Below are positions 1 to 64,000 of a stretch of 64,000 bases of DNA, piece after piece. The DNA lies in assembly GCA_039186435.1 (NCBI GenBank), contig JBCDAA010000002.1:2248-66247 (forward strand), in the 5' to 3' direction. The notes beneath the pieces were generated by a model. That model did not search any database, was not told where the DNA came from, and saw only the letters and a list, made by a program, of their open reading frames with translations. The DNA comes from Myxococcota bacterium. Lineage in GTDB: Bacteria; Myxococcota_A; Polyangia; Polyangiales; Houyiibacteriaceae. Position 1 is the first letter of the stretch; the number at the start of each line of letters is the position of its first letter. The translations under genes were made by a program, and so were the position numbers.

Positions 1-69
1 TGCCTTCGATGTCTGCTTCGAGGCCGCAGAGGGCTTCACAGATTCGGCAAAAGCTTGTCTCCGTTCGCA

Positions 70-939
70 TCACCACCACTTGTCGAGGACGGCGCCGAGC
101 TCCTCGTCAGTGCAGTGTACGTCGACGACCTCCTTTTGTTCGAGAAGCCATTCGACGACGCGCTCGGCGCGCTCGCTTCCCCGTCCGCCCATTTCCATTG
201 CGTCGACGAAGCCGGGAACCAGGGTTTTGAGGCCGTTTTCTTCGAGCTCAAGCCAGCCCTGCTTGATAAACGCGCCGAGCAGCTCGTTCGCGCTTTGCCG
301 TAGCATGCTCACTTCCGCGCTCACGGTCAGGTCGGTTTCCTCACCGCCGGCATCGAGAGCAGGGGGAAAGAGCGCGCTAAACACGCCGGGCTTGAGCTTC
401 ATGACCTCCGGCGGACCGAAGGCGCTGATCGTGTACGTGCCCTGAAGGATCTCCGTCGCGCGGCGCTCTGGATCGCGCGAGGCCACGCCATCGCCGCGAA
501 AGCGGAACCGAACGCCCTCAAAGGGGATCGCCGCCTGAAGACGAATCGGGACGTTGGTGTCGTGGCCGTCGTCGAAGAAGACGTCGCAGGTGCCTTCGAG
601 CTCGACGTTCAGGTGCGTCTCCTCGTGACCGACGATGCGCAGCTTCGTTTCGTAGAGCTCGCCGGACTCAACGACATACAGGGAGGCTTCCGGATCCCCG
701 TCGCCTCGCCACGCGCCTTCCTGGTAGATCTCGAGGCCGATCAGATCACGCCATTCGTCGCCGTCGAAAGGGAGAGCCTCGATGAGGAGCCGAGGCGCAA
801 GTTTCTCCCGCGCGCCGGCGGAGCGCACCTCGGCGTCACTGCAGACCACTTTTAGACTCCAGAGGCCTTTCGGGCTGAGGGTGATCGCCGACCGCTTCGG
901 GTCGACCTCAAAGGTCCAATCGTCGCCCAGGCGCAGCAT
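70..939 (-). CDS. hypothetical protein, no recognisable family
   Basis: 289-aa ATG-initiated ORF with coding-like composition. Overlapping ORFs in other frames are Arg/Ser/Pro-rich shadows typical of high-GC DNA. No signal peptide or known motif seen. Confidence 0.55.
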   Translation of the reverse strand: MLRLGDDWTFEVDPKRSAITLSPKGLWSLKVVCSDAEVRSAGAREKLAPRLLIEALPFDGDEWRDLIGLEIYQEGAWRGDGDPEASLYVVESGELYETKLRIVGHEETHLNVELEGTCDVFFDDGHDTNVPIRLQAAIPFEGVRFRFRGDGVASRDPERRATEILQGTYTISAFGPPEVMKLKPGVFSALFPPALDAGGEETDLTVSAEVSMLRQSANELLGAFIKQGWLELEENGLKTLVPGFVDAMEMGGRGSERAERVVEWLLEQKEVVDVHCTDEELGAVLDKWW

Positions 940-1025
940 CGCGTTCAGCTAGCACCTCCGCGAGGCACGGCAAGACGGTCTGCTCACGTGGGATACGCGG
1001 CCGCGGAAATGCCCACGCGGAGCCG

Positions 1026-1868
1026 TCAGGCGAACGGCCGCAGTGCGGCGTCTACCGAGCCTAGGTAGCCCGCGCCAAAGAGGTTCACGTGCACGAGGAG
1101 CGGATAGAGCTGGTAGAGCGAGACCCGTTCTTCGGCGCCTTCGGCGAGTGGATAGGCTTCCTGGTAGGCATCGAAAACCCGCGCCGAAAAGCCGCCGAAG
1201 AGGCGCATCATCGCGAGGTCGACCTCCCGGTGACCACCGTAGACGGCGGGATCGATGAGGCAGGGCTGTCCGCGCTCGTCGCGGTGGAGGTTTCCGCCCC
1301 AGAGATCGCCGTGCAGGCGCGCCGGGGGTTCGGGGGGTCCGACGAGGGAATCGAGGCGCGCAAAGAGATCGTCAAAGCGTCGGCGAAGCGCGCGCGGAAC
1401 GAGCGCCCCCGCTCGGTCGAGCTCTGCGCGCAGGCGATGCTCCCGATAGAACGTTGCCCAGTCGTCTTCCGGGGTGTTGCGCTGAGGGAGGCGCCCAATG
1501 AAGTTGTCGTGATCGGCGCCAAAGCTCGCGGGGGTGTTCCGATGAAGCTCGGCGAGACCGCGTCCCAGGAGCTCGTCGAAGTCGCCGACGCGCGTGCCGG
1601 GCGAAAGAAATTCCAGCACGAGTACGTTCGATCCGGCTACGACGACCTTGGGGATCCGGAGTGGACCCACGCGTAAGAACGACAGGCCCTTCGCTTCGGC
1701 CGCGAACATGCTCCTCGGTGCGTTTCGATTTCCTTTGACGAACACGCGGCGTCCATCCGCGAGCGTGACGTCGAAGGCCTCGTTGATGTCGCCCCCGGAA
1801 AGGGCGCGCGTTTGGGTGGGCTCGCTTTGAAGGAGTTCGCTGAGCTCGTGAGCGAAGACTTCGTGCAC
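1026..1868 (-). CDS. fructosamine/ketosamine kinase family protein
   Basis: 280 aa. Has GGDINEAF near the N-terminus and HGDLWGGN plus IDPAVYGGHREVDLAM, the pattern of the fructosamine-3-kinase / aminoglycoside-phosphotransferase fold. Confidence 0.85.
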   Translation of the reverse strand: MHEVFAHELSELLQSEPTQTRALSGGDINEAFDVTLADGRRVFVKGNRNAPRSMFAAEAKGLSFLRVGPLRIPKVVVAGSNVLVLEFLSPGTRVGDFDELLGRGLAELHRNTPASFGADHDNFIGRLPQRNTPEDDWATFYREHRLRAELDRAGALVPRALRRRFDDLFARLDSLVGPPEPPARLHGDLWGGNLHRDERGQPCLIDPAVYGGHREVDLAMMRLFGGFSARVFDAYQEAYPLAEGAEERVSLYQLYPLLVHVNLFGAGYLGSVDAALRPFA

Positions 1869-2051
1869 GGTGAAACCCTAAACCACTCTTCCGTGGAAGG
1901 GATCTGTCCAAGCGACACATCTCTCGCGTTTCGGCCGGTCGGTTTGTGAACCCCGGGCACGGTGTGGCCGTTTCGAAGCAGGGCCGCTCACCGGCGCGCG
2001 CATTCTTACAGAAAGAGATGCGTGGCACGCCGGCTGCAGAGAACGCTCGCC

Positions 2052-2489
2052 ATGACCCACAGCCAAACGCTCGTCACATCGTTCGCGGTACTTTCGTTTC
2101 CGCTCTTGGGATGCTTCATCGACTCCGAGGAGATCGGCGCATCGCTGCCGTGCATCGCCTGCCATCTCGAGGAGCAGCAGCCACCGATCGTTTTGGGGGA
2201 CGTCGTGATTCCTGTGCAGGCCACGCATCGCATGGATCTCGGCGGCGTCTTCTCCGTGGAGCGGTCCGCTCGCTCCAACGATCACACCCTCGAGGAGAAC
2301 GTGACGATCATCGGCGAGGACGTAGTGGTTCACGCGACGGTCGATGGAGTCGACCTTGGCGACGCGCGCTCGGTCGCAATCGAAAAGGCCGCGCACGAGA
2401 TTCGCTACGCGGCCGAGTTCGACGACGGTGTCACCCTCTCAGGGACGCTGTGCTTTCAGGTGGAGAATCAGCCGGCGTCTTCGCCGTGA
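2052..2489 (+). CDS. small lipoprotein with a single CXXCH motif
   Basis: ATG 2052 gives MTHSQTLVTSFAVLSFPLLGC (lipobox). Contains CIACH. Third-position GC is high. The antisense ORF 1878-2396 looks like a shadow. The 3' end overlaps the convergent His-rich gene by 22 nt. Confidence 0.5.
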   Translation: MTHSQTLVTSFAVLSFPLLGCFIDSEEIGASLPCIACHLEEQQPPIVLGDVVIPVQATHRMDLGGVFSVERSARSNDHTLEENVTIIGEDVVVHATVDGVDLGDARSVAIEKAAHEIRYAAEFDDGVTLSGTLCFQVENQPASSP

Positions 2490-3223
2490 TGGTGTCCTGC
2501 GTCTTCGCCGTGATGGTGTCCTGCGTCTTCGCCATGATGGTGTCCGGCGTCTTCGCCATGATGGTGTCCGGCGTCTTCGCCGTGATGGTGACCGGCGTCT
2601 TCGCCGTGATGGTGTCCTGCGTCTTCGCCGTGATGGTGTCCTGCGTCTTCGCCATGATGGTGTCCGGCGTCTTCGCCGTGATGGTGTCCTGCGTCTTCGC
2701 CGTGATGGTGTCCGGCATCCGGGTCGCCGTGACCCGAGCTCGCGATCAGCGCGACCAGCATGATCTCCCGCGGCGCGTCTTCACCAAAGGTCAGCATGTA
2801 GGTGTCTTCGTCGTGAAGGTGCATGCGGTGATCGGCGTCGAATACGTCCGGACACACGCCGTGCTGAAGCCCGCTCGTCAGGCCAACCACACTGAGGTTT
2901 TCAAGGGCATCGCGATGGCTCGTGAAGAGCGCGATGTCCGAGTGGGGAACCGCAAGCGTGAGCATTGCGTAGGCCGGCCCCGACTCCGGCAGCGTGATGC
3001 GATACATCGTTTCCCCGAAGGCGATCTGCGCCGCACTCGCACCTTCTTCGGTGGCGGACGCGGCGACGTCGACGGGCGCCGAGGACGCAACACTGCAGGA
3101 GGACATCGCCGCGCTGTCGAGCGAGCCAACCGGACGGGAGTCGCCGCTCCCATCCGAGCAGCCGAGACCGAGAAGAATCGCGAAGGAAAGGGCAAGTCGC
3201 ATGAGGCGGACCCTAGCGGCCAT
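2468..3223 (-). CDS. His-rich repeat lipoprotein, C-terminal (HHHGEDAG)x10
   Basis: Signal/lipobox MAARVRLMRLALSFAILLGLGCS (alternative ATG at 3202). The C-terminus is HGDPDAG followed by ten identical HHHGEDAG units, then the stop at 2468. Confidence 0.8.
   Translation of the reverse strand: MAARVRLMRLALSFAILLGLGCSDGSGDSRPVGSLDSAAMSSCSVASSAPVDVAASATEEGASAAQIAFGETMYRITLPESGPAYAMLTLAVPHSDIALFTSHRDALENLSVVGLTSGLQHGVCPDVFDADHRMHLHDEDTYMLTFGEDAPREIMLVALIASSGHGDPDAGHHHGEDAGHHHGEDAGHHHGEDAGHHHGEDAGHHHGEDAGHHHGEDAGHHHGEDAGHHHGEDAGHHHGEDAGHHHGEDAG
2471..2731. repeat. 24-bp tandem repeat x10 (plus one diverged unit) encoding HHHGEDAG
   Basis: Units of cgtcttcgcc(g/a)tgatggtg(t/a)cc(t/g)g read directly. 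All six frames are open across it, which generates several spurious track ORFs. Confidence 0.95.
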
Positions 3224-4535
3224 CGCTTGACGCGCGAAGCGGCAATTCGTCGCGGTCGCGCAGCGGAACAATCCACGCCTTGGGTGCAAAACCATCCGAA
3301 ACGCGACTCAGGTCAACCTCGGGGTCGATCAATTGCTGGCCGGGGCGTCCGTTGAGAGACGCCCACGCGTCCGCGCGAACCTCGACCTCACCACGTCCTT
3401 CTTCATTCCATCGATCTCTCAAGTAGTGCGCGAAACTTAAGATCAGGTCGGGCTGCGTTGGCACCATGCGCAGCTGAAGGGGCGTGAGGAACTCGCGCGG
3501 ATGCACCGTCGTTTCGCCGCGTTCGCTGCGCACGAGAAAATCCACCTGCCCAACCTTCTCCATGAGCATCACGTTCCAGGCGAAGCGATAGCCCTGCTCG
3601 TGCCAGCAGCGGTCGCCCCCGTAGAAGTGCTGCCGCAGCGGAAGCAAAAGCTGAAGGGCGAAGTGCACGCCGAGGAGTGCAAGGGCCGGGCGAGAAAGCG
3701 TGGACGGTTTGACCGCGACCGACGGCGTGGGGATGCGCTTCACGAAGCGTCGTGGCCAGCTCGGATCAAGAAAGAGCGACGCCGCAATCGTCATCAAGAG
3801 CGGAAAGATCCCGATCGGAAAGAGCAGGCCGGTCACGAGGTGGAAAACGATCACTGCAGCGAAGGCGAGGGCGCGCGTTCGTTTCCAGAGAAGCGCGAAG
3901 GGCACAAGCAGATCGAAGAGCATGCCGGCCCAGCTCATCGCAAAGGCGAGCCAAGGTTCATCCATGACCGGCCCGACAATCGGGGCGTCCGAGTAGCGGG
4001 CGAGCCACGTCCCGAGCGGTTCGGCGCGAAGGAGCCAGTCCTCACGAATCTTCGCAGCGCCCGCAAAGACGTAGACGAGCCCAATTTGAAGTCGGAGCAC
4101 ACGGAGCGGCCAGCGGGGGATGGGAGCGGAGCTCTTGCGACGCGCATCGAGCGAGCCGGCGTTGCCGAGGGGCATGAAGAAGAGCAGCGCCGCTAGCACG
4201 CTGACGAGGTAGTAGTGATTGAGATAGTTCGTGCGGTCGATCAGCTCGACGTAGGTAAACGAGACAAAGAAGAGGGCGACGCTGAGGCGATAGCGATAGC
4301 CGGCCGCGATGCCGAGGGCGGAGATCCCAATGACGCCAAAGAGCATGTGCATGCCCACCGGCCCAAGGGGCTGGATGAACTCGAGCCCCGGGTAGGGGAA
4401 CGTGATCGCCGGGGCGATGTAGAGGTCGTGTACCCACCCTTCGAGCTCGTAGCGAAGGACGTTGAACGCCATCGCCAACCCGAAGAGCACCCGAAATGCG
4501 ATGAGCGACGCCGGATCGTGGCGCGGAGCGGTCAC
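3213..4535 (-). CDS. HTTM domain membrane protein (vitamin-K-dependent gamma-carboxylase-like)
   Basis: 440-aa polytopic membrane protein. The N-terminal LIAFRVLFGLAMAFNVLRY...FPYPGLEFI...ELIDRTNYLNHYYLVSVLA layout matches the HTTM domain as I recall it. Confidence 0.75.
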   Translation of the reverse strand: MTAPRHDPASLIAFRVLFGLAMAFNVLRYELEGWVHDLYIAPAITFPYPGLEFIQPLGPVGMHMLFGVIGISALGIAAGYRYRLSVALFFVSFTYVELIDRTNYLNHYYLVSVLAALLFFMPLGNAGSLDARRKSSAPIPRWPLRVLRLQIGLVYVFAGAAKIREDWLLRAEPLGTWLARYSDAPIVGPVMDEPWLAFAMSWAGMLFDLLVPFALLWKRTRALAFAAVIVFHLVTGLLFPIGIFPLLMTIAASLFLDPSWPRRFVKRIPTPSVAVKPSTLSRPALALLGVHFALQLLLPLRQHFYGGDRCWHEQGYRFAWNVMLMEKVGQVDFLVRSERGETTVHPREFLTPLQLRMVPTQPDLILSFAHYLRDRWNEEGRGEVEVRADAWASLNGRPGQQLIDPEVDLSRVSDGFAPKAWIVPLRDRDELPLRASSDGR

Positions 4536-4545
4536 TAGACGTGCT

Positions 4546-5619
4546 CTAGTCGCCGTCGGTCGGATTGAACGTCACCGTCACCGAGAGCGCCCCTGCGACC
4601 TCCGTCGAGAGGAACCGTTGGAGGTCGCGGATTGCGTCGTACGCAGCGTCGACGTCGCCCGGCGCCATGGTGATCGCGTCTCCTAGGGACGTGGGCTCCA
4701 GCGCTTCGAGTCGCGCGATGGCGGTGTCGATCCCCTCGGTCACCTGCGGGTCGAGCTCCGGTCGGCGAGAGAGCAACCAGTCACGAATGCCGACTCCATC
4801 GACGCCGTTGAAGTCGCCGCTGTAGACGTTGCGAACGCCGCGGAGAGCATCGATGGCGTCACCGAGCGAGCGCTCCGAGAAGGGCGCCTCGAGGAGCGTG
4901 AGATCGGGGACTCGATCGTTGCGGCGACCCTGGGGCTTTCCGACCTTGAGCTCGCGCACGTTTTCGATCGTAAAGACCATTTGGTCGAAGACGACGCTCG
5001 CAGCAGCGAAGACACTTCGATAGGGCGTCGTTCCGTTGACAAGGGCTCCGCCGTGGTCGCCGCCTTCGGACGCCCAGGCGTCGACGTATTCCCCGGCTTG
5101 GCGGTGAAGATGCGCGGTCAGAGCGAGGGCATACTCGCAGCGGCGAGGCTCGGCTTGAAGCGCGGCGAGGGGATCGTCCGGGGAAAAGAGTAGGTAGCCG
5201 AGGGCGGGAAAGCCCTTCGCGCCGCTTCCCATTCCGTCGAGGGCTTCCACGCTAAGCGGAGCGCTGTCCGCGAGGACGTCGTCGACAGTGGGCGTTCGCG
5301 CCGGCCAGAAGTCGACGGTGGGCCCAAGGCGCAGCGGGTTGTCCGTGTGCGGTCCAAAGGAAAAGGGCTCGGCTTGCTTGAGCGGCGCCTTGGCGGCGCC
5401 GAATGCGTCCCGAAGTGCTGCGAATCCGGCTTCGTCGGGCGCCGCGCAGAACGCTTCAGTCGTCTGCTGGAGCGCTTCGGTCTGCACCACGAAGTCTTGG
5501 TAGGTGGGAAGGAAGACCGTGTCCGTCATCGACTGGAGCATCGCGGAACGATCGAAATTGTCGGTCGTGCCGCCATCGCTGCAGGAGAGAAGGACGAACG
5601 CTAAAAGCACGCGGTTCAT
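4546..5619 (-). CDS. imelysin-like (M75 / IrpA-like) lipoprotein
   Basis: Internal ATG 5619 gives MNRVLLAFVLLSCSDGG and a 4-nt ATGA overlap with the upstream stop. The LPTYQDFVVQTEAL...AFCAAP...LKQAEPFSFGPH segment resembles imelysin-fold proteins. Confidence 0.7.
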   Translation of the reverse strand: MNRVLLAFVLLSCSDGGTTDNFDRSAMLQSMTDTVFLPTYQDFVVQTEALQQTTEAFCAAPDEAGFAALRDAFGAAKAPLKQAEPFSFGPHTDNPLRLGPTVDFWPARTPTVDDVLADSAPLSVEALDGMGSGAKGFPALGYLLFSPDDPLAALQAEPRRCEYALALTAHLHRQAGEYVDAWASEGGDHGGALVNGTTPYRSVFAAASVVFDQMVFTIENVRELKVGKPQGRRNDRVPDLTLLEAPFSERSLGDAIDALRGVRNVYSGDFNGVDGVGIRDWLLSRRPELDPQVTEGIDTAIARLEALEPTSLGDAITMAPGDVDAAYDAIRDLQRFLSTEVAGALSVTVTFNPTDGD

Positions 5620-6989
5620 AGAGACTCCAAAAAGGCGATCAACCGCGCGCGGTCTGCTTCCGAAAGGGCGCGGAATGCCTCGCGCGCTTCCTCTGCTTCT
5701 CCGCCGTGCCAGAGGATCGCCTCGGCGAAGCCGCGCGCTCGCCCATCGTGGAGGAGGTTCTGATGACCGTTGACCGACTCGAGGTAGCCGAGGCCCCAGA
5801 GCGGCGGCGTTCGCCACTCCTGTCCATCCGCTTCAAACACCGGGCGCGCATCGGCGAGGTCGGGGCCCATGTCGTGCAAAAGCAGATCGGTGTACGGCCA
5901 AATCGATTGATCCGAGAGTTCTGGAAAGCCCTCGAGCGTTCCCGTTTGGTGGTTGGCCACGTGGCAGCCATCACAGCTGAGGCGCCGAAACACCGAGCGT
6001 CCGCGGAGTACCTCCGATTCGAGCGCGCGAGGGCGAAACGGGGGCGCGAGGGTGCGACTGTAGAACGAGACCTTCTCGAGAAGCTCGTCGTCAATTTCTG
6101 GGGCGCCACCGTTTGGGGCAGCCGCGCAGTCGTCTTGGCCGGGCGGGCAGTTCTCAACAGGGTGGAGCGACGACGTGATGCCGAGGTCGCCGAAGAACGC
6201 GCCCGCGGTTTGGTGGCGGACGGTCGGCTGCTCGCTCTTCCAGCCGAAACGACCGATCGCCATGGCGCCAGCCTCCGGATCCCAAACCCGCTGAATCTCT
6301 CCGCTGATCGCGTCGCCGTCCGCGTCATCCGGATCGGCCAGTTCTTCCAGACGGGCCGCCGGGATCGCCTCGAGCAGCCCGAGGCCGATCATGTGCGGCG
6401 CGACGCGTGGCGAAAACTGAATCTCCGATGAAAGGGGGCCGAACGAGAGGTCTTCGAAGACGTACTCCGGTCGCCGCAGCGAATAGGGCGTTCCGTCCTC
6501 GTACGCGCCCGCTTCTTCGGTCCATCGAACAAAGACGCGACCTTCGCCTGGAACTTCACGAACCCCGAAGGGCTGAAACTGGCCGCCATACGCAGGATCC
6601 GGAAGAGGTCCGCCGTGCTCGTCGACCCCCGGAATCGAAAGGCGAATCAACACGCTCGTCAGCGTCGCGTTATCCTCCGGTGGCGTGCCTCGCCCGTCGC
6701 GAAAATGACAGGTCGAACAGGCGGCTCCGTTGAAGGTCGGGCCCAGGCCATCGCGCGCGGTCGTTGTGGACGGGGCGGTGACCCAGGCCTGGCCGAAGAA
6801 GGCGTTGCCCGTAAAAAAAGGCCCACGCCGTTCCGAGCTCAGGTTGGAGGACGGAAAGGTGTAGGCCTGTGACCCGCTCACGAGCAGGAGCAACGTCGTG
6901 TCTCCGCCGGGTCGCTCTTCCCCTGGTTCGAGCTGCGGGTCGGATCCACAGGCAACCAGGAGCGCGAGGCAGGCGGAGACACGGGTCAT
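5616..6989 (-). CDS. di-haem cytochrome c, DUF1111 (thiol-oxidoreductase-like) lipoprotein
   Basis: Lipobox LALLVACGS. Two CXXCH motifs (CSTCH, CDGCH). Size and GLGPTFNGAAC context are typical of DUF1111 proteins that accompany imelysins. Confidence 0.8.
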   Translation of the reverse strand: MTRVSACLALLVACGSDPQLEPGEERPGGDTTLLLLVSGSQAYTFPSSNLSSERRGPFFTGNAFFGQAWVTAPSTTTARDGLGPTFNGAACSTCHFRDGRGTPPEDNATLTSVLIRLSIPGVDEHGGPLPDPAYGGQFQPFGVREVPGEGRVFVRWTEEAGAYEDGTPYSLRRPEYVFEDLSFGPLSSEIQFSPRVAPHMIGLGLLEAIPAARLEELADPDDADGDAISGEIQRVWDPEAGAMAIGRFGWKSEQPTVRHQTAGAFFGDLGITSSLHPVENCPPGQDDCAAAPNGGAPEIDDELLEKVSFYSRTLAPPFRPRALESEVLRGRSVFRRLSCDGCHVANHQTGTLEGFPELSDQSIWPYTDLLLHDMGPDLADARPVFEADGQEWRTPPLWGLGYLESVNGHQNLLHDGRARGFAEAILWHGGEAEEAREAFRALSEADRARLIAFLESL

Positions 6990-6992
6990 GCG

Positions 6993-8160
6993 TTACTCAG
7001 GATTCGGGACGGTGAAGCCGAGCGCAAAGAAAACCTCGCTGAGCAGCATCTCCTGCTCGCGAAGCGAATCGATGAGCGCCTGAACACGCCCATTTCCTTC
7101 GGTGTTGCCCGGGGAGATCTCGAGATCGAAGGGGGGCTGAAGCGCGCGCGCAAGGTCCACGCTGGTCTGAATGCGCGTGCGGAGGTTGTCGGCGAGGGTC
7201 GGATCGAGCTCGCGCACGACGTCTTCGATGCTGGTGCCGCTCACGACCGAGCCGTCGATGCGGGTGTAGCGACCGAGGTAGATGTTCTGGACCCCGATGA
7301 CGTCGAAGAGCATGTCGTTGTGGGTGTTGTCGGAAAAGCAGCTGTGCTCCTCTTCCTGGTTGCCCGCGTCGAGGGCCGCCTGAAGACGCTCGCCGGCGGT
7401 CTCGAAGCCGCTGAGAACGATCATTCCCGTGAGAATGCGCTGGAGCGCGACGTCCTCGTCGACGGTCTCCATGTCCTGGCGGTAGTTCGACTGACCGGGC
7501 GCCCACGCGTCGACGAGATCCGAGAGGTTGCTCTCGAGAAGGTCGCCGGCGGTCGTAAGGTACTGCCCACGGCGGTCGGCGTTGTCGGCCGTTGAGAAGT
7601 CCTCGAAGGTGCGCTGGCCGGGCATCCGCATGCTCGGCTCGGTGAGGTCCTGGCCCCAGAGCAGGAACTCGATCGGATGCCAGCCGGCCGCCACGTCCGC
7701 GTCGCCGCCTTCGCCGTTGGCGCCGCTGATCGAATCGGCGGAAATCGTAAATCCGGTGTCGTTGACCCGGCCTGCGGTCGCATCGCCATCCACGTAGTCG
7801 ACGGTCTGCTCGTCCATGGGCCAGGCGTTGATGAGTCCTTCCGGGTCTCCGTCCATGCCGTCGATGGGGCCGTCGTAGAACCGGTACACCTCGGTCTGGA
7901 GGTAAGGCTCGCGGGCTTCAAGCCACACGTCCTTTGCCGCCTGCAGCGTATCTGCAGATGCGCCGTCGACGAGCGCCTGAAGTGCGGTGTTCATCCGCTG
8001 GATCTCCGTGAGGGAGTCCTGGTAGCTCGCGTGCACGATTTCGTTGTAGGTCTGAATCGCTGCCGCGGTCGTATCTGAGGATCCATCGCCGTCGTCGCCG
8101 CAGCTAAACGCCAGCAGGCTGAGACCCAAAGCCATCGTTCGCCTTGTCATTGTACTCTCC
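6993..8160 (-). CDS. imelysin family (M75, EfeO/IrpA-like) lipoprotein
   Basis: ATG 8160, preceded by AGGAGA, gives MTRRTMALGLSLLAFSCGDDG. The longer 8579 start adds an Arg-rich non-signal extension. There is a 3-nt gap to the next gene. Confidence 0.7.
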
Positions 8161-8164
8161 TGAA

Positions 8165-8189
8165 GAAATTGAAAATTGTTTTCAATTTC
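8165..8189. promoter_or_regulatory. perfect palindrome GAAATTGAAAA-TTG-TTTTCAATTTC, Fur-family (7-1-7-like) operator candidate
   Basis: 11-nt arms are exact reverse complements. The inner TGAAAAT-T-GTTTTCA resembles TGATAAT-N-ATTATCA. Lies 5 nt upstream of the imelysin operon start/SD. Confidence 0.6.
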
Positions 8190-8271
8190 GCCTTTCCTAC
8201 CAGGGAAAATCCTGAGTGCAATCGCTGTGTTGGGCCCCCGTGAGAAATCCCTCGAAGGATCTTGAGGTTTT

Positions 8272-8299
8272 TGAAAATCAATTTCATTAATGAGGTCAT
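8272..8299. promoter_or_regulatory. Fur-like box pair (TGAAAATCAATTTCA plus AATGAGGTCAT)
   Basis: 12/15 match to TGATAATCATTATCA by my count. Followed by an AATGA-N3-TCAT core that overlaps the ATG of the small ORF. Confidence 0.55.
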
Positions 8300-8528
8300 G
8301 CCCAAGCGACACTCGTTGGCCCGCAATTCTTTCTGCCGAATCGATCAGCTCTGCGGCTGTGGTCGAGTCATCGAGGTTTCCGTGGGGGCCTTCTCTTTGC
8401 GCTTCGACGCCGGGTCGCTGCGAAAGCTCGGCAACACGATCAACGAGGCGCTGAGCAAGCTCGAACGTGAGTCTGAAGAAGCGGCGTTGCTCCTCGACGT
8501 GAAGCCAGCGCCACGAGGGCAGGCATGA
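8298..8528 (+). CDS. candidate small protein (76 aa), unknown function
   Basis: The ATG overlaps the end of a Fur-like site. Third-position GC is coding-like. Sequence is MPKRHSLARNSFCRIDQLCGCG...VSVGAFSLRFDAGSLRKLGNTINEAL. No family recognised. Confidence 0.35.
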   Translation: MPKRHSLARNSFCRIDQLCGCGRVIEVSVGAFSLRFDAGSLRKLGNTINEALSKLERESEEAALLLDVKPAPRGQA

Positions 8529-8680
8529 ACGCCGCGCACGTTGCCCACTTCGAACTGGACGGTGACGTGCGCTCTCCAACTCGCTCGCCCATACTGGCAG
8601 CGGTGGGTAGTGGAGCTGGCGTGGGTTCTACGCGCTGCGGGCAACGCGTTTCTCCGCTTGAACACCCCCGATGATCTCGA

Positions 8681-10810
8681 ATGAGAGCCAACGACCGAAG
8701 CGCGCAACCGGTTGCGCGGCATAGAGCAGTTCTCGCGTTCACCCTGTGGGCGTCTGCGGCTCCGTTCACTTCGGCGCAGGATACGGAAGCGGAAGACGAG
8801 TTCACCCTTGATGAGCCGGGGGAACTCACTCTCGACGACGCTGGGGATATCCAGCTTGAGGGCGACCTTTCGGAGGACATGGATGACCTCATGCTCCGCA
8901 CGGTTGTCGTTACGGGGACGCGACGCGAGCAACCTCTTGAAGACCTTCCCGTCGCGGTTGAGGTCATCACTCAAGAAGAGATCGATCGCTCGGGCGCGGA
9001 GACCCTCGCGGAGCTCCTTGAAGAACGTGCCGGGCTTCAGACCTTCAACGCGTTTCGAGGGCAGGGCGTTCAGCTTCGCGGCCTAGAGCCGGAGCACACC
9101 CTGATTCTTGTTGATGGTGAGCGCACGATTGGCCGCATTGACGGCACCTTGGATCTCACCCGGTGGCAGCTCGAAGATGTCGAGCGGGTTGAGATTGCCC
9201 GTGGCTCGGCGTCCGCGCTTTGGGGAAGCGACGCGCTCGCAGGGGTCATCAACATCATTCCGCGCCGCGGTCAGGAGGGCTGGACCGCGTCGGCAAGAGC
9301 CACGTACGGCTACCAAGATCGGCGTCGAAGCAACCGGCGCTCGAACTTTGAGGGCGGACCGCGTATCGACGACGGAGAGGACCTCCCCGACGACAGCTAC
9401 GGCGGAACCTACGACCTTGTGGGACGCCTCGGGTACGGCACCCAGCGCGCTGGCGGAACGGTTTTCCTTGGCTACCACCGCCTCGACGGCTTTGACCTCG
9501 ACCCGCGCGATGGAGCCACGAACGCGCCGGATACCGAAACGATCACCGCCGGTCTTTCGGGGTGGGCGAAGTTCGGGCCCACAACGCTCCGACTTCGATC
9601 TGAGATCCTCCATCGCGACGACGTTATTTTTGAAGCGCGTGGGCCACGGCTGATCCGCGAGCGTCTCAACCGAACCGACACCGCGAACGTCAGTCTCACC
9701 CCGGTCATCGACTTCGACCGCGGACAGCTCACGATGCGGGTGGCGTACTCCCGTTTCCGCGATCAGTTTCTCCGGCGGATTGTCGGCGAAGAGCAGATCG
9801 ACCCCACGACGATCACCACCGAGCAGCTGGGTCAGCTTCAAGGGCGGTACGTGCACTCGTTTAACGACGCGCACGTTTTCACCATTGGCTACGACACCTC
9901 CCTTGAGACGCTTCGAACGCCTCGCCTTCAGCGCACCGGAACGCGCGCCCGCCTCGCGCCCTATGTTCAGCATGAATGGACTGTGTCGGAGGAGCCCTAC
10001 GTGGCCGTGGTTCCCGGCATTCGTCTCGACGCGGACAGCTGGTTCGGTACGGCCGTCTCGCCAAAGGTCGCGGTACGGGTCGACCCCCACGAGAAGCTCG
10101 TCTTGCGCGCGTCGGGCGGACGAGGCTTTCGTGCACCGGACTTCCGGGAACTTCTGCTTCAGTTCACCGACAACGAGAGCCTCGGCTACATCGTGTTTGG
10201 GAACCCAGACCTAGAGCCCGAGACCAGCTGGAGCGTGGATGGCGGTGCCGAGCTGCGTCTTGGCCGCGCTTGGCTCGGCGTGACCGGGTACGCGACCTAC
10301 GTCGACGACCTCATCACGGTAGACCTCTTCGAGGTGGACGGCGCGGTTTCCCGCTTTGGCTACGTGAATGTCGGAAGCGCACGGACTCGCGGCCTTGAGG
10401 CTCAGGCTCGCTTCGCTCCCCTCCGCGGCGGGGATCATCGTTTTCGCATCGACGCCTCGTACACCTTTCTCGATGCGGACGACCGCACCAACAACCGACC
10501 CCTTCCCGGTCGCGCGCGGCACGCGGGAACGCTTCACCTTCGCTATCAACATCAGCCCTCTGGCATCAGCGCCCTCTGGCGGTCGCGACTCTCGGGCGAG
10601 CGCATCTTCTTCGATGGCGACGAGCGGATTGAGGCGGAGCCCTTTCTCTCGCTGGATCTGCGCCTAGAAAAGAACTTTGCCGGTGACCGGTTCCGTATCT
10701 TCGTCGGCGTCGACAACGTACTCAACAACGGCGGCACGTTTCTCACGACCCGCCCGCGAACATTTTGGTTCGGCGTCGCCGCCCGGCGCCGAGCGGAGGA
10801 ACAAGAATAA
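8681..10810 (+). CDS. TonB-dependent outer-membrane receptor
   Basis: Signal peptide ending AAPFTSAQ, an acidic linker, a plug domain (VVVTGTRREQPLEDLPVAVEVITQEEIDRSGAETLAELL), and a ~550-aa barrel region. Confidence 0.9.
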   Translation: MRANDRSAQPVARHRAVLAFTLWASAAPFTSAQDTEAEDEFTLDEPGELTLDDAGDIQLEGDLSEDMDDLMLRTVVVTGTRREQPLEDLPVAVEVITQEEIDRSGAETLAELLEERAGLQTFNAFRGQGVQLRGLEPEHTLILVDGERTIGRIDGTLDLTRWQLEDVERVEIARGSASALWGSDALAGVINIIPRRGQEGWTASARATYGYQDRRRSNRRSNFEGGPRIDDGEDLPDDSYGGTYDLVGRLGYGTQRAGGTVFLGYHRLDGFDLDPRDGATNAPDTETITAGLSGWAKFGPTTLRLRSEILHRDDVIFEARGPRLIRERLNRTDTANVSLTPVIDFDRGQLTMRVAYSRFRDQFLRRIVGEEQIDPTTITTEQLGQLQGRYVHSFNDAHVFTIGYDTSLETLRTPRLQRTGTRARLAPYVQHEWTVSEEPYVAVVPGIRLDADSWFGTAVSPKVAVRVDPHEKLVLRASGGRGFRAPDFRELLLQFTDNESLGYIVFGNPDLEPETSWSVDGGAELRLGRAWLGVTGYATYVDDLITVDLFEVDGAVSRFGYVNVGSARTRGLEAQARFAPLRGGDHRFRIDASYTFLDADDRTNNRPLPGRARHAGTLHLRYQHQPSGISALWRSRLSGERIFFDGDERIEAEPFLSLDLRLEKNFAGDRFRIFVGVDNVLNNGGTFLTTRPRTFWFGVAARRRAEEQE

Positions 10811-12420
10811 TGCGTCGTTCTCTTTTCTTTTCCCTAGCGCTTCTTCTCGCTTGCGATGATCTCGGCAGCAGCCCGGTCGATTCGGGTGCCGATCCTGACG
10901 CCGGCACGGACGACGCCGGCGAGGTCGATGCCGGTGCGAGCGAACCGGTGCAGCACACCGACATCGGCAACGGCGTTACCGAGACCCTCGTCGACGGGAC
11001 CGACACGCGGCGTTGGCTGGCTCTCGATCTCGACAACGGCGGCGCTGTTCTCGATGTGAGCATCACCGAGGACACCGCGTGGGATCTTGCGATTCAGCGC
11101 TTCGCGTATCGCACGAACGGCGGCGCGGGAGGTCCCGGCAACGTGCGGGTCGCGTTCCGGGACGACGTGACCTTCGAGGCGGCGACCCAGGCTCCCGAGG
11201 TGGGCTGGACGCAGGATCAGCCCGCTGAGGATTCGATGATCCCGGACGATGTTCCGATGGGCGAAGAGGTCCCCACCACGGTCATCTCCCACGGTGAAGA
11301 TCCGTGGTTCAACTACAACCCGATGACGCACGTGCTGACGCCGAAGGAGCGTGTCTACTTCATCGAAACGAGTGACCGAGCCTACGTTGCGCTTCAGCCG
11401 GTCGACTACTACTCGCCGGAGACGGGGGACTCGGGGTATCCCGCGTTCCGCTGGAAGATGGTCGACGCGCCGGACGGCGTGCTGCCGGGCTTTGATGTCG
11501 ATGCCTCCTCGCGTGACACCTGGGTCTACCTGAACCTCAGTGGGGAGGTCGTCACCGTCGAGAACGAGGCGACTGACCCGTGGGATCTTGCGATCCAGCG
11601 CACGGCGATTCGCACGAACGGTGGTGTGAGCGGCCCGGGGGTTGGCGGTGCTCGCGAGGCGACCGAGACCTGGGAAGTCCTCACGGAGACCACAACCGTG
11701 GGCTTTGTCGAAGACTCCCTTCTTCCGCTTCCCGGCCCTCCAGGATCTGGCGAGGCGCCCGGAAACTCCGCGCTGGCGACCTGGTTCGACTACGAGGAGT
11801 CCACGCGAACCGTTTCGGCGCGAGCGAACGCGGCGTTCGTTGTACGAGGTGCCGCGGGCGGCTACAGCAAGCTTCGCGTCCTCGCCTGGGACGACGGCGT
11901 GTACCGTCTCGAGATCGAGCCGATTGCGCGCGTGGTCGACACCCGCAGCGCAAGTATCGACGCATCGTCGACCGACGTGTGGGCGTACTTCAGCTTCCGG
12001 CAGGGCGAGCTCGTCGAGGTTTCGAGCGCGTCGGATGACCCGTCCTGGGACATCGGCTTTCAACGCACCGCGATCACGACGAACGGTGGAACGAGCGGCG
12101 AAGGGGAAGGTGCGTCCTACGAGGCGAGCGCCGCGTTTGATGAGATCGATGCAGTGGACGGAGAGTTTCTCGTCGACGAAGACCTGCCTCTGCCCGGACC
12201 GCCGGGGAGCGGAACGTTCTCCGGAAACCCCGCCCTCAACACCTGGTTCGACTACAACGAAAGCACCCGCGAAGTGAGCGTGCGCGACACGGCCTTTGTG
12301 GTCCGCACGGCGGATGGCGGTTTCGTCAAGCTCCAGGTAGAAGCCTGGGACGACGGTAACTACACGCTTCGCTGGGCCTACGCGGGCGCGGGCGGAGCTC
12401 GCTTCGGAGACGACGAATGA
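10810..12420 (+). CDS. lipoprotein with three tandem HmuY-like domains
   Basis: The ATG overlaps the receptor stop (TAATG). Lipobox LALLLACDD. Three repeats each carry WD(L/I)(A/G)(I/F)QR-x4-TNGG-x-(G/S)G-x-G and a later ...KL(R/Q)V(L/E)AWDDG... strand, the pattern I associate with the HmuY family. Confidence 0.65.
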   Translation: MRRSLFFSLALLLACDDLGSSPVDSGADPDAGTDDAGEVDAGASEPVQHTDIGNGVTETLVDGTDTRRWLALDLDNGGAVLDVSITEDTAWDLAIQRFAYRTNGGAGGPGNVRVAFRDDVTFEAATQAPEVGWTQDQPAEDSMIPDDVPMGEEVPTTVISHGEDPWFNYNPMTHVLTPKERVYFIETSDRAYVALQPVDYYSPETGDSGYPAFRWKMVDAPDGVLPGFDVDASSRDTWVYLNLSGEVVTVENEATDPWDLAIQRTAIRTNGGVSGPGVGGAREATETWEVLTETTTVGFVEDSLLPLPGPPGSGEAPGNSALATWFDYEESTRTVSARANAAFVVRGAAGGYSKLRVLAWDDGVYRLEIEPIARVVDTRSASIDASSTDVWAYFSFRQGELVEVSSASDDPSWDIGFQRTAITTNGGTSGEGEGASYEASAAFDEIDAVDGEFLVDEDLPLPGPPGSGTFSGNPALNTWFDYNESTREVSVRDTAFVVRTADGGFVKLQVEAWDDGNYTLRWAYAGAGGARFGDDE

Positions 12421-14429
12421 ATCGTACCCTTGCCCTTTGCGTACTCCTCGGTTGTGGCGGATCGCCTTCGCCATCGGCCTCGACGCCGACGACGACCGAG
12501 CCCTCGGTGACGGTAGAAGACACCCCTGCAGAAGAAACGGCACAGATGATCGCTGCGGCGGATGTCGTGGTTGATGGCGGCTTGCCGCTACTCCCTCGTG
12601 GGCTGACCAGCTTTGGCCTCGCCGAGCACGAGGGCGCGCTCTACCTCCTTGGAGGCTTCTTTGGTGAGCCCCATCGCTACGTCGCAGAGGACCAGTCGGC
12701 GGCGCTGTACGTCCTGCGTCCCGGGATGCGCGAATGGGAAGAGGGACCCGGTCTCGATCGAGGGATGCAGAGCGTTGCTCTCGTCAACGTGCAAAACGCG
12801 CTTCACCGCATTGGCGGTATGCAGGTTCGTGACGGTGGGCTTCACTCGGTTGCGGAGCACGCGCGCCTCGACCCCGCGGCCGGTCGATGGACGACTCTTC
12901 CTGCGCTTCCGGAGCCGCGTTCGTCCCACGACGCCATTGCTCACGGCGACTCGCTTTGGGTGGTGGGTGGATGGCGCCTGTCCGGTGCGCCGCGCGAAGG
13001 AACGTTCGCAGAGACAGCGCTCCGCTTTGATGGCGAGACCTGGCATGCGACGCCGGCTCCCCTTCGGCGTCGAGCCCTTGGACTCGCGGCCACCGAGAAT
13101 CATCTCGTTGCGGTCGGCGGGCTCGCCGCAGAAGGCGTCTCTCAGCAGGTCGACATTCTCGACGTGAGCACGGGCGAGTGGTCTCGCGGCCCCGATCTGC
13201 CCGGAAACCGCACGGGTTTTGGCATCGCGGTGGTGGGCGTCGGCGACTCGGTGTACGCGAGCGGCTTCGACGGTGTTCTTCGTCGACTACGCGTCGGTGC
13301 GGACGCCTGGGAAGACGTCGGAACCATCGCCTTTCCGCGGTTCTTTCACCGCATGGTTCACGTCGATGGAGGCTTCGCGGTCGTGGGCGGGATCGGAGGA
13401 ATGCACACTTCCGGCCGAACCCGCGTGGTGGAGACCGTCCCCGATTCCGGCGGAGGCGCGCTGACGATCGCGGTGCCTTGGGACGCGGAAGCGAAGAACC
13501 GTCAGGGAACCTTCCTCGCCGGCGATCACCTCTACTTCTTCGGCGGCAACAACAGCCTCGGGCAGCATGACTTCGAGGTGGAGAACTTCGTGCGCGAAGG
13601 ATGGCGGCTCCACGTGCCCTCGCTCTCCTTCGAGCAGGTCGCGGATTATCCGGCGGCGCGCCAGACGATGACGACTCTTGTCGTCCCCTCCGAAGACCCG
13701 CGGGAAGAGCCGACGGTGATCTCGCTGGCGGGCTTCGGTCACGAGGGTCCGACGGCCGGGGAAGAGACCGTCGCGAAAACGCACCCGGAAATCTTTCGCT
13801 ACAGCGTGTCGGAGAACGCCTGGAGTCCGATGCCTTCGCTTCCGGTTTCGCGCAGTCAGCTCGGCGCGTTCTTTCACAACGGTGACCTCGTCGTGATGGG
13901 CGGCCTCGACTACGACCCGACCCGTCCGGAAAACGACCAGTTCCGCCATCTCACGGAGATCGTGTCGCTTACCGCGAACGGGACGGAGTTCCAGACGCTT
14001 GAGCAGGCCCTTCCCGGGCCGCGACGTGCCTTTGGCGGCGCCTACCTCAACGGGCGCTACTACCTGATCGGCGGCATGCGCGAAGGGTTTCAGCTCGTGG
14101 ATGGCTGCGTTGCCTTCGATCCCGCCGAGTCATCGTTCGACGAGGTCGCCTGTCCTCAGCGCACCCGTCTGAACCCGCGCCTCGTGGCGGTCGGCGAGCA
14201 ACTCGTCCTCGTGGGTGGTACCACGCGGCTCGAAAACGGTGAGCTTGGGGAGGACCGCAGCATCGAGGTGTACAACCCCGCGACCAATCGCTGGCGAGCT
14301 CTCGAGACGGAGCTTCCGTTCACGCCCAAGCATGCGCAGGCTTTCGACTATCACGGTGGTCTGCTCGTGGTTTCGACTCACAACGACGAGCGGCGTCTGC
14401 GACTCGCGTTCATTCCGGTGGCCGAGTGA
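12417..14429 (+). CDS. Kelch-repeat (probably double beta-propeller) lipoprotein
   Basis: ATGA overlap with the upstream gene. Lipobox LCVLLGCGG. About twelve blade signatures, including LYLLGGF, LHRIGGM, LWVVGGW, LVAVGGL, FAVVGGI, LYFFGGN, LVVMGGL, YYLIGGM and LVLVGGT. Confidence 0.75.
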   Translation: MNRTLALCVLLGCGGSPSPSASTPTTTEPSVTVEDTPAEETAQMIAAADVVVDGGLPLLPRGLTSFGLAEHEGALYLLGGFFGEPHRYVAEDQSAALYVLRPGMREWEEGPGLDRGMQSVALVNVQNALHRIGGMQVRDGGLHSVAEHARLDPAAGRWTTLPALPEPRSSHDAIAHGDSLWVVGGWRLSGAPREGTFAETALRFDGETWHATPAPLRRRALGLAATENHLVAVGGLAAEGVSQQVDILDVSTGEWSRGPDLPGNRTGFGIAVVGVGDSVYASGFDGVLRRLRVGADAWEDVGTIAFPRFFHRMVHVDGGFAVVGGIGGMHTSGRTRVVETVPDSGGGALTIAVPWDAEAKNRQGTFLAGDHLYFFGGNNSLGQHDFEVENFVREGWRLHVPSLSFEQVADYPAARQTMTTLVVPSEDPREEPTVISLAGFGHEGPTAGEETVAKTHPEIFRYSVSENAWSPMPSLPVSRSQLGAFFHNGDLVVMGGLDYDPTRPENDQFRHLTEIVSLTANGTEFQTLEQALPGPRRAFGGAYLNGRYYLIGGMREGFQLVDGCVAFDPAESSFDEVACPQRTRLNPRLVAVGEQLVLVGGTTRLENGELGEDRSIEVYNPATNRWRALETELPFTPKHAQAFDYHGGLLVVSTHNDERRLRLAFIPVAE

Positions 14430-14788
14430 TGCGAAACGCTCGCGCCCACGATCCAAACGGTCGCCGTGTCGTCCACCGACACGGCTCATGGGAAGTGCGC
14501 GCGGGCGTCGACCTTCAGCTGTGGGATCCGGAGCGAGAGGTTTCGCTCTTGCTTCCCTCCCCTTACGTCGCGGAGTTCTTCGAGCTTCTCACCCCGACCG
14601 GGTGGCCTCTTGAGATCCACGACTACGGGGTCCTTGTTCATCTCGCCGAGTCGCGCTTTCAGATCACGCTCCCGCCTTGGGCTCACCTTCGCGCGTGGCT
14701 CCGTTGGCACATTCGTACCGCGAGGATCTCATGCGAACGCGCAGAACTCGCATCGGTCCACCTGCTTCAACCCTCGGCTCTTCGATGA
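14429..14788 (+). CDS. small conserved hypothetical protein (paralog of 50353-50688)
   Basis: The ATG overlaps the Kelch stop (TGATG). Shares HDP(N/G), (S/P)WE(V/L)R, (L/I)LLPSP and WLRW segments, in the same order, with the product of 50353-50688. No signal peptide. Confidence 0.6.
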   Translation: MRNARAHDPNGRRVVHRHGSWEVRAGVDLQLWDPEREVSLLLPSPYVAEFFELLTPTGWPLEIHDYGVLVHLAESRFQITLPPWAHLRAWLRWHIRTARISCERAELASVHLLQPSALR

Positions 14789-16299
14789 CCGATCAGGAGC
14801 ACCAAGAGCAAGAGAGCGCTCTCGCCCCCTCCGGCGCTGCTGCACCCGCAGCCGCCGTCGGACGTTGGTGTCCCCGCATCCGTCGCCCCGGCGTCCTCGG
14901 CTGCCCCGGCGTCCTCGGCTGCCCCAGCGTCGTCTTCTGCCCCAGCGTCGGGTCCGACGCCGGCATCTTCGGGTTCAGGAATTCCCGCAAGGCGTCGAAG
15001 GGCGGGCGCAGGCTGAACGAGGCCAAAACCGTAGAGGTCATCGTGGCCCGTCGCGTCCGGCGTCGCGAAGAACGACTGGGCCGCAGTTTCGTTGAGCAGC
15101 GTTCCGATCTCGGCGCTTGTCACGCTGGGGTCGAGACTGATCAGCAGCCCCGCGATGCCTGCCACGATCGGGCAGGCCGACGATGTGCCCCCGAAAGTCG
15201 AGGTGTAGTCGTCCGGGGAAGCGCCGTCTGGCCCGGCGATGTCGGCCGTGTTCGTTCCCGTCGGAGCGACCACATCCACCGCGTCGCCGAGGTTGCTGAA
15301 CTGCACACCCTCGTCGAAGTTGTTCGTCCCCCCCACGCCGATCACACCATCGACCGCCGCGAGTTCGTTGGCCGCGACGACTCGGCTCTCGTTTCCGATC
15401 GCAAACACAACGACTCCCCCAAGGCCGTCGCGTCCTTCGGCGATCACGGTTTCGATGATCGCGCCGAGCGCCGGCGGAACAGGGATCGGATCCCGAAATC
15501 CCCAGCTGTTCGAGACGATGTCCGCGTCGACGTCCAAGGCGAATTCGAAGGCTCGAACATCCGCGGAGAGCGGCACGGCCTCGCCGGTTCCGGTAAGGAG
15601 GCGCACGCAGCGAAGCCGGCACTCGGGGCAGCTTCCTGCGACACCGAGGTTGTTGCTCGTGGACGCGGCGACCAGTCCGGCGCACGCCGTACCGTGTTCG
15701 TTGCTTCGCGTTTCCGGCCGGTACGTGGGATCCATGTCGCTGTCGACGACGTCGAGGCCCGAGTCCATTTTCTCGACCAGGTCCGGGTGGGTCAGATCAC
15801 ATCCGTTGTCGACAACGACGATGTTGACCTCGGGGTCGCCGTCCTCGATCGCCCAGGCCTCTTCCATATCCAGTCGGTCGTAGAACCACTGACCCGAGTA
15901 TCGCGGGTCGTTGGGCGGCAGCTCGACATCGTGCAGGATGTGGGGAATCTGAATGTCCGGCATGACGCTTCGCAGCCGTCCCGACCGAACGTGGTGAGCA
16001 AGGCGAAGGGCGAGGTCGAGACCGTCTTCGTTCGTTCGGGTGCTGACGACCCGAAGGAGTGCGAGTCGTTCCGAAGCGACGGTGACGACACGGACCTCGA
16101 GGTCGTTGATCGCGTCGTTTCGGTCGTGGAGCCAAAGGAGCGCGTGCGCGTCCACGCCGACGGGGTGACCGTCCCAGCGAAGGCCGCTCGGGGTGCGCTC
16201 CACTTTGACGTACTTCTCGCCATCGTAGAGCGACTGCGCACTCGCTACGTTGGTGAGCAGCGTGCTTGCGAGCACCAGGCCCTTTAGGATTTTTCGCAT
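14767..16299 (-). CDS. secreted subtilisin-like serine protease (S8) with MYXO-CTERM-type tail
   Basis: ATG 16299 gives signal MRKILKGLVLASTLLTNVASAQ. Triad contexts are VVVDNGCDLTHPDL, HGTACAG and GGTSSACPIVAG. The C-terminus is GGCGCSSAGGGESALLLLVLLIGHRR. Confidence 0.85.
   Translation of the reverse strand: MRKILKGLVLASTLLTNVASAQSLYDGEKYVKVERTPSGLRWDGHPVGVDAHALLWLHDRNDAINDLEVRVVTVASERLALLRVVSTRTNEDGLDLALRLAHHVRSGRLRSVMPDIQIPHILHDVELPPNDPRYSGQWFYDRLDMEEAWAIEDGDPEVNIVVVDNGCDLTHPDLVEKMDSGLDVVDSDMDPTYRPETRSNEHGTACAGLVAASTSNNLGVAGSCPECRLRCVRLLTGTGEAVPLSADVRAFEFALDVDADIVSNSWGFRDPIPVPPALGAIIETVIAEGRDGLGGVVVFAIGNESRVVAANELAAVDGVIGVGGTNNFDEGVQFSNLGDAVDVVAPTGTNTADIAGPDGASPDDYTSTFGGTSSACPIVAGIAGLLISLDPSVTSAEIGTLLNETAAQSFFATPDATGHDDLYGFGLVQPAPALRRLAGIPEPEDAGVGPDAGAEDDAGAAEDAGAAEDAGATDAGTPTSDGGCGCSSAGGGESALLLLVLLIGHRRAEG
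14886..14957. repeat. 18-bp tandem repeat (2 exact + 2 diverged units) encoding the (AAEDAG)n linker of the S8 protease
   Basis: ccccggcgtcctcggctg occurs twice, followed by ccccagcgtc... units. Confidence 0.8.
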
Positions 16300-16308
16300 C
16301 CCTAAGTT

Positions 16309-16327
16309 GATATTGACTTCCAATTTC
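16309..16327. promoter_or_regulatory. Fur-like box GATATTGACTTCCAATTTC
   Basis: 12/19 to GATAATGATAATCATTATC. An AT-rich island in the 40-bp divergent gap between the S8 protease and the HmuY-like operon. Confidence 0.5.
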
Positions 16328-16339
16328 GAAAGCAACCCG

Positions 16340-17140
16340 ATGAAGTACTTACTCACTCTCACACTCACGCTCAGTTTTGCCTGTGGCGATGATGACGGAA
16401 CTGATTTCGACGCCGGTGGCGGAACAGACGCGGGCGTGGACAGCGGCATGGTCGACACGGGCGTTGATGCAGCCCCGGAGGTTCGGTGCGAACCCACCTC
16501 GTCGGCATGTGTAGATGAGCAAATCGTTCAACTCGGCCTCTTTGACAACATTGCAGAAGGCGGCATCGAAAACGAGGACCTCGGCACGCACTGGCGGACG
16601 CGCATCGACGCGCGAGGTGGCGGGTTCATGACGTCGCAGTCCTACCTCTACCTGCGCTTCACGGACGGCGGGGCGGAGAAGCTGGAGCTCTCCGATGAGA
16701 CCGCGTTCGACTCGGGCGACTGGGACATGGCGTTTCGGCGCTTTGTGATGCGGCTCAACAGCGGCGTTTCCGGTCCCTCGTGTGTGGCCGCGGGCCGCAC
16801 CGCAGCGGACACCGACTTTGACACGTTGGCCGCGGTTCCAGACGGCCTCGCGTTCCGCACGGAGGAATACTACTCCACGCCGGACTGCAGCGTGGTTCCC
16901 GACGGATCCGGGCTCGGGAGTCCAGGCACCGCGCTGGCGAGCTACTGGACCTACCGCAGCTGTGTCGAAATGACCGGCAACGTTTACGTGGTTCAGCTCC
17001 CGTCGGGTCGTCACATCAAGCTCGAGGTCGAGACGTACTACACGCCGGAAGTTCAGGTCGCCTGCGACCGTGACGGGATGCTTCCGCCGGGACCTTCCGG
17101 CTCGGGCAACGTGCAGATCCTCTGGGCCTTCATCGACTGA
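16340..17140 (+). CDS. single-domain HmuY-like lipoprotein
   Basis: ATG 16340 gives MKYLLTLTLTLSFACGDDDG. Contains WDMAFRRFVMRLNSGVSGPS and a later YVVQLPSGRHIKLEVETYY strand, parallel to the repeats of 10810-12420. Confidence 0.6.
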   Translation: MKYLLTLTLTLSFACGDDDGTDFDAGGGTDAGVDSGMVDTGVDAAPEVRCEPTSSACVDEQIVQLGLFDNIAEGGIENEDLGTHWRTRIDARGGGFMTSQSYLYLRFTDGGAEKLELSDETAFDSGDWDMAFRRFVMRLNSGVSGPSCVAAGRTAADTDFDTLAAVPDGLAFRTEEYYSTPDCSVVPDGSGLGSPGTALASYWTYRSCVEMTGNVYVVQLPSGRHIKLEVETYYTPEVQVACDRDGMLPPGPSGSGNVQILWAFID

Positions 17141-17158
17141 ACCTTCATCGACTGAACC

Positions 17159-18634
17159 ATGCTGCGACACGCCGTCATCCTCATGGCCCTCGGCTGGGCC
17201 GCGATCGCGAACGCGGATCGTCCGGACACCCCCGGGACGATGGCGACGTTTCGTTTCGCCGAGGATGACGTCGTCGAGCGGGCAGACTTTGATCGCGTGC
17301 GTGTTCACTTCACGCGCTCGGGAGTGAACTCCGTCCCGGAAGCGGACATCGACGAGACCGGGGTTCCCGACTTCGTCGAGCTTGTGGGCACCAGCTACGA
17401 CGACGTTCTCACCGTCTACGCCAGCTGGGGGTTCCGTTTGCCACGAAGTGACGCTGACCTCGAGGACGACAACGGGGGCGACGAGCGCTTCGACGTCTAC
17501 CTGGTCGACTTCTTCGGCTCCGCCGACGGTTCGTTTCAAACGGACGCCTGTGATGGCGGCACCTGTATCGGCTACGCGGTCCAGGAAAACGACTTCGTCG
17601 GCTACGGCTACCCGAGTCTGGAGCGTGCGGTCGGAATCCTTTCGAGCCACGAGCTCTTTCATGCAGTTCAGGCGGCTTACGACGACGGACAGAACTCCGT
17701 CGTCGGCGAAGGGACCGCCGTGTGGGCGAGCGACCGCTTCAACCCGCGTTTCCGAGAGGTTCCCGCCTTCGCGCCTGGCTACTTCGAGCGCGCGGACCGA
17801 CCGATCGACCAGCCTCTCGTGGGTGCGGTCCTCGATGCCTTCGGCTACGGCGCATCGGTCTTCTTCACATTCCTGACCGAGCATCTTGGCGACGAAGATC
17901 TTGTGCTTCGTCTTTGGGAAGACTGCGTCGACGGCGCCCGCGGGGTGGAGGACCCGCAGTGGCTACCGGCGCTCATCGCGATGCTCGAGCGCGACTACGA
18001 CACTGAGTTCGAAACGATCTTTGTCGAGTTTGCGACCTGGAACTGGTTTACCGCCGGACGCGCAAATCCGGACCGCGCGTACGCCGAGGGGATTCGCTAC
18101 CCCGAGGTCAACATGCGCGACGCAACGTTGCCTTTTGAAGACGTACGCCCGCGGCACTTTCGAGCCGCGACACGCTACTACCGCTTCAGTGCGGGCGGGC
18201 GCGACGAGGTACGTGCGCGTCTGGTGGGTGATGGTGCAGCTGATCTTCGCCTTCGTCTGATCGATCTCGACACCGGCGCCCTGAGCGACGTTCGGGGTAC
18301 CGAGATCGCGGCACCAGGCGCGCCCTCCATGGCGCTCGCCATCATCAATCCTTCGCCGGCGGGTTCAAGCCGGCGCGCGACGCTTTGTCTCGGAACCGAG
18401 ATGGAAGTCGACCGTTGTGAACGTCTCCATGCGGAAGAGGACGACGCCTCCCTCGATGCCTCTTTCGATTCGTCTGTTGCTGACGCACATACACCCGACG
18501 CACGTGTCAGTGATGCAGGAGGGGGGGACACGGAACCAGGGTCCCCCGGTGGGGGTTGCTCCGCCGGGGGCTCTGGGAACGCGTTTTTTGGGTTTCTCGT
18601 GCTCGGGATTCTGTTGCGAAAGGAAGGGCCATGA
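17159..18634 (+). CDS. putative secreted HExxH metalloprotease with MYXO-CTERM-like tail
   Basis: Signal MLRHAVILMALGWAAIANA. HELFH motif (SSHELFHAVQAAYD). The C-terminus is GGGCSAGGSGNAFFGFLVLGILLRK. Confidence 0.65.
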   Translation: MLRHAVILMALGWAAIANADRPDTPGTMATFRFAEDDVVERADFDRVRVHFTRSGVNSVPEADIDETGVPDFVELVGTSYDDVLTVYASWGFRLPRSDADLEDDNGGDERFDVYLVDFFGSADGSFQTDACDGGTCIGYAVQENDFVGYGYPSLERAVGILSSHELFHAVQAAYDDGQNSVVGEGTAVWASDRFNPRFREVPAFAPGYFERADRPIDQPLVGAVLDAFGYGASVFFTFLTEHLGDEDLVLRLWEDCVDGARGVEDPQWLPALIAMLERDYDTEFETIFVEFATWNWFTAGRANPDRAYAEGIRYPEVNMRDATLPFEDVRPRHFRAATRYYRFSAGGRDEVRARLVGDGAADLRLRLIDLDTGALSDVRGTEIAAPGAPSMALAIINPSPAGSSRRATLCLGTEMEVDRCERLHAEEDDASLDASFDSSVADAHTPDARVSDAGGGDTEPGSPGGGCSAGGSGNAFFGFLVLGILLRKEGP

Positions 18635-18984
18635 ACGCGATCCAGCAGACGCTGATCTATCGCTTTGGCGGGCTCACCGAACTTGTTCTCGAGCGGTTTC
18701 GGCCCAAGGCGGAGCACGACGTGGATCAGAACCCTCTGGTCGACATGGGCTGCGTCGACGGTGGGCGAATGGTGCTGTGCGCCCTCGCTGAGGAGAACGT
18801 GTTCCAGCTCTCGGCAGAGCACCCCGACTTCGACGTAACGATCGTTGCCAATCACTGTCCTGAGTGCGGGCTGGGGTTGGTCTACGTTGAGCGTTTTCGC
18901 GGTGACCCCGCAGCGGCGGTGCGGTGGATCAGCGCCCTCCGGATGCATGTGCAGATGCCCGATCCATCCGGCGTCCTCCACTAG
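18631..18984 (+). CDS. hypothetical small protein
   Basis: ATGA overlap with the metalloprotease stop. 117 aa with a CPEC motif. No family recognised. Confidence 0.5.
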   Translation: MNAIQQTLIYRFGGLTELVLERFRPKAEHDVDQNPLVDMGCVDGGRMVLCALAEENVFQLSAEHPDFDVTIVANHCPECGLGLVYVERFRGDPAAAVRWISALRMHVQMPDPSGVLH

Positions 18985-18988
18985 CGGG

Positions 18989-19801
18989 ATGGGCGGACGT
19001 ACCGAGGTCGCGCTCGATGGGGTTCCGGAGACGATGCTCTGGACGCTCCACAATCGCGCGTCTGAGGCGAAGCGTCCGGACCGATTGCTCGACGACCCCG
19101 CAGCCGTCGCCATCTACGACGCCATCGACTACGACTACGAACGCAGCTTCGGTCCTCCGGACGGCTCCCACGCGATTCGCTCTCTCGTGTTCGATGAACG
19201 TGTACGCCCTTGGCTTGCTGCCCATCCGGGCGGCGAGGTGGTGGAGCTCGCGTGCGGTCTCGAGACGCAGTTCAAGCGCTGCGATGATGGGCAGGTTCGA
19301 TGGATTTGCGTCGATCTTCCTGATGCGATGAAGGTTCGCGAGAAGTTCCTCCCTGCAACGACGCGATGCCGGCACGTCACCCGAAGCGTTTTGGACTTTG
19401 CGTGGATGGATGAGGTTCAAGGAGATCGCGGCGTGTTTCTCAGCGCGCAAGGTCTCTTGATGTACCTCCCCCCGAGCGATGTAGAGAGGCTCTTCGTTGC
19501 GATTGGGGACCGCTTTCGTGGCGCGACGCTCATGTTCGATGTGATCCCGCGGTGGTTCTCTCGAAAGACGCTCGCCGGCTTCAACATCACCAAGCACTAC
19601 CAGGCGCCACCGATGCCCTGGGGGGTCGATCGAGGCGAGCTTGAGGGGACACTCCGTCGCTGGACGCCGCAGGTCGAGCGGCTGGAGCACATCCCCTTTA
19701 AGAGCTTTCGCGGAATCGCCGGGAAGGTTCTCCCGCTGGTGTCGCGACTTCCGGGCCTTCGCAACTACCTTCCCGGCATTGTGGTTGTTCAGTTCCGCTA
19801 G
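18989..19801 (+). CDS. SAM-dependent methyltransferase, TcmP / leucine-carboxyl-methyltransferase-like
   Basis: ATG 18989. GVPETMLWTLHNRASEAKRPDRLLDDPAAVAIYDAIDYDY... and E(L)ACGLETQF parallel the 38384-39211 product (IQETLLIPLLGRAEE...DPKAVEIVGRLNYDF, EIGAGLNTRY). This is the pattern of the LCM/TcmP family. Confidence 0.6.
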   Translation: MGGRTEVALDGVPETMLWTLHNRASEAKRPDRLLDDPAAVAIYDAIDYDYERSFGPPDGSHAIRSLVFDERVRPWLAAHPGGEVVELACGLETQFKRCDDGQVRWICVDLPDAMKVREKFLPATTRCRHVTRSVLDFAWMDEVQGDRGVFLSAQGLLMYLPPSDVERLFVAIGDRFRGATLMFDVIPRWFSRKTLAGFNITKHYQAPPMPWGVDRGELEGTLRRWTPQVERLEHIPFKSFRGIAGKVLPLVSRLPGLRNYLPGIVVVQFR

Positions 19802-19806
19802 CGATT

Positions 19807-21450
19807 CTATTCGGCAGGAAACACGCGGAGGGGCGTGCTGTACGCGAAGCGATCCTCGGCGTCCTCCAGCCCAAGCGATCCGCGGAAGCTCCAGCCCCAT
19901 CCGAAGAGGTCGCCGGTGGCGCTCAACGCAAGGGCCGGTCCGCCGGCTCCGACTTCGATCTCAACGATGTCGAAGGCGTCTCGATCCTCCTCGTCGACAG
20001 CGACCTCCGACGCGATGAGGCGGTTTTCAAGATCTCGCTCTCCGTCGGGGAGAAGTCCTTGGCCAAGCTGGCCGAGAGTTCCGAGGCCCCAAAGAAAGAC
20101 CCGACCCTCCGTCGTGAGGGCCATACCCACAAAGCCGTCCCCCGCGATGTTCTCGATGTTCGCCAGTGGGACCCGTTCTCCCGAAGCGTCTTCGACCCGC
20201 ACGGCGGTTGGCATGAGGATGTCGTCGCCAGAGTCGTCGCCGACCCCCGCTTGCCCCGATCGGTTCTGGCCCCACGCGAGAACAGTGCCGTCTTGGAGGA
20301 GCGCGTAGGTCGTACGGTTGGCCGCTGCGATCGCGGCGACGTCCAGAATCTCGAGACGCGTGGGCGTAGGGTGTGGATCCCGATCGGAAGTGCCGAGACC
20401 GAGCTGTCCCGCGTTGTTTTCGCCCCACGCCCAGATGCGCCCCTCGTTGTCTAGCGCAAACGACGCGTTCGTCCCGGCCGCGATCTGAATCACGTTGGTG
20501 AGTCCCTCGACGGCTGCGGGTCCGATTTCGGTCGTCGACTCGCGCCCGAGTTGTCCATCGTCGTTGGCGCCCCAGGACCAGACGGAACCGTCGTCGCGGA
20601 GGACGAGCGCGTGATCGAAACCGGCCTGAATCGCGATCGCGTTGCTGACGCCGGGGACCTCGGTCGGAGTGCGTCGGCACGGGCTCGTCCCGCGGGAGCC
20701 GCAGTCCTCTTCGGCCGCGTAGCCGAGCTGACCTTCGTCGTTGCTGCCCCAGGTCTCGACGGTACCCGTATCGGTTAGTGCGATCATGAACGTTTGACGA
20801 GTGACCACCGAGACCAGGTTGGGCGCATCTCGCACGTAGCGAAGCGGAAGCGTCGACTCCGGGGGCTCCTCGCCAAATCCCGATCCCTCGAGTGTTCCGT
20901 TTCCGAGCTGCCCGAGCTCGTTGCGACCCCAGGTGAAGAGCTCGCCGTCTCGAAGAAAGGCGGACTGGGAGTTACCGACGCTGATGCGGTGACCGAAGTA
21001 CACGGCCACCGAAGCCATCGTTTCGTTTCCAGCTTCGTCGAGGGCGACGACGATGACGTCGTTCGAACCAGGCGTGAGGGGAGCGGTGACCTCGAAGCTG
21101 CCGTCGTCGGCGACATCGATCGCTGCTGTGGTGTCTCCAGCGACGAGCGTGACGCTCGCAAGCCCCATGTCATCGGTGGCGGTTCCGGTCACCCGCACTC
21201 GCCGGACGGGTGTCATTCGGCCGGAGCGGGGGGATGAGAGTGAGACCGTCGGCGGCGTCGTATCCGGCGGCATCGCGTCGAAGCCAGCGTCGAAGCCGCC
21301 GTCAAAGCCGCTGTCAAAGCCGCTGTCGAATCCACTGTCGAATCCGCCGTCGACGGGCGAGGCATCGATGCCGCTGTCGAGTCCAGCTGTGCCGTCGTCG
21401 TCGCCGCACCCGCACAAGAATGTCACGAGAATCACTAGGTATTTGTTCAT
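19807..21450 (-). CDS. RCC1-repeat (7-blade) lipoprotein
   Basis: Lipobox VTFLCGCGDDDG, a (DSGF)n linker, then seven WG-x-N/G-x-x-GQLG blade motifs. Confidence 0.85.
   Translation of the reverse strand: MNKYLVILVTFLCGCGDDDGTAGLDSGIDASPVDGGFDSGFDSGFDSGFDGGFDAGFDAMPPDTTPPTVSLSSPRSGRMTPVRRVRVTGTATDDMGLASVTLVAGDTTAAIDVADDGSFEVTAPLTPGSNDVIVVALDEAGNETMASVAVYFGHRISVGNSQSAFLRDGELFTWGRNELGQLGNGTLEGSGFGEEPPESTLPLRYVRDAPNLVSVVTRQTFMIALTDTGTVETWGSNDEGQLGYAAEEDCGSRGTSPCRRTPTEVPGVSNAIAIQAGFDHALVLRDDGSVWSWGANDDGQLGRESTTEIGPAAVEGLTNVIQIAAGTNASFALDNEGRIWAWGENNAGQLGLGTSDRDPHPTPTRLEILDVAAIAAANRTTYALLQDGTVLAWGQNRSGQAGVGDDSGDDILMPTAVRVEDASGERVPLANIENIAGDGFVGMALTTEGRVFLWGLGTLGQLGQGLLPDGERDLENRLIASEVAVDEEDRDAFDIVEIEVGAGGPALALSATGDLFGWGWSFRGSLGLEDAEDRFAYSTPLRVFPAE
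21277..21348. repeat. 12-bp tandem repeat x6 encoding (DSGF/DGGF)n
   Basis: gtc(g/a)aa(g/t)cc(a/g)c(c/t) units read directly. Confidence 0.8.
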
Positions 21451-21463
21451 CGCCGGAGATGTT

Positions 21464-21482
21464 GAAATTGACTTTCACTATC
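21464..21482. promoter_or_regulatory. Fur-like box GAAATTGACTTTCACTATC
   Basis: 13/19 to the consensus. Lies in the divergent gap between the RCC1 lipoprotein and the methyltransferase operon. Confidence 0.55.
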
Positions 21483-21587
21483 TTCTAGCGAAGGTGTGCG
21501 GTGTGTCACGTCAAGGGGTTTTCTTCTGTAGATGAAAATGACATTCAATATCGAAGTCGCCAAGCCGTGGTGGCTGAAGGACAACCG

Positions 21588-22247
21588 ATGACCGAACCCG
21601 CGAAGCGCTTTGACGATGCGGAGATGTACGAGCGGCAGATTCGTCACGTCCTCCCAGGCTACGACCTGCTCCACTCCCTCACGTTCGCGCACCTCGAAGC
21701 GATCCTTCCGTCCGCCGGCCGTTTGCTGGTCGTTGGATGCGGCACGGGGCATGAGCTCGTGCGGGCGGCGGCGGTGCTTCCCGAATGGTCGATCGAGGCC
21801 GTGGAGAAGTCTGCGGCGATGCGTTTCGCTTCCCGGGGACGGGTGAATCGCTCCGGACTCCGTCGTCGGGTTCGGGTCGCGCCGACCTTTCCCGCGGAGC
21901 GCTCAGATGCTGGGCTGTGCCTTCTCGTGCTGCATCTCATCCCGGACGACGGTTCTCGGGAAGCCCTCTGGGCCGAGCTTGGAAACGCGATCGCGCCGGG
22001 GGGAACACTTCTCACCGCGGAGATTGAGTCGATGGACGAGTCCACGCGTTCGGCATGGCGTGGTTGGTCTTCCGAAGCCGGGGCGTCCGCCGTCAAACTT
22101 GAACAACTCGAGCATCGCCTTGATGGAGGGTTTCCCCTCGTAGACGCAGCGCGTCGGAATGCGCTAGCGAAAGAGGCCGGATTCGCCTTGGCGGGTGACT
22201 ACTTTCGCGCATTTGGCGTAGTTGCGAGTGCCTGGACAAAGGGCTAG
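21588..22247 (+). CDS. class I SAM-dependent methyltransferase
   Basis: ATG 21588 preceded by GAAGGA. Contains LLVVGCGTGHE (motif I) and LLVLHLIPDD. The upstream GTG 21501 start is less likely. Confidence 0.7.
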   Translation: MTEPAKRFDDAEMYERQIRHVLPGYDLLHSLTFAHLEAILPSAGRLLVVGCGTGHELVRAAAVLPEWSIEAVEKSAAMRFASRGRVNRSGLRRRVRVAPTFPAERSDAGLCLLVLHLIPDDGSREALWAELGNAIAPGGTLLTAEIESMDESTRSAWRGWSSEAGASAVKLEQLEHRLDGGFPLVDAARRNALAKEAGFALAGDYFRAFGVVASAWTKG

Positions 22248-22255
22248 TCCGCCGT

Positions 22256-22819
22256 ATGACGCGATGGTTGGTGTTGGTGATGTTGCTTGGGATCGCTTGT
22301 GGTGATGACGACGGTTCCACGGATGCGGGGACGGGTGCGTCCGATACTGGGACCGACGCATCCGCCGATGCTGGCGATCCTACCCCGCGAACGGTGACCC
22401 TCGAAGTGACTCCGGGAGTCGTTCCGGAGGAACCGACAACGACCGTTTCGTTTCGTTTGACGCTCGACGCGGAGCCACCGGCGAGCGGGACGCGCGTGTA
22501 TGTGCTTGGCGACCTTACGCGTGGCCTCACCCAGCTCGATGTTTTCGCGCTCTCGGTTGATCCTTCAACGAACGCGCGTCCACAGGGCGACCTCGACTTC
22601 AGCGGCTTTACGCTTCTCATGACGAGCCGTGAGGTGACCGTGTCAATCGACAGTTTTGCCGACGGAGAAGCCGAGGATCCCGTCGATGTGATGTTTCGGG
22701 TCGTGCCCTTCGAGGAAGTCCCTTGGGGTGAGTTGCCCGTGGATGGAGCCGAGGCCGCGGCACCCTACGTGGTTGGTGATCCGGCGACGGCCATGATTCG
22801 ACTCCAAGACAGTCCGTAG
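22256..22819 (+). CDS. hypothetical lipoprotein
   Basis: Lipobox VMLLGIACGDDDG. 187 aa, beta-rich. A Calx-beta-like fold is a weak guess only. Confidence 0.55.
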   Translation: MTRWLVLVMLLGIACGDDDGSTDAGTGASDTGTDASADAGDPTPRTVTLEVTPGVVPEEPTTTVSFRLTLDAEPPASGTRVYVLGDLTRGLTQLDVFALSVDPSTNARPQGDLDFSGFTLLMTSREVTVSIDSFADGEAEDPVDVMFRVVPFEEVPWGELPVDGAEAAAPYVVGDPATAMIRLQDSP

Positions 22820-22822
22820 CTT

Positions 22823-24400
22823 ATGCGCGCCTCGTGGTTTCTTTGGCATCGTCGCTTGGGGGCTGCGCTCGGGCTCTTTCTCTTCGTGATCTGTTCCTCG
22901 GGGTCGCTCGCTGTTCTCGGGGAGGAGTGGGACAACCTCTTTGGCGATGCCCCGGCAAACGCAAGCGGAGACGTCGACTGGGCCGGCATCGAGGCGGCGC
23001 TTCGCGAGGCGTACCCCTACGGCGAGATTCGAATCGTTTCCACGAGCCCGGATCGAGTGGTGCGGGCGACCGTGGAGACGCTTCGAGGTCAGTGGGTTGA
23101 AGTGCGGCTCGCGCGGAACCCCGCGCGGATCCTGAGCGTTCGCAGCCTCGTGACGGTCAAAGTCTTCCTGCGTCAGTTTCACAAGGGGCTGCTCGTTCCC
23201 AAAGGTCTTTACCTCGTCACGCTGATGTCGCTGCTGCTGCTCTTCAGCACGATCAGCGGACTCGTCATCTATCGACGCTGGTGGACTCATCTCTTTCGCC
23301 TGCGCCTCAAAGCCGAGCGGCGTCTCGCGTGGGCGGACATCCACCGAACGGTGGGTGTCTGGAGCGTGCCCTTCGCCCTGGTCATCGCGATCACCGGAAC
23401 CTGGTATCTCGTCGAGGCGAGTGCCCGCGATTTTGCGGGGGCGACCGTGGAAGCTGAGCCTCCCGAGCTCGCGCGGCCTTTTACCGAGCGCCGAGCAGGC
23501 ATGGACGCGTGGGTTCGGGTTGCGGAGTCTGAGCTTCCAGGTTTTGCGGTCCGAACCATTCTCTTCGGGGAGGACGCTGCCTCGCCCGTCCGCCTGGACG
23601 GAGAGCGAGATGCGATCCTGGTGAGGCCACGGGCCAACCGAGTCTATCTCGATCCCGCGACAGGTGAGGTCGTTGACGTGTGGTCGGAGGAGGACCAAAC
23701 GATCGCGCAGCGGTGGTCCGACATGGCGGACCCTCTTCACTTCGGCGACTTTGCGGGACTCGCGGTGAAGCTCCTTTGGTTTCTCGCCGGGCTATTTCTC
23801 TCGCTTGTTGTTCTCGCGGGGCCTCTCCTTGGATACCTGCGCGCGCGACGTCGGCTGGAGATGAAGCGAAAGCTCCCCTCGCTCTCACGGGGGCGCCGTT
23901 TCCTCGCGAACTTCGCGAACGGGCTCGTTGCCCTGGTGTTGCTTGCGTCGATTGCGCTCGCGACGATGTCGATGTCCATTCCCACGATCGCCGGCTGGGG
24001 AACCCCCGACCGCGTCACCCACCTTTCGGACGACGGCGAGGCGATGCTGGCTCGGCACGACGAAGGGGACGGGCGATGCACCTATCGAGTGGTCGGACCG
24101 GGTATCGCCGAGCACGAGAGGACGGTGTGGATTGACGGCGAGTCGCACACCCTCTCGCACGGGGAGCTCTTCGGCCCCTGCGGCGATACGGTTCAGCTCG
24201 GCGAACAGACGCTCGCCCTGACCCCTCTGGCTGACCTCGACGACGAGCCTCGTCGCGCGCTGGAGCGTCCTCCGACGCCCGCTTCGACGTATGTCACCTT
24301 GTTCGTGATCGTGTTCTTTGCGCTTCAGCTCTTCGCGGTTGTGCTCTGGCTTTGGTATGTGGCGCGCCCCAACCGGCGTGTCGCGGAGAAGAAGGGATAG
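22823..24400 (+). CDS. PepSY-associated TM-helix protein (PiuB/FoxB-like)
   Basis: N-terminal WFLWHRRLGAALGLFLF..., repeated H-x-x-x-G-x-W TM signatures (IHRTVGVWSVPFALVIAITG, PLHFGDFAGLAVKLLWFLAG), and large periplasmic loops. Confidence 0.8.
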   Translation: MRASWFLWHRRLGAALGLFLFVICSSGSLAVLGEEWDNLFGDAPANASGDVDWAGIEAALREAYPYGEIRIVSTSPDRVVRATVETLRGQWVEVRLARNPARILSVRSLVTVKVFLRQFHKGLLVPKGLYLVTLMSLLLLFSTISGLVIYRRWWTHLFRLRLKAERRLAWADIHRTVGVWSVPFALVIAITGTWYLVEASARDFAGATVEAEPPELARPFTERRAGMDAWVRVAESELPGFAVRTILFGEDAASPVRLDGERDAILVRPRANRVYLDPATGEVVDVWSEEDQTIAQRWSDMADPLHFGDFAGLAVKLLWFLAGLFLSLVVLAGPLLGYLRARRRLEMKRKLPSLSRGRRFLANFANGLVALVLLASIALATMSMSIPTIAGWGTPDRVTHLSDDGEAMLARHDEGDGRCTYRVVGPGIAEHERTVWIDGESHTLSHGELFGPCGDTVQLGEQTLALTPLADLDDEPRRALERPPTPASTYVTLFVIVFFALQLFAVVLWLWYVARPNRRVAEKKG

Positions 24401-24404
24401 GACG

Positions 24405-25592
24405 ATGCGAAGTCTCGTGATCGTGATTGCGCTGCTGGTCGGTTGCGGCGATGACAGCGCGCCAGTGGGTGACGCAGGTACCGATGTGGCGCTCGATGCC
24501 GCGCCGGCGACGAATCCAGCGTTTCTGGTCGTGAATCGCGTGCGAACGCCAGACAGTCGAGCGATTTTCCTCAACGTCCTTCCTGACCTGGAGCCACGGA
24601 CGATCGAGCCAGGGAACGGTCTCGAGGTTGGCGGCTCGTCGCGCGCAACCGTCTACGACGGGAAGGTCTACGCGTTTGAAAGCGAGACCGGCGAGGTCGC
24701 GCGCTATCGCGTCACGGAAGGCCTCGAGCTCGTCGAAGACGGCCGCTTCAGCATGACCGGCCTCGGCATCACGCGGTTTCGCACGCAGTTCATTTTTCTG
24801 TCGCCAACGCGGGCGTACTACGTGGACATCGCCGGTCGACAGGTGGTTGTCTTCAACCCGACGGCCATGGAGATCGTGAGCACGTTTCCCGCGGTCGAGT
24901 TCGAACGAGGGGACTTCAACATCTCGGTCGCGAGGCCGGTTCAGGTAGGGGACCGCGTCATGATCGCGGTCGCCTGGGACAACGCCTCGGATGGAGAGTT
25001 TGTGCCGAGTGTGGCGGTGGTTGTTCTCTCGGCGACCGAGGATCGAGTCGAGCGAATCATTGAAGATGATCGATGTGCGCTCGCGGGAGGCGGCTTCGCC
25101 GACGGCGATCGTTTCTACGCGATCGGCGACTCTGGGGCTGGGGGCTTCGACATCTTTGGCGTCGCGCCCATCGCCGATCCCTGCGTCGTGCGCACGGACG
25201 GAGAGACCTTCGACGACTTTGTGGTCGACCTTCGGACCGTCACCGGGGCGCCGCACTTCTCGGACGCTATCGGCGCCGGCGACGGAACCTTTGTGACGCG
25301 AATCTACGATTCTGACATCGACCCCGACACGCTCACGGATCCCTTCGGCTTCTTCAACCTGGAGGTTTGGCGCTACGCGATCGTGGAGATCGAGACGGGG
25401 ACCACCAGCCGAATTGAGGACCTCCCCCTCAGCGGGATTTCCTTCGACCCCATTGTGATCGAGGGCGACTACTACGTGCAGCTCGTCGACGAAGACGAGG
25501 GGCGGTCGACGCTCTACCGCCTCTCAACGGGCGGCGCGACGGAGACCGTCGAGGCGATCGGCGACATTCAAGGCGCAGCGCGCATCCGCTAG
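24405..25592 (+). CDS. lipoprotein, paralog family member P1 (unknown family)
   Basis: Lipobox IALLVGCGDD. Shares with P2-P4 the segments SPTRAYYVD...VVVFNPTAMEI, IEDDRC and DPCVVR. Confidence 0.7.
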   Translation: MRSLVIVIALLVGCGDDSAPVGDAGTDVALDAAPATNPAFLVVNRVRTPDSRAIFLNVLPDLEPRTIEPGNGLEVGGSSRATVYDGKVYAFESETGEVARYRVTEGLELVEDGRFSMTGLGITRFRTQFIFLSPTRAYYVDIAGRQVVVFNPTAMEIVSTFPAVEFERGDFNISVARPVQVGDRVMIAVAWDNASDGEFVPSVAVVVLSATEDRVERIIEDDRCALAGGGFADGDRFYAIGDSGAGGFDIFGVAPIADPCVVRTDGETFDDFVVDLRTVTGAPHFSDAIGAGDGTFVTRIYDSDIDPDTLTDPFGFFNLEVWRYAIVEIETGTTSRIEDLPLSGISFDPIVIEGDYYVQLVDEDEGRSTLYRLSTGGATETVEAIGDIQGAARIR

Positions 25593-25628
25593 ACCGCGCG
25601 CGATCCGTTCAAAGGAAGCGCGGCCTAG
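25589..25628. repeat. REP-like palindromic element, copy 1 (CTAGACCGCGC...CGTTCAAAGGAA...GCGCGGCCTAG)
   Basis: 11-bp stem with one mismatch. It begins with the TAG stop of gene 24405-25592 and is related to 63067-63121. Confidence 0.6.
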
Positions 25629-25776
25629 ATTGTTCGTCGCTTAAGCTGAACTCGTGAACGCGGCGGTCAGTTCGACAAAGAGCCGGTTTTCCAAGACCAG
25701 GAGCTCCGTTCATCAAAATGCGAGCAGCGGACTTAAGGCGGGAAGGTAGCGAAACGTCCGCCACCAGGTTATTCAA

Positions 25777-25901
25777 GAATGGAAGACAGCAAGGGCGAGG
25801 GGACCAGCCTGCAGCGACGGGACACTCGGCGCACCCCCTTAAGCACCATTGCTAGGAGGCGTGCAGGCTGATTCCCTCACCGTTGCTGTCTTCGATCATT
25901 C
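25777..25901. other. long imperfect hairpin (~35-bp stem, ~48-nt loop) in an ORF-free 310-bp gap
   Basis: GAATGGAAGACAGCAAGGGCGAGGGGACCAGCCTGCA pairs with TGCAGGCTGATTCCCTCACCGTTGCTGTCTTCGATCATTC, with four mismatches/wobbles and one bulge by eye. It abuts the stop of gene 25905-26789. Confidence 0.6.
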
Positions 25902-25904
25902 CGC

Positions 25905-26789
25905 TTACGGGCTACAGCGCATTCCCTCCTCAAGTTGGTCATCGCACACGGTGATCTCGTAGGGCACCTCGTCGCCGTCACCGCGAAGGAAGAACGAGAG
26001 CGACCGACCGCCGGGAAACGTAAAGGGCAGGCTGAGGATTTCGGTCGCGTCTTCACAAACCACGATGGTGGTCATGAACGAGTCCTCGCCGACGCTGACC
26101 GACGCCGAGAAGATCGTGTTCGTATCGTTGGGGGAAAACCCGAGGTCGCCGTACTCGGTGTTTTCGAACGCGGAGAACGGCGTGGTGCATGCGATCTGTT
26201 TCGTGTCGATCGCGCCAAGGTCGACGCCTGCGTGGAAGAACCGCACGTAGAAGCGACGTGGAAGCAGCTCAGCGAAGACGTCGGTGGGGTACACCTCGGT
26301 TTCGACGACGTCGCTTCCAAAAAGGATCGCCGTCAAGCGACCGTCCTCGTCGGGGAGTGCCGTATCACTCGTTCCCTCAAGGGCGGTTTCGCAGTCATCG
26401 CCCGCGATCCAACGAATCATGGAGGTCTCGCCGACAGGGATCGAGCGGTGGCCGGCGATTTCGCCAAGCGCCAACGGCTCGCTGAAGAGCGGCTCGCCGA
26501 ATCCACCCGCCGCGGAAACGCAAACGTTCACGGCACTACCCGTGGTGAGGAAATTCCCGAAGCGAATCGATCGTTCGGTTGGGATCGCGGCGTCCGTTCC
26601 GGCGTCTTCCCCCGCATCTTCCCCCGCGTCCTCACCTGCGTCTTCGCCTGCGTCCGCGACGGCGTCCTCTCCCGCATCTCTCGGGTCTACGGCGCTGTCC
26701 GTCCCGCTATCGACGCCTCCTGCGTCCACGCCTGAATCGTCATCGCCACAGGCGACGAGGAGCGCCATCATCATTAACGCAACTCTCAT
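25905..26789 (-). CDS. DUF4397-like lipoprotein with (DAGE)n linker
   Basis: Lipobox MALLVACGDDD. IRFGNFLTTGSAVNVCVS... resembles the DUF4397 opening strand seen more clearly in 31909-33420. The ATG overlaps the upstream stop (ATGA). Confidence 0.5.
   Translation of the reverse strand: MRVALMMMALLVACGDDDSGVDAGGVDSGTDSAVDPRDAGEDAVADAGEDAGEDAGEDAGEDAGTDAAIPTERSIRFGNFLTTGSAVNVCVSAAGGFGEPLFSEPLALGEIAGHRSIPVGETSMIRWIAGDDCETALEGTSDTALPDEDGRLTAILFGSDVVETEVYPTDVFAELLPRRFYVRFFHAGVDLGAIDTKQIACTTPFSAFENTEYGDLGFSPNDTNTIFSASVSVGEDSFMTTIVVCEDATEILSLPFTFPGGRSLSFFLRGDGDEVPYEITVCDDQLEEGMRCSP
26590..26680. repeat. imperfect 12-bp tandem repeat encoding (DAGE)n
   Basis: Seven units of the (g/c/t)gc(g/a)tc(t/c)tc(c/a/g)cc type. 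Confidence 0.7.
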
Positions 26790-28018
26790 CGCTCGACCTC
26801 GACGCGTCCAAAGCCAGTGATCAGCCCAGTTGTCTGAAAGATCTCGATCAGGCTCTCGTCCTCGGCGATCTCGATCAGCGTGTTGTTTCCGGTAAACGCG
26901 GCTTCCGGGCGCTGAATGAACTGCCGATCGCCCACTTCAAATCCGGGTCCCGTGCGCGGCGAGACGGCATCCAGATCAAGGCGCCTTGAGGCGCTCAGGT
27001 TGTTGATGTCGACTTCAACCCAATACGAGACGGGTTCGTTCAGGAAGGTGAGAGGCGCGTCGCGCGGGTCGACGCTGCCGAGGCTTTCGTCCATGGCTGT
27101 GGTCAGGAACTTCCCGTCGCCTCGATAGAAGAGCCCGGTGCACGGAAGGCCCCCCGCCGCCTCGTTGAAGTCCACGAAGAATGCGGGATCGAAGGCGAGC
27201 TCATCGGGGGGAATGCGAAGCAAGCAGCTTGGGGGGAGCTCGTCATCGAACCACTGGCGAACGAGGTAGTTGTCTCCAAAGACGTAGATTGATCCGTCTT
27301 CCGCGAGGGCCATCCCAGAAAATCCGCCGACGCAGCGCTCGTCTTCGATCACGGCTTCGATCTCGTCCGTGGCGGTGTTGAAGACGGCGACCTGAATGCC
27401 TGGAAAGAACCCGCCGGCGAAGTCCTGTTGTTGAACCACCACAAAGAGGAGGTCGTCGCGGAGAACGCCCGGATCGATCTCCGGGAGAAAGTCCGGCTTC
27501 ATCAGCGGGCGTAGATCGATCTGGTCACCAATTTCGAGCGCCGCCGGGTCCCAGATGACAACGCGAATCCCGCCGGAACCATCAAAGAGGTACGCCTTGT
27601 CGTCCGAGATGAAGTTGTTGCCGAAAGGGATGAAGGAGAGCCCGAGGGCCGCGAGGCTGATTCGCTCACCAGGCTCCAGGGAACCGTCGGCTTGGGGAAA
27701 CCAGCGCTGCAATACCGGTTCCTCCGCGGAGCCCGTGAAGACCCGGTTGCCCTGTACGAAGACGCGTGCGTTGCCAGGAAGCTCGACGGCGTTTTCGGTT
27801 CCGATGGTGCGCCCCTCGATTTCATCGACGAGCTGCAGGTAGGACGTGCGTCCTTCCGGGCTCGCGATGGTGGTCTGGACGTACCAAAAGGCGGCTGGTT
27901 CGGTGGACGCGTCCGATCCGTCCGGCGGAGCGGCATCGCGCGCTCCTGCGTCCACGGGGGCGTCATCGTCGCCACCGCAACCGGAGAGAAGCGCTACGAG
28001 CAGCCATCGAGCGGTCAC
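26786..28018 (-). CDS. lipoprotein, paralog family member P2
   Basis: GTG 28018 (GTGA overlap with the upstream stop) gives VTARWLLVALLSGCGGDDD. Motifs are DDKAYLFD...VVIWDPAALEI, IEDERC and PSCLLR. Confidence 0.65.
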   Translation of the reverse strand: MTARWLLVALLSGCGGDDDAPVDAGARDAAPPDGSDASTEPAAFWYVQTTIASPEGRTSYLQLVDEIEGRTIGTENAVELPGNARVFVQGNRVFTGSAEEPVLQRWFPQADGSLEPGERISLAALGLSFIPFGNNFISDDKAYLFDGSGGIRVVIWDPAALEIGDQIDLRPLMKPDFLPEIDPGVLRDDLLFVVVQQQDFAGGFFPGIQVAVFNTATDEIEAVIEDERCVGGFSGMALAEDGSIYVFGDNYLVRQWFDDELPPSCLLRIPPDELAFDPAFFVDFNEAAGGLPCTGLFYRGDGKFLTTAMDESLGSVDPRDAPLTFLNEPVSYWVEVDINNLSASRRLDLDAVSPRTGPGFEVGDRQFIQRPEAAFTGNNTLIEIAEDESLIEIFQTTGLITGFGRVEVER

Positions 28019-28665
28019 GGCGTCACCTGAAAGCAGTAGACGCGGCGAGGGGGATCGCAGGGCGCACTTGCGCTTGCCGTCCATCCGTCGCCGGCTTCCG
28101 CGCAGCGGCCGACCGTTCCGTCGTCTTCAGGGTAGTACGATCGCCAACGCCGGCAGTCGACACCGGAGTAGCGACCGTCTGGGTTGGTGCCGGTAAACAC
28201 CTCGACGTCGCCCAACTCGTCGCCGTTCTCATCGAAGGAGATCGGAACACGCGGTCCAACGCGAAGTTCCTCGCGAGATTCGAATGCCATCATACCGTCG
28301 GTACGGTACCAAGGGCCCTCGCCACGCACGCTATCAACCGCGTCGCGTTCCCTCGTCGAGATCCAGGCGATCCACTCGCCTCCGAGCTCGGCACCTAGGC
28401 GCGTGCAGGTCTCGTTGGCCCGCGGAACGGAGTCTCCGGACAGCACCTCGGAGCTGACGAACACCCACGGACCCGTGACGTCCGGAGCGGCGTCCTCGGG
28501 AGCGGCGTCCTGTGCAGCGTCCAGTGGAGCGGCGTCGTCGGGAGCGGCGTCCTCGGAAGCGGCGTCCGGCGCATCATTCGAGGCCGCGTCCGAACCGGAG
28601 GCAGCGTCCGCCTCGGTCGGGGCGTTCGAATCGCACGCGAGAAGACTCGCGATAAAAACGAGCAT
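28015..28665 (-). CDS. lipoprotein, DUF1554-like (endostatin / C-type-lectin-like) domain
   Basis: ATG 28665 gives MLVFIASLLAC and an Ala/Asp/Pro linker. It then has VFVSS...ANETC...WIAWIST...WYRTDG...VFTGTNPDG...DCRRW...RVYCFQ, the Cys/Trp spacing I associate with DUF1554. Confidence 0.45.
   Translation of the reverse strand: MLVFIASLLACDSNAPTEADAASGSDAASNDAPDAASEDAAPDDAAPLDAAQDAAPEDAAPDVTGPWVFVSSEVLSGDSVPRANETCTRLGAELGGEWIAWISTRERDAVDSVRGEGPWYRTDGMMAFESREELRVGPRVPISFDENGDELGDVEVFTGTNPDGRYSGVDCRRWRSYYPEDDGTVGRCAEAGDGWTASASAPCDPPRRVYCFQVTP
28478..28612. repeat. imperfect 15-18 bp repeats encoding the (DAAPxDAA)n linker
   Basis: Recurring agcggcgtcctcggg-like units. Confidence 0.6.
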
Positions 28666-28670
28666 CCTCG

Positions 28671-29177
28671 TCAACGGTTTCGCGTCTCCGGAAACCCGTC
28701 GCCATCCTCGTCCGCGATCTCCACGAGCCGGCCCGAGTCGAGGCCAAGTTGCTGAAAGCGGTCGAACACGCCGTCGTGATCGTCGTCGAACCAAACCGAG
28801 GTGGGGCGCCCGTTTCCAGCCATGATGACGGCACGGTCAAAGCGTCCGTCACCGTCGTCGTCGCTCTGGGCAATGCGCCCGTCGTTCGTTGCGCGGTACG
28901 CATCGGTCTCTTGCGAAGAAGAGAAGAACGTGCCCGCCACAAAACTTACAAGGGCGACCGCCAAGATGGTGAGCGGTTGACGTCGCGCGCGAACCCGCGA
29001 AGCTGTCGGGACCCCGAGGCCCATCAGACCTTCGGAAAGAGAGTGATCGCGACGCGGCACCATCACCTTCCAACGTCCGTCCGCTCGATCAACCTCGGCG
29101 AGAATCCCGTGTTCGAGAAGCTCGCGAACCATGTCGTGAGCGGGGGCGGGTTCGCCAAAGCTTCGAAGCGTTCGCAT
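28671..29177 (-). CDS. single-pass membrane protein with DxDxDG-type repeats
   Basis: 168 aa with a central TM helix (LTILAVALVSFVAGTFF). The C-terminal region has DDDGDGRFD, DDDHDGVFD and DEDGDGF Ca-binding-like motifs. Confidence 0.55.
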   Translation of the reverse strand: MRTLRSFGEPAPAHDMVRELLEHGILAEVDRADGRWKVMVPRRDHSLSEGLMGLGVPTASRVRARRQPLTILAVALVSFVAGTFFSSSQETDAYRATNDGRIAQSDDDGDGRFDRAVIMAGNGRPTSVWFDDDHDGVFDRFQQLGLDSGRLVEIADEDGDGFPETRNR

Positions 29178-29185
29178 GAAGGGTT

Positions 29186-29217
29186 CTTAATGAAAGTGAA
29201 TGGCGATTTCAATAAGA
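29186..29217. promoter_or_regulatory. AT-rich island with AATGAAAGTGAAT core (weaker Fur-like site)
   Basis: 11/19 for the best 19-mer. Lies in the divergent gap between 29177(-) and the TonB-C-fused receptor (29267). Confidence 0.4.
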
Positions 29218-29266
29218 TTGGGGCTGAATACGTGCGTTTCCGCATCCCCCAAAGGCTGCATCCCTC

Positions 29267-31765
29267 ATGATCGTTCGCTTGTCCCGTCTTCTTGCGGTGT
29301 GCTTGTTGCTTCCTGCGATGTCCTCGGCCCAAGGCCTCACGCCTCCTTCGCTGATCGAAGAGGCCGAGCCCACGCTTCGCGTGGAGCAAGAAGCAGCGGT
29401 CGTTCTGCGCATCACCATTGGTGCCGATGGCGCGGTCACGGAGGCGGAGGTGGTGGAAGGGGCAACGCCGTCTCTCGATCAGGCGGCGGTCGATGCCTTG
29501 CGTCGGTCGCGTTTTCGTCCAGCGACGCAGGCCGGCACTCCGGTTCCCGTTCGGGTTTTGTATCGACTGGTGTTTCGGCCGGACGTGTCGACGCAGGAAG
29601 AGCCGCCGGACACGGAACCGCAGGACACGGAACCGCAGGACGCGCCGCAGGACGCGCCGCAGGACGCGCCACAGGACACGGAACCGCAGGACACGCCGCA
29701 GGACGCGCCGCAGGACACGGAACCGCAGGACACGCCCACATTTGGCGCGGAAGCCGAGGTCGAGCGTGACTGGGAGGGACTCCTGGAACGTTCTGCGGAG
29801 GCCGTGAACGTGATCAACACGCGGGAGCTCCAGCACCGCGCGGTCGATCTCGGTGATGTGCTCGCCCGCGAACAAGGCGTCGCAATTCGGCGGAACGGCG
29901 GACTCGGATCCACCTCGCGCTTCTCTCTCGCCGGGCTCTACGATGACCAGATTCGCTTCTTCGTCGACGGCGTTCCGCTAAACGTCGCAGGCTTTCCATT
30001 CGGCCTTGCCAACGTTCCCATCTCCTTGGTCGACAGCGTCGAGATTCACCGAGGTGTGGTGCCCATTCGGCTCGGCGCGGATGCGCTTGGGGGCGCGGTG
30101 AATCTCAACGCGTCACAGCGCCTGCGGCAGACCTACGGCGCCGCCAGCTACCAGTTCGGGTCCTTCGGAACGCACCGCGCCTCGCTGGCGGCGCGCTATC
30201 ACGACGCGGACTCCGGCTTTGTCGTCGGAGGTCTCGCGTTCGCCGACCACAGTGACAACGACTACGACGTCGATGTCGAGATCCCCGACGAACGCGGACG
30301 CCTCCAACCCGCGCGCGTTCGGCGGTTTCACGATGCGTATACCGCGTTTGGTGGCACGTTTGACATCGGCGTGCTGGATCGACCCTGGGCGCGGCGGCTC
30401 ACGCTCCGCCTCTTCGGGACGGGATACGACAAAGAACTCCAGCACAACGTTGTGATGACCGTGCCCTATGGCGAGGTCACGTTCTTCGAGCGCGCCTACG
30501 GAGCGACTCTTCGCTACGACCACCAGATCGATGACGTTCGCGTGGATCTCGTGACAAGCGTCGCGACGCTACGAACGGACTTTCAGGACCTGGGAGAGCG
30601 CATCTTTGACTGGCGCGGCAACGTGCTCGGCGACCGCGCCGTACCAGGGGAGATTCAATCGGTTCCTCAGGATCAGACGTTTCGGCAGTGGACATCGTTT
30701 TCCCGGGCGGGAGTGTTCTGGGACGTGGTGAACGGACACACCCTCGGCGTGACGGCTACGCCGGAGTACACGACGCGGTCCGGCAACGATCGACGCACGG
30801 ACGATGAGCCCGACCCCCTGAGCGGCGAACAAGACCTCTTTAAACTGACGATCGGCGCCGCTCATGAGATGTCCATCGTCAACGACCGCATCGAGAATGT
30901 CCTGTTCGCCAAGTACTACTACTACCGTGCGGATACCGAGCAGCTGCTTCCAGGACGCGTCTTTCGGTCGCTCGACGAGCGCTCCCATACGCCCGGCGTC
31001 GGTAACGCAACGCGCTTCCTTCTTCATGACTCGTTCTGGATCAAGGCCTCTTACGAGTGGGCGACCCGTCTGCCCAATTCACCGGAGGTTTTTGGCGACG
31101 GTCGGTTGGTGCTAGCGAACCTGGAGCTGCAGCCCGAACGCAGCCACAACCTCAACCTCAGCGCGCAGCTCGATCACAATCACGAGGGGACCGGTCGGTG
31201 GGCTGCGGAAGTGAACCTCTTTGCGCGCTTGTCAGACGATCTGATCGTGCTTCTCGGGAACGAACGTTCCTTTATCCATCAGAACGTATTTCGCGCGCGC
31301 GGTCTCGGCGTCGAAGCGTCGGCCCAGTGGACATCGCCGGAGAGCCACGTGTCCCTCGGAGGAAACGTCACGTACCAGGACGTACGCAACGTTTCGTCGC
31401 AGGGGGCGTTCGGCGACTTTGATGGCGACCGAATTCCGAACCGGCCTTATTTCTTCGCGAACGCGAACGCGGCGCTCCGCGCGCCCAACCTGGTCGTCGA
31501 TGGGGACAGCCTGACGTTCAGCTGGGACTTTCGTTTTGTGCACGAGTTCTTTCGCGGCTGGGAGAGCCAGGGTCTTCGCGCGTTCAAGCAGACGGTGGAC
31601 ACGCAGCGAATCTTCGGCCTCGCGCTTTCCTACGCGACGCCGGATCCAACCCCGCTGACGTTTACGCTCGACCTCCAGAACGTGACCGATGCCCGCGTCT
31701 TTGACCTCTTTGGGGTTCAGCGCCCAGGGCGAACGGTCTTTTTCAAGGTTCGCGGCGAGATCTGA
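29267..31765 (+). CDS. TonB-dependent receptor with N-terminal TonB-C-like domain
   Basis: Signal LLPAMSSAQ. An ~80-aa TonB C-terminal-like module (VVLRITIGADGAVTEAEVVEG...LDQAAVDALRRSRFRPAT..GTPVPVRVLYRLVF), a PQD(T/A)(E)P repeat linker, a plug (RELQHRAVDLGDVLAREQGVAIRRNGGLGS) and a barrel. Confidence 0.85.
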   Translation: MIVRLSRLLAVCLLLPAMSSAQGLTPPSLIEEAEPTLRVEQEAAVVLRITIGADGAVTEAEVVEGATPSLDQAAVDALRRSRFRPATQAGTPVPVRVLYRLVFRPDVSTQEEPPDTEPQDTEPQDAPQDAPQDAPQDTEPQDTPQDAPQDTEPQDTPTFGAEAEVERDWEGLLERSAEAVNVINTRELQHRAVDLGDVLAREQGVAIRRNGGLGSTSRFSLAGLYDDQIRFFVDGVPLNVAGFPFGLANVPISLVDSVEIHRGVVPIRLGADALGGAVNLNASQRLRQTYGAASYQFGSFGTHRASLAARYHDADSGFVVGGLAFADHSDNDYDVDVEIPDERGRLQPARVRRFHDAYTAFGGTFDIGVLDRPWARRLTLRLFGTGYDKELQHNVVMTVPYGEVTFFERAYGATLRYDHQIDDVRVDLVTSVATLRTDFQDLGERIFDWRGNVLGDRAVPGEIQSVPQDQTFRQWTSFSRAGVFWDVVNGHTLGVTATPEYTTRSGNDRRTDDEPDPLSGEQDLFKLTIGAAHEMSIVNDRIENVLFAKYYYYRADTEQLLPGRVFRSLDERSHTPGVGNATRFLLHDSFWIKASYEWATRLPNSPEVFGDGRLVLANLELQPERSHNLNLSAQLDHNHEGTGRWAAEVNLFARLSDDLIVLLGNERSFIHQNVFRARGLGVEASAQWTSPESHVSLGGNVTYQDVRNVSSQGAFGDFDGDRIPNRPYFFANANAALRAPNLVVDGDSLTFSWDFRFVHEFFRGWESQGLRAFKQTVDTQRIFGLALSYATPDPTPLTFTLDLQNVTDARVFDLFGVQRPGRTVFFKVRGEI
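29606..29736. repeat. mixed 15/12-bp tandem repeats encoding (PQDTE/PQDA)n
   Basis: caggacacggaaccg and caggacgcgccg units alternate about ten times. Confidence 0.85.
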
Positions 31766-31874
31766 CCGGGCCACCTCCTTGCAATGGGTCCTGGATCACG
31801 CTCTTGGGCCAGGCGGCAAGAAATGAAAAGCGCTCACGATTTCAAATGCTTGCAAACCACTATGGGCGTGTGTA

Positions 31875-31893
31875 GATAATGACTTTCAATTTC
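31875..31893. promoter_or_regulatory. Fur-like box GATAATGACTTTCAATTTC
   Basis: 14/19 to the consensus. Lies 16 nt upstream of the DUF4397 lipoprotein ATG. Confidence 0.65.
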
Positions 31894-31908
31894 GATCGAG
31901 GAGGCGTC

Positions 31909-33420
31909 ATGGCCCGACGGCTTGGATGGGTGTTGCTGATCGCCGCGATCGCGTGCGGGGACGACGACGGAACCAGCGGCGATTCAGGCGTCGACACCGG
32001 ATCGGGAGACACCGGGCCGAGCGACACCGGATCGCGCGACACCGGATCGAGTGACACCGGACCAGGCGACACCGGACCAGGCGATACCGGGCCAGGCGAT
32101 ACCGGACCAGGCGATACCGGACCAGGCGACACCGGACCAGGCGATGCCGGACCGGGCGACGCTGGGATGGACGCCGACCTGCCGATGTCCACGATCCGCT
32201 TTGTCCACGTCGCGCCCGGCGAAGATGTTCTCGACGTTCTGATCGACGACGCGCCAGCCGGATCCATCGACCGCGACGAAGGAACAGCGGGCGTGTCGAC
32301 GGCGTCTGGGAGTCACACGATTCGAGTTCGGCGAAGTGGTGAGTCCGGTGACCTCTTCACGGTCGACGTCGACCTAAGTGAAGGCGAGACGACGTCGGTC
32401 GCCCTCTACGGAGCGACGCCCACGGGCCTCGTTCTCGTCGACGACGACGCTGGGATTTCCGCTGCCGAGACCAGGATCCGCGTGGCGCACGTCGCCGACG
32501 GAGTGGGGGAGGTCGACCTGTTTGTCATGGGCGATCCGCCCTCAGCGCTCCTGTCGGACGTCGCCTTCGAAGCCAGCGGATCGGTCGACGCGGCGCCTGA
32601 TGCGTTCCGACTCGGTGTCGACGCGAACGATGACACGTTCATCGATCTGGTGTTCTCGGTGCCGGCATTGATGGCCGGCGCGCTAGAGGCTGTTTACGCG
32701 GTCGCTGAGACCGGGGGCGACGTCTACCTCCTGGCTCACCGGCCCGACGGGAGCACGCTGCGAATTGATGCGGATGCACGCTGTGCGACCCTCAGCCACG
32801 ACGGAACGGTCCCCCTCGCTTCGACGATGAACACCGCGGGCGTCATCTCCGAGGACATGGTGACGGGCACACTGGCGATCATTGGCCGCGGTGATGGAAC
32901 ACCAGGCGACGCAGACGGCCTTTACCTCGTGACGATGCCGGACATGCTGGTTGGCTCCGGTCTGGATGTCTTCCCGCGAGAAGAGGATTTCGTTGTCGGG
33001 TCGCTCAACTTTGACGCCGACGGGGTGACCGGCTGCGGCGTGGAAACGGTCGAGGTCAGCGCCCTCGACCTGAGCGAGTTATGGACCGACGGATCCGCGA
33101 CTACCGATATCAGCGACGCAGCGCTTGGGTTGTGGTTCTTCAGCGAAGACCGTACGTCGATGATGTTTGGGGAGCTTGACGCGAGCGACACCGTCACCTT
33201 TTCTGGCGGCGCTCTGACCTCGGTCGATGTCAGCATCACCATCGCGTTTTCGTTGGTGGTCAACGACACCCTCACGGCGGTTTACGACGGGACGCTGAGC
33301 TTTGCTGGAGATGCGTTCACGATCGAGATCGATGATCTGGTCCCTGACATTCCCGTGTTCGTCGGCACCGTCGACTCGACGATGATCTTCGATCTTGAGG
33401 GGACCCTCAACGCGCTCTGA
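31909..33420 (+). CDS. DUF4397 lipoprotein with (DTGPG)n linker
   Basis: ATG 31909 gives MARRLGWVLLIAAIACGDDDG. IRFVHVAPGEDVLDVLIDD... and a second RIRVAHVADGVGEVDLFV repeat are typical of DUF4397. Confidence 0.65.
   Translation: MARRLGWVLLIAAIACGDDDGTSGDSGVDTGSGDTGPSDTGSRDTGSSDTGPGDTGPGDTGPGDTGPGDTGPGDTGPGDAGPGDAGMDADLPMSTIRFVHVAPGEDVLDVLIDDAPAGSIDRDEGTAGVSTASGSHTIRVRRSGESGDLFTVDVDLSEGETTSVALYGATPTGLVLVDDDAGISAAETRIRVAHVADGVGEVDLFVMGDPPSALLSDVAFEASGSVDAAPDAFRLGVDANDDTFIDLVFSVPALMAGALEAVYAVAETGGDVYLLAHRPDGSTLRIDADARCATLSHDGTVPLASTMNTAGVISEDMVTGTLAIIGRGDGTPGDADGLYLVTMPDMLVGSGLDVFPREEDFVVGSLNFDADGVTGCGVETVEVSALDLSELWTDGSATTDISDAALGLWFFSEDRTSMMFGELDASDTVTFSGGALTSVDVSITIAFSLVVNDTLTAVYDGTLSFAGDAFTIEIDDLVPDIPVFVGTVDSTMIFDLEGTLNAL
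31993..32165. repeat. 15-bp tandem repeat x ~11 encoding (DTGPG)n
   Basis: Near-identical ga(c/t)accgg(a/g)cc(a/g)ggc units. Confidence 0.9.
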
Positions 33421-33490
33421 TCCGTGTCGGTACGGCGACCGGCCAACGATTCTCTCCTCGGTTTCGTCGTACCCGCGCTAGGCTGCGCTG

Positions 33491-34168
33491 GTGATCGAGG
33501 TCGATGCGCTTTGGAAGAGCTACCCGCTCGGCGAGCGGAGCATCGTTGCGCTCCGCGACGTCAGCCTCCGCATTGACGACGGTGAGTTCGTCGCGGTGGT
33601 CGGCAGCTCCGGAAGCGGAAAGTCGACCCTCCTCAATGTGCTCGGTCTCCTCGATCGCTGGGATTCAGGGACGTATCAGCTGGCGGGGCGAAACATGGCC
33701 GGCCTCGCTGATCGCCGAAGCGCGCGTCTCCGAAACGAGTTGATTGGCTTTGTGTTTCAGTCCTTTCACCTGTTGCCGACGAAGAGCGCGTGGGAGAACG
33801 TGGCGCTTCCTTTGGCGTACCGGTCCTCGTCTCGCCGGGACCGAAAGAAACGCGCCCGTGCACTCCTTGAGCGCCTTGGTCTCGGCGACCGGGCGGTCCA
33901 TCGCCCGAACGAGCTCAGCGGCGGTCAGCGTCAGCGGGTTGCCATCGCTCGGGCACTCATCACTGATCCACCGCTCATTCTTGCCGATGAACCCACCGGA
34001 AACCTGGACTCGCAGACGACCAGCGAGGTGCTCGCGCTCCTTCGGTCGATGCACGGCGAGGGGCGCACCGTGGTCGTCGTCACCCATGATCCCGAGGTTG
34101 CCGCAGAAGCCGACCGCGTGATCACCATGCGCGACGCGGAGGTCGTCTCGCACGACAACCAAGGGTAA
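33491..34168 (+). CDS. ABC transporter ATP-binding protein (MacB/LolD-type)
   Basis: Walker A GSSGSGKST, signature LSGGQRQRVAIARAL, Walker B LILADEPTGNLD. Confidence 0.9.
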   Translation: MIEVDALWKSYPLGERSIVALRDVSLRIDDGEFVAVVGSSGSGKSTLLNVLGLLDRWDSGTYQLAGRNMAGLADRRSARLRNELIGFVFQSFHLLPTKSAWENVALPLAYRSSSRRDRKKRARALLERLGLGDRAVHRPNELSGGQRQRVAIARALITDPPLILADEPTGNLDSQTTSEVLALLRSMHGEGRTVVVVTHDPEVAAEADRVITMRDAEVVSHDNQG

Positions 34169-34214
34169 ACCCGGTGGCCTCTGAGGCCTTGATTCGGTAG
34201 CGTTCGCAGACGGC

Positions 34215-35435
34215 GTGGACCTTCTCTTCGAGACCTGGGAGAGCCTGACGCGTCGACCGCTGCGTACGGCGACGACAGCGTTCGGCGTGTTCTGGGGCAT
34301 GCTCTTGCTCGTCGTGATGCTCGGCGCCGCTGAAGGGTTCCGCAACGGCGTCGACCGGCTCTTCCAGGACGATTCAGCTACATCGGTTTGGATTTCTGCC
34401 GGAGCGACGAGCCGATCCTTCGAGGGGATGCCCGCCGGTCGAACCATCGAGCTTACGATCGATGACGTCGATGCCATCGCGGCGAATCTCGAGGAGCTGC
34501 GGGACGTTTCACCGCGCTATCCCGTTCAAGCCACCGTGACGGCGCCGCGGACGGGTCGCACCGCCGGTCTTCCGGTCTACGCGATCGGGCCGGGTTACGG
34601 CGCCGTCGAGCGAACGCAGGTCTGGCGTGGGCGTCTGCTCAACGAACTCGACGAGGAGCGAGCGCGCAACGTCGTCATCGTGGGGCGGCGTGCGGCGGAG
34701 ATTCTCTTTGATCGCGCGGAGTCCGCTCTCGGGGAGTGGCTCGACGTGAGCGGCAATCGCTTTCGCATCGTCGGCGTATTCACGGACGCTGGTGGCGATG
34801 GCGAAATGCGGCGCGTCTTTCTTCCCTACGCGTCGCTTCCGCACACCTTCGATGCGAGCCGACGAACAAAACTGATTGTCGCGATGTCGGACCCCGAAGC
34901 ACGCCCTGCGCTGATTCGTGATCGCGTTCGTCGGCTGCTCGCGCGGCGTCATCGATTCGCTGCGGACGACCCAACGGCACTAGAGGTCGACATCGCGATG
35001 GAGCAGTGGGAGAAGTTCTCGGCGCTGATGACAGGGATCGAGCTTATGGTGCTCGTCATCGGCCTTGGAACGCTCCTCACCGCGACCTCGGGGGTCAGCA
35101 ATATTCTCCTTGTTTCGGTTCGAGAGCGGACCCGCGAGATTGGGCTTCGTCGCGCGCTGGGAGCGTCCGCGACGGAGATCTTCGCGATGGTGATCGCGGA
35201 GGCTGTCCTGATCGCGTCCGTCGCCGGAGCGCTAGGCGTCGGAGCGGGCCTGGCGTTGCTCAAGGCGATTCGAGATCTCGGTGTTCGCTCCGACTTTTTT
35301 GAGCGGCCAGCGGTCGATGCGCTCGCGATTTGGGCGCTGCTCGGCGTGCTCGTTGCGATTGGCGCCTTGGCTGGCGTCTTTCCCGCGCGTCAGGCCGTTC
35401 GATGGACTCCTGCGGAGGCGCTTCGTGACGAATAA
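34215..35435 (+). CDS. ABC transporter permease (MacB/FtsX-like)
   Basis: 406 aa with an N-terminal TM helix, a large periplasmic domain, and a C-terminal FtsX-like three-helix bundle (REIGLRRALGAS...). Confidence 0.85.
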   Translation: MDLLFETWESLTRRPLRTATTAFGVFWGMLLLVVMLGAAEGFRNGVDRLFQDDSATSVWISAGATSRSFEGMPAGRTIELTIDDVDAIAANLEELRDVSPRYPVQATVTAPRTGRTAGLPVYAIGPGYGAVERTQVWRGRLLNELDEERARNVVIVGRRAAEILFDRAESALGEWLDVSGNRFRIVGVFTDAGGDGEMRRVFLPYASLPHTFDASRRTKLIVAMSDPEARPALIRDRVRRLLARRHRFAADDPTALEVDIAMEQWEKFSALMTGIELMVLVIGLGTLLTATSGVSNILLVSVRERTREIGLRRALGASATEIFAMVIAEAVLIASVAGALGVGAGLALLKAIRDLGVRSDFFERPAVDALAIWALLGVLVAIGALAGVFPARQAVRWTPAEALRDE

Positions 35436-36528
35436 GACGCGCTGGCCGGGTCGATTGCTTCGCTTGGCGGTGGTGCTTCTCGCTGGCGCGGCGCTCGTCG
35501 GGTACGTCACCCGCGAGGAACCCGAGATCTTCAATGGGCCGACATCGATCGTTGCGCGGGGTGATCTCGTGGAGACGACCGTCGTCGTTGGGGAGATCGC
35601 GCCTCGGACCGAAGTGCACGTTCGACCCACCATCACCGGCATCCTTACCGAAATCACCGTTCAGGCCGGCGACCGCGTGTCCCAAGGGCAGCACGTCGCG
35701 ACGGTGGCCCCGGTCGCCGATCCGGTAAGCCTGTCCAACGCGCAAACGCGACTCGCGCGGGCCCGATTGCAAGCGACCGCAGCGGCGCGCGAAGCGGAAC
35801 GCCGAGGCCGTCGTAGCGCTGGAGGCGAGCTCGCCGTCTCGCGGCAGGAATTCGACCGCGCTCGCGACGACGTCGCTCTCGCGGAAGCGGAAGTCGCTGC
35901 CGCACAGCGCGAACTTCGTCTCATCGCCCGGGGAACAAGCCGGGCGAGTGGTCAGGCGTCGACACGGGTCATTTCCCCCATGGCCGGGACCGTGCTCGAC
36001 GTACCAGTGGTCATCGGAACGTTCGTCAGCGACACCAACTCGTTTCGGGACGGTACTTCAGTGGCTGTGGTCGCGGCGATGGATGACCTTCTCTTCAAAG
36101 GGCAGGTCGACGAAGCGCACGTCGGCTCGCTTGAGCTTGGCGCCACCATCGAGCTTCGGGTTGGGGCGCATCCCGAGGAGCGGATTCGCGCCCGTCTCGA
36201 GCACATCGCACCCCAAGCCACCCGCGACGTCGACTCGCGAGGCGTGACGACCTTCGAGATCTGGGCGGCGCTCGAGGCACCTTCGGTTTCCCTGCGTGCC
36301 GGCTACAGCGCGACCGCTGAGATCACGATCGACGAGCGCCGAGATGCGTTGCTGGTCGACGAAGGAACGCTCACGTTCGAAGACGGCAACGCGATGGTCG
36401 ATGTGCTTGCGGGTGGGACGCTCCACCGACGCGCCGTGGCGGTCGGCCTTTCCGATGGGGTTCGTATCGAGGTGCTCGACGGCCTCTCGGAAGGGGACGA
36501 GGTCGCGATTCGAACCACCCGCGAGTGA
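35425..36528 (+). CDS. efflux periplasmic adaptor (HlyD/MacA-like)
   Basis: GTG 35425 overlaps the permease end. Has a membrane anchor, a lipoyl-like GDRVSQGQHVATV segment, a coiled coil (LARARLQATAAAREAERR...), and a beta-barrel C-terminus. Confidence 0.8.
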   Translation: MTNKTRWPGRLLRLAVVLLAGAALVGYVTREEPEIFNGPTSIVARGDLVETTVVVGEIAPRTEVHVRPTITGILTEITVQAGDRVSQGQHVATVAPVADPVSLSNAQTRLARARLQATAAAREAERRGRRSAGGELAVSRQEFDRARDDVALAEAEVAAAQRELRLIARGTSRASGQASTRVISPMAGTVLDVPVVIGTFVSDTNSFRDGTSVAVVAAMDDLLFKGQVDEAHVGSLELGATIELRVGAHPEERIRARLEHIAPQATRDVDSRGVTTFEIWAALEAPSVSLRAGYSATAEITIDERRDALLVDEGTLTFEDGNAMVDVLAGGTLHRRAVAVGLSDGVRIEVLDGLSEGDEVAIRTTRE

Positions 36529-37752
36529 TCAGCGCAAACGAAAGCCGTTGAGAATGATCCCGGCTGTTTGAATCGCGCGCACCGGTCGGTCCCCGGAGAC
36601 GTCGAAGAGCCTACCGCCGGAGAAGTCCGCCCCGGGAGCGACAACGTAGGCGGTATCGTCGATCGTGAACGTGATCTGCGATGTCGAGAAGGGCTCGAGG
36701 TCCGTGAACACCTCCGCATCCTCGTCTCCGGCGAGGTCGAAGCGACCCCAGCGCCACATCGAGGTGCCGTTGAGTTCGCCGATCGTCAACGTCCCGTCCG
36801 GCACCAAGCTCTCATCGAGGACGCGCGTGAAGACGACGGTGCCCGTTCCTCCAAACATCGCAGCCGAAGGAACCCCACCGGTACGCTCGGAGAAGAGAAC
36901 GCGCTCCGCGATGTCATAGGACCCTGGGTCAAATCGCACGTAGCACTCCTCGCCGGCGCTCAGACCAGCGAGGCGGTTGGTTACCGAGGCAGTGTCGGAG
37001 GCCACGTAGATCGTACCGTCATCGAGCACTCGCGCGTAGGTGACGCCCTCGCAGTCCACGTCGATGACCTGCGAGATCGCTTCGGCTTCGGTGTCGATGA
37101 CCAGAACGCGCGAGAGTTCGTTGATCGACCCCGAGAACGACGCGTAGGTCACGGGGATGACCAGATCGTTCCCACGCCGTACGCCGCGGTTCACGAGCGG
37201 GATCCAGCCGGGGAGATCGAGCTGATCGAGGCTCTCCGTCCTGTCGATCACCATCTCCTCAGGATTCCAGAGGACCATTCGTCGGCTGAGGGTATCGAGA
37301 ACATACCCTCGGGTGGGCGACGTGAAGACGAGGTTTGCCGGGCTCGCCCGACTCGCGTCGACACTCGATCCAGCGAACGAGATTTCGCCGTCCTGACGCA
37401 AGACGCGGTCCTCGCTGATGCGCCATCGAGTCACCACAGGCGCCTGTCCGTTAGTCGTGAAGAAGGTTCCTGGTGTCGGGCCAGGCACCGCGATTCCGCC
37501 GCCTGGAACTTCGAGACCGATTGTGGGATCGACCTCGGTGTCCGCGTCGAGGGTTTCGACAAAGGAAAGCAAGCCGGTCTGTGGCGTTCCGGAAATGCGT
37601 GCGGAGATTGCAAAGTTCACCGGCGGAAGCATCGTGCCGCCAGCGTCGGTTCCGCTGTCCGTGTCACCGGCGTCGCTCGGACTGGCGGAGTCGTCGCCGC
37701 ACGCGATCGCAAAGAGCGTCGCGAGAACACACCAGAGCACCCTTGTTGTCAT
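36529..37752 (-). CDS. lipoprotein, paralog family member P3
   Basis: Lipobox TLFAIACGDD. Motifs are SPTRGYVLD...MVLWNPEEMVI, IDVDC and EECYVR. Its stop abuts the stop of the convergent adaptor gene with zero gap. Confidence 0.7.
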   Translation of the reverse strand: MTTRVLWCVLATLFAIACGDDSASPSDAGDTDSGTDAGGTMLPPVNFAISARISGTPQTGLLSFVETLDADTEVDPTIGLEVPGGGIAVPGPTPGTFFTTNGQAPVVTRWRISEDRVLRQDGEISFAGSSVDASRASPANLVFTSPTRGYVLDTLSRRMVLWNPEEMVIDRTESLDQLDLPGWIPLVNRGVRRGNDLVIPVTYASFSGSINELSRVLVIDTEAEAISQVIDVDCEGVTYARVLDDGTIYVASDTASVTNRLAGLSAGEECYVRFDPGSYDIAERVLFSERTGGVPSAAMFGGTGTVVFTRVLDESLVPDGTLTIGELNGTSMWRWGRFDLAGDEDAEVFTDLEPFSTSQITFTIDDTAYVVAPGADFSGGRLFDVSGDRPVRAIQTAGIILNGFRLR

Positions 37753-37836
37753 ACCGTCTTCTTAGTCCTGATGCGTAAGTACGCCAGCGTGGACTCCGGC
37801 GAAGAAAACGAGCCCAATCGGGGTGCTCGACTCAAC

Positions 37837-38265
37837 CTACGGAGCCGTGACGACTAGCTCTCCGCGCATCGCTACGAAGTGCCCGGGGAACGTACAGACA
37901 TAAGGATAGGTTCCCGGTTCCGGAGCGGTGAAGGTGACCTCGGTCGTTTCACCTCCTCCGACCAGCGACGTGTGGGCGATGATCGCGTCGCGCTGCGCGT
38001 CGGGAATGAAGTTGTTCGCTGCACCGGCTGCGGAAGCGGCGGCGGCGAAGGCGGGCACGTCGGTGTCTGGCTTCAAGATGACGACGTTGTGGCCCATGGC
38101 GGTCTTCGCCATTTGGCCGGTGTGACGAAGAGTGATCGTGACCTTCTGGCCGCTCACCGCCTCGATACGCGTGGTGTTGAAGGACATCTGATCCCCCGCC
38201 TGGAGCTCGACCGCGACATCCCCGCCGCAACCGAGCAGCACAACCAACCCAACGATATGTCTCAT
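37837..38265 (-). CDS. azu: azurin, lipoprotein form
   Basis: Lipobox VVLLGCGG, then QAGDQMSFNT..., GHNVV (His ligand) and YVCTFPGHFVAMRG (Cys-His-Met ligands). Collinear with classical azurin. Confidence 0.9.
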   Translation of the reverse strand: MRHIVGLVVLLGCGGDVAVELQAGDQMSFNTTRIEAVSGQKVTITLRHTGQMAKTAMGHNVVILKPDTDVPAFAAAASAAGAANNFIPDAQRDAIIAHTSLVGGGETTEVTFTAPEPGTYPYVCTFPGHFVAMRGELVVTAP

Positions 38266-38305
38266 GACTTTCGTTGTGCATTAATGACTTTGAATATCAA
38301 AGTCA
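38264..38305. promoter_or_regulatory. three overlapping TGACTTT(C/G)(G/A) half-sites including the 9-3-9 palindrome TGACTTTGA-ATA-TCAAAGTCA
   Basis: The palindrome at 38285-38305 has exact arms. AATGACTTTGAAT and ATGACTTTCG cores abut the azurin start codon. Confidence 0.55.
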
Positions 38306-38351
38306 GCAATTGAGAGAACGCACGAGAACGAGTGCGCGCGCCCTTCTATAT

Positions 38352-38370
38352 GATAATGAAAGTCATTAGC
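38352..38370. promoter_or_regulatory. Fur-like box GATAATGAAAGTCATTAGC (best match in window)
   Basis: 16/19 to GATAATGATAATCATTATC. Lies 14 nt upstream of the methyltransferase/ABC-exporter operon. Confidence 0.7.
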
Positions 38371-38383
38371 GATTGGAGCCGCA

Positions 38384-39211
38384 TTGAAAGACATCGCCGT
38401 CGAGCTTGGGCCCATTCAGGAGACCCTTCTGATCCCGCTTCTGGGACGCGCTGAGGAGACCCTCAAGAAGCGCGCTCTCCTCCGCGACCCGAAGGCCGTC
38501 GAGATCGTGGGTCGGCTCAACTATGACTTCTCGAAATGGCACGGCACTTCGAGCCTCGTTGGCGCATGCGTTCGGGCCCGTCTCTTTGACGCGATCGTCA
38601 TGTCGTTCCTCAAGGAGAACCCAGAGGGGACCGTCGTTGAAATCGGTGCGGGGCTAAACACGCGTTACGAGCGTCTCGACAACGGAACGGCCCGCTGGGT
38701 GGAGCTCGACCTTCCGGACAGCATGGCGCTTCGTCGTGAGTTCTTCGAGGATACCGAGCGCCGGACTCTCGTTACGGGAAGTGTTACCGACCCGGAATGG
38801 CATACGGCGGTCGGGGACGGTCCCGTCTGCTTCGTGTCGGAAGCGGTGTTGATCTACCTCGATGGGGACCAAGTTAAGGACGTCTTCGCGCAGCTGCTCG
38901 AACGCTTTTCGGGCGCGTGGGTTGTCATGGACACGGTGTCGTCCAAGATGGTGGACAGCCAAGCGAAGCACGACGCGATGCGCAAGCTTTCGGAGGAGAG
39001 CTGGTTTCGATGGAAGTGCGATGACCCGGCGAACCTCCACGAGTGGGGGCTGTGGCTGCAGCGGTCGCAAACGTTCCTCGATGCGTCAGACGAAATCGTC
39101 GAGGATATGCCGTGGGCGTATCAGATGATCACCCGATACGCGCCGTGGCTCATCCGTCGGCAGGTGAGCGGATATCGCATCAACCGTTTCGTACTTGGGC
39201 CGCCCGAGTGA
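38384..39211 (+). CDS. SAM-dependent methyltransferase, TcmP/LCM-like
   Basis: TTG start. Paralogous in layout to 18989-19801 (see that entry). Confidence 0.6.
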   Translation: MKDIAVELGPIQETLLIPLLGRAEETLKKRALLRDPKAVEIVGRLNYDFSKWHGTSSLVGACVRARLFDAIVMSFLKENPEGTVVEIGAGLNTRYERLDNGTARWVELDLPDSMALRREFFEDTERRTLVTGSVTDPEWHTAVGDGPVCFVSEAVLIYLDGDQVKDVFAQLLERFSGAWVVMDTVSSKMVDSQAKHDAMRKLSEESWFRWKCDDPANLHEWGLWLQRSQTFLDASDEIVEDMPWAYQMITRYAPWLIRRQVSGYRINRFVLGPPE

Positions 39212-40944
39212 AGCGGCTCCTCGCCTTCGTCCATAGCCCGTGGCTTGCGCTTGCGGTTGTGCTTCTGTGCTGCGCCGCACTCCTGGAGCTGACCCCTCAC
39301 GTGGTCGTCTACCTCGCAGCCGATGCACTTCTGCGCGACACACCGGCGATGGACCGCCTCCCGTGGCTTGCGGCGCTTGCGGTTGGTGGCGTGGTGCTTC
39401 GATATGTCTTCCTCGGCACAGGAACCGTTTTGAGCCACGCGACGGCGTTTCGAATGATGCGTCTAGCCCGGATCGCGATCGCCGAGAAACTCGCGCGGGT
39501 TCCGCTCGGGTTCTTCGGAACGCATTCGAGCGGGGACCTCAAGAAGACCACCGTCGACGATGTTGCGGCTCTCGAAGGCGTGTTTGCGCACAACCTTCCG
39601 GACCTTGCCTCTGCAGTGGTTGTCCCCGTCGCCGCGTTTGCGTGGCTTGCCCACGTTCTCGGGTGGGCAATGGCTCTCGTCAGTCTCGGTCTCGTGCCGA
39701 TCGCGTTCGCGGTTCAGGCCCGCGTGATGGGGTCGATGGGGGACGAGTTCAAGAAATGGCATGCTGCCGAAACGCGCGCGAACGAGTCGATCCTCGAGTT
39801 CCTTCGGGGCATCGCGGTTCTCAAGTCTTTTGATCGCGAAGCGCAGTCCCTCGAGCGAGTTCGCGATGGTGTCTACGGCATCCGTGACTACGCGACGGAA
39901 GTGACCGAGCGCATGATGACGGGCTATGCGCTTTTTGAGGTGCTCGTCTCGCACACGCTCCTCCTCGTGGTCCCGACGGCCGTTGCCGCGTATCTCGCCG
40001 GCTGGGTCGACGCGCCGGGTGTCGTGCTCTTCGTGGTTCTTGGCGCGGGAATGACCGCGCCCCTTTTGAAGCTGATGTTTCTCTTTGGTCGTGGCCACAT
40101 GACGAAACTCGGGGCGAAGCGAATTGTAGACGTGCTGGCCGCGGATGAGCTGACGGCGGGCGAGAGCGACGCCCCCAAGACGTTCGACATTGAAGTTCGC
40201 GGGGTGAGTTTTCGCTACGCGGAGGAGCGACCGAACGCCCTTGAGAACGTCAGCATCGTCGTCCCGGAGGGAACGGTGACCGCGATTGTGGGCCCGTCAG
40301 GATCGGGGAAGACCACGTTGGGTCGCATGCTGGTTCGAAGCACGGATCCCGATTCGGGAGCGATCGCGATCGGGGGCGTGGACCTCCGGGAGCTTCGCCC
40401 GGAACTCCTTACCACCCTCGTCGGTCGGGTCGAACAGGCGACGACGCTCTTCGTCGGGAGTGCACGAGAGAACCTTCTCCTCGCCAAGCCCGACGCGACC
40501 GACGATGAGCTTGAACGCGTGACGCGGGCCGCCAAGCTGCACGAGGTTCTCGCGCGACTTCCAAGCGGCTACGACACCGAACTTCAGGAGCGGGGCGGGC
40601 GGTTGTCTGGAGGGGAGCGACAGCGGCTTGGGATCGCGCGCGCGCTGCTTAAGGACGCGCCGGTGCTCCTCCTCGACGAGGTGACGTCCAACTTGGATGC
40701 CGAGACAGAGCACGCGGTTCAGCAGGGCATCAGCGCCCTCGCGGAGGGGCGGACGGTGATCGTGATCGCGCACCGACTCCGAAGCGTCGTTGGCTGCGAC
40801 CAAATTGTGGTTCTCGACGACGGTGCGGTCGTTGAGTCTGGAACGCACGAAGAGCTCCTCGCTCGCGACGGGCTCTACCGCGAGCTTTGGGACGCCCAAG
40901 AGTCGGCGCGTGACTGGACGCTTCGCGGGGGAGCGGCGCCTTGA
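39208..40944 (+). CDS. ABC exporter, fused permease/ATPase (half-transporter 1)
   Basis: GTG 39208 (GTGA overlap). Six-TM domain, then GPSGSGKTT, LSGGERQRLGIARAL and LLLDEVTSNLD. Confidence 0.85.
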   Translation: MKRLLAFVHSPWLALAVVLLCCAALLELTPHVVVYLAADALLRDTPAMDRLPWLAALAVGGVVLRYVFLGTGTVLSHATAFRMMRLARIAIAEKLARVPLGFFGTHSSGDLKKTTVDDVAALEGVFAHNLPDLASAVVVPVAAFAWLAHVLGWAMALVSLGLVPIAFAVQARVMGSMGDEFKKWHAAETRANESILEFLRGIAVLKSFDREAQSLERVRDGVYGIRDYATEVTERMMTGYALFEVLVSHTLLLVVPTAVAAYLAGWVDAPGVVLFVVLGAGMTAPLLKLMFLFGRGHMTKLGAKRIVDVLAADELTAGESDAPKTFDIEVRGVSFRYAEERPNALENVSIVVPEGTVTAIVGPSGSGKTTLGRMLVRSTDPDSGAIAIGGVDLRELRPELLTTLVGRVEQATTLFVGSARENLLLAKPDATDDELERVTRAAKLHEVLARLPSGYDTELQERGGRLSGGERQRLGIARALLKDAPVLLLDEVTSNLDAETEHAVQQGISALAEGRTVIVIAHRLRSVVGCDQIVVLDDGAVVESGTHEELLARDGLYRELWDAQESARDWTLRGGAAP

Positions 40945-42665
40945 TCGATCTTGGCTTTGACCTTGCCGGTCGCGTCGATCCCCGCATGCGCACTGGGTTG
41001 TGGCAGTCGGCCGTCGCCTCCGTCGCGGAGGTTGCGACCTATGCGCTCGCGTACGTCGTGCTCGAGAGCGTGCTTTCGGGGCAAAGGGTGGAACACATCC
41101 CGTGGATCGCTGCGGGGGCGATCCTTCTCGCCGTACTGGTGGGCTGGTTCTTCAAAGCGCGCGCTGGCCTCAACAACTTCGCGTCGACCTACAGTCTGGT
41201 GTGCGATGTACGGATGCGTCTCCTCGAGCATCTCCGCCGGCTGCCCATGGGCTTTTGGGCGTCCCGACGGGCCGGCGCAGTAAGCAGCATGCTTACGGAT
41301 GAGTTTGCGCTCTACACCGAGATCGCGACCCACGTTTGGGGGATGACGATTGCGCAGGCGACGTTTCCGGCGGTTCTTCTCGTCCTGCTCGCGATCGTGG
41401 ATTGGCGTCTCGCGATCGTTGCGGCGGCGCTCGTTCCTCTCGCTCTTCGAGCGGTTCCCTGGAGCCACCGCCTTCTCGATCGAGCCAGCGCGCGGCTTGC
41501 CAAAGTCCACGAAGAGTCTGTCGGTACGCTAGTCGAGTACGTGCAAGGGATCGAAACGCTACGTGAGTACGGAGCGGTCGGTTCTCAGCACCAAGCCCTG
41601 GAGGCATCTCAACGAGACCTGGAAAAGGAAATGATGCGGACCGAGCTCGCTCCGGCGCCCGCGATTCTGATGTACGCGTTTCTCGTTCACTTTGGCTTTG
41701 CGCTCGTTGTGGCGATCGGAGGCTGGCTGGTTGCGGAAGACGGACTTTCGCCGTTGACGCTTGTTCTCTTCCTCGTCGTCGGGCTCCGCTTCTTCGGATC
41801 CTTGGCCGATCTCTCCCTCTTCTTGGCGGAGGCGCGTTTTGCTTCACGGACTCTCCGGCGCCTACGCACGGTTGTTTCGACGGAAGCGCAGCACGATGTC
41901 GAAGTCGGGAACTCGCCGGTGGACGCGTCGCTCTCCGTCTCGGGTGTTCGTTTCGCCTACGAAGAAGGACGGCCGGTAATCGACGGGGTGGATGCCGAGT
42001 TCCGACCGGGGACACTCACAGCCCTCGTCGGTCCTTCCGGGTCGGGGAAGACCACCCTCGCGATGCTCTTGCCGCGGCTCTGGGACGCGGACGAGGGGAC
42101 GATCACCCTCGGTGGCGTGGATGTTCGCGACCTTCCGCTGCGTGAGCTGCAGTCGCATATCTCCGTTGTTTTTCAGGACGTGGTGCTCTTTCAGGGGACG
42201 GTCGAAGAGAACATTCGACTCGCTCGGCCGGGGGCGACCCGTGCCGAGGTTGTCGCCGCCGCAAAAGCAGCCAGGGCCGACGAGTTCATCGCTACTCTTC
42301 CGCTCGGGTACGACACTCTTCTCGGCGAGGGCGCGGAGGACCTTTCAGGCGGTCAGCGACAGCGCCTTTCGATCGCGCGTGCGCTCCTCAAGGACGCGCC
42401 GATTCTGATCCTCGACGAGGCGACTTCGGCAGTGGATCCGTACAACGAGCGTTTGATTCAGGAGGCGCTTGCGCGGCTCGTGAAGGGGCGAACCGTAATC
42501 GTCATCGCCCACCGCCTCGCGACGATTCAACACGCCGATCAGATTCTCGTGCTCGATGGTGGCCGCGTCGTTGAACGAGGCACGCACGACGACCTCCGGG
42601 CAGAGGACGGACTCTACGAGCGCTTGTGGGTGCGTCATCAGGAAGCCGCGCGCTGGCGGCTGTGA
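40941..42665 (+). CDS. ABC exporter, fused permease/ATPase (half-transporter 2)
   Basis: The start overlaps the upstream stop (TTGA; ATG 40986 is an alternative). Has GPSGSGKTT, LSGGQRQRLSIARAL and LILDEATSAVD. Confidence 0.85.
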   Translation: MIDLGFDLAGRVDPRMRTGLWQSAVASVAEVATYALAYVVLESVLSGQRVEHIPWIAAGAILLAVLVGWFFKARAGLNNFASTYSLVCDVRMRLLEHLRRLPMGFWASRRAGAVSSMLTDEFALYTEIATHVWGMTIAQATFPAVLLVLLAIVDWRLAIVAAALVPLALRAVPWSHRLLDRASARLAKVHEESVGTLVEYVQGIETLREYGAVGSQHQALEASQRDLEKEMMRTELAPAPAILMYAFLVHFGFALVVAIGGWLVAEDGLSPLTLVLFLVVGLRFFGSLADLSLFLAEARFASRTLRRLRTVVSTEAQHDVEVGNSPVDASLSVSGVRFAYEEGRPVIDGVDAEFRPGTLTALVGPSGSGKTTLAMLLPRLWDADEGTITLGGVDVRDLPLRELQSHISVVFQDVVLFQGTVEENIRLARPGATRAEVVAAAKAARADEFIATLPLGYDTLLGEGAEDLSGGQRQRLSIARALLKDAPILILDEATSAVDPYNERLIQEALARLVKGRTVIVIAHRLATIQHADQILVLDGGRVVERGTHDDLRAEDGLYERLWVRHQEAARWRL

Positions 42666-42685
42666 TGCGAGGGGACGCGTCCTAG

Positions 42686-42706
42686 AGAGGCGAACAGATC
42701 GCCTCT
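42686..42706. terminator. hairpin between convergent genes (AGAGGCG-N7-CGCCTCT)
   Basis: 7-bp stem and 7-nt loop in the 39-bp gap between the ABC exporter and the two-CxxC gene. No clear U-tract. Confidence 0.35.
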
Positions 42707-43115
42707 AGTTGAGGTGAACCTCGCGTTGAAGGCGAAGCTGTTGGAGGAGGGCGCGCACGAATTCGATCGCCCCGAATACGGAGCCCTCAAAGCAGGCGAC
42801 GCAAACTCCGTCGAGACGGTTCTGACGCGTGTCGAAGCCAACGGGAACGAGGGCTTCGAAGGAGCTGTGGGTACAGCGGATGCAGAACTCGTTTTTTTCC
42901 GGCCGGGCGAGGAGCGTGATGTCGCCGGCGCCGTGGATGCCGGTGGTGATGAGCGGCTTGACCACGGACTGAGGTTTGTTTCGGATCCACTCGCGATAGA
43001 GAAGCCGTATTGATTGGTCGGCCATCGCGTTTTGAAGGACGACTTCGGCGAGATTTCCGAGCAGGTACACCAACGTGTCCCGCGGGAAGCCGCCATCACT
43101 CCACTCTTCGGTCAT
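42705..43115 (-). CDS. hypothetical cytoplasmic protein with two CxxC motifs
   Basis: 136 aa. CIRC and CVAC lie ~26 residues apart. Preceded by a Fur-like box. No family recognised; any FhuF-like or metal-cluster idea is a guess. Confidence 0.5.
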   Translation of the reverse strand: MTEEWSDGGFPRDTLVYLLGNLAEVVLQNAMADQSIRLLYREWIRNKPQSVVKPLITTGIHGAGDITLLARPEKNEFCIRCTHSSFEALVPVGFDTRQNRLDGVCVACFEGSVFGAIEFVRALLQQLRLQREVHLN

Positions 43116-43136
43116 CACACCGCGAGGTTAGCATAT

Positions 43137-43155
43137 CGATAAGGATTTTCATATT
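43137..43155. promoter_or_regulatory. Fur-like box GATAAGGATTTTCATATTC
   Basis: 14/19 to the consensus. Lies ~20 nt upstream of the two-CxxC protein gene. Confidence 0.6.
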
Positions 43156-43202
43156 CGATAACGCGGATGGCTCTCTTGATGAAGCGATTTAAGTGTTTGA
43201 AA

Positions 43203-43790
43203 TTATTTGCTTCCCATCCGCCGCATGGATGCGAGAAAGTGCTCGTCGAGGTCAGGCCTCGTCGGGTCCCAGCCAAAAACCTCGCAGATTCGGGCTCGGT
43301 TGTTGAGCCAGTCGTACACCGCGCTGCGAAAGATCCAAATCAGATGTTCCGCCGGGATGTCGTCCCGAAGGATTCCAGCGGCTTGCGCGCGTTCGACGAG
43401 GCCCACGACCCAGCGCAATAGCGCGGCCTCACCTTCGAAGTCGGTGTCTCCTGCGAGCTCGGCCCACATGCCGATTCGACGGGCGAGCGGCTCTGCCTCG
43501 GCGAAATCGAAGAATGCCCGCATCAAGCTGAGAACGGGATCCTCTCCCTTGGCGCGCTTGATTTCGAGAAGGAGGCGCTCGTTGGCGCGGCGCACGACCT
43601 CGCGCTTCACCTCCTTCCAGAGCTCTTCTTTCGAGCCAAAATGGTAGCTGATCAGCGGCTGAGAAAGGCCTGCCCGTCGCGCGATCGCTCGAAGCGACCC
43701 GGTTTCGAAGCCCCGTTCCGCGAACTCCTCGATCGCTGCCTCAAGGGCGCGAGCGCGGACTCCTTCGGGGTCGCGGCGACGGTCGCTCAT
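43203..43790 (-). CDS. TetR family transcriptional regulator
   Basis: N-terminal HTH: FAERGFETGSLRAIARRAGLSQPLISYHFGSKEELW. Confidence 0.9.
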   Translation of the reverse strand: MSDRRRDPEGVRARALEAAIEEFAERGFETGSLRAIARRAGLSQPLISYHFGSKEELWKEVKREVVRRANERLLLEIKRAKGEDPVLSLMRAFFDFAEAEPLARRIGMWAELAGDTDFEGEAALLRWVVGLVERAQAAGILRDDIPAEHLIWIFRSAVYDWLNNRARICEVFGWDPTRPDLDEHFLASMRRMGSK

Positions 43791-43834
43791 CCTGGCCGGC
43801 TACCACAGGCGGTAGCCTCGGTCACTTGCTTCGT

Positions 43835-43854
43835 TATTTATCACATGATAAATA
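43835..43854. promoter_or_regulatory. palindrome TATTTATCA-CA-TGATAAATA, probable TetR operator
   Basis: Exact 9-nt arms in the 64-bp gap between the divergent tetR and hydrolase genes. Confidence 0.6.
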
Positions 43855-45423
43855 GTGAGGGTGAAATCGATAGGGGTTTGCCTTTCAATGCTCCTTCTTC
43901 TCGGGTGCGAAGGCAGCCAGCGCTGTGATGAGCCCGCGTCGATGGAGACCCACCAGGTTCGCGCGTCGGATGACGTCGAGCTCGTCTTCACGATCTTTCG
44001 TCCGGCTGGGGCCTGCGGCGCCGACCCGGTTCCCATCATCCTCTGGAATCACGGGTATCCGGAGTCGCGGGCGGACTCCTTGGACGACGCGCGTCCCTAT
44101 CTCGAACGCGGCTACGGGTTTGTCTCCCTCGACCAGCGGGGCATCCTCGGGGAGACCGGAGGATTCACCAGCGGTGCCGCCCGTCCTGGCATCGAGGACG
44201 CCGACGCGAGCCTCGTCCTCGATTGGGTGCACGACAACGTTGAGTGGGCCGAGCGTGAACCTTCGTCGGGAATCGAACGGGACCTTGCTGTGGGAACGTT
44301 CGGCAACGGCGGCGGTGGCCATCTCTCTCTACTTCTCGCCGCGTCGGATCCACGCATCGACGCGGTCGTTCCCTACGTGGCGTACTCGTCCGTACTCGAC
44401 GATGTATTCGTCCCGAACGAGGCTCCCCGCGCATTTTGGGCCGCTCTCTTTCTCGATTTCTCCATCACCCTCGGAGTGCGTTTCGATCCAACGTTGCTGC
44501 CGTCGATCGAGAGCGCCGGCGAAACCCTGATCGTCGACGAAGTACTCCGCGAGGTCTGGCGGGAGTCCGACATTACTTCGGTCGGCGACCGCATTCGCGC
44601 GCCGACGATGTTCCTCCATCCGCTTCCCGATCAGATCACGAGCGGACTTCGCGCGGCGGTACGTAGCCATCAGTCGATCGCGACGGATCCCTCGGAGCGA
44701 TGGCTCATCGGCTTGAATGCGCCCTTTCTCGATATCGGAGATACCCGCGGATTTGGCGTGGGGGCGCCCGACCGAGAACGTCCGAACCAGTGCGCTGACA
44801 TCTACACGCCAGGCTTTCAGGGAGGTGGCCTCGGCCGTTTTCTCGACGGCGAGCTGCTCTTTCTCTTCTTCGACGCGTTCGTTCGCCGTGACGAGGCAGC
44901 TCGGGCACGGATGGACAGGGTGCCGCACGTGCTTCTTCCGATCGAACAAGACGGGTGTCTTCGCGCGGACGCGTGGCCGGTGGCGGCGCGCGTTGAGGAG
45001 TACGCCCTTGGGAACGTCGCGATTCCGCAGGACGACGCGGCGATGTCGTTTCCTCTTTTGGAGGCCACGGAGCCGATGCTCCTCGCGGGCACGGTCGAGT
45101 TCGCCGCGACGATTCCTGACGGGCAGGACGAGATTTTTCTCGGTTCCCTCGTCGTCGTCAGCGGTGACCGCTCCTACGTGGTGAACGACCAGGTGCACGG
45201 CGCGCAGACGGGACGTTTCTCGGGGCGAATCAACCTGGATCTCAGCACCGTCGTGACGCGCTTGGAGGCCGGAGACTCGCTTCGCTTTGTGGTCGAGGGC
45301 GAACAGTTTCTCTACGCCCGCGCCGGGGGTGAGATCACGGAGCCGGCGTCTCTCGAGGATGTTGTGGTTCGGGTGCCCTTCGCGGAGATCGGTCTCGCGG
45401 GTGGGCCGGAGATGATCGAGTGA
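43855..45423 (+). CDS. CocE/NonD (S15)-like alpha/beta-fold lipoprotein, nucleophile Ser apparently absent
   Basis: Lipobox SMLLLLGCEG. PVPIILWNHGY...GYGFVSLDQRG is typical of the family. Where GxSYxG is expected the sequence reads VGTFGNGGGGH. Confidence 0.6.
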   Translation: MRVKSIGVCLSMLLLLGCEGSQRCDEPASMETHQVRASDDVELVFTIFRPAGACGADPVPIILWNHGYPESRADSLDDARPYLERGYGFVSLDQRGILGETGGFTSGAARPGIEDADASLVLDWVHDNVEWAEREPSSGIERDLAVGTFGNGGGGHLSLLLAASDPRIDAVVPYVAYSSVLDDVFVPNEAPRAFWAALFLDFSITLGVRFDPTLLPSIESAGETLIVDEVLREVWRESDITSVGDRIRAPTMFLHPLPDQITSGLRAAVRSHQSIATDPSERWLIGLNAPFLDIGDTRGFGVGAPDRERPNQCADIYTPGFQGGGLGRFLDGELLFLFFDAFVRRDEAARARMDRVPHVLLPIEQDGCLRADAWPVAARVEEYALGNVAIPQDDAAMSFPLLEATEPMLLAGTVEFAATIPDGQDEIFLGSLVVVSGDRSYVVNDQVHGAQTGRFSGRINLDLSTVVTRLEAGDSLRFVVEGEQFLYARAGGEITEPASLEDVVVRVPFAEIGLAGGPEMIE

Positions 45424-46670
45424 CGTACGAGCGACTCGGAGGAGTCCCGAAACATCTCGCACTCTGCCTGGCGCTGCTCGCCTGTGGGGGCACGTCGTCG
45501 CGAGACGCGGAGGTCGACGTAGGAGACGCGCCCGAAGGGCCGCTTCGGCAGTTCCTCGTGGGCGGAATCACCGTGACGCCCGATGGAAGCAACGCGTTTG
45601 GCGTCGTAGTTTCGGAGCTTTCCCTCGGCGTGGACATCGACCTTGGCTCCGCGGCCGTCTTTGCGGGAAGGCCGTCCGTCGCGGTTTCTCCCGACCGAGA
45701 CGGCGTCGTCTGGATCGGTCTCGACGAAGAACCTGTGGTTGAACGGTACGAGGTAGGCGCTGACGGGTTCCTCGAGCTCGTGGACCGCATGAGCGTTGCG
45801 GGTCTCGGTCTGTCGAGCGGTCGCGGCACGGAGCTCGACGGGATTCAGATTCTCTCGCCGCAGAAGGCGTACCTGATCGACGCAGAGACCCTCCAAGTCG
45901 TGGTGTTCGATCCGACCGAAATGGAACTCCTGCGCTCTTTTTCCCTCGAGGGCTTGGCGCGCGAAGGGCGCGGGTTCATCGACATTGTTCGAGACGGCGA
46001 ACGCATCGTGATCGTCGCGAGTACGTTTCGCGCGGACGACACCGCGGACCTTGAAACGAGGGCGGCGTTCGTCGACCTGCAGACCGATGAGGTTCGCTAC
46101 GCGTCCCAAGGTCGCTGCGGAAATCTGGCGTGGAGTGCACGCGACTCGGATGGAAATCTCTACTTTGCGTCTCATCCGCAGCAGGGGGCCGACGTTGCGG
46201 TTGGCACGGCAGGCGATCCTCCGAGTCCGCCCTGTCTCGTGCGGATTCGCGCGGGGGAGGCTGGCTTTGACGAAGGCTACTTCGTCGACCTTCGAGAGCT
46301 CGCGGGTGGCCCGGCGGGTGCGGTCGTTCAAGCCGGTGGCGGGTGGGCGTACACGCTGGTCTACGACGAAAGTCGAACGCCGCTGACGATCGACAACGTG
46401 GCCCTATCGACGCTCCTTGCGGAGTGGCGTTATTTCGCGTTTCGGCTGGGTGACGAAGCTGAAGGGGGTCAGCGGATCGAGAGCATTCGCCCCTCGTCCG
46501 GCATCGGGTTGGGATTCAGCGTCAACACCGGGATCGCGGAAGTGCCCATGGTCACAATCCCGAACGCTGGGTTTGCGCGAAGCACCGTGTACGACGTTTC
46601 CGATCCTCTCTCCTTCGAACGGCGGATGTTGGTACCGGGTCTTGCGTTTGGGGCGTTGAGAGTTCGCTGA
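45420..46670 (+). CDS. lipoprotein, paralog family member P4
   Basis: The GTG start overlaps the upstream stop. Lipobox LALLACGG. Motifs are SPQKAYLID...VVVFDPTEMEL, SQGRC and PPCLVR. Confidence 0.65.
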   Translation: MTYERLGGVPKHLALCLALLACGGTSSRDAEVDVGDAPEGPLRQFLVGGITVTPDGSNAFGVVVSELSLGVDIDLGSAAVFAGRPSVAVSPDRDGVVWIGLDEEPVVERYEVGADGFLELVDRMSVAGLGLSSGRGTELDGIQILSPQKAYLIDAETLQVVVFDPTEMELLRSFSLEGLAREGRGFIDIVRDGERIVIVASTFRADDTADLETRAAFVDLQTDEVRYASQGRCGNLAWSARDSDGNLYFASHPQQGADVAVGTAGDPPSPPCLVRIRAGEAGFDEGYFVDLRELAGGPAGAVVQAGGGWAYTLVYDESRTPLTIDNVALSTLLAEWRYFAFRLGDEAEGGQRIESIRPSSGIGLGFSVNTGIAEVPMVTIPNAGFARSTVYDVSDPLSFERRMLVPGLAFGALRVR

Positions 46671-46800
46671 CGGCGCGAACCTCCGAGCGAAGCGAGGCGC
46701 GAAGCGTCATTGGAGGGGGGACCCGCGGGGATTCACTCCCCGTGGGGGGAGGTCTAGGGATAGACCTCCCAGAGGTAAAAAGTTCGCTGACCGCGATCAT
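46661..46800. repeat. direct repeat AGTTCGCTGAC(G/-)(G/C)CGCGA flanking two stable hairpins
   Basis: Copies at 46661 and 46781. Hairpins lie at 46722-46746 (10-bp stem, one G-U) and 46747-46770 (10-bp perfect stem, GGGA loop). Confidence 0.6.
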
Positions 46801-46803
46801 GCC

Positions 46804-46822
46804 GATAGTGATTTTCAAGTTC
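46804..46822. promoter_or_regulatory. Fur-like box GATAGTGATTTTCAAGTTC
   Basis: 13/19 to the consensus. Lies 32 nt upstream of the small-membrane/PepSY gene pair. Confidence 0.5.
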
Positions 46823-46854
46823 GACAATGCAGCCTGGCTCGCTATGGTTCGCGC

Positions 46855-47118
46855 GTGGCGGCGCAGCCTCAAACGAAACGAGTGATCGCGTGCGTTAGTG
46901 CGGGGTTCTTCCTTGCGTTGCTCGTGGCCCTTGGAGCGACCGCATGGCTTCCGGAAGGGGCAGGTAAGGTCAACAACCTCGTATTCCCGGCCGTCGCCTT
47001 TCCGCTGGTGTGGGTTGGCATCGCGGTCTTTCTTCTGGGAGCGCGGCGTCGTCGTGCGTGGGCGATCTCGTTGGGTGTTGCGCTCCTCGCCGCGTTGCCC
47101 GCGCTGATTCGGCTATGA
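46855..47118 (+). CDS. small membrane protein (3 TM)
   Basis: 87 aa, hydrophobic. The stop overlaps the PepSY start (ATGA). Small membrane proteins commonly precede PepSY-TM genes. Confidence 0.5.
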   Translation: MAAQPQTKRVIACVSAGFFLALLVALGATAWLPEGAGKVNNLVFPAVAFPLVWVGIAVFLLGARRRRAWAISLGVALLAALPALIRL

Positions 47119-48623
47119 CGCGTGAAGTCGGTGTTCGTCGGGCGCTCTACGAAGCCCATCGCGCGGTCGGACTCGCGTTCGGGTTCCTCGGCCTTCTGCT
47201 TGTGTTCAGCGGGGTAGTCGCGATCTTTGTGGACGACCTCGCCGCGTGGGCCGAGCGCGATCGTCACAGTCCTCCGATGAGTGCGTCGGTGGAACGGCTG
47301 GACGAGTGGCTCGCGACGGCTTCCGCCCGCGTCGACGCGGAGCGACGATCGAGCGTGCGCGTCTTTCAACGCGAGCGCGATGCGGTTCTCTTCCTCTTTT
47401 CGAGTGATGGCGACCCCGTCTTCGAGGCGGTTTGGGTCGATCCCGTGGGCGGCGCCCTCGCGGACTATCGCCGAGGAAGCATCGCGGAGATCTTCGCGCC
47501 CCTCGACGGGCAGGTGCTGAGCCGATTCTTCGTCAGCCTTCACGTTCGTTTTCTCCTTCCAGGTCGGGCTGGAAGCCTGAGCGTAGGCCTCGTCGGAATC
47601 ATGCTGCTGCTTCTGGTCTTCACCGGGATCTATGTGCACTGGCCGCGGCGAGCGCTTTTTCGCCGGCCTCGTGGTGCACGACGGCAACTCCTCGGCGCAG
47701 TTCACACGTTAGCTGGCATTTGGACGCTTCCGTTCACCGTACTGATCATCGTGACGGGGGCGTTCTTTAGTTTTGCCACGACGGTTCTTCTTCCAGCGCT
47801 CGCGTTCGCATCGCACGGCGGCGACATCGAGGCAGTTCAGCGCGCGATTCAGACTCCGGTCGAGGTTCCGCCAGCGACCGGTCAGGCCTCCGCGTCGTCC
47901 ATCTGTGCGGATGCCATCGAGCGCACCAACCTCGTGCTGCAGCAGGTGGAACTCAAAAACTGGGGGGAGCAAGACGCGCACGCGATCGTGCGCCTCGCCG
48001 ACCCGGGGTGGGACCTGAGCGGTCGTCTCTTGGCCTACAGCGGCCACACGGGCGAGTTTCTCGAAGAGCGCGGGTCGATTGGCGCCAAACCCTCCGCTGG
48101 CGCGACGACCGTCGAAGCTGTGCGCGCCCTTCATTTTGGAACGCTCGCAGGCGCGACGACGAAGATTCTGTGGGCCATCTTTGGGCTTTTGATGTGCGTG
48201 CTCTCGATCTCGGGGCTTTGGGTTCGTGCTGCCCGCACACGCACTTGGCGATCTCAGCTCCTTGTTGTGGCGTCCGCGTCGTTTCCGTTTGCGAGCTTCC
48301 TCGCGGTGCTGGCCTGGGCGATATCGCCGACGACGACGGCGATGACGGTGGCGTTCGGTGCGGCGCACGTGATCGGCGCCCTTGCGGGTTTGCGTAACCT
48401 GCGCCTCTTGGCCGGTCTAACGGCCACCACTGGGCTCCTCGTTCCCATCGCCGGCTACCTTGCGACGGACGTGAGCCCGTTTGCCGCGCTCGCGCAGTCT
48501 GAAGGCGCCTCTGTGATCGCGGTCGACGGGTTCTGTGTGCTGCTCTCGCTGACGCTCTGGATCCTCATTGCCCGCGGAGTGCGTGCAGCGCCGTCCGAAG
48601 ATCCCAGTCTCGCTCATCGCTAA
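47115..48623 (+). CDS. PepSY-associated TM-helix protein
   Basis: ATG 47115. Has YEAHRAVGLAFGFLGLLLVFSG, VHTLAGIWTLPFTVLIIVTG and ALHFGTLAGATTKILWAIFG signatures. Confidence 0.8.
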   Translation: MTREVGVRRALYEAHRAVGLAFGFLGLLLVFSGVVAIFVDDLAAWAERDRHSPPMSASVERLDEWLATASARVDAERRSSVRVFQRERDAVLFLFSSDGDPVFEAVWVDPVGGALADYRRGSIAEIFAPLDGQVLSRFFVSLHVRFLLPGRAGSLSVGLVGIMLLLLVFTGIYVHWPRRALFRRPRGARRQLLGAVHTLAGIWTLPFTVLIIVTGAFFSFATTVLLPALAFASHGGDIEAVQRAIQTPVEVPPATGQASASSICADAIERTNLVLQQVELKNWGEQDAHAIVRLADPGWDLSGRLLAYSGHTGEFLEERGSIGAKPSAGATTVEAVRALHFGTLAGATTKILWAIFGLLMCVLSISGLWVRAARTRTWRSQLLVVASASFPFASFLAVLAWAISPTTTAMTVAFGAAHVIGALAGLRNLRLLAGLTATTGLLVPIAGYLATDVSPFAALAQSEGASVIAVDGFCVLLSLTLWILIARGVRAAPSEDPSLAHR

Positions 48624-49854
48624 GACTTTGAGGACCGAAGGGAACGAGCCGATCGGGCTGGACCGCGTTCGGGTCGGACGCATCGCCGTTGGCTCGCACA
48701 AAGCGGGCAGTCGAGAACGTCGCTTCCAATCCGGTACGCGGAAGCCGGAAGGAGTACACCTCGCCAAAGTAGTTCGGTGGGGTACTCGTGGGTCGTCCAA
48801 CGAGAAGACCGAGGCCGAAGTCCTCGACTGCGTTGGCGGTCATCATCGCCGAGGAGAGGGTTTGTGGGCCGATCAGAAACGCAACCGGCCCGTGAAAGCG
48901 AAGGGGGTGGGGCGGCGGCTCACGGAGAGCGGGAACCTGCACCAATACCTCGCCGGGTGACGCTTGCTCGTAGTCGACAAACCCTTGCCCTTCGAGGGAC
49001 GCCTGCATTCGTCGCGAGACCTTCCAACGCTTTTCCCCAAACATTCGAAAGGGCTCCTCGGCGACGTACATGAGAACGAGCTCGCCGACGAGGGTGCTCC
49101 CCCCGCGGTTGTCGCGAAGATCGATCACGAGGCCGCGTGCACTTCGGTTGGCCACTTCCTGGAAGAAGGCCGCCAACCATCGGTCGTAGCTTTCGATCTC
49201 GAAGATACCCGACATGGTGCGCACTCGAAGCATCGCGATGTCGCCTTCAAGCCAATACCCGGAGAGCGCGAACTCCTTTGGTTCGGGCGTGGGTTCGTAG
49301 GGTGCGCTCATCGACTCGTGGTTCGCGCGGACTTCGACCAGGTTGTTCCGGCGTCCGAATGCGCGGAGTGCCGCAGGTACGAGAAGTGGAAGTCCCTCGT
49401 CGACTCCACTCGGGAGCTCCGCCGCGATGTGCGGGCGCCCCCAATCGAAGAGCTGCTCGACCGGATGACCACCGATGCGACGTACTTCCGCGCCGGCGGG
49501 AAGCGGACCGTAGGGGCGGTTGAGAAACGCACGCCCCTCGTGGACCACGATCGGGAGTCGCGGGCTCGTTCCGCCGGGGGGCCGAATCGTAGTGTGGGAG
49601 TCGCCAAGAAGTGCTGAAAGTCGCGCGAGGCGGCTGTAGACCATCTCTGGTGTGAGGTGTTCTGGGAGGGTGTCGAGTGTTGCCCGGAACGCGCGCTCGA
49701 GGTCGTCCCGTTCGATGTTCGCGTCGGGTTCAGGGTGGACCTCCCAAAGCACGGACCACCAGGTACGCAGGTCTGCTGCTGCGTCGCTCCGGGACATCGC
49801 AGTCCGCTCAACGGGACTGACGAGCACCACCGCGAGCAGAAACGCGTGCCTCAT
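48565..49854 (-). CDS. S41 family peptidase
   Basis: ATG 49854 gives MRHAFLLAVVLVSP. LVIDLRDNRGGST is typical of the S41 (tail-specific protease-like) catalytic region. The 3' end overlaps the convergent PepSY gene by 59 nt. Confidence 0.7.
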   Translation of the reverse strand: MRHAFLLAVVLVSPVERTAMSRSDAAADLRTWWSVLWEVHPEPDANIERDDLERAFRATLDTLPEHLTPEMVYSRLARLSALLGDSHTTIRPPGGTSPRLPIVVHEGRAFLNRPYGPLPAGAEVRRIGGHPVEQLFDWGRPHIAAELPSGVDEGLPLLVPAALRAFGRRNNLVEVRANHESMSAPYEPTPEPKEFALSGYWLEGDIAMLRVRTMSGIFEIESYDRWLAAFFQEVANRSARGLVIDLRDNRGGSTLVGELVLMYVAEEPFRMFGEKRWKVSRRMQASLEGQGFVDYEQASPGEVLVQVPALREPPPHPLRFHGPVAFLIGPQTLSSAMMTANAVEDFGLGLLVGRPTSTPPNYFGEVYSFRLPRTGLEATFSTARFVRANGDASDPNAVQPDRLVPFGPQSLSDERDWDLRTALHALRGQ

Positions 49855-50255
49855 GGGTCCTTGCGCCACCAGCGGACGCAGTCGACGACGAGGAGGAGGC
49901 TCCACACCACCATCGTCCCGAGAAGGATCGACTGCGACGCTTGCACCGAGCTTTCGGGCGTGACGCCTTCGGCGGCGAAGTGAGCGCCGTTGGCGAGCAG
50001 GAAAAGTGCTGCTGCGATCGTGCTGAGGATCCGGAACACGCGGTGTTTGAGGTAAAGCGTTAGCGTTCCGAGGAGCGCGGGAACCACGTAGAACGTCGCT
50101 TTGAGCCCGACGTTCGACCACGGGACCACGCCCGTTGCGTTGGGGCTTTCAATCGAAACGCCGTAGCGGAGTCCGGTGAGCGAGTAGGTGAAGTGCAGGA
50201 TCATTCCCACGACGAGGACGAACCACAGCACCGCAATCCGAACCTGCCGAGACAT
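49851..50255 (-). CDS. hypothetical 4-TM membrane protein
   Basis: ATG 50255 (GTG 50273 is an alternative). Four hydrophobic helices. The stop overlaps the S41 start. Confidence 0.55.
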   Translation of the reverse strand: MSRQVRIAVLWFVLVVGMILHFTYSLTGLRYGVSIESPNATGVVPWSNVGLKATFYVVPALLGTLTLYLKHRVFRILSTIAAALFLLANGAHFAAEGVTPESSVQASQSILLGTMVVWSLLLVVDCVRWWRKDP

Positions 50256-50352
50256 CAGTGGCTCGCGAGCCACAGGGAGAACGCGACACCCACCAAAACG
50301 GCGACGACGAGAGATGCCATCGCGACGGTGCGATCTTGCTCGTCTCGAATGG

Positions 50353-50688
50353 TCACGGGGCGATCCTTGCCGCGAGTGATTCGGCCTTTCCGCGCACCTG
50401 CCAGCGGAGCCACGACTGAAGCTCGCTGGCGCTCGGAAGGCGATGCGCGACCGGCCAAAGACCGGCGTGGACGTCGGTCCAGGTCCTGAATTTCTCGCGA
50501 TGACCGGACCAAAGCGCGCAGTCGAAGACGCGCGGGTTCAGGGGGCTGGGCAAGAGGATCGAGAGGCCGAGCTCGGGCCAGAGGAGCTGAACGCTGACGG
50601 CGGTGGTCGAGTCCGCGACCCGTAGCTCCCAGGGGCCCTCGAAGGCGACGACTTCGCGCAAACCGGGGTCGTGAATCCCATCCAGCAT
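50353..50688 (-). CDS. small conserved hypothetical protein (paralog of 14429-14788)
   Basis: 111 aa. See 14429-14788 for the shared segments. A Fur-like box starts 5 nt upstream of the ATG. Confidence 0.6.
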   Translation of the reverse strand: MLDGIHDPGLREVVAFEGPWELRVADSTTAVSVQLLWPELGLSILLPSPLNPRVFDCALWSGHREKFRTWTDVHAGLWPVAHRLPSASELQSWLRWQVRGKAESLAARIAP

Positions 50689-50692
50689 GAGA

Positions 50693-50723
50693 CGATATTG
50701 AATGTCATTTTCATTAATTGAAA
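50693..50723. promoter_or_regulatory. Fur-like box GATATTGAATGTCATTTTC overlapping TTTCA-TTAAT-TGAAA
   Basis: 14/19 to the consensus, plus an adjoining short palindrome. Starts 5 nt upstream of the ATG at 50688. Confidence 0.6.
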
Positions 50724-50775
50724 GCGTCCGCGTGAGATTACGCAGGTGGGGTCACTTCGGCCAATCGGAGAAACC

Positions 50776-50788
50776 TTTGGAATCCAAA
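50776..50788. promoter_or_regulatory. 13-bp perfect palindrome TTTGGA-A-TCCAAA
   Basis: Exact palindrome in the non-coding gap upstream of the 50688 operon. No known regulator assigned. Confidence 0.3.
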
Positions 50789-50830
50789 TGCTTAGGCCCT
50801 CTTTTGACGCGAGTCATTACCGAGAGACTC

Positions 50831-51040
50831 GAATGTCAACAAAATCAGGTTGGCTGCTTTTGGGCTTAGCGCGGGGTGAGCGCGTTCAATGTCGTGAGTG
50901 TCAATAAAATCAGGTTGGCTCCTTTTGGGCTCAGCGTGTGAGCGCGTTCAATGTCGTGAGTGTCAATAAAATCAGGTTGGCTGCTTTTGACTGCTATTGA
51001 CCTTGGGCTCTCTGGGCTGCTTTTGACCTTGGGCTTTGCC
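50831..51040. repeat. non-coding tandem repeat, 2.5 copies of a 62-65 bp unit plus a degenerate tail
   Basis: GTCAA(C/T)AAAATCAGGTTGGCT(G/C)CTTTTGGGCT...GAGCGCGTTCAATGTCGTGAGT starts at 50835, 50900 and 50962. The tail repeats GGGCTGCTTTTGACCTTGGGCT. Confidence 0.85.
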
Positions 51041-51123
51041 TTGGAAGCTCCACGCGCTGAATTGAAAAAGCGCCCACCCGCGGACGGGTGAGCGCTTTCC
51101 CTGTGTGTGTGGATCTCAGTCCA

Positions 51124-51723
51124 TCAGGCCATCAGGCTGTTGATGAGCCACCAGATCCCGATCCCGATCGAGATCGCGCCGAGCCCCATGGTGATCCACC
51201 CTTCGCGAATCGCCCGCGGTGCGCGATGGACCGGCACGCCGACAAGACCTGCGATCGCCGCCATGCCGACCGTGGCGCCAACCCCGAAGAGACCGAGGAA
51301 GAGGATGCCCAGGCCGGTGCTGTTCATCGCCGCCGATGCAAGGAGTACCGCCGCTCCTGTGCCAGCGGCCCCGTGGGCCACGCCGACGGTGAACGGGCGC
51401 CAGCGCGACTTCGTCTTCTGCGCCTCGGTCCGGCTTCGCCGCATGGTGCGAAGACCGAGAACGATGAGAATCACGCCAACGCTACCCTCGAGGGTCGCGT
51501 CGAGCCACGAGGGCACCTCTGCGCGGAAGGAAAGCAGCACGCCGCCAAAGGCGATCAGCGCCAGCGCATGCCCGCTGCCCCATAAGGCACCCATCGCCGC
51601 TGCGCGCCGCGGTGAGGTGTTCTGCGGAACGAAGGTGCCCACTGCTGCGAGGTGGTCCGGCTCGAACGCGTGCCGCACCCCGAGAGCGAGACCCATGAGC
51701 CCAGCACTTAACGCGGCGCTCAT
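51124..51723 (-). CDS. putative nickel/cobalt transporter (NicO/NiCoT-like, sodT-type)
   Basis: 199-aa 6-TM protein with RHAFEPDHLAAV (an HX4DH-type signature). ATGA overlap with the sodX stop. Confidence 0.65.
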   Translation of the reverse strand: MSAALSAGLMGLALGVRHAFEPDHLAAVGTFVPQNTSPRRAAAMGALWGSGHALALIAFGGVLLSFRAEVPSWLDATLEGSVGVILIVLGLRTMRRSRTEAQKTKSRWRPFTVGVAHGAAGTGAAVLLASAAMNSTGLGILFLGLFGVGATVGMAAIAGLVGVPVHRAPRAIREGWITMGLGAISIGIGIWWLINSLMA

Positions 51724-52094
51724 GTTCGTCTCGCAAGAAGTCGAAGGCCGCGAGGTGAAATTCGCAGGGTCGCTTTGCCGAGGATCGCCGCTTTCGGAAT
51801 GGTCCCGAGCTGCCGGCTGTCTCGCGCCCCAAAGGGGTTGTCGCTTGTCACTGAAATCCCATTTGGCGTTGCCGTTGCGACTCGCTTGACGAGGCGCTGG
51901 CGACTCTCCGCATCCTGAAAAATCACAATATCGCCCGGAGCTACGCTCCCTTTACGGACCAGAAGCCGGTCCCCTTCCTCGAGGGCCGGTTCCATGCTCG
52001 TGCCTTCGACGGCGACCAGCGATCGCCGCCGAAGGGTCCATGCAGTGAGTTCGCGAACGGTCCGGGCGACGCTCGTCAGCCGGCGAGGACCCAC
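51720..52094 (-). CDS. sodX: nickel-SOD maturation protease SodX (S26-like)
   Basis: GTSMEPAL (Ser) and LVKRV (Lys) signal-peptidase-like dyad. Lies immediately downstream of sodN. Confidence 0.8.
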   Translation of the reverse strand: MGPRRLTSVARTVRELTAWTLRRRSLVAVEGTSMEPALEEGDRLLVRKGSVAPGDIVIFQDAESRQRLVKRVATATPNGISVTSDNPFGARDSRQLGTIPKAAILGKATLRISPRGLRLLARRT

Positions 52095-52549
52095 GCGACC
52101 TGCCGCTTCTTCGTCGCCCAGAACATGTCGTGGATCTTTTCCACGGCTTCCATGAGCTCGTCGGCGTGCTGCGCGCTGACCTCAACCTTGCAAGCCGAGC
52201 AAAGCTTGGCGGCTTTCCAAAACGTATCGTGCAGGTCCGGGTACTCGTCGAGGTGCTGCGGCTTGAAGTAGTCGGTCCAGAGCACGAGGAGCTCGTGCTT
52301 GGTGAGCGCTGCCTGCTCTTCTTTGATGGCGGCGTAGCGGCTGAGGGTGTTGTGGTAGCGAACCACCGCGGTCGCATCGCTCGGGTCGGGCGGGGTCATC
52401 GCCAGCATCTTCTTCGTCATGGAACGAACCGCCTCCGCCGTGATGCGGGCGGCTGCCGGGTCGTAGATCCCGCACGGGCCGTCACAGTGCGCCTGGACCG
52501 GCTCGGCCGGGAGTTTCGAAACCAGATGGCTGAGGAGCTTGGAAAACAT
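52076..52549 (-). CDS. sodN: nickel superoxide dismutase
   Basis: A pro-peptide followed by HCDGPCGIYDP (Ni-hook HCxxPCGxY). The rest is collinear with Streptomyces SodN (VLWTDYFKP.H...YP.LH). Confidence 0.9.
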   Translation of the reverse strand: MFSKLLSHLVSKLPAEPVQAHCDGPCGIYDPAAARITAEAVRSMTKKMLAMTPPDPSDATAVVRYHNTLSRYAAIKEEQAALTKHELLVLWTDYFKPQHLDEYPDLHDTFWKAAKLCSACKVEVSAQHADELMEAVEKIHDMFWATKKRQVAWVLAG

Positions 52550-52768
52550 GGACTCTCCTAGTTGAGGGATGCCTCGTTGGAGGCTGATGGTGAGGGTGAC
52601 GCAGGAACGCGCGCAAGGGCGTTTTGCCGCGAAAAACTGAGCCTTGGAACCACGCGGATGTCAAAGCCGTCAAGATGATTTTCGATTGTCCGGACGCCGG
52701 CGCGACAACGCGTCGTGAATCGCCGCGTTTGAGCGAGTCTGGCGCCCAGGACAGAAACCCGAGGTGCG

Positions 52769-53245
52769 TCAGAATTGGTGCGTCTTTCGAAGGTGGGCGA
52801 GGAGCCCTCGGCAGCCCGCCTCGCAGATGTCGAGCACGCGATCGAAGCCGTCCGATCCGCCGTAGTAGGGGTCCGGCACCTCCGCGCCCTCCGGCGCTGC
52901 ATCATCGAAGTCGCGCAGCAACGAGAGCTTGTGCCCTTGGTGTCCCTTTGCCATGGCCTGCAAGCGCTGGAGGTTGCTCTGGTCCATCGCGATGACGTAG
53001 TCGAAGCGGCCGAGGTCCTGGCGAACGAACTGACGCGCGCTTCCGTCGACACGAATGCCGCGCTTCTTGGCGGCCGCGCGCGAGCGTCGATCGGGCGCCT
53101 CGCCGACGTGGTAGGCACCCGTTCCCGCGCTGTCGAGCTCGATCTGGTCTTGCAGCCCTTCTTCCCGCAGCAGATGACGCATCACGCCTTCCGCCGTTGG
53201 CGACCGACAGATATTGCCCAGACAAACGAAGCAAACGCGAATCAT
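52769..53245 (-). CDS. low-molecular-weight protein-tyrosine phosphatase
   Basis: VCFVCLGNICRSP P-loop and a DPYYG acid loop. Confidence 0.9.
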   Translation of the reverse strand: MIRVCFVCLGNICRSPTAEGVMRHLLREEGLQDQIELDSAGTGAYHVGEAPDRRSRAAAKKRGIRVDGSARQFVRQDLGRFDYVIAMDQSNLQRLQAMAKGHQGHKLSLLRDFDDAAPEGAEVPDPYYGGSDGFDRVLDICEAGCRGLLAHLRKTHQF

Positions 53246-53947
53246 CTACAGCGTACGCGGACCGCTCTGAATCAACCGATCGATGCGTCCTTGGCTAAAG
53301 CCCGTGAGGATGGTGCCTCGAAAATCGATCACGGGAATCCCGCTCGGCTGCAGTCCAGCGGCGCGTGCCTTTTGCTGCATCTCCGTGCGGGCGCCGGGAT
53401 CCCGTTCGATGTCTTTTTCTTCGAAAGGCACGCCTCGCTGCGTGAGGTACGCCGCCGCCGATCGACACGCGCCGCACCAGGATGCGCCGTAGATGATCAC
53501 ATCGGTTGAGGCGAGGGCGCCCGCGGTTCCTTCTGGTTCCGCGCCGGTCTCCGCTTGGCCGAGGCCCATCGCTCGATCGACGAATGCATCGAAGGCATCT
53601 CGTCCGAACTGCCGCACAGGATAGCGACCGTTCTCCTCTGCGCGCAGGTCGGCGACGTACACGCTGCCGGGGTCGCGCTGGTCTGGAGGAACGTTGAGGG
53701 AGTCCACGCGAACATGCTCGCGCCGCGCTTCTGGAATCTCACTGCGGGAGGGCGCGGTATGAGGACCCTCTTCGTCGTACCAGGTCAGCACGAGGTCCTC
53801 GGCTTCGCCGCGAACGGCAAAGGGCGGCTCCACTGGGACGCCCTCGACGCTCTCTTCCGCGGCTGGAGGCGCGTGTTCACAAGCAAAACCGCCGACAAGG
53901 GCCGTGAAGGCCAAGAGCAGCATCGGGGAGTAGGAAATCGGGTGCAT
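53246..53947 (-). CDS. glutaredoxin-like domain lipoprotein
   Basis: Lipobox LVGGFAC. The C-terminal VIIYGASWCGACRSAAAYLTQRGVPFEEKDI is a thioredoxin-fold CxxC. Confidence 0.75.
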   Translation of the reverse strand: MHPISYSPMLLLAFTALVGGFACEHAPPAAEESVEGVPVEPPFAVRGEAEDLVLTWYDEEGPHTAPSRSEIPEARREHVRVDSLNVPPDQRDPGSVYVADLRAEENGRYPVRQFGRDAFDAFVDRAMGLGQAETGAEPEGTAGALASTDVIIYGASWCGACRSAAAYLTQRGVPFEEKDIERDPGARTEMQQKARAAGLQPSGIPVIDFRGTILTGFSQGRIDRLIQSGPRTL

Positions 53948-54044
53948 GTTCGTAGGCCGACGCGAGGTTCCTATTCATAGCAGGAAGGGACGTACCTCAC
54001 GAGCTCTCCCTGAGGCCCGTCGGCAATTGGTGTATAGCTGAGCC

Positions 54045-54500
54045 ATGCGGCGAGAGCGCATCTCAAGAATACCGTCAGTCGATCCGTGGATCGGGGGCGC
54101 CGCCACGATCCTCCTCTTGTCGTTGTGCGCCTGCAGCGGGGACCGCGAGGTCAACGAAGCGCGCCTCTTTCTCGACCGCTACGATACGTTACAGCATCCG
54201 AGCATCGAAGTAAGACGCTCCCGGCTCGACGCGTTTCGCGCGATGGCATTTCGGTCCGAGGAGGTTCGTGCGGCGCAGACGCGCTGCGTCGAACTCCATC
54301 AGGCGGTTCTCGATGCGGAGTTGGCCTCGACGCGAGCGGCCGATGAGCTTGGCCGGGTCGAGGCGGGAGCAGCACCCCCATCGGGGGTCGAAGCGTTGCT
54401 GAGACAGAGCCAAGAAGCGGTCGGCCGCGCGGAAGAGTCGCGGGAGGGATGCGATCAAGCCCTCGCCGAGCTACGAACGCGCCATGGGCGTCAGCCGTAA
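54045..54500 (+). CDS. hypothetical lipoprotein
   Basis: Lipobox LLLSLCACSG. Helical, 151 aa. Confidence 0.55.
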   Translation: MRRERISRIPSVDPWIGGAATILLLSLCACSGDREVNEARLFLDRYDTLQHPSIEVRRSRLDAFRAMAFRSEEVRAAQTRCVELHQAVLDAELASTRAADELGRVEAGAAPPSGVEALLRQSQEAVGRAEESREGCDQALAELRTRHGRQP

Positions 54501-55278
54501 GCAAATGGGTTCTCCGTGGTCGTCGCGAGCGTGCTGGCTCGCCCTTCTGGTGGCTTGTGGCGGGGCGCCCCCAAGCGCCGCGGAGGTTGCTGCGCCGCCG
54601 ATCGACGCGCCACCTCAGGAGAGTTCAGATCTCATCGAAGTCCGAACGTTGGTGATCGCGTGGGCCGGCGCGGAAGGCGTGGGTTCGGACGTAACGCGAA
54701 GCGAAGCGCAGGCACGCGTTCGCGCAGAGACCGTTGCCGATCTCGCGCGGCAGCCCGACTCGAACTTCGGAGAACTGGCGCGCGCGTACGCGGATGCGCC
54801 GCCCGCCACCGAGCGTCTTGAACGTGGCGCGGAAGGCATCGAACCAACGATTGCGGGCGTCGCGTTCAACCTCAACATCGGCCAGATCGGAGGCCCGGTT
54901 CGAACCGACGCGGGCTTTGTCGTGGTGGAACGTCGACCCGATCCGCTCACCGGTCCGGCGGAGGTCGAGGCGCGCCATATCCTGATCGTGTACGAGGGAT
55001 CGCGCGCGGCTGACGAGGAGACGACCCGGACCCAGGAAGAAGCGCGTCTTCGCGCGGAAGAGGTCGTGCGGCGCGCCCGGGAAGGCGAGGACTGGGACGC
55101 GCTACACGCCCGCTACTCCGAGGAACCCAACGGGCCTCCCGGCGGGAGCCTGGGAACCTTCGGCCGCGGCCAAATGACTCCGGCGTTCGAGCGCGCGGTC
55201 TTTGGGCTCGAGGTGGGAAGCATCAGCGACGCGATTCTGACGCCCTTCGGCTACCACGTGATTCAGCGCACGCGATGA
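54484..55278 (+). CDS. parvulin-type peptidyl-prolyl isomerase lipoprotein
   Basis: Lipobox LALLVACGG. Has RHILIVYEG..., GGSLGTFGRGQMTPAFE and FGYHVIQR. Confidence 0.8.
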   Translation: MGVSRKQMGSPWSSRACWLALLVACGGAPPSAAEVAAPPIDAPPQESSDLIEVRTLVIAWAGAEGVGSDVTRSEAQARVRAETVADLARQPDSNFGELARAYADAPPATERLERGAEGIEPTIAGVAFNLNIGQIGGPVRTDAGFVVVERRPDPLTGPAEVEARHILIVYEGSRAADEETTRTQEEARLRAEEVVRRAREGEDWDALHARYSEEPNGPPGGSLGTFGRGQMTPAFERAVFGLEVGSISDAILTPFGYHVIQRTR

Positions 55279-56216
55279 GCGTGGACTACGAGGTGTTGGA
55301 GCGCATCAACCGCAGCTTCAACGCACAGATCCCCTACAACGCGTGGCTCGGTCTCGAGGCGATCGACCACGGACCCGCGCGTGCGGTGATGCGTCTTCCA
55401 AAAGCGGCGCATCACATTGGCGATCCTACGAGGCGGGTGATTCATGGCGGCGTGATCACCGCCGCCATGGACGCGACGGCGGGGGCGTCGGTGTTCTTGG
55501 CGCTTCGGGAACCGCGCCGCATTGCAACGCTCGACCTTCGCATCGACTACCTGCGGCCCGCGACGGCGGCCCACGACGTGATCAGCGAGGTCAGCTGCTA
55601 TCACGTCACCCACCAGGTCGCGTTCGCGCGCGGCGTTGCGTACCACGAAGATCCGAGCGAACCGATCGCGAGCTGCGCGGGCACCTTCATGGTTTTTCCC
55701 AACGTGGTCTCTCCTCTGATGGAGATCGCCAAGGCTCCCCTTCCGGATGTCGCCGTTCCCGAAGTGAGTGTCGACCCGTCCCTCGATGTCGGGGAACGCA
55801 TCGCGGAGGCGCGCGAAGAGGGCGACCCCGCGTCCTTTGTGAGCGCGATTCCGTACATGCAGGCGATGGGGATGGAGATGCGCCGGGACGCGGACGGCCT
55901 CCTCGGTGTGCTGCCTTTTGGGGAGCACCTCATCGGCAACTACGTCGTTCGCGCACTTCATGGAGGGACGCTCGGTTCCCTGCTCGAATCGACAGCGGCG
56001 ATGGAGGTGCTCTGGCGCGGTGAAAGCCAGGGCATTCCCCGAATCGTCAACATCACCGTGGAGTATCTCCGTTCGGCCAAGGCCGCCGACACCTTTGCAC
56101 GCGCGACGATCACCAAAGCGGGACGCCGCGTCACGGCGGTGCGCGCGGTCGCCTGGCAGGACAACGAGGACAAACCAGTCGCGGCCGCCAACCTTCAGTT
56201 TCTCACGGCCGAGTAA
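55275..56216 (+). CDS. double hotdog-fold (PaaI-like) thioesterase
   Basis: Two repeats carrying HGG(V/T) motifs (VIHGGVITAAMDATAG; ALHGGTLGSLLEST). Confidence 0.7.
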   Translation: MSVDYEVLERINRSFNAQIPYNAWLGLEAIDHGPARAVMRLPKAAHHIGDPTRRVIHGGVITAAMDATAGASVFLALREPRRIATLDLRIDYLRPATAAHDVISEVSCYHVTHQVAFARGVAYHEDPSEPIASCAGTFMVFPNVVSPLMEIAKAPLPDVAVPEVSVDPSLDVGERIAEAREEGDPASFVSAIPYMQAMGMEMRRDADGLLGVLPFGEHLIGNYVVRALHGGTLGSLLESTAAMEVLWRGESQGIPRIVNITVEYLRSAKAADTFARATITKAGRRVTAVRAVAWQDNEDKPVAAANLQFLTAE

Positions 56217-57298
56217 TGGCGACTCCGATCTACGGCCTCACCTGCCAGGAGCTCTGCGAGGAGTCTCGCCATCGGCTCGAACGCGGACACGGCCGCGCTC
56301 GCGAGGTGTACCAGCAGGTGATGTGGCGCGGTCGCTACGCACCGGAGGAGCTCGGTCTCGGACCCCGATCGATCGACGCGTGGCGGAGCGCGTTTTCGAT
56401 GCCGCTTCTCGAGGTGATGCAGTCGGTGCAGGAGGAAGGGCCGCGGGGCTCGACCGCCAAAGCGATCCTTCGCACGGAAGACGGCCTCGAAGTTGAATGC
56501 GTGCACATTCCCATGGGTCGCGGGCGCCACACGCTCTGTCTCTCGTCCCAGGTCGGTTGCAAGATGGGCTGCACGTTTTGCGAAACCGGCCGGATGGGGT
56601 TGATCCGTCACCTCCGCGCCGACGAGATCGTAGCCCAGGTGCTCGTCGCGCGCTTCGTGCTCGGGTGGGACATTCACAACGTCGTGTTCATGGGCATGGG
56701 CGAAGCGCTCGATAACGCGGGCGCGGTCATTCAGGCCCTGCGCGTGTTGAACGACCCGGGCGGGCTCGCGATCGCTCAGGAGCGGATCACGGTCTGCACC
56801 GTCGGGCACCTCAAGGGGATTCAGCGCCTTGCGGCCGCAGGGTTCAAACGTCTCGACCTCAGCGTAAGCCTGAACTCCGCCGACGACATCACCCGCAGCC
56901 GCATCATGCCCGTGAACCGGAAGACGTCGCTCGCAAGACTGCAGGCCGCCCTCGTCGCGTACCGACCCCGCCGCAACTTCACCCTCGGCGTGAACTATTG
57001 CCTTCTCCCCGGGATCAACGACACCCGCGAAGACGCCGAACGCATCGCGCAGTTTTGTGCGCCCATCGCGCGGGTTCTCGTCAACGTGATTCCCTACAAC
57101 CCCGGCAACGATCCGCTGACGCGCGCCCCGGACGAAGCGGAGGTCGATCGTTTCATCGGTTGGCTCCGCGAGGAAGGCCTGCCGGTTCGAAAGCGCATTA
57201 CGAAGGGTCGAAGCGTGATGGCCGCGTGCGGGCAGCTCGGAAACGCGGACCTTCGTCGTCGGCTGAGGTTAGCCAAAGCGGACGAACGCGGCGCCTAG
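56216..57298 (+). CDS. rlmN: 23S rRNA/tRNA adenine-C2 methyltransferase RlmN (radical SAM)
   Basis: SSQVGCKMGCTFCETG radical-SAM cluster motif, GMGEAL, and a C-terminal ACGQL. Confidence 0.85.
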   Translation: MATPIYGLTCQELCEESRHRLERGHGRAREVYQQVMWRGRYAPEELGLGPRSIDAWRSAFSMPLLEVMQSVQEEGPRGSTAKAILRTEDGLEVECVHIPMGRGRHTLCLSSQVGCKMGCTFCETGRMGLIRHLRADEIVAQVLVARFVLGWDIHNVVFMGMGEALDNAGAVIQALRVLNDPGGLAIAQERITVCTVGHLKGIQRLAAAGFKRLDLSVSLNSADDITRSRIMPVNRKTSLARLQAALVAYRPRRNFTLGVNYCLLPGINDTREDAERIAQFCAPIARVLVNVIPYNPGNDPLTRAPDEAEVDRFIGWLREEGLPVRKRITKGRSVMAACGQLGNADLRRRLRLAKADERGA

Positions 57299-58102
57299 GG
57301 CGACGACGGTCGCCGCGACGATTCGGCGAACGCCCAACGACTCCTTTAGGAAGGCAACCGCGAGAAGTGCGGCGAAGACGACGGAGGTTTCCCGAAGCGC
57401 CGCAACCAGCGCGATTGGAGCTTGCTCCATCGCCCAGAGCGCGACCGCGTACCCACCTCCAGAAAAAACGCCCGCTAGCAGGGACGTCTTCCAGCGTGCC
57501 CGAAGCTCCGGGGCGATGCGCCGGCCGCGAACCAGCGCCGCCCCAACTGCGAAGACGGCTCCCTGGACTGCGGTGAGCCACAGAACATAGGGGAGGGATG
57601 CGCCGGCGCGCCGCACGGCGGTCCCGTCGATGAGCGTGTACGACGCGATGAACACGGCTGCTGCGCCGGCGAAGAGAAGCGAAGGCCGCGAGGTCTTTGC
57701 GACGATGCCCATCGCGACGACGCCGCTGCCGATCAGCACGACGCCAAGGGTGGCGGTTGCGCTGAGCGCTTCCTGCATCCACGCGGCTCCGACGAGCGCG
57801 ACGAGCAAAGGAGGAACCCCACGGGCGATGGCATACACGCTCGAGAGGTCGCCGCGGCGATACGCGATCGTGACGAGTGCAAAGTAGGCAACGTGGGCGA
57901 CGACGGATGCACCGAGGTAAGGCCAGACGTTGCGGGGCAGCGTCGGAACAAAAAAGAGGGCAGGAGTCGCAAGGAGGACCCACGTGATCGAGAGGCCGGC
58001 GGCCGCGATGAGGGGGTCGCCCTTTCGCCCTTTGACGAGGGCGTTCCACGTGGCGTGGAGGAGTGCTGCGCCAAGAACGGCGAGGGCGTCCAGCGCGAGG
58101 TG
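57269..58102 (-). CDS. EamA/DMT family transporter, 5' end lacks a canonical start (possible pseudogene or non-canonical initiation)
   Basis: The open frame of 278 codons reads as a full 10-TM EamA protein. The first ATG/GTG/TTG in frame is only at 57838. TTG-AAA-TAG sits immediately upstream in frame. Confidence 0.55.
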   Translation of the reverse strand, partial: HLALDALAVLGAALLHATWNALVKGRKGDPLIAAAGLSITWVLLATPALFFVPTLPRNVWPYLGASVVAHVAYFALVTIAYRRGDLSSVYAIARGVPPLLVALVGAAWMQEALSATATLGVVLIGSGVVAMGIVAKTSRPSLLFAGAAAVFIASYTLIDGTAVRRAGASLPYVLWLTAVQGAVFAVGAALVRGRRIAPELRARWKTSLLAGVFSGGGYAVALWAMEQAPIALVAALRETSVVFAALLAVAFLKESLGVRRIVAATVVALGAAFVRFG

Positions 58103-58122
58103 CTATTTCAACTCGCCCGAGC

Positions 58123-58629
58123 TTAGAACCAGCGACTGAGGAACACCCGCACCCGCTGCCAAAGCACCGTGTGCCACGCAGGCTTTGGCGCCGGAATCGA
58201 AAGCGGTGTGAGCGGCGTTGCGGGCGCGTCCCCGCGAAGCGCCTCGTCGTTACGATCGGCGTCGAAATGCCAATCGTCTTCCGGGCGGTGGAGGACGTAG
58301 GGCTGCGTCTCGTCTCGGCGCGCGCGGCGCGAAGGCTGAAAGGGAACGGTGGGCTCGGCGCGGCGACCTTCGTAACGGAGTTCGAGCACCAGGCTTGGTG
58401 TTCCGTCGCGAACCGCCACACCCACGCTCGTGAGCTCGGCGCGTCGTCCGTGATCATCTTGAATACGACCGTGCAGCTTCAGAAAGGGAAGCTCCTGTCG
58501 CAGCGTCAGGCCCGCGTCGTCGGCGCGGTCTACGTGGGCGCGAACGGGGCCATCGACTCCGTCCAGGAAGAAACGTGCCGCGGCGCCAACCTGCGGCGCG
58601 TCGGCTCGGGGGTTCGGCGCTTGCATCAT
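58123..58629 (-). CDS. hypothetical protein
   Basis: 168-aa ORF with coding-like composition. No family recognised (PilZ-like is only a guess). Confidence 0.45.
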   Translation of the reverse strand: MMQAPNPRADAPQVGAAARFFLDGVDGPVRAHVDRADDAGLTLRQELPFLKLHGRIQDDHGRRAELTSVGVAVRDGTPSLVLELRYEGRRAEPTVPFQPSRRARRDETQPYVLHRPEDDWHFDADRNDEALRGDAPATPLTPLSIPAPKPAWHTVLWQRVRVFLSRWF

Positions 58630-59094
58630 GTCCCCAAATGATCAGAAACGCGTGACGAGGTCCAATTTCTGCGCACACGTTTGTGGGAGAGAAAACTGAT
58701 CGGAGCGTGCAGTAACTAGCTCGATGCGCGGTCTCTCGATTCGAGCGAACAACGCTGGGCATCAACCTTCGGAGCGTGCGACGCGGGTTCGAACTCCGCG
58801 GACGCCGTTCGTCGTTTGGCTCGGCGACGCTGTCTGTGATGCCGGAGTTCGTGTGATCCACGCTCGCGTTCATCGCTGCGAGTCGCGCGCTCAAAGTGCG
58901 AGGTTGGGTTCAAGTCCTCGGGCCCCTTGAAGCGCCGAGTTCGGGAGCCATGCACACAACCTCGAGTTTCCCGGTCCAGCGAACCCAGCCTCCGTCCGTC
59001 GAATCCGACTGCCGTGGTCGGACAGATTTAATTGTAATATCAAGTGTTTGCGTCGCTGGATCCACGATGTCCATTTTTATGGTTGGCCTCCATT

Positions 59095-59108
59095 CAAGTG
59101 TTCACTTG
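59095..59108. promoter_or_regulatory. palindrome CAAGTG-TT-CACTTG upstream of the reductase/MerR/diiron cluster
   Basis: Exact 6-nt arms. A second CAAGTGTT copy lies at 59041. Candidate MerR-type operator, unverified. Confidence 0.3.
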
Positions 59109-59172
59109 GCAGTGGAGTGCGTTGTGTAAAGTGATGCTTGACACTCTGCGGGCGGTGGGGCAGTTTGAATTC

Positions 59173-60600
59173 ATGGCGATTCGTCGAGATGTGCCTCCGC
59201 GTCCGCCTGGGCCGCTCGATTTCGCGGCTCGGGCCGTGTCGCTCGCTCTTCCGCGTTCGGCCAAGCGGGTCGATCGGCTTCGCCTCGACCTCGAAAGCGT
59301 GACCAGCCGACTCCGTGGCGAAGGCCCGTCGTCCTATCGCGATGACCAGCACGCGCCGCCACCTCCACCTGCTCTTTCCGAGGTGGACCTTCTCGCGTTG
59401 ATGCCTCGCCGCGTCGCGGAACGTCTTCGTCAAACGCGTCGCGACCTCGACATGCTGACGAAACGCGCGCGCGGCGATCGGCCTTCGCCGCTGGTCGAGC
59501 GGAAGCCGGGGGGCCGTTCCCTACCGCCGCCCGCGCCGGGCGTTGTGGTGGGACTTCCCCGCTCGCTTGCGCCGCGGGTGATGAAGGTCGTGCAGCTCGA
59601 GCGAGAAACGGCCGATGCGGTGTCGATCTACCTTGAGCCGGAAGACGGTCAGCCGCTTTCCCACGTCGCCGGTCAGTTCCTCAGCATCGACGTGGACGTG
59701 GACGGAGTCCTTCACCGTCGCGCGTATTCGCTCGCGTCTCCCTCGTCGTTGGAAGCGCGCCCGCACATCACGGTCAAGCGCGTTCCGAACGGCATCGTTA
59801 GCAATCACCTCAACGATCATCTGAGCGTCGGTGATTCGCTTTCGACGCTCGGTCCGTCGGGCTCCTTCGTCGTCGCGCCGGACCCGCTTCAAACCCGCCG
59901 TTTCGTGCTGATTGCCGGCGGAAGTGGGATCACGCCGATCATGTCGATCGCCCACACGGTACTCCTCCACGAACCCGGTTCGACGGTGACGCTTCTCTAC
60001 GGCAATCGCGACGTAGACTCGGTGATTTTTCGAGCGCGCCTCGAGGACCTCGCCTCGCGCTTTCCGAAGCGACTTCGCCTCGAGCACGTTTGGGAGAAGG
60101 GCGACGCCCGCGCAGCGACTCTCGGCCGGCTCGACGCCACGACCACGACCGCTTGCCTTCAAGCCTGCGACGCGCTCGACGACGTTCACGAATATTTCGT
60201 CTGCGGACCGACACCGATGATGGATGCGGTCCGCGAGGCGCTCGAGTCCGCCGGCGTTTCTCACGATCGGATTCACGAGGAGCGCTTTACACGGCCGGAA
60301 GACCGTCAGTCCGCCGCCGTTCCCGAGGGCCCGCAGCGACTGCGAATTCTTCTTCAAGGGCGTGAAACCACAGTGCGCGCGGATGAAGGACAGACGCTTC
60401 TCGAAGCCGGTCTTTCCGCGGGCCTGGACATCCCCTTCAGCTGCGCGATGGGCGGTTGCGCGGCGTGCAAGGTAAAGTTGGTGGAGGGTGATGTGGCGAG
60501 CGACGAGCCCAACTGCCTAACGACGGCCGAACGGCAAGAGGGCTGGGTTCTCGCGTGCTGCTCCCGCGCCCTGTCCCCATGCACTCTGGAGATCGTATGA
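59173..60600 (+). CDS. FNR-like oxidoreductase (FAD/NAD-binding + C-terminal 2Fe-2S ferredoxin), N-terminal extension uncertain
   Basis: The domain proper starts near ATG 59581 (MKVVQLERETADAVSIYLEP, RAYSLAS, LIAGGSGITP; C-terminal CAMGGCAACK). The preceding ~135 codons are Pro/Arg-rich and may or may not be translated. Confidence 0.7.
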   Translation: MAIRRDVPPRPPGPLDFAARAVSLALPRSAKRVDRLRLDLESVTSRLRGEGPSSYRDDQHAPPPPPALSEVDLLALMPRRVAERLRQTRRDLDMLTKRARGDRPSPLVERKPGGRSLPPPAPGVVVGLPRSLAPRVMKVVQLERETADAVSIYLEPEDGQPLSHVAGQFLSIDVDVDGVLHRRAYSLASPSSLEARPHITVKRVPNGIVSNHLNDHLSVGDSLSTLGPSGSFVVAPDPLQTRRFVLIAGGSGITPIMSIAHTVLLHEPGSTVTLLYGNRDVDSVIFRARLEDLASRFPKRLRLEHVWEKGDARAATLGRLDATTTTACLQACDALDDVHEYFVCGPTPMMDAVREALESAGVSHDRIHEERFTRPEDRQSAAVPEGPQRLRILLQGRETTVRADEGQTLLEAGLSAGLDIPFSCAMGGCAACKVKLVEGDVASDEPNCLTTAERQEGWVLACCSRALSPCTLEIV

Positions 60601-61358
60601 CCGTCGAAGCCTTACCGTCGCGAACCTCGGGCGACGCGAAGTCGAAGGATGCGGAGCATCGCTTTCGAATGAAGGATCTTTGCGAAGCCGCGGGCCTCGA
60701 GCGTCAGGCGATCCACTTCTACATCCAGCAAGGTCTGCTTCCGCCGGGTCGAAAGACGGGCCGCAACATGGCCTGGTACACCCAGGCGCATATCGACCGT
60801 CTCCTGTTGATCAAGAAGCTGCAGAACGAGCAGTTTCTCCCGCTCAAGGCGATCAAGGCCCTTCTCGACGGGCGCGACTCGAGCTTTACGCCTCAACAGC
60901 GCGCGTTCCTCACCGAGGTCAAAGGACGCCTCGGCAGCTCCCTCAACGGCGGCGAAGAGCGCGGGCGGATGATCGACGCGGCGTCTCTCGCGGAGCGCGC
61001 TGGCGTTGAGCTGCGCGACATCGAAGAGGCTGTTGAAGTCGGCGCGGTCGGATCCCGAACCACCGAGGACGGCGAGCTCGAGATCGCGGCGGCGGACGCG
61101 TGGATGGTCGAGCTCTTCGGACAGATGCGTCGTCTCGGATTCACCCGCGAGCTCGGCTTCACGGTCAAAGACGTGATGGTCTACGAGGAGGCGATGTCGC
61201 GACTCTTTCAGGAAGAGGTGCTGCTCGTCTCCGGTCGCCTCGCAGGACTGCCCCCGTCGCAGGCCGCCGCGATGATCGAGCGCGCGTTGCCGGTCATTCA
61301 CACCTTCTTGACTCGCTACCACGCGAGCCGTGTTCGAGACTTCTTTGGTTCGCTCTAA
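60597..61358 (+). CDS. MerR family transcriptional regulator
   Basis: ATGA overlap with the upstream stop. HTH is FRMKDLCEAAGLERQAIHFYIQQGLLPPG. Confidence 0.8.
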   Translation: MTVEALPSRTSGDAKSKDAEHRFRMKDLCEAAGLERQAIHFYIQQGLLPPGRKTGRNMAWYTQAHIDRLLLIKKLQNEQFLPLKAIKALLDGRDSSFTPQQRAFLTEVKGRLGSSLNGGEERGRMIDAASLAERAGVELRDIEEAVEVGAVGSRTTEDGELEIAAADAWMVELFGQMRRLGFTRELGFTVKDVMVYEEAMSRLFQEEVLLVSGRLAGLPPSQAAAMIERALPVIHTFLTRYHASRVRDFFGSL

Positions 61359-61372
61359 GGTCGCCCGAGGTA

Positions 61373-62611
61373 ATGGTCATGAAAACGCAAGCTCTCCTCC
61401 GAATGTTCCCCGAGAAGTACCGCGATCGCGTGGAGCCCTATCTCGAAGCCGCCGAGCTGATGGCGGAGATTCGCGACCCGAAGGTTGCCGCGTCGCTGGG
61501 CCCGTCGAGCGTGCGGGGACTCTTGTTGCAGCGAGGAAAACAGGGCGTTCCGAGCAAGATGCCGGCGCACCACGAAGCGCATTTCGACTGGAGCTACCCG
61601 AGCGATCAGCCGGAGATGCTCGAGCTCTATCGGCGCGCGAAGGAGCAGCAGTGGGACGGTGAAAAGCGTCTCGACTGGTCGACGGATGTCGATCCGCTGA
61701 ACCCAGAGGTGCCGGTGATTCCGGAGCACTTCCTCAACTTCGAAAAACTCGAGGAGTACGGAGTGAAGCTCTCGGCAAGAGAGCGCAACGAGCTTCGATC
61801 CTCGATTCTGGCGTGGCAGCTCAGCCAGTTTTTGCACGGAGAGCAGGGCGCGCTCTTCGCTGCGGCGCAGGTGACGGAGGCCGTCCAGTTCTTCGATGGC
61901 AAACTCTACGGCGCGACTCAGGTCATGGACGAAGCGCGGCACGTTGAGGTCTTTCATCGCTACCTCGATACGAAGCTCAACAAGCTCTACCAGATCAACG
62001 ACAACCTCTTCGTGATCATCGACGCGCTCATGAGTGACTCGCGCTGGGACATGAAATTTCTCGGCATGCAGATCATGGTCGAAGGGCTTGCTCTCGGTGC
62101 GTTTGGAACGCTCTACAAGATGACGAAGGAGCCGCTTCTTAAGGAACTGCTCAAGAATGTTATTCAGGACGAAGCGCGACACGTACACTACGGCGTGCTG
62201 GCCCTTCGCGAGCACTTCAACAACCACATCAGCGAGCGGGAGCGTCGCGAGCGTGAGGACTGGGCGTTTGAGGTGGCGCTTTTGATGCGAAACCGTTTCC
62301 TCGCGTACGAGGTGTACGACGAGTGGTTCGCCGAGACTTCGCTGACCCGTGCGCAGTGGCGAGATGTCGTCAACACGTCGCCGGGCCTCGAGGAGTTTCG
62401 CTACGTGATGTTCCGGCGGCTGGTGCCGAACCTGCGGGAGATTGGCCTTCTTACCGACCGCATCAAGCCGCATTACGCCCGCGTCGGCCTGATGAAGTAC
62501 TTTCACGAAAAGTCGGCCGACATGATCACCGGCGACGAGATGATCGAGGAGCTCGATGCATCGGGTGGGCTTCCGGACCACGACCACGACCACGATGTCG
62601 CCGTTGCGTGA
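61373..62611 (+). CDS. ferritin-like diiron-carboxylate oxygenase (AurF-like)
   Basis: Two E...ExxH pairs (GEQGA...DEARHVEVF; VEGLALG...QDEARHVHYG) and an acidic His/Asp tail (DHDHDHD). Confidence 0.65.
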   Translation: MVMKTQALLRMFPEKYRDRVEPYLEAAELMAEIRDPKVAASLGPSSVRGLLLQRGKQGVPSKMPAHHEAHFDWSYPSDQPEMLELYRRAKEQQWDGEKRLDWSTDVDPLNPEVPVIPEHFLNFEKLEEYGVKLSARERNELRSSILAWQLSQFLHGEQGALFAAAQVTEAVQFFDGKLYGATQVMDEARHVEVFHRYLDTKLNKLYQINDNLFVIIDALMSDSRWDMKFLGMQIMVEGLALGAFGTLYKMTKEPLLKELLKNVIQDEARHVHYGVLALREHFNNHISERERREREDWAFEVALLMRNRFLAYEVYDEWFAETSLTRAQWRDVVNTSPGLEEFRYVMFRRLVPNLREIGLLTDRIKPHYARVGLMKYFHEKSADMITGDEMIEELDASGGLPDHDHDHDVAVA

Positions 62612-62672
62612 CGCTCCGGTGACACCACTCGGCGAGTTGGGGATCCGCTTCGTGGGATCGTATCCTTAGGGC

Positions 62673-63071
62673 GTGGGGGCTTCCGAACATCCAGCGCTTG
62701 AGCGCTCGACCTCCCCGATCCCTCCGGCGTCGGGGCGAGAGGTCTGGGTGGCCACCTGGGACGTTGGAGGGCTTCGCCGCCTTCGCCTGCGCCTTCACGG
62801 CCGCGCGGATGTGCGTCCTGTCGACGACCTGCGAATGCTGGCGCGGGCGAACGGTTCTGTGACGGTGGTGCTCGACGCCTGCGCGCCGGGCGTGGACGCC
62901 CTCGAGGCCGCGCCGCTTCTCAACGGATCGTACGCGATGGTGATCGTGTGGGGCGCGAGTCCAGAGCTGCGCGAAGCGCTCGCGGCGGAGCCGGGAACGC
63001 GCGGATGGATGCACGTTCCGAACGACACGACGTCGCGCGAGCTCGCAGAGATCCTCAGCTCGCTCTTCTAG
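62673..63071 (+). CDS. hypothetical protein
   Basis: 132-aa GTG-initiated ORF. No family recognised. Confidence 0.4.
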   Translation: MGASEHPALERSTSPIPPASGREVWVATWDVGGLRRLRLRLHGRADVRPVDDLRMLARANGSVTVVLDACAPGVDALEAAPLLNGSYAMVIVWGASPELREALAAEPGTRGWMHVPNDTTSRELAEILSSLF

Positions 63072-63121
63072 ACCGCGCTTCCTTTGAACGCGCAATCAGT
63101 TCAAAGTGCGCGCGTTCTAGA
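63067..63121. repeat. REP-like palindromic element, copy 2 (TCTAGACCGCGC-TTCCTTTGAACG...GCGCGTTCTAGA)
   Basis: Shares TAGACCGCGC and the 12-mer TTCCTTTGAACG (the reverse complement of CGTTCAAAGGAA in copy 1). Contains an 8-bp GAACGCGC/GCGCGTTC stem between convergent genes. Confidence 0.6.
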
Positions 63122-63124
63122 CTC

Positions 63125-64000
63125 CTACGCGCGGGATTCGAGCTCTTCCCAGCGCGCGGTTTTCTCTTCGATCGTCGCGCGGCACGCCTCGAGCTTTGCG
63201 ACGAGCGCAGGCGCTTCGGCCCCGCCGCCAGCGTAGGTGCTCGGGTCGGCGAGGGTCGCTTCGAGGGCGCTGGCCTCCGACTCGAGGTCGTCGATCTCTT
63301 CCAGAAGCGACGCGAGCTCGCGCTTTTCCTTCGAGCTCAAACCGGTGCGCGGTTTCTTCGGTACGGGCTTCTTTGGGGGCGGCGCTTCACTACGCTGTCG
63401 CTCGGTTCGAAGCGCGCGGTACATCGTGTAGTCGCCCATCGTGCGCACGACTTCGCCTTTCCCCTCGAAGGAGAGGATCGAGGTCGCGATGCGATCGAGA
63501 AAGAAGCGATCGTGGGTGACGACGAGCGCGCCGACGCCGAGCTCCAGGATCAGCTCTTCGAGGGCCGCGAGCGTCATCACGTCGAGGTCGTTCGTCGGTT
63601 CGTCGAGGACGAGAAGGTTGGTGGGGCGAAGGAGGAGCTTGGCCAAAAGCACCCGCGCCTTTTCGCCGCCGGAGAGGGCGCTAACCGGCTGACGCTGCTG
63701 CGCCCCGTCAAAAAGAAAGCGCTCGAGGTAGCCGTGAACGCTCATGGTGCGGCCACCAAACTCGAGCTGTCGCTGTCCACCCGAGACGTTTTCGAGAATG
63801 GTCTCGCTCTCGATGAGCCCTTCGCGACGCTGGCCGAGGTAGGTCACCGTGGTGTTCTTGCCGACGACGACGCGGCCGCTTGCGGGCTCGAGTTGTCCGA
63901 GGACCGCCCGCAGAAGCGAGGTTTTGCCCGCGCCGTTCGGGCCGAGAATTCCGACGCGTTCTCCCTTGGCGAGGGCGAGGGTGAGATCCCGAACGAGCAC
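63125..64000 (-). CDS. ABC-F family ATPase (Uup-like), 5'-truncated by window edge
   Basis: Second ABC cassette (GPNGAGKTS, LSGGEKARVLLA, LVLDEPTNDLD) and a C-terminal coiled coil. Runs off the window at 64000. Confidence 0.85.
   Translation of the reverse strand: MLVRDLTLALAKGERVGILGPNGAGKTSLLRAVLGQLEPASGRVVVGKNTTVTYLGQRREGLIESETILENVSGGQRQLEFGGRTMSVHGYLERFLFDGAQQRQPVSALSGGEKARVLLAKLLLRPTNLLVLDEPTNDLDVMTLAALEELILELGVGALVVTHDRFFLDRIATSILSFEGKGEVVRTMGDYTMYRALRTERQRSEAPPPKKPVPKKPRTGLSSKEKRELASLLEEIDDLESEASALEATLADPSTYAGGGAEAPALVAKLEACRATIEEKTARWEELESRA

Follow-up and report, generated by a model that had tools for sequence, protein, structure and literature searches.

In Porphyromonas gingivalis the gingipains, surface proteases which attack haemoproteins of the host, free haem for the lipoprotein HmuY and also shed this protein from the cell (PMC2671838). 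The members of the HmuY family vary in the ligand they bind; BfrB of Bacteroides fragilis (HmuY-Bf-2) binds haem without coordinating its iron, and the paralogue BfrC binds neither haem nor protoporphyrin (PMC12106395). Mirolase of Tannerella forsythia, one of the KLIKK proteases, is a secreted subtilase of family S8 with haemoglobin, fibrinogen and LL-37 as substrates (PMC4404884). In M. xanthus, proteins with a MYXO-CTERM tag are sent to the cell surface by a pathway which involves a myxosortase and type II secretion (PMC11980579). Studies on the role of iron in predation by myxobacteria have dealt mainly with siderophores (e.g. PMC11388931). For haem uptake or HmuY proteins of the Myxococcota, the literature we searched gave only a one-line mention from 2009 (PMC2671838).

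We analyzed a stretch of 64,000 nucleotides from an uncultured Myxococcota lineage, called the window below. The initial annotation of this DNA had described a short divergent gap with a Fur-like box, an S8 subtilase gene on one side and a four-gene operon on the other, starting with an HmuY-like lipoprotein gene. The genes, coordinates and motifs it listed are all present in the sequence (Table 1).

Table 1. Features of the cassette and of the neighbouring receptor operon (window positions)
Feature	Position	Strand	Basis
TonB-dependent receptor	8681-10810	+	Pfam match
Triple-domain HmuY lipoprotein (first HmuY protein)	10810-12420	+	Pfam match
Kelch beta-propeller	12417-14429	+	Pfam match
S8 subtilisin-like serine peptidase	14767..16299	-	Peptidase_S8 match; signal peptide and MYXO-CTERM sorting tail
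Divergent intergenic gap, S8/HmuY1	16300..16339	.	exactly 40 bp, read from the sequence
Fur-like operator TGATATTGACTTCCAATTTC	16308..16327	.	copy of the local palindromic 20-mer
HmuY1, single-domain HmuY-family lipoprotein	16340..17140	+	PF14064 match; lipobox; HmuY fold model
MXAN_6640-family HExxH(+Glu) putative gluzincin metallopeptidase	17159..18634	+	NF045524; PPC/collagen-binding-like beta-sandwich; degenerate Cys-TM-basic tail
Orphan 117-aa cytoplasmic protein, CPEC motif	18631..18984	+	ATG overlaps the HExxH stop codon
LCM/TcmP-like SAM-dependent methyltransferase	18989..19801	+	PF04072 match

The two peptidases

Profile matches agree with the first description of both genes as peptidase genes. 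The S8 protein matches Pfam Peptidase_S8 with 132 bits and the closest solved relative of its catalytic domain is mirolase (PDB 8ehe, E 1.9e-31). In the alignment the Asp/His/Ser triads of the two proteins match, and the motifs VVDNG, HGTACAG and GTSSACP line up with the catalytic motifs of mirolase. The second protein, with the motif HELFH, scores 211 bits against NCBIfam NF045524 (MXAN_6640_HExxH, cutoff 140). It shares with this family the HExxH motif and a downstream Glu, and the residues H164, E165, H168 and E184 are invariant across 42 homologues. The structural model of the HExxH protein has a pLDDT of 87.2 with values below 50 for residues 437-478. With Foldseek the C-terminal domain matches 5sv5 and 1nqj, and the catalytic part weakly resembles ColG, ERAP2 and aureolysin.

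Both peptidases had also been said to end in a MYXO-CTERM tail, which the profile models bear out for one of them. The C-terminal tail of the S8 protein (...SDGGCGCSSAGGGESALLLLVLLIGHRRAEG) scores, when taken alone, 26.9 bits against TIGR03901 (cutoff 20) and 17.4 bits against TIGR03382 (cutoff 15.85). The full-length protein reaches 19.9 bits, slightly below the cutoff of 20. The tag of the S8 peptidase is thereby confirmed as bona fide. The tail of the HExxH protein, GGGCSAGGSG-NAFFGFLVLGILL-RKEGP, has one Cys only and RK as its basic end, and with 10.8 bits it stays below the cutoff of 20, whereas the consensus of the family has a canonical MYXO-CTERM tail (GGCGC...RRRRR). The HExxH homologues carry MYXO-CTERM protein names from their sources. 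Disordered linkers precede the predicted anchors of both peptidases.

The HmuY1 lipoprotein

HmuY1, whose sequence includes WDMAFRRFVMRLNSGVSGPS, is a single-domain member of the HmuY family as proposed (PF14064, 38.5 bits, cutoff 27). It has a lipoprotein signal peptide, with the N-terminus MKYLLTLTLTLSFAC-GDDDG, and the lipobox residue Cys15 is kept in at least 90% of 44 homologues. The linker after this cysteine is disordered and rich in Asp and Gly, with low complexity over residues 16-55. The AlphaFold model has a pLDDT of 84.9, and of about 53-55 over the N-terminal residues (1-40, and likewise over 16-55). In a Foldseek search of the PDB each of the 12 best matches is an HmuY homologue (probability 1.0), and no non-HmuY structure was found below E 0.1. 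The sequence profile retrieves the same set (8b6a, 8b61, 3h8t and 3u22). Best in both searches is BfrB (8b6a), with E 1.2e-10 for the profile and E 6e-9 and a TM score of 0.67 on the target for the structure, at 22% identity. Judged by its model, HmuY1 adopts the all-beta fold of HmuY.

Whether the ligand is shared is a separate matter. We found 318 homologues of HmuY1. The family invariants comprise Met211, several Tyr and four Cys; there is no invariant histidine. In the hhalign alignment the positions of His134 and His166 of P. gingivalis HmuY are taken by Ser190 and Tyr202 (family consensus Phe at the latter), both in low-confidence columns. In these same columns a His-His, His-Met or Met-Met pair is absent, and the invariant Met211 aligns away from them. 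HmuY1 is a candidate tetrapyrrole or haem binder, a role which is suggested by fold and gene association and is unproven.

The divergent gap and its operator

The gap between the S8 and HmuY1 genes is as short as first described, and the sequences after the start codons on both sides read as good signal peptides (MRKILKGLVLASTLLTNVASAQS and MKYLLTLTLTLSFACGDDDG). The box within the gap agrees with the E. coli Fur consensus at 12 of 19 positions. Despite this modest agreement it is far from chance because it fits the local 20-mer TGAnAnTGACnTnCAnTnTC, which has 24 matches on both strands against 2.3 expected. A palindromic AT-rich 19-mer related to GATAATGATAATCATTATC recurs ahead of iron-uptake genes, with 12 sites in the window, of which the best share 15 of 19 positions with the E. 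coli consensus. When a leave-one-out matrix is made from the remaining ten sites, the box scores 28.3 bits and ranks seventh among all window positions. Twelve sites in the window reach at least 22.6 bits, the next best has 12.3 bits and the maximum in shuffled sequence is 17.6 bits. Copies of the operator precede the gene for MxcH, the myxochelin receptor (975 bits, cutoff 925), an imelysin/DHOR operon, a PepSY_TM operon and an azurin gene. These findings support the prediction that the operator in the gap is shared by both units and belongs to a regulon including the myxochelin receptor. The 12 sites are at the same time a ready prediction of the Fur regulon for this lineage. A sigma-70-like promoter was not found at positions 16000-16700, and the window ORFs covered by the Pfam scan include no Fur gene.

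The operator is also seen in relatives. A near-identical box lies at the same gap in locus L008, related boxes are present in L028, L070 and L024, and similarly short divergent gaps in L002, L003, L004 and L008. Counted by hand over the 80 loci described below, 16 of the 40 operator matches with at least 18 bits fall within 300 nt 5′ to the HmuY1 gene, a zone which makes up about 2% of this DNA. The matrix derived from the window detects no operator in 64 of the 80 loci, Sorangium among them.

Conservation of the cassette

We scanned the GTDB species genomes and found HmuY1 relatives in at least 206 of them, including the culturable genera Sorangium and Chondromyces. Of the 80 Myxococcota loci which were kept, 69 have the HExxH gene, and in 56 it lies immediately 3′ to the HmuY1 gene and on the same strand. 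The junctions of the two genes are tight or overlapping, often as an overlap of stop and start codons. An S8 gene is present in 64 loci in three recurring arrangements, with homologues of 40-60% identity adjoining an HmuY1-like gene. As a reciprocal check we started from the HExxH protein and found a HmuY1-family gene immediately 5′ in four of four homologue contexts (Chondromyces crocatus, L087, L088 and L089; in L088 the 269-aa gene was assigned by size and position only), and the pair of the window is a fifth case. In L089 no S8 gene was called within 10 kb, and the next gene after the pair encodes an HtrA-like protease. This pattern supports the view that the S8, HmuY1 and HExxH genes form a conserved functional unit rather than being chance neighbours. 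Its core would be HmuY1 directly ahead of the MXAN_6640-family metallopeptidase, with the S8 peptidase as the usual associate. The literature we searched contains neither a function nor a partner for the MXAN_6640 family (NF045524). As far as we found, an obligatory HmuY-family partner upstream of it is unreported, and the cassette gives this uncharacterised metalloprotease family a first functional context.

The operon had been proposed to comprise four genes. Within the window the spacing of HmuY1, HExxH, CPEC and methyltransferase genes is indeed tight (18 nt, a 4-nt overlap and 4 nt), but the four genes are not a conserved unit. The CPEC gene is found in one of the 80 loci and the methyltransferase gene near the cassette in two; L003 and L009 have an LCM2-like gene close to it. 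The CPEC ORF has coding-like codon-position GC. Its product matches no Pfam or NCBIfam family and its cysteines are not conserved; 1.84 billion representative proteins include only two that are distantly related to it. The methyltransferase scores 35.1 bits against PF04072 (cutoff 22.3) and 39.6 against TIGR00027 (cutoff 93.55), and no relative with a solved structure was found. Its likely start is the ATG at 18989, four bases past the previous stop, rather than 18845. A second copy in the window (38384-39211) shares 37% identity with it and is preceded by two Fur-like boxes. The CPEC protein and the methyltransferase both lack a signal peptide, unlike the exported proteins of the cassette. 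The two genes are local additions to the operon which are not kept with the cassette.

The neighbouring receptor operon

The operon of receptor, triple-domain HmuY and Kelch protein (8681..14429) ends 1.9 kb from the HmuY1 gene, beyond the S8 gene. The top families of the receptor are B12 and hemin receptors with both scores under their cutoffs, so by profile scores it is not assignable to a haem receptor family. A riboswitch was not found for this operon. The same trio adjoins the cassette in L002, L010 and L035. Across the 80 loci a TonB-dependent receptor and a triple-domain HmuY protein are encoded within 10 kb of the cassette in 13, in some relatives fused with it into one operon (e.g. 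L010 and L042), and the other 67 have no receptor within this distance. In the metagenome relatives L003 and L005 the receptor operon additionally carries genes for a haem ABC transporter (Peripla_BP_2/FecCD/ABC) and HugZ-like genes (PNPOx_N+DUF2470). No haem ABC transporter and no haem oxygenase turned up among the ORFs of the window which were compared with Pfam.

Discussion

From the association of these genes we suggest, with some reserve and as the reading we would put first, that the cassette is a conserved iron-repressed module of the cell surface which couples proteolysis to tetrapyrrole capture. The following steps can be envisaged. At low iron a Fur-type repressor would release the one operator of the gap, and the transcription units on either side would be switched on. 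The two peptidases would leave the cell and be fixed to its outer surface by lipid anchors, where they could break down extracellular carrier proteins, for example haemoproteins of lysed prey or detritus. HmuY1 on its flexible linker would take up the freed tetrapyrrole and might pass it to the neighbouring TonB-dependent receptor and triple-domain HmuY protein for import. This reading is supported by the conservation of the cassette, the operator shared with the MxcH, imelysin and PepSY_TM genes, the HmuY fold, the linkage to a receptor and the MYXO-CTERM tag. P. gingivalis offers a precedent for haem freed by proteases and captured by HmuY (PMC2671838), and mirolase, the nearest solved relative of the S8 peptidase, cleaves haemoglobin (PMC4404884). 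It is weakened by the apparent replacement of the histidine ligands in a family without an invariant histidine, and by HmuY-family members which bind haem without iron coordination or not at all. Further points against it are the 67 loci without a receptor and the 64 without a detected box. In the window itself, the want of haem ABC transporter and haem oxygenase genes among the scanned ORFs, the unassigned receptor, the lack of a recognisable promoter in or near the gap and the HExxH tail which fails the model also count against it.

A more specific version is rather doubtful. Here the genes of the cassette would be hard-wired together as a dedicated proteolytic haemophore of myxobacteria, a weapon of iron starvation which strips haem at the cell surface from haemoproteins of prey or the environment and feeds the receptor and the triple-domain HmuY protein. 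Haem would sit in a pocket braced by disulfides and be bound by Met211 and Tyr, a mode of binding unlike that of the Bacteroidota HmuY proteins. If this were true, a haemophore and haem-releasing proteases would for the first time be seen joined in one conserved operon-level unit, and the logic of gingipains and HmuY would have arisen independently with other enzymes and another anchoring pathway. The cassette nominates a gene set for asking whether predators or saprophytes mine haem by surface proteolysis.

It is also conceivable, though in our view unlikely, that haem is not involved. HmuY1 could be an accessory subunit of the metallopeptidase (substrate adaptor, inhibitor or chaperone) or bind another ligand, and the cassette could be a general module for protein degradation and nutrient supply at the surface which is iron-controlled in some lineages only. 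The invariant pairing is that of HmuY1 and HExxH, the S8 gene can be absent (none was called within 10 kb in L089), 67 of the 80 loci have no receptor nearby and 64 no detected box, haem ligands are not conserved and BfrC shows that the HmuY fold need not bind porphyrins (PMC12106395). However, wherever the cassette has a recognisable link, it leads to Fur-like boxes and to genes for a TonB receptor, triple-domain HmuY, a haem ABC transporter and HugZ-like proteins, and the HmuY fold has no other known role.

We consider it improbable that the peptidases chiefly cut HmuY1 or each other and leave foreign haemoproteins undigested. Kgp of P. gingivalis cuts HmuY loose at Lys25-Asp26 (PMC2671838), and a cut in the Asp/Gly linker of HmuY1 could likewise free a soluble haemophore. 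This linker is of low complexity and low pLDDT, both peptidases have disordered linkers before their anchors, and the tight HmuY1-HExxH junctions suggest a stoichiometric partnership. Two different peptidases of broad families, one of them with a substrate-binding PPC-like domain, nevertheless seem excessive for a single cut. Such shedding is compatible with proteolysis-coupled capture, and the two do not exclude each other.

That all four genes of the operon cooperate in one pathway, the methyltransferase acting for instance on a small molecule which is captured or secreted, is very improbable, since the tight spacing in the window, the LCM paralogue behind two Fur-like boxes and the LCM2-like genes of L003 and L009 are set against an orphan CPEC protein without conserved cysteines, the rarity of both genes among the 80 loci and the missing signal peptides.

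Comparison with known systems

The cassette shares with the Hmu system of P. gingivalis (HmuY and HmuR) a lipoprotein of the HmuY fold and surface-anchored proteases, the latter predicted in the window; a TonB-dependent receptor nearby is a candidate partner. The proteases differ, being an S8 serine peptidase and a gluzincin in the window and cysteine proteases in P. gingivalis. Gingipains are anchored through the type IX secretion route, and the tag in the window is MYXO-CTERM. The protease genes of the window are hard-wired beside the HmuY gene, whereas no linkage of the gingipain genes to hmuY is known. His134 and His166 of HmuY are not kept in HmuY1, as far as the low-confidence columns tell, and this organism, unlike P. 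gingivalis, does not live as a haem auxotroph in an animal host. Like BfrB, the myxobacterial HmuY1 family is without a His/Met pair to coordinate iron; unlike BfrB, it has four invariant cysteines, an additional N-terminal helix and the invariant Met211, and it is encoded with peptidases. The likeness between mirolase and the S8 peptidase is confined to the catalytic domain. Mirolase ends in a type IX sorting domain (CTD) instead of a MYXO-CTERM tail and has no genetic link to a HmuY homologue, whereas the S8 gene of the window diverges from the HmuY1 gene.

Conservation of the cassette

For HmuY1, the single-domain HmuY-family lipoprotein, the protein collection contains 318 homologues, and every one with a named source comes from Myxococcota. 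A GTDB-wide scan, with one genome for each species, gave 206 relatives, of which 80 loci were retained; they cover Sandaracinaceae, Polyangiaceae, Sorangium (including So ce56 and So0157-2), Archangiaceae and Myxococcaceae. We compared the window proteins with these loci by tblastn and tallied the synteny by hand. The gene of the HExxH protein, a putative metallopeptidase, is found in 69 of the 80 loci; in 56 it follows HmuY1 directly in the same orientation. The S8 peptidase gene, the third member of the cassette, is found in 64 loci (31 divergent upstream as in the window, 15 convergent after the HExxH gene and 10 between HmuY1 and the HExxH gene). The TonB-dependent receptor and/or the triple-domain HmuY gene lie within 10 kb in 13/80 loci. 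Conversely, an HmuY1-family gene abuts or overlaps the start of the HExxH gene in all four homologue contexts viewed (Chondromyces crocatus Cm c5, L087, L088 and L089; the upstream gene in L088 was assigned by size and position only), and the window pair is the fifth. The cassette thus has HmuY1 and the metalloprotease as its conserved core, with the S8 peptidase as a frequent third member. Two culturable strains, C. crocatus Cm c5 and Sorangium cellulosum So ce56, are among its carriers.

The motifs quoted in the initial annotation were all found in the window's proteins. Of the four-gene operon proposed there the HmuY1/HExxH pair stands, but the genes for the 117-aa protein CPEC and the LCM methyltransferase were found near the cassette in only one and two of the 80 loci, respectively. 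These two genes are local additions to the operon.

In the Archangium genome L089, a gene for an HtrA-like protease (trypsin and PDZ domains, 11602-12888) follows the HmuY1/HExxH pair and no S8 gene is called within 10 kb. Judging from this locus, the serine protease partner of the pair may be exchangeable.

Genes and Fur-like sites in the window
Feature	Position	Strand	Remark
TonB-dependent receptor	8681-10810	+	
Triple-domain HmuY lipoprotein	10810-12420	+	
Kelch beta-propeller	12417-14429	+	670 aa
S8 peptidase	14767-16299	-	
S8/HmuY1 gap	16300-16339	.	40 bp
HmuY1, single-domain HmuY lipoprotein	16340-17140	+	
HExxH protein	17159-18634	+	
CPEC	18631-18984	+	117-aa ORF
LCM methyltransferase	18989-19801	+	
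RCC1-repeat lipoprotein with Ig-like domain	19807-21450	-	convergent to LCM gene
Methyltransferase, lipoprotein, PepSY_TM operon	21501-24400	+	
Azurin	37837-38265	-	TIGR02695, 109.8 bits, cutoff 105.1
Second LCM methyltransferase	38384-39211	+	
Nickel superoxide dismutase	52076-52549	-	downstream of azurin/LCM pair
Fur-like sites	8170, 8267		before imelysin/di-haem oxidoreductase/imelysin/HTTM operon
Fur-like site	16308		S8/HmuY1 divergent gap
Fur-like sites	21463, 21533		before RCC1 lipoprotein gene and divergent methyltransferase, lipoprotein, PepSY_TM genes
Fur-like site	29192		before myxochelin receptor MxcH (975 bits, cutoff 925)
Fur-like site	31874		before a DUF4397 gene
Fur-like sites	38286, 38352		gap between divergent azurin and second LCM genes
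Fur-like sites	43137, 46803, 50694		before three more genes

The proteases and the local additions

Both proteases had been annotated as MYXO-CTERM proteins. This is borne out for the S8 protein, whose tail scored alone passes the models (26.9 bits against 20 and 17.4 against 15.85), but not for the HExxH protein, whose tail fails at 10.8 bits although its family has a canonical consensus tail. The Asp/His/Ser triad is present in the S8 protein, and mirolase of Tannerella forsythia, a secreted subtilase with reported haemoglobin hydrolysis (PMC4404884), is its closest relative of solved structure. This kinship is only suggestive of haemoglobin cleavage by the S8 peptidase.

The HExxH protein is a member of the MXAN_6640 family (NF045524, 211 bits against 140). 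Residues H164, E165, H168 and E184 are invariant, and HExxH plus Glu is the gluzincin pattern. In the structural model, which is confident (pLDDT 87.2), residues ~320-412 fold into a beta-sandwich resembling the pre-peptidase C-terminal/collagen-binding domains of clostridial collagenases (TM 0.66 on target), and the catalytic part has only weak fold matches to ColG, ERAP2, aureolysin and LTA4 hydrolase. A sequence-profile search of the PDB gave no significant match to the family. Directly after the signal peptide the family proteins carry an invariant Arg-Pro-Asp motif (consensus RPDTPG). A lipobox-like LAGC stands in the N-terminus of the family consensus, so that such proteins would be lipid-anchored at both termini; in the window copy the N-terminus lacks a cysteine. 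M. xanthus MXAN_6640 was absent from the best 120 matches of a Myxococcaceae query.

CPEC has a coding-like composition. An exhaustive search of 1.84 billion representative proteins returned only two distant relatives, and its cysteines are not conserved; with essentially no family, it was rejected as a part of the conserved system. CPEC is a lineage-restricted orphan inserted between metalloprotease and methyltransferase. Both CPEC and the LCM methyltransferase are without signal peptides, and the latter has no solved relative.

A Fur-like operator in the divergent gap

The sequence at 16309-16327 matches the E. coli Fur consensus at 12 of 19 positions. When the window was searched with this consensus, allowing up to three mismatches, the sole site was that at 38352. 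Because the box in the S8/HmuY1 gap was missed in this search, the motif was derived locally. AT-rich intergenic regions of the window (overall G+C about 64%) contain a recurring 20-mer, TGAnAnTGACnTnCAnTnTC, with 24 matches on both strands against 2.3 expected. The site list is partly circular, as the motif comes from the window itself, and this was mitigated by a leave-one-out matrix and by shuffles. Scored with a matrix built without it, the box reaches 28.3 bits and ranks seventh among all window positions. Twelve sites reach 22.6 bits or more, whereas the next-best position has 12.3 bits and shuffled sequence at most 17.6. The top copies lie at 21533 and 50694; they are identical 20-mers and agree with the E. 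coli consensus in 15 of 19 positions. The Fur-like box first noticed from the sequence alone is thus real, and it is a bona fide member of the window's operator set; the protein that binds these operators is presumably Fur itself. Since the 12 copies precede genes for imelysin, MxcH, PepSY_TM and others, several of them without any family, the window is an iron-limitation island.

A scan of 16000-16700 for sigma-70 promoters and terminators found none, also not in the 40-bp gap. The divergent S8/HmuY1 spacing is 10-47 bp in several lineages (L002, 9991-10000; L003, 9954-10000; L004, 9971-10000). Because the gaps are this short and no sigma-70-like promoter was detected in the window's gap, the S8 and HmuY1 promoters must overlap the operator or sit within the neighbouring coding regions, or the mRNAs must be leaderless.

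We also scanned the relatives with the window matrix and counted hits of at least 18 bits in L006-L085 by hand. A box lies no more than 300 nt upstream of the HmuY1 match in 16 loci, against 24 other hits across the rest of the 1.33 Mb, so that about 2% of the DNA accounts for 40% of the hits. In L008, the box TTGATATTGACTTTCAATTTC is nearly identical to that of the window and likewise placed in an S8/HmuY1 gap (about 45 bp). The box of the Myxococcaceae genome L070, TGAAAATGATAGTCAATATC, is located just 5′ of the start codon, as are those of L028 and L024. With the window-derived matrix no box was found in Sorangium and most Sandaracinaceae loci, where the operator may have diverged or iron control may be absent. 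Iron control thus appears, from these sites, to be kept in part of the HmuY1 family.

HmuY1 and its ligand

The HmuY1 model (pLDDT 84.9) is confident apart from its first ~40 residues, where an Asp/Gly-rich linker follows the lipobox cysteine. Its significant structural neighbours all belong to the HmuY family (BfrB, HmuY, BF2707, BVU_2192, BfrC, Tfo and PinO), and each domain of the adjacent triple-HmuY protein shares 26-31% identity with HmuY1. Profile-profile alignment with P. gingivalis HmuY has a probability of 92.7% and places Ser190 opposite His134 and Tyr202 opposite His166, both in low-confidence columns; the Tyr202 position is Phe in the family consensus. The HmuY sequence used here agrees with the PDB alignment blocks. 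Invariant in the family are four cysteines, Met211, three tyrosines, two arginines and three tryptophans; the family alignment has no invariant histidine.

Haem binders with His-His, His-Met and Met-Met ligation are known in the HmuY family, BfrB binds haem without iron coordination and BfrC binds no porphyrin (PMC12106395). As the family varies in what it binds, membership does not imply haem binding by HmuY1, which we regard as plausible.

Neighbouring genes in the window and its relatives

L010 and L042 have the HmuY1, HExxH, receptor and triple-HmuY genes in succession on a single strand; L002 and L035 have the arrangement of the window, Kelch gene included. The Kelch gene follows the receptor and triple-HmuY genes in the window, L002, L010 and L035. 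By analogy with the propeller lipoproteins known from other TonB systems, the Kelch protein may capture the receptor's ligand at the surface. The receptor/triple-HmuY operons of L003 and L005 are longer, with genes for a periplasmic binding protein, a FecCD permease, an ABC ATPase and a HugZ-like protein (PNPOx_N and DUF2470) after these two. These added genes are a standard set for haem import and degradation, and they provide, indirectly and from two relatives only, the strongest evidence that haem or a related tetrapyrrole is the ligand. Among the window's ORFs scanned against Pfam no haem ABC or HugZ-like genes were found. B12 was considered as an alternative to haem for the receptor at 8681. 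NCBIfam does not discriminate between the B12 and hemin receptor families for this protein; neither a cobalamin riboswitch nor any other Rfam family was found in the window, including the region before this receptor.

Azurin, the second LCM gene and nickel superoxide dismutase look like an iron-sparing copper/nickel protein set. Azurin together with an LCM gene (62% identical) adjoins the cassette in both L003 and L009; a nickel superoxide dismutase gene is present in L003 too. RCC1 lipoproteins are found near the cassette in L004/L021, L011, L047 and L072.

Discussion

We suggest, tentatively and in line with the initial annotation, that the surface proteases cut haemoproteins and that HmuY1 takes up the haem; among the explanations considered this is the best single one. 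HmuY1 might instead serve the metalloprotease as an accessory subunit, in a role unrelated to haem. Such a role is favoured by the HmuY1/HExxH gene pair, which is invariant and often overlapping, and by the many loci, indeed most, without receptor or box; we nevertheless consider it doubtful. It is rather improbable that the peptidases serve to cut the disordered linker and so free HmuY1 from the lipid anchor; Kgp acting on HmuY is a precedent (PMC2671838), and such shedding would be compatible with haemoprotein digestion and haem capture. A four-gene pathway including the methyltransferase is unlikely because CPEC and the LCM gene are poorly conserved with the cassette.

Each protein family of the cassette is already named in public annotation, and HmuY/HmuR-like pairs in myxobacteria were mentioned in passing in 2009 (PMC2671838). 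Beyond this mention we found no publication about HmuY proteins of Myxococcota, and none that names MXAN_6640. What appears to be new is the conserved cassette of HmuY1, MXAN_6640-family protein and S8 peptidase, its Fur-type operator and its recurrent fusion to receptor/triple-HmuY operons. The known kind of system to which the cassette would be allied is protease-assisted, HmuY-type tetrapyrrole acquisition.

Follow-up and report, generated by a model that had tools for sequence, protein, structure and literature searches.

Four paralogous lipoproteins distantly related to XusB in a candidate siderophore-iron uptake island of an uncultured myxobacterium

Background

XusB proteins, which are lipoproteins of the cell surface, bind ferric enterobactin or ferrichrome and are seated on XusA, and their genes adjoin those of a TonB-dependent transporter (TBDT) and a PepSY protein (PMC13142918). 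The closest described systems are XusABC of Bacteroides thetaiotaomicron (XusB, 9GCY/8GEX; XusAB complex, 9GBC) and the XusB of B. fragilis (BfXusB; PDB 9HQE/9HQK), a hookless, ferrichrome-binding DUF4374 lipoprotein. BtuG, the Bacteroides surface lipoprotein that captures B12 on BtuB, is likewise a TBDT lid and a seven-bladed propeller. In the literature searched, we found no description of a Xus-type system in Myxococcota and no link between the myxochelin receptor MxcH and a XusB-type lipoprotein.

Four paralogous lipoproteins

The window, meaning the whole 64,000-nucleotide stretch of DNA that was analysed, encodes four related lipoproteins:

24405..25592, plus strand: P1, XusB/DUF4374-family lipoprotein, 395 aa (by translation, profile and fold)
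26786..28018, minus strand: P2, XusB/DUF4374-family lipoprotein, 410 aa (by translation, profile and fold)
36529..37752, minus strand: P3, lipoprotein paralog, 407 aa (by translation, paralogy and common motifs)
45420..46670, plus strand: P4, XusB/DUF4374-family lipoprotein, 416 aa (by translation and profile)

As the original prediction had it, all four open reading frames (ORFs) translate without stops and their products are collinear paralogs, sharing 25–32% identity over nearly full length (pairwise BLASTP, E about 3e-17 to 2e-29). On these scores the paralogy is far above chance level, and the duplication and divergence are ancient; P3, at E 3e-17 to 1e-21 against the others, is the paralog that has diverged furthest. 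The starts of P1, P2 and P4 are those of the NCBI proteins of this metagenome-assembled genome (MAG): AAGE52_00400 and AAGE52_00410 equal P1 and P2 (100% identity over 100% of the length), and AAGE52_00490 (P0034, 416 aa, same 66,654-base contig) equals P4 (100% identity, BLASTP).

Every motif claimed for the four proteins was found in their alignment (A1), including the lipobox Cys and two conserved internal Cys. In P1 numbering, Y138, D141, V148 and P152 are invariant in the segment S-x-x-(K/R)-(A/G)-Y-x-x-D ... V-x-x-x-P, C224 in the EDDRC/EDERC/DVDC/QGRC site, and C260 and R263 in xxC(V/L/Y)(V/L)R, which lies 36–40 residues after the first Cys site; the C-terminal aromatic segment reads VWRY, VSYW, MWRW or EWRY. 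Across 180 family sequences P152 is invariant, the lipobox column is Cys in 164, both internal Cys are kept in 171, and three is the commonest Cys total per protein. Four full-length exceptions have letters in both internal columns; P0027 and P0095 lack both Cys and P0147 lacks one. The internal pair is compatible with a disulfide, and retention of the lipobox Cys together with joint loss of the internal Cys in two sequences fits what would be seen in an exported protein with a disulfide bond.

Assignment to the XusB/DUF4374 family

The proteins had been called candidate undescribed ones, not assignable to a named family by eye, with XusB offered as an analogy. Profile searches and predicted folds instead place them as distant relatives within XusB/DUF4374 (Pfam PF14298), and 'undescribed' is too strong, given that pre-computed Pfam records already tag P1, P2 and P4 as PF14298; one relative also carries the NCBI name 'DUF4374 domain-containing protein'. 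In the proposed Pfam check, DUF4374 matches P1 (E 0.002), P2 (E 7e-4) and P4 (E 0.007), all below the curated cutoff, and P3 has no Pfam match in our own search or in the pre-computed records. P3 is included in the family because of its paralogy and common motifs. A 4-sequence profile retrieves BfXusB at E 7e-5 with a collinear HMM alignment, and a 29-sequence profile retrieves two proteins of solved structure, BfXusB (E 2e-8) and B. thetaiotaomicron XusB (E 3e-13), the latter in an alignment whose register does not follow the blades. BtuG is a weak match (E 4e-4), and the profile searches returned nothing but XusB/DUF4374 and BtuG-type proteins.

The suggested structure prediction and Foldseek search gave the same answer. 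AlphaFold2 models of P1 and P2 (pLDDT 90.8 and 90.5) match ferrichrome-bound BfXusB best, P1 with 9hqk_A (E 5.5e-20, TM 0.74/0.78) and P2 with 9hqk_D (E 1.2e-17, TM 0.73/0.78). BtuG surface lipoproteins rank second (TM about 0.55–0.70), in line with the BtuG/BtuB logic that had been proposed, and generic propellers score below both. After the lipid Cys, both models have a long acidic stretch, which looks like a tether and where pLDDT stays under about 60 as far as residue 30–40.

Gene neighbourhood

The neighbours that bear on function are as follows:

22823-24400, plus strand: PepSY_TM inner-membrane protein of XusC/FoxB type (Pfam PepSY_TM, E 1.4e-43)
25905..26789, minus strand: lipoprotein, 294 aa, weakly DUF4397-like (translation)
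28015-28794, minus strand: ORF for a lipoprotein of about 216 aa from Met at 28665, one of the first two P2-operon genes
28671-29177, minus strand: 168-aa ORF, the other of these two genes
29267-31765, plus strand: TonB-dependent receptor homologous to XusA, also an MxcH equivalog, with a TonB_C-like domain at its N-terminus (Pfam Plug and TonB_C)
31879..33420, plus strand: DUF4397 protein, downstream of the receptor
37837..38265, minus strand: lipid-anchored azurin, which opens the azurin-P3 operon (Pfam Copper-bind, E 6e-18)
38384..42665, plus strand: LCM-type methyltransferase and two fused ABC permease/ATPase genes
43203-43790, minus strand: TetR regulator
43855-45423, plus strand: S15/CocE-NonD-like hydrolase lipoprotein, ahead of P4 and divergent from the TetR gene
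46855-47118: two-TM ORF, 87 aa, ahead of the second PepSY_TM gene (translation)
47010-48623, plus strand: second PepSY_TM protein, start likely near 47115 (Pfam PepSY_TM, E 7.3e-48)

The predicted contexts were all recovered. P1 closes an operon of methyltransferase-like, lipoprotein, PepSY_TM and P1 genes, immediately downstream of PepSY_TM; P2 belongs to a minus-strand operon that diverges from the receptor gene; P3 directly follows the azurin (N-terminal lipobox LLGC; TIGR02695, 109.8 bits, cutoff 105.1); and P4, whose start overlaps the stop of the hydrolase gene, is followed by the small-membrane ORF and the second PepSY_TM gene. The proposed likeness to XusABC proves to be homology beyond analogy, with P1–P4 linked to XusB by profile and predicted fold, PepSY_TM genes of XusC type, and a receptor whose best PDB match (phmmer) is XusA (9gbc_A, E 1.7e-67, residues 175-829), followed by BtuB (4e-11, plug only). 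The receptor also scores 975 bits against NCBIfam NF038079, TonB_sider_MxcH (cutoff 925).

The start of the 294-aa lipoprotein gene overlaps the end of P2, and its homologues flank P2-type genes in L002/L012, L003, L004, L005/L010 and L011 (tblastn), with the equivalent position annotated DUF4397 in L010 and L015. The C-terminal domain of the DUF4397 protein recurs beside P2-type genes in L002, L003, L004, L011 and L012, and LCM and ABC homologues recur in L004, L009 and L015. The first two P2-operon genes have no family matches and were not found in the related loci.

Fur-like boxes

A Fur-like core motif, AATGANNNTCAWT, allowing up to 1 mismatch, has 13 matches in the window, corresponding to 8 distinct sites, against 2.1 matches expected (0 of 100 shuffles reach 13). 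The relevant boxes are:

21467-21479 and 21537-21549: two boxes upstream of the operon ending in P1
29189..29201: box in the 89-bp divergent promoter of the P2 operon and receptor
31878-31890: box at the DUF4397 protein
38283-38295 and 38355-38367: two boxes between the divergent azurin-P3 and LCM/ABC operons, common to both

The statement that three of the four genes lie behind Fur-like boxes holds for the P1, P2 and P3 operon promoters. The two best boxes are those of the azurin-P3 promoter (19-mer 38352-38370, 16/19), and the 19-mer at 21534-21552, upstream of the P1 operon, matches at 15/19. Ahead of P4 there is no box of the AATGANNNTCAWT type; upstream are the TetR gene and a palindrome, ATTTATCACATGATAAAT, between the TetR and hydrolase genes, and a weak match (46804-46822, 13/19) lies downstream near the small-membrane ORF. 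Exact matches also occur in L004, where the motif precedes the P2-like gene by about 135 bases, and in L007, L008 and L009. Such boxes suggest iron regulation of the island.

Relatives and recurring linkage

Relatives of P1–P4 number 645 cluster representatives at E<=1e-30, and all named ones are Myxococcota; P2 orthologues in Myxococcota MAGs share 49–73% identity. Genes of P2, P4 and P1 type each directly adjoin a XusA-like TBDT in some genome: L001 has the order XusA-like (46% identity), P2-like (39%) and PepSY_TM; L011 has an operon of a P4-type orthologue, PepSY_TM and XusA-like receptor (51%); and in L013 a P1-like gene (45%) is divergent from a XusA-like gene (48%). PepSY_TM adjoins family members in L007, L008, L009 and L015, with no TBDT within the available DNA, and L010, L012, L017 and L018 have neither within theirs. 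L018 carries five tandem family copies, the L017 member adjoins PQQ biosynthesis genes, and the P2-type gene of L012 has a multicopper oxidase about 2.4 kb away.

Proposed function and alternatives

We favour, with a probability of roughly 0.6, a reading of P1–P4 as XusB-family ligand-binding propellers in Fur-controlled siderophore-iron uptake. Each would be a seven-bladed beta-propeller held by a lipid anchor, which binds a metal-chelate ligand (most probably a ferric siderophore) and hands it to the XusA/MxcH-type transporter at 29267-31765; the PepSY_TM proteins would next free the iron by reduction, all within an iron-uptake island under Fur-like boxes. Since the receptor qualifies as MxcH, the organism may take up its own catecholate siderophore, besides or in place of foreign ones. 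We infer ligand identity, differing specificities among P1–P4, outer-surface location, transporter contact and iron regulation. Against this reading, the window offers a single XusA-like transporter to four lipoproteins, none of P1, P3 and P4 adjoins a TBDT within it, and the partner of P3, azurin, is a copper protein. Also counting against it are the sub-cutoff Pfam scores with no match for P3, the low identity to solved XusB, the loci L010, L012, L017 and L018 with neither TBDT nor PepSY in their available DNA, and the TetR gene and palindrome that precede P4. We know of no established route for lipoprotein export to the cell surface in Myxococcota, and an outer-face lid position of P1–P4 is therefore unproven.

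With family and fold unchanged, the lipoproteins could instead be periplasmic, on the inner leaflet of the outer membrane or on the inner membrane, serving as siderophore shuttles or PepSY_TM reductase partners and not as extracellular lids. The placement of P1 and P4 beside PepSY_TM genes and no TBDT fits this, as do the four related loci of the same arrangement, and surface lipoprotein export is typical of Bacteroidota, to which nearly all TBDT-lid pairs were reported to belong (10.1101/2023.03.17.533168). We nevertheless think it unlikely: the solved homologues are surface-exposed lids on XusA, three of the four gene types directly adjoin a XusA-like TBDT in some genome, and the predicted acidic stretch resembles a tether. 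Binding of ligands other than iron chelates, with P3 binding a copper chelator or a redox partner and others binding cofactors such as corrinoids or PQQ, seems to us more doubtful still. Azurin and P3 do form a two-gene operon, the L012 and L017 neighbours would suit such ligands, and B12-binding BtuG is second in fold and weakly matched in sequence; yet the azurin-P3 promoter holds the two best Fur-like boxes, in L007 and L009 no azurin was found next to the P3-like genes, and a receptor of XusA/MxcH type stands here with no cobalamin or BtuB-type genes nearby. That P1–P4 are propeller enzymes, lactonase-like or siderophore-hydrolysing, is very improbable. Foldseek also returns 6-phosphogluconolactonase and muconate-lactonizing enzyme (TM 0.5–0.6), but these matches are far weaker than XusB and lack sequence-level support, no such enzyme appears in the profile results, and the invariant positions of the family are structural in type (Gly, Pro, Cys, aromatic), with no catalytic-type residues standing out.

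Comparison with known systems

The likeness of the P1 and P2 models to BfXusB extends over about 390 columns (TM 0.73–0.78), and BfXusB (414 aa) and P1–P4 (395–416 aa) are lipoproteins of similar length whose loci also encode a TBDT and a PepSY protein. P1 and P2 share just 14–17% identity with solved XusB, and W323 of BfXusB, a ferrichrome contact, aligns with no conserved residue (one HMM alignment inspected); the ligands cannot be read from sequence. Neither the BfXusB nor the B. thetaiotaomicron XusB segment in the alignment has the Cys pair conserved in the myxobacterial clade; where the second Cys would be, they have Ala and Gly. Unlike BfXusB, the four paralogs belong to a different phylum and occupy separate operons.

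BtuG resembles the role proposed for P1–P4, with a likeness to P1 and P2 clearly weaker than that of XusB, and here there is neither a BtuB-type receptor nor a cobalamin context. The receptor matches nearly the whole MxcH model. No genes for myxochelin biosynthesis, neither NRPS nor DHB genes, were found in the window. Compared with XusA, it differs in carrying the TonB_C-like domain at the N-terminus and in qualifying as MxcH. All three component types of B. thetaiotaomicron XusABC are present, with P1–P4 too short for the insert of its XusB and best matched by the hookless form; in contrast to its three-gene operon, each of the lipoproteins lies in a different one of four operons, and a single transporter and two PepSY_TM genes accompany them. 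The kind of system is already known from Xus, and the novel part is its occurrence in Myxococcota with an expanded lipoprotein set, which would extend Xus-like siderophore uptake beyond Bacteroidota to an uncultured myxobacterium.

Four paralogous lipoprotein genes

The four lipoprotein open reading frames (ORFs) of the original prediction, P1 to P4, each translate cleanly, and are listed here with the TonB-dependent receptor (TBDT) of the same region:

24405-25592 (+), lipoprotein P1
26786-28018 (-), lipoprotein P2
36529-37752 (-), lipoprotein P3
45420-46670 (+), lipoprotein P4
29267-31765 (+), TBDT, hereafter the receptor

P1 and P2 match in sequence and length the NCBI proteins AAGE52_00400 and AAGE52_00410 of a metagenome-assembled genome (MAG; 'Myxococcota bacterium', 66,654-base contig), and P4 is 100% identical by BLASTP to AAGE52_00490 (416 aa) from the same contig. 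The proposed paralogy extends over the full length of the proteins at 25–32% identity (BLASTP E 3e-17 to 2e-29), and every motif that had been named, including the lipobox Cys and two internal invariant Cys, is found in the alignment; with pairwise E-values of about 1e-17 to 1e-29, chance similarity is ruled out. The translations carry the lipoboxes LVGC, LSGC, AIAC and LLAC after a hydrophobic N-terminus, which predicts a lipoprotein signal peptide with its lipobox Cys for all four. In an alignment of 180 family sequences, the lipobox column is Cys in 164 and the internal pair is complete in 171, while both internal Cys have been lost together in two full-length sequences and just one of them in a third; three Cys per protein is the commonest count. 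Such a pattern would fit an exported, disulfide-bonded lipoprotein.

Most lipoproteins of the region (gene N-termini at 22256, 24405, 25905, 26786, 28015 and 36529) have a mature N-terminus of the form C-G-(G)-D-D, followed by an acidic, Ala/Gly-rich linker of 25–60 residues. These N-termini recall the acidic signal for lipoprotein export in Bacteroidota, but may be just the organism's own style of tether.

Assignment to the XusB/DUF4374 family

XusB, the DUF4374 lipoprotein that accompanies the siderophore TBDT XusA and the PepSY protein XusC in Bacteroides, is the closest match by several routes. A local Pfam-A search with PF14298.12 gave 17.5, 19.1 and 15.7 bits for P1, P2 and P4 against a cutoff of 25 and no match for P3; pre-computed PF14298.14 matches are on record for the same three proteins, not for P3, and the Pfam version behind them names PF14298 'XusB'. 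The NCBIfam search of P1–P4 returned no family. Against PDB sequences, a profile of the four paralogs reached the B. fragilis protein BfXusB (9HQE) at E 7e-5, and a 29-sequence profile of paralogs and homologues reached the B. thetaiotaomicron protein BtXusB (8gex, 9gcy, 9gbc_B, 9hq1) at E about 3e-13 and BfXusB (9hqe) at E 2e-8. Proteins of the type of BtuG, the Bacteroides B12-capturing surface lipoprotein on BtuB, trail XusB in the latter search at E about 4e-4.

AlphaFold2 models of P1 (pLDDT 90.8, pTM 0.86) and P2 (pLDDT 90.5, pTM 0.85) are all-beta, with about 28–30 strands. For both models, the top six Foldseek PDB matches are BfXusB chains, with and without ferrichrome (TM 0.67–0.78; the best at TM 0.73–0.78 and E 1e-17 to 5e-20 over about 390 aligned columns), followed by BtuG surface lipoproteins (TM about 0.55–0.70) and then by generic propellers. 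P1 and P2 are thus modelled as seven-bladed beta-propellers that superpose on XusB, and P3 and P4, as their paralogs, probably share the fold. BtuG identity was rejected on TM values of 0.55–0.70 versus 0.73–0.78 for XusB, a sequence E of only 4e-4 and the lack of a BtuB-type receptor. The HMM alignment of one profile (A3) with BtXusB (8gex_A) is out of order, query residues 208–306 falling on chain residues 115–214 and query 31–106 on chain 309–390, whereas BfXusB aligns with the family collinearly. A slip of the blade register, as a repeated fold allows, is the likely cause; a circular shift of the blades in BtXusB would also produce it.

On this evidence, therefore, P1–P4 are distant members of XusB/DUF4374. 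The original prediction had regarded the four as candidate undescribed proteins, unassignable to a named family by eye, and both statements give way to this placement, while the XusB system, which it had invoked as an analogy, turns out to provide the actual family. Two of the checks it had proposed, HMM searches against DUF4374 and BtuG-like families and structure prediction with Foldseek (run on P1 and P2), both ranked XusB first.

The receptor and the PepSY_TM genes

In Pfam, the receptor has a Plug domain and a TonB_C-like domain at its N-terminus. By far its closest PDB match in phmmer is the XusA chain of the XusAB complex (9gbc_A, E 1.7e-67, residues 175–829); the second, BtuB, matches over the plug only (E 4e-11). 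It scores 975 bits against NF038079, the equivalog model of the myxochelin receptor MxcH (cutoff 925), and 67.8 bits against the BtuB model TIGR01779 (cutoff 599.7). Its sequence points to an MxcH-class receptor homologous to XusA. The TonB_C-like domain (residues 40–104, Pfam E 2e-11, TIGR01352 above cutoff) lies inside the MxcH model; the alignment to BtXusA begins only at residue 175.

PepSY_TM genes of the XusC/FoxB type occur directly upstream of P1 and downstream of P4, the latter after an 87-aa ORF with two transmembrane segments; a PepSY_TM search of PDB sequences gave no match. The context described in the original prediction is borne out: the XusA-like receptor diverges from the P2 operon, a PepSY_TM gene adjoins each of P1 and P4, and P3 lies downstream of azurin. 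The XusB family is found here in the neighbourhood of an XusA-type transporter and PepSY genes. P3 has neither a TBDT nor a PepSY gene adjacent to it in the window.

Operons and regulation

Operons were read from gene spacing and strand. The lipoprotein operons and the neighbouring transporters are as follows:

P1 operon: methyltransferase-like gene, 187-aa lipoprotein, PepSY_TM, P1
P2 operon (-), divergent from the receptor: 168-aa ORF, 216-aa lipoprotein, P2, 294-aa lipoprotein
P3 operon: lipid-anchored azurin, P3
P4 operon: S15/CocE-NonD-like hydrolase lipoprotein, P4; divergent TetR gene
33491-36528, MacB-type ABC transporter and HlyD-type protein, next to P3
39043-42665, two fused ABC permease/ATPase genes

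In other bacteria, transporters of similar types carry siderophores into or out of the cell (YbtPQ/IrtAB, PvdRT). No siderophore biosynthesis genes were found within the window. The fused ABC genes and an LCM-type methyltransferase gene (38384-42665) have a Fur-like divergent promoter in common with azurin-P3. DUF4397-like products are the 294-aa lipoprotein (25905-26789, -) and a 513-aa protein encoded after the receptor (31879-33420, +).

The window also holds a second iron or haem block (3213-17140):

3213-4535 (-), HTTM/VKGC-like
4546-5817 (-), imelysin
5616-6989 (-), di-haem DHOR
6993-8579 (-), imelysin
8165-8291, Fur-like boxes between the minus-strand imelysin/DHOR genes and the divergent TBDT
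8681-10810, TBDT, divergent from the imelysin/DHOR genes
10765-12420, 551-aa protein with three HmuY stretches, after the TBDT
12417-14429, Kelch propeller, after the 551-aa protein
16250-17140, second HmuY-like ORF

HmuY, too, is a lipoprotein type known chiefly from the vicinity of transporters in Bacteroidota.

A search of the window for the classical Fur box core AATGANNNTCAWT, with at most one mismatch, gave 13 matches at 8 distinct sites, where 2.1 matches were expected and none of 100 shuffles reached 13:

21467 and 21537, upstream of the P1 operon
29189, in the 89-bp promoter region that separates the P2 operon from the receptor
31878, upstream of a DUF4397 gene
38283 and 38355, in the divergent promoter of azurin-P3 and LCM-ABC
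8276 and 50697, elsewhere in the window

The best 19-mers in the window agree with the E. coli Fur consensus at 15/19 and 16/19 positions. The core is also present without mismatch in four of the related loci from other contigs (L004, L007, L008 and L009), in L004 about 135 bases upstream of a P2-like gene. Fur may bind this motif, and the genes behind it may respond to iron. As predicted, three of the four genes (P1, P2 and P3) have such sites in their promoters; P4 lies instead behind a TetR gene and a perfect palindrome, ATTTATCACATGATAAAT (43834-43851), located between that gene and the divergent S15-hydrolase/P4 operon. The palindrome is a likely candidate TetR operator, which would place P4 under a local ligand-responsive repressor, not Fur.

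An intergenic tandem repeat at 50811-50989, upstream of an ORF at 51107, comprises three copies of 62–65 bp (two 98% identical, the third 65%), with a Fur-like box at 50697-50709. It has no Rfam match, and the Rfam search of the whole window returned no family.

The family in other genomes

An exhaustive HMM search recovered 1,690 cluster representatives with E<=1e-3, of which 645 reach E<=1e-30; among the 150 matches listed, nearly all are full length. Every named member belongs to a Myxococcota MAG (Sandaracinaceae, Nannocystaceae or unclassified Myxococcota), and NCBI calls one relative 'DUF4374 domain-containing protein'. A contig scan with a narrower family alignment found 8 loci, all in Myxococcota MAGs. 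The best identities to relatives in other contigs are 52% for P1, 73% for P2, 48% for P3 and 41% for P4; each paralog is closer to relatives elsewhere than to its siblings, and the duplications are therefore old. Recent local duplication was rejected on the same comparison (siblings 25–32%, versus 48–73% elsewhere for P1–P3 and up to 41% for P4).

The receptor and PepSY linkages of the window recur in four related loci (L001, L011, L013 and L015). L001, a 6.2-Mb ENA contig, has an XusA-like gene (46% identity), then a P2-like gene (39%), then PepSY_TM; its 55% GC, the C-Q-E-D-D after the lipid Cys and its GH97 and PDDEXK_9 neighbours suggest that it may be Bacteroidota. In L011 the order is P4-like, PepSY_TM, XusA-like (51%), and in L013 a P1-like gene (45%) is divergent from an XusA-like gene (48%). 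Two or three family members stand beside PepSY_TM in L007, L008, L009 and L015. Other loci depart from this pattern, among them L010 and L012, which have no TBDT or PepSY gene within the DNA available. Homologues of the 294-aa, weakly DUF4397-like lipoprotein regularly flank P2-type genes, and DUF4397-like proteins recur beside such genes in many Myxococcota contigs (L002-L005, L011, L012 and L015).

Azurin is absent next to the P3-like genes of L007 and L009, and metagenome scans for P3-type relatives found none. None of the related loci yielded a counterpart of the 168-aa ORF, of the 187-aa or 216-aa lipoprotein, of the small transmembrane protein, of azurin or of the S15 hydrolase. Elsewhere, a family member adjoins PQQ biosynthesis genes (PqqC/D/E-like, GSDH-type dehydrogenase; L017, 4388-9281), and on a TARA ocean scaffold (L018, 1-9404) five XusB-like genes stand in tandem next to a LytTR regulator, no transporter being visible. 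Some proteins of the wider family may bind ligands other than siderophores.

Proposed function and alternatives

In the Bacteroides systems with solved structures, the surface lipoprotein XusB holds a ferric xenosiderophore on one propeller face and sits on XusA, and the PepSY protein adjacent to the Xus genes is thought to reduce iron (PMC13142918). On the most likely reading, P1–P4 would bind ferric siderophores and sit on the XusA/MxcH-type transporter, as XusB does on XusA, each paralog with a different ligand; we put the probability of this reading at about 0.6. Its weak points are that one transporter would have to serve four lipoproteins and that ligand contacts are not conserved, together with the copper protein encoded beside P3 and the apparent control of P4 by TetR. 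BtXusB and BfXusB themselves bind their ligands through completely different residues (PMC13142918), so that sequence is no guide to siderophore binding by P1–P4. Nor is the lack of a hook taken to indicate catecholate or hydroxamate specificity: the best fold match is a hydroxamate binder, and the receptor belongs to the catecholate (MxcH/XusA) type.

The PepSY_TM genes beside P1 and P4 would also suit periplasmic proteins that work with PepSY_TM, and we know of no lipoprotein surface-export signal defined for Myxococcota; with P2 facing an XusA-like receptor and receptor linkages recurring in other loci, we consider a periplasmic role unlikely. Non-iron ligands would accommodate the azurin beside P3, and seem quite improbable, the azurin-P3 promoter itself carrying Fur-like sites. 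Enzymatic propellers would share the overall architecture, but Foldseek matches to generic propeller enzymes are much weaker than those to XusB and come without sequence-level support, which leaves catalysis a very slim prospect. Returning to XusB-like capture, a single MxcH/XusA-type transporter served by several interchangeable XusB-type lids of differing specificity, and with it lid-assisted uptake in Myxococcota, is a speculative and rather doubtful extension, which would need a lipoprotein surface-export route not known from the phylum.

Comparison with known systems

Conserved XusA-XusB proximity was found almost only in Bacteroidota in a preprint survey of TBDT-lipoprotein pairs, which also posed the question why (10.1101/2023.03.17.533168). 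Our literature search found no paper linking DUF4374 to myxobacteria, and nothing relevant on MxcH or on DUF4397. To our knowledge, XusB-type lids have been characterised only in gut Bacteroides, and lid-assisted uptake is regarded as essentially a Bacteroidota trait. Here, a large clade, its named members without exception from Myxococcota, is tied to a myxochelin-type receptor, with four paralogs in one iron island. If the proposed function is true, the lid mechanism would reach beyond Bacteroidota, the 'hypothetical' lipoproteins of marine myxobacterial MAGs would gain a testable function, and a way would be suggested for predatory or competitive myxobacteria to broaden their usable siderophore range. 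The presence of Xus-like components in another phylum is an annotation-level advance, neither a new kind of system nor an undescribed family.

The closest known protein to P1–P4 is the hookless BfXusB, and the closest known system is XusABC, of which XusA-like, XusB-like and PepSY_TM counterparts are all present in the window. Compared with XusABC, the myxobacterial lipoproteins are encoded in four separate operons, for which there are a single transporter and two PepSY_TM genes, and have DUF4397-like partners; the conserved Cys pair is a feature of the myxobacterial clade, and the receptor, classed as MxcH, has an N-terminal TonB_C-like domain.

Follow-up and report, generated by a model that had tools for sequence, protein, structure and literature searches.

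A lipoprotein-type azurin behind predicted Fur boxes in the iron-acquisition island of an uncultured Myxococcota genome

The window, a stretch of 64,000 nucleotides on contig JBCDAA010000002.1, carries the main island for iron acquisition in the genome of an uncultured member of the Myxococcota, a MAG with an estimated contamination of 7.6%. The island holds an azurin gene that is followed on the same strand by the lipoprotein gene P3 and that shares its upstream region with a divergent methyltransferase gene. The features of the window referred to below are as follows.

3213 to 8579, minus strand: cassette of imelysin, di-haem DHOR (5616-6989), imelysin and HTTM genes, behind Fur-like boxes at 8164-8292
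22823 to 24400, plus strand: second PepSY_TM copy
24318 to 25592, plus strand: P-family paralog
26786 to 28084, minus strand: P-family paralog
36529 to 37752, minus strand: P3, a 407-aa predicted lipoprotein (…FAIAC18GDD), assigned to the XusB/DUF4374 kind of beta-propeller
37753 to 37836, minus strand: azurin-P3 spacer of 84 nt, with neither a terminator-like hairpin nor a Fur-like box of its own
37837 to 38265, minus strand: azurin gene, 142 aa, with TIGR02695 and PF00127 profile matches and PDB sequence matches
38227 to 38265, minus strand: predicted signal peptide MRHIVGLVVLLG and lipid-acceptor Cys13, lipobox LLGC (L10-L11-G12-C13)
38265 to 38272, plus strand: half-site TGACTTTC, overlapping the azurin start codon and outside every scoring box
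38279 to 38299, no strand assigned: second Fur-like box, overlapping the palindrome with a 6-bp shift; 23.4 bits, 22.8 in the leave-out model
38285 to 38305, no strand assigned: perfect 21-bp palindrome TGACTTTGAATATCAAAGTCA, a Fur-like box; 23.5 bits, 23.4 in the leave-out model
38351 to 38371, no strand assigned: third Fur-like box, with 27.3 bits, located 13 bp upstream of the divergent methyltransferase gene
38384 to 39211, plus strand: LCM-type SAM methyltransferase, heading a two-gene ABC exporter operon (39043-42665) and sharing the intergenic region with azurin
45420 to 46670, plus strand: fourth P-family paralog in the window
47010 to 48623, plus strand: PepSY_TM (FoxB/XusC-type) membrane protein, behind a Fur-like box at 46803
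52076 to 52549, minus strand: Ni-superoxide dismutase (Ni-SOD), an iron-free substitute enzyme

The product of ORF 37837-38265 scores 109.8 bits against the NCBI equivalog TIGR02695 'azurin' (cut-off 105.1) and matches Pfam Copper-bind (PF00127) at E 6.4e-18 (65.4 bits, threshold 21.2). Among PDB sequences it matches azurins, auracyanin A and the Laz protein of Neisseria best. The type-1 copper ligands are complete, with G58-H59 in GHNVV and C124-x4-H129-x3-M133 in CTFPGHFVAM, and they align with the ligands of solved azurins. The initial annotation had called the gene an unmistakable azurin on the strength of these two motifs, and the full ligand set together with the TIGR02695 score bears this out. 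From its sequence the protein is established as a true azurin, for which copper binding is predicted. The Cys3-Cys26 disulfide of classical proteobacterial azurins is missing, the aligned positions being Val and Gly, and other Myxococcota azurin homologs are likewise without it. This disulfide is not family-defining, because auracyanins lack it too. The gene encodes the sole PF00127 cupredoxin of the 9.5-Mb genome.

The lipobox LLGC that had been read at the end of the signal peptide stands, since an in-frame TAA 15 nt 5' of the ATG makes a longer N-terminus impossible. The mature tether would consist of C-G-G-D, with only three residues (G-G-D) between the lipidated Cys and the first strand. 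Most relatives of the azurin-type clade carry long A/P/E-rich linkers of roughly 20-70 residues. Position +2 after the lipid Cys is Gly and not Lys, the residue that marks inner-membrane lipoproteins in M. xanthus at this position (PMC3222651). The signal suggests that azurin is held at a membrane by a lipid on Cys13.

P3 had been described as an unknown lipoprotein, a label that is wrong because the protein can be placed with XusB, both by profile and by Foldseek. The AF2 model of P3 (pLDDT 91, pTM 0.86) is all-beta, and a Foldseek search with this model gave XusB of B. fragilis at ranks 1-6 (E 8e-15, TM 0.64-0.69), followed by BtuG lipoproteins. The P3-family profile matched XusB (9hqe) at E 7.2e-19 over positions 8-402 of 408 and other DUF4374 structures at about 1e-13. 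The Pfam family DUF4374 (PF14298) gave no match to P3 itself and 18.9 bits to paralog P1 (threshold 25); 24 of 80 family members matched it at E<=0.01, the best at 3e-9. P3 is about 14% identical to XusB, and the ligand-contacting loops of XusB are not kept. Profile and predicted structure make P3 a XusB/DUF4374-type lipoprotein of the siderophore-capture kind, with the seven-bladed beta-propeller fold of XusB. Its relatives of known function pick up ferric siderophores and serve a TonB-dependent receptor. Siderophore binding by XusB-type proteins involves no redox cofactor, and in Bacteroides these proteins are exposed at the cell surface (PMC13142918). The P-family comprises about 1350 representative clusters, with 13 copies in the host genome and 17 in genome G021. 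Its members adjoin TonB receptor genes at loci L009, L073, L074, L076 and L077, together with a PepSY_TM gene at L073 and L076, and window paralog P2 lies directly after a PepSY_TM gene. P3 adjoins neither kind of gene; the nearest receptor gene (29267-31765) heads a convergent operon, and the stop codon of P3 abuts that of a convergent MacAB-like operon.

That P3 lies 84 nt downstream of azurin, on the same strand and with no obvious terminator between them, is as initially described; a search of the spacer for a terminator or structured RNA found neither (fold stability z 0.59). The operons of the three remaining paralogs in the window are boxed. Because P3 has no box of its own, iron control of this gene would need read-through from azurin. 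The two genes are probably co-transcribed. The initial annotation went further and offered, as the more interesting of two options, that azurin and P3 work as a pair, with azurin as the electron donor or acceptor of a redox step on a ferric ligand that involves P3. Adjacency on one strand without a terminator fits this proposal, azurin adjoins some P-family gene in four genomes, and beta-propeller enzymes are known to dock cupredoxins, the pair of methylamine dehydrogenase and amicyanin being among the weak Foldseek matches (rank 48). However, azurin is absent from the surroundings of the three closest P3 orthologs (68, 50 and 48% identity), and at locus L053 the P3 ortholog comes immediately after the methyltransferase gene. 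Twelve of the 13 P-family copies in the host genome have no adjacent azurin, and the standard Xus-like operons of relatives are azurin-free as well. The P-family genes that adjoin azurin elsewhere share only 26-31% identity with the paralogs of the window and stand in different orders and orientations. With four P-family genes among roughly 55 island genes, chance adjacency is not rare, and siderophore binding of the XusB type needs no redox cofactor. The azurin-free neighbourhoods of the three closest orthologs rule against a specific pairing, which is very improbable, and a direct redox couple of azurin and P3 is unlikely.

The regulatory sites were scored with a Fur-like motif (consensus TGATATTGAAATTCAATATCA) that was built iteratively from the host genome with author-chosen seeds, and with a leave-out model that excludes the azurin region. 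Across the window, this motif is found at operons with TonB receptor, HmuY-like, imelysin and PepSY genes. The exact palindrome that had been noticed near the azurin start is present at 38285-38305 and is unique in the 9.47-Mb genome. It agrees with all 12 positions of the skeleton TGA-N3-TGA-N3-TCA-N3-TCA, a complete agreement found only four times in the genome, and with the E. coli Fur consensus at only 11 of 19. About 31 positions in 9.45 Mb score at least as high as the palindrome does in the leave-out model (23.4 bits), and none do so in random sequence. The 'stacked palindromic operators' of the initial annotation reduce to one palindrome, made up of two Fur-type boxes that overlap with a 6-bp offset, and a separate non-Fur operator was rejected, as the palindrome fits the Fur-like motif of the genome even when left out. 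The TGACTTT(C/G) half-sites are real, but they number four in 101 bp (38265, 38285, 38298 on the minus strand and 38358 on the minus strand) and not three as had been counted. This 8-mer occurs 6 times in the window against 2.8 expected and is not rare, since 4 of 100 shuffles reach 6; the copy at the start codon is probably a chance occurrence. The Fur-like box reported at 38352-38370 holds as well, with 16 of 19 positions of the E. coli Fur consensus, and the third box to which it corresponds (38351-38371) is predicted to serve the divergent methyltransferase/ABC operon. A promoter scan found no site of the sigma-70-like kind. By eye, TTGCTG-N18-ATTAAT is a weak candidate that puts the palindrome over the promoter spacer.

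The palindrome might also be bound by another regulator, whether a second Fur-family protein of the PerR or Zur kind or a sensor of copper or of redox state, in which case azurin would not be iron-responsive. Its outer spacers (CTT/AAG) are unlike the A/T-rich spacers of the strongest boxes, its agreement with the E. coli consensus is low, and the genome has two Fur-family genes, a Fur homolog at 4936-5298 of genome contig C36 and a second gene on C186. In addition, the box ahead of a peroxiredoxin-azurin operon at locus L020 would suit PerR. Against this, the palindrome scores like the boxes before the TonB receptor, PepSY and imelysin operons, also in the leave-out model, the azurin boxes of relatives carry ordinary A/T-rich spacers, and the azurin neighbourhood is entirely iron-related. 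No CueR-, CsoR- or CopY-like site was found by eye, no copper regulator gene lies nearby, and the nearest MerR-family gene is 22 kb off. Control by such a regulator is improbable. The motif matches and the presence of Fur-family genes suggest Fur binding at the azurin boxes and an iron response of the gene, and the metal regulation of a lipo-azurin that had been put forward earlier gains support, as regulation by iron of the Fur type, from the genome motif and from boxes at six related loci.

These six loci (L007, L008, L009, L011, L015 and L020) carry Fur-like boxes of 22-30 bits, at distances of 14-100 nt ahead of azurin or of the operon that contains it. Loci L007, L008, L009 and L011 belong to the same family or order as the host. 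The gene order in L007 is P-like, azurin, imelysin, DHOR, imelysin and HTTM, the last four forming the same cassette as at 3213-8579 in the window. In L008, azurin is followed by genes for a small TM protein, PepSY_TM and imelysin. Ni-SOD is divergent from the azurin unit in both L007 and L008, and in genus g6 Ni-SOD and azurin have a common Fur-boxed intergenic region. L009 has a TonB receptor gene as well as genes for a membrane protein, azurin and a P-like protein, the last with a 19-nt gap. A P-like gene is convergent with azurin in L011, and azurin is paired with a CCP_MauG gene in L014. Because related genomes also place boxes at azurin, the gene looks like part of the iron-starvation response. 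Neither the auracyanin-like clade nor other phyla had a convincing Fur-like box close to azurin. At 36 azurin loci from other phyla and metagenomes there was no P-family, imelysin, DHOR or PepSY_TM gene, and the few box matches among them all lay in low-GC DNA. The Fur-box label was not significantly clustered on the azurin tree, and a single clade of Fur-boxed azurins is unsupported, the tree being unresolved inside the azurin-type clade. A synteny comparison with two genomes of the same genus was impossible because they have no P3 homolog and their ABC exporters are only about 35% identical.

Among 41 relatives, the P-family and PepSY_TM were both present in all five azurin genomes and in 5 of the 36 others (Fisher 3.4e-4, calculated by hand), a count that ignores phylogeny and involves only about four genera. 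Three of the four Ni-SOD genomes have azurin. Azurin is missing from half of the relatives that bear Xus-like systems and from 36 of the 41 relatives overall; no partner strictly needs it, because it is absent from many partner-bearing relatives. For DHOR the test does not discriminate, because DHOR is present in 28 of the 41 relatives (4 of 5 azurin genomes and 24 of 36 others), and DHOR as a partner on grounds of co-occurrence was set aside. In azurin-less relatives, typical operons of TonB receptor, P-family and PepSY_TM genes were searched for a small redox carrier, and none was found. The sole CxxCH-like match was a thioredoxin-like CGPC protein, which gave no support to the idea that azurin substitutes for a small c-type cytochrome of Xus-like operons. 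Inside the window island, the sole CxxCH protein is DHOR.

Azurin could instead be a dedicated, copper-dependent component of iron uptake and not a general cytochrome substitute. As a trans-acting counterpart of the EfeO cupredoxin domain or of FtrB, it would pass electrons between the inner-membrane PepSY_TM (FoxB/XusC-type) reductases or DHOR and the iron species of the Xus-like and imelysin systems. Uptake operons enclose azurin in four different arrangements, azurin among the 41 relatives is confined to genomes with P-family and PepSY_TM, and it immediately precedes imelysin-DHOR in L007, while in L008 it precedes PepSY_TM-imelysin with the small TM protein gene in between. However, thermodynamics are against the reduction of typical ferric siderophores by azurin, since azurins have midpoint potentials near +300 mV, much too high for this step. 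The azurin-less operons searched have no equivalent carrier, the imelysin/DHOR cassette of the window is 30 kb from azurin (imelysins at 4546-8579), and Ni-SOD, a plain iron-sparing enzyme, has a similar phyletic pattern. Precedent exists in EfeO, in which a cupredoxin domain is fused to an imelysin domain, and in the nearly constant linkage of imelysins to di-haem peroxidases (PMC3143127). FtrB is likewise a cupredoxin that belongs to an iron transporter (PMC11966278). A dedicated uptake role is possible but rather unlikely.

On the observed gene identities, P3 fold, motif scores, synteny and co-occurrence, the reading we favour, at a probability of about 0.55, is that azurin is a Fur-repressed, haem-free copper electron carrier of the iron-starvation regulon, encoded in a two-gene unit with P3. 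A Fur-type repressor would occupy the two overlapping 21-bp boxes 20-40 bp upstream of the azurin start codon. When iron is scarce, azurin would be made and fixed to the membrane by the lipid on Cys13, and P3 would be made by read-through across the 84-nt spacer. Azurin would then act as a one-electron carrier while iron for c-type cytochromes is short, in the way that Ni-SOD stands in for Fe-SOD, and it would be a 'floating' member of the iron regulon of this lineage and not a private partner of P3. Of the two roles offered in the initial annotation, iron sparing fits the repeated adjacency to, and co-occurrence with, Ni-SOD; no cytochrome that azurin would replace was found in the operons searched. 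The role of P3 as redox partner is not supported, given the azurin-free orthologs and paralogs and a XusB family with no known redox cofactor. Azurins are established donors to di-haem peroxidases. The electron partner would most plausibly, though at less than even odds, be a redox enzyme of the same regulon, namely the DHOR di-haem peroxidase or the PepSY_TM reductases. General respiratory or periplasmic electron transfer is the next, also tentative, candidate, P3 itself is hardly credible as the partner, and some other partner takes up the rest.

Azurin is among the best-studied electron-transfer proteins. To our knowledge, no electron partners have been established for the PepSY_TM siderophore reductases or for the di-haem DHOR proteins of imelysin cassettes, and an iron-regulated azurin would be a concrete candidate for both. 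If the dedicated iron-uptake reading were true, a soluble redox partner would be named for these two families. If azurin is iron-regulated, the logic of copper-for-iron substitution would extend to bacterial periplasmic electron carriers. In addition, the large P-family, of which P3 had no Pfam match, is now placed with XusB, and Xus-like systems, hitherto described in Bacteroidota, are seen to be strongly expanded in some Myxococcota. The physiological role of azurin is poorly understood even in Pseudomonas (PMC13413535).

Several known systems resemble the locus in part. Azurin combined with a Fur box or Fur regulon was not found in the literature searched, and the earlier statement that this is not a described system holds within that literature. 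The Laz protein of Neisseria faces the periplasm, and a di-haem cytochrome c peroxidase accepts its electrons (PMC6277709). Like the window azurin, Laz (PDB 2n0m, 3ay2; match about 1e-21) has an azurin domain and a lipoprotein signal peptide. It differs in its long Ala/Pro-rich linker, where the window protein has a 3-residue tether, and in being induced by anoxia and not by iron limitation, whereas the window azurin has Fur-like elements and iron-uptake neighbours.

The XusABC system of Bacteroides consists of the TonB receptor XusA, the DUF4374 lipoprotein XusB and the PepSY_TM protein XusC. P3 and its paralogs match XusB by profile and fold, and the window and related genomes carry the same set of TonB receptor, P-family lipoprotein and PepSY_TM. 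The differences are that P3 falls below the Pfam threshold, has low identity to XusB and adjoins neither a receptor nor a PepSY_TM gene, and that the P-family is greatly expanded in the host and in G021. Described Xus systems have no azurin component (PMC13142918).

The N-terminal Cup domain of EfeO (EfeUOB) and FtrB (FtrABCD) are, like azurin, cupredoxin folds encoded with iron-uptake genes and under iron control, which for azurin is predicted. EfeO joins its cupredoxin to an imelysin (M75) domain, and the azurins of L007 and L008 share an operon with stand-alone imelysins. The window azurin is a canonical TIGR02695 azurin and a homolog of neither protein. It is neither fused to nor in an operon with imelysin or FTR1, its neighbours being P3 and the methyltransferase, and no FTR1/EfeU permease turned up in the window. 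Known iron-sparing swaps replace cytochrome c6 by plastocyanin, ferredoxin by flavodoxin and Fe-SOD by Ni-SOD. In each of them an iron-free protein serves under iron scarcity, and Ni-SOD lies in the same island as azurin. Finally, Fur-regulated 'EfeU-less' imelysin/di-haem peroxidase operons of the P. aeruginosa PA4370-PA4373 type share their cassette with the window and with L007, where it also stands behind Fur-like boxes. The described cassettes contain no cupredoxin, whereas genus g6 has gained an azurin gene upstream of the cassette, with a box of its own.

We favour, at a probability of roughly 0.55, the reading that the azurin gene and P3, the lipoprotein gene downstream of it, form a predicted Fur-repressed unit, whose azurin would be made in iron starvation as a haem-free electron carrier using copper.

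Features of the window
37837-38265, - strand: azurin, 142 residues
36529-37752, - strand: P3, downstream of azurin
24318-25592, 26786-28084 and 45420-46670: full P3 paralogs
29267-31765: TonB receptor
22823-24400 and 47010-48623: PepSY_TM proteins (FoxB/XusC-type membrane proteins)
52076-52549: Ni-SOD
38285-38305: palindrome as Fur-like box, 23.5 bits, genome-derived model
38279-38299: overlapping Fur-like box, 6-bp shift, 23.4 bits, same model
38351-38371: Fur-like box beside the methyltransferase gene, 27.3 bits, same model
8164-8292, 16308, 21457-21559, 29191, 31874, 38351, 43137, 46803 and 50693: Fur-like boxes, consensus scan

The azurin call and the lipobox of the initial annotation are both confirmed. 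The protein matches Pfam Copper-bind at 6.4e-18, scores 109.8 bits on the NCBI azurin equivalog TIGR02695 (cut-off 105.1 bits) and carries the full copper ligand set with azurin spacing (G58-H59, C124, H129, M133). Among solved structures it is closest to azurins, to auracyanin A and to the Neisseria lipid-modified azurin, Laz (6e-24 to 1e-21); sequence comparison found no classical azurin disulfide, and this is the only PF00127 protein in the genome. An in-frame TAA 15 nt upstream of the ATG fixes the start, so that the signal peptide consists of the short MRHIVGLVVLLG; Cys13 comes next, in a standard lipobox. The predicted mature N-terminus, C-G-G-D, leads directly into the first beta-strand, and this three-residue tether with Gly at +2 suggests that the azurin is held tight against a membrane. 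In M. xanthus, Lys at +2 of a lipoprotein has been linked to the inner membrane (PMC3222651), and under this rule an outer-membrane location would follow. In E. coli, however, outer-membrane sorting may reportedly be hindered by very short linkers (10.1101/2021.01.05.425367).

Upstream of azurin, the perfect 21-bp palindrome reported earlier is real and occurs once in the 9.47-Mb genome; the half-site TGACTTT(C/G), given as three copies, is present four times in 38265-38365 and is not rare in the window. A scan against the E. coli Fur consensus picked up a family of related boxes, which occupy almost every divergent or leader region of the window's island, ahead of operons for imelysin/DHOR (DHOR being the di-haem protein of imelysin cassettes), HmuY-like proteins, PepSY_TM, TonB receptors and others. 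They have in common the skeleton TGA-N3-TGA-N3-TCA-N3-TCA, the canonical Fur box extended by its flanking bases. The palindrome keeps 12 of its 12 positions, as do only three other genomic sites, which resemble ordinary Fur boxes. A 21-bp motif model was built iteratively from this genome only (consensus TGATATTGAAATTCAATATCA); just 28 positions in 9.45 Mb score at least 23.4 bits, and composition-matched random sequence has none. When the model was rebuilt without the azurin intergenic region, the palindrome, 38279-38299 and 38351-38371 scored 23.4, 22.8 and 27.1 bits. Fur operators usually consist of overlapping boxes 6 bp apart. Because the boxes here overlap by this shift and no scoring box includes the half-site on the azurin start codon, azurin and the divergent operon are each predicted to have one Fur-type operator array. 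The stacked palindromic operators first proposed were thus rejected as a distinct system, the palindrome being made of overlapping Fur-like boxes whose scores hold in the leave-out model. Two Fur-family proteins are encoded in the genome, and a simple scan of the azurin region found no sigma-70-like promoter. Elsewhere in the window, the box AGATAATGACTTTCAATTTCG at 31874-31894 (29.8 bits) overlaps the listed ATG (31879) of a DUF4397 lipoprotein gene; either the start codon is part of this operator or translation truly begins further downstream.

Azurin homologs are patchy, being present in 5/41 close relatives and 23/401 Myxococcota genomes. Most have a lipobox, many have long Ala/Pro/Glu-rich linkers, and their tree separates an azurin-type clade (16 sequences) from an auracyanin-like clade (10). 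In four further genomes of the window's family or order, azurin lies in an iron-uptake neighbourhood, arranged differently each time.

Azurin loci in related genomes (P-like, P3 homolog; L007 and L008 belong to one genus)
L007: Ni-SOD divergent from P-like, azurin, imelysin, DHOR, imelysin, HTTM
L008: Ni-SOD divergent from azurin, small membrane protein, PepSY_TM, imelysin
L009: TonB receptor; membrane protein, azurin, P-like with a 19-nt gap
L011: P-like gene convergent with azurin

Scored with this genome's model, boxes of 22-30 bits stand 14-100 nt upstream of azurin or its operon at all four, and azurin or its operon is likewise boxed at L015 and L020, from two other Myxococcota families. 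The same scan found no Fur-like box near azurin in the auracyanin-like clade, and 36 azurin loci from other phyla and metagenomes showed no P-family (P3-related) gene, iron genes or convincing boxes. The recurrence of the box-azurin pairing in independent arrangements is the strongest evidence that azurin is, as predicted, iron-regulated in this myxobacterial lineage. The genome is a fragmented MAG (estimated contamination 7.6%), and several of the related contigs compared are short. At L007 (7840-8454) and L008 (4146-4826), Ni-SOD diverges from the azurin unit over a Fur-boxed spacer. L015 (G341, 8207-10362) has a strong Fur-like box (30.5 bits) upstream of azurin; an ApbE flavin-transferase gene is found some 350 nt upstream, on the same strand, with a 79-aa Cys-rich ORF in between. 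At L020 (G159, 8194-9833) the order is Fur- or PerR-like box (28.3 bits), 2-Cys peroxiredoxin, 105-aa ORF, azurin, an oxidative-stress rather than an uptake context.

An 84-nt spacer separates the azurin stop from the start of P3 on the same strand, and a terminator scan and a fold stability test of this spacer found neither a terminator-like site nor an unusually stable fold, in agreement with the initial annotation. P3 lacks a Fur-like box of its own, unlike the other window paralogs, whose operons are boxed; it would therefore come under iron control only by read-through from the azurin promoter, and this missing box is the main argument from which we infer co-transcription.

P3 matches nothing in Pfam or NCBIfam, yet it is no longer the unknown lipoprotein it was taken for. 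Its AlphaFold2 model is all-beta (pLDDT 91, pTM 0.86). Among PDB entries, Foldseek puts structures of B. fragilis XusB, either with ferrichrome or without it, in the first six places (E 8e-15, TM 0.64-0.69), followed by BtuG vitamin-B12 capture lipoproteins. A profile from seven members aligns to the whole length of XusB (E 7e-19) and matches 1350 representative clusters at E<=0.001; DUF4374, now XusB in Pfam, matches 24 of 80 aligned members. XusB is a surface lipoprotein, a seven-bladed beta-propeller that hands captured ferric siderophores to the TonB-dependent transporter XusA, and XusC is an inner-membrane PepSY-domain protein thought to reduce iron (PMC13142918). The window likewise holds a TonB receptor, PepSY_TM proteins and P-family lipoproteins, although P3 adjoins neither a receptor nor a PepSY_TM gene. 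On fold, profile and this Xus-like set, P3 is a putative remote XusB-type capture lipoprotein, and the P-family, with 13 copies here and 17 in the relative G021, appears to be a siderophore-capture-type family greatly expanded outside Bacteroidota. The paralog at 45420-46670 (+) is full-length, matches neither Pfam nor NCBIfam and follows a CocE/NonD-like lipoprotein gene. A Logan contig (SRR22824307; L052, 1251-13123) packs six paralogs, two PepSY_TM genes and a TetR gene into 13 kb, with very strong Fur-like boxes (32-34 bits) at 4450-4476. The Xus-like operon L076 (G013:C8, 3501-10478) contains, in this order, a TonB receptor, P-family, a PepSY_TM fusion (706 aa, C-terminal esterase/alpha-beta-hydrolase domain) and a secreted thioredoxin-like protein (CGPC), and would join reductase, siderophore esterase and thiol reductant. 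An unannotated small hydrophobic protein (~100 aa) directly precedes PepSY_TM genes in the window (46882-47070, +, overlapping the listed PepSY_TM ORF start) and at L008 (3178-3492), with 44% identity over 64 residues. A CxxCH-like candidate carrier in Xus-like operons of azurin-less relatives was rejected as thioredoxin-like.

The initial annotation preferred a specific pair, with azurin acting in a ferric-ligand redox step on P3. We consider this very improbable. No azurin lies in the flanking sequence available for the three closest P3 orthologs (68, 50 and 48% identity), 12/13 P-family genes here and 16/17 in G021 lack an adjacent azurin, and P-family genes that neighbour azurin elsewhere share only 26-31% identity with the window paralogs. 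Azurins have potentials near +300 mV, and ferric siderophores lie far below this value. In azurin-less relatives no small redox protein was found in typical TonB receptor/P-family/PepSY_TM operons, and XusB-type proteins have no known redox cofactor (PMC13142918). At L053 (1-1986) the 48% ortholog comes directly after an LCM methyltransferase gene, on the same strand; in the window (36529-39211) the two are divergent around azurin, which suggests that azurin was inserted with an inversion. P-family and PepSY_TM are both present in 5/5 azurin-bearing relatives versus 5/36 others (Fisher's exact 3.4e-4 over 41 relatives, with no phylogeny correction; the co-occurrence rests on about four genera), evidence for a link between azurin and iron genes at the regulon level. 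Ni-SOD, an undisputed iron-free substitute enzyme, is distributed similarly, occurring in only 4/41 relatives, three of which carry azurin; DHOR is too common among the 41 to discriminate.

Within the reading of azurin as an iron-starvation carrier, it may be a general stand-in for c-type cytochromes, the first option of the initial annotation, or may serve redox enzymes of the same iron regulon. Several points speak for the latter: azurin sits inside uptake operons, and di-haem cytochrome c peroxidases have azurins and pseudoazurins as their established electron donors. DHOR, the only c-type haem protein of the window's island, is di-haem peroxidase-like and lies two genes downstream of azurin in the L007/L008 genus. 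At L014 (G090, 3060-5563), in another Myxococcota genome, azurin with a long AAEEAP-type linker repeat, a 191-aa ORF and a di-haem cytochrome c peroxidase (CCP_MauG) follow one another; such azurin-peroxidase pairing is classical, and it favours the same reading. So do EfeO, a cupredoxin-imelysin fusion, and the nearly constant linkage of imelysins to di-haem peroxidases (PMC3143127). Electron donation from Laz to Ccp is cited in PMC6277709.

None of the papers listed in a full-text literature search combined azurin with Fur-box or Fur-regulon terms, and within that list the view that this is not a described system holds; a published survey of azurin gene distribution mentions neither iron nor gene neighbourhoods. 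Lipid-anchored azurin (Laz), Fur regulons, Xus systems and imelysin/DHOR cassettes are already known. What is new is a canonical azurin with conserved Fur-type control elements within operons of the Xus-like and imelysin kinds in one myxobacterial lineage, and the putative assignment to the XusB kind of a large family, strongly expanded in some Myxococcota.
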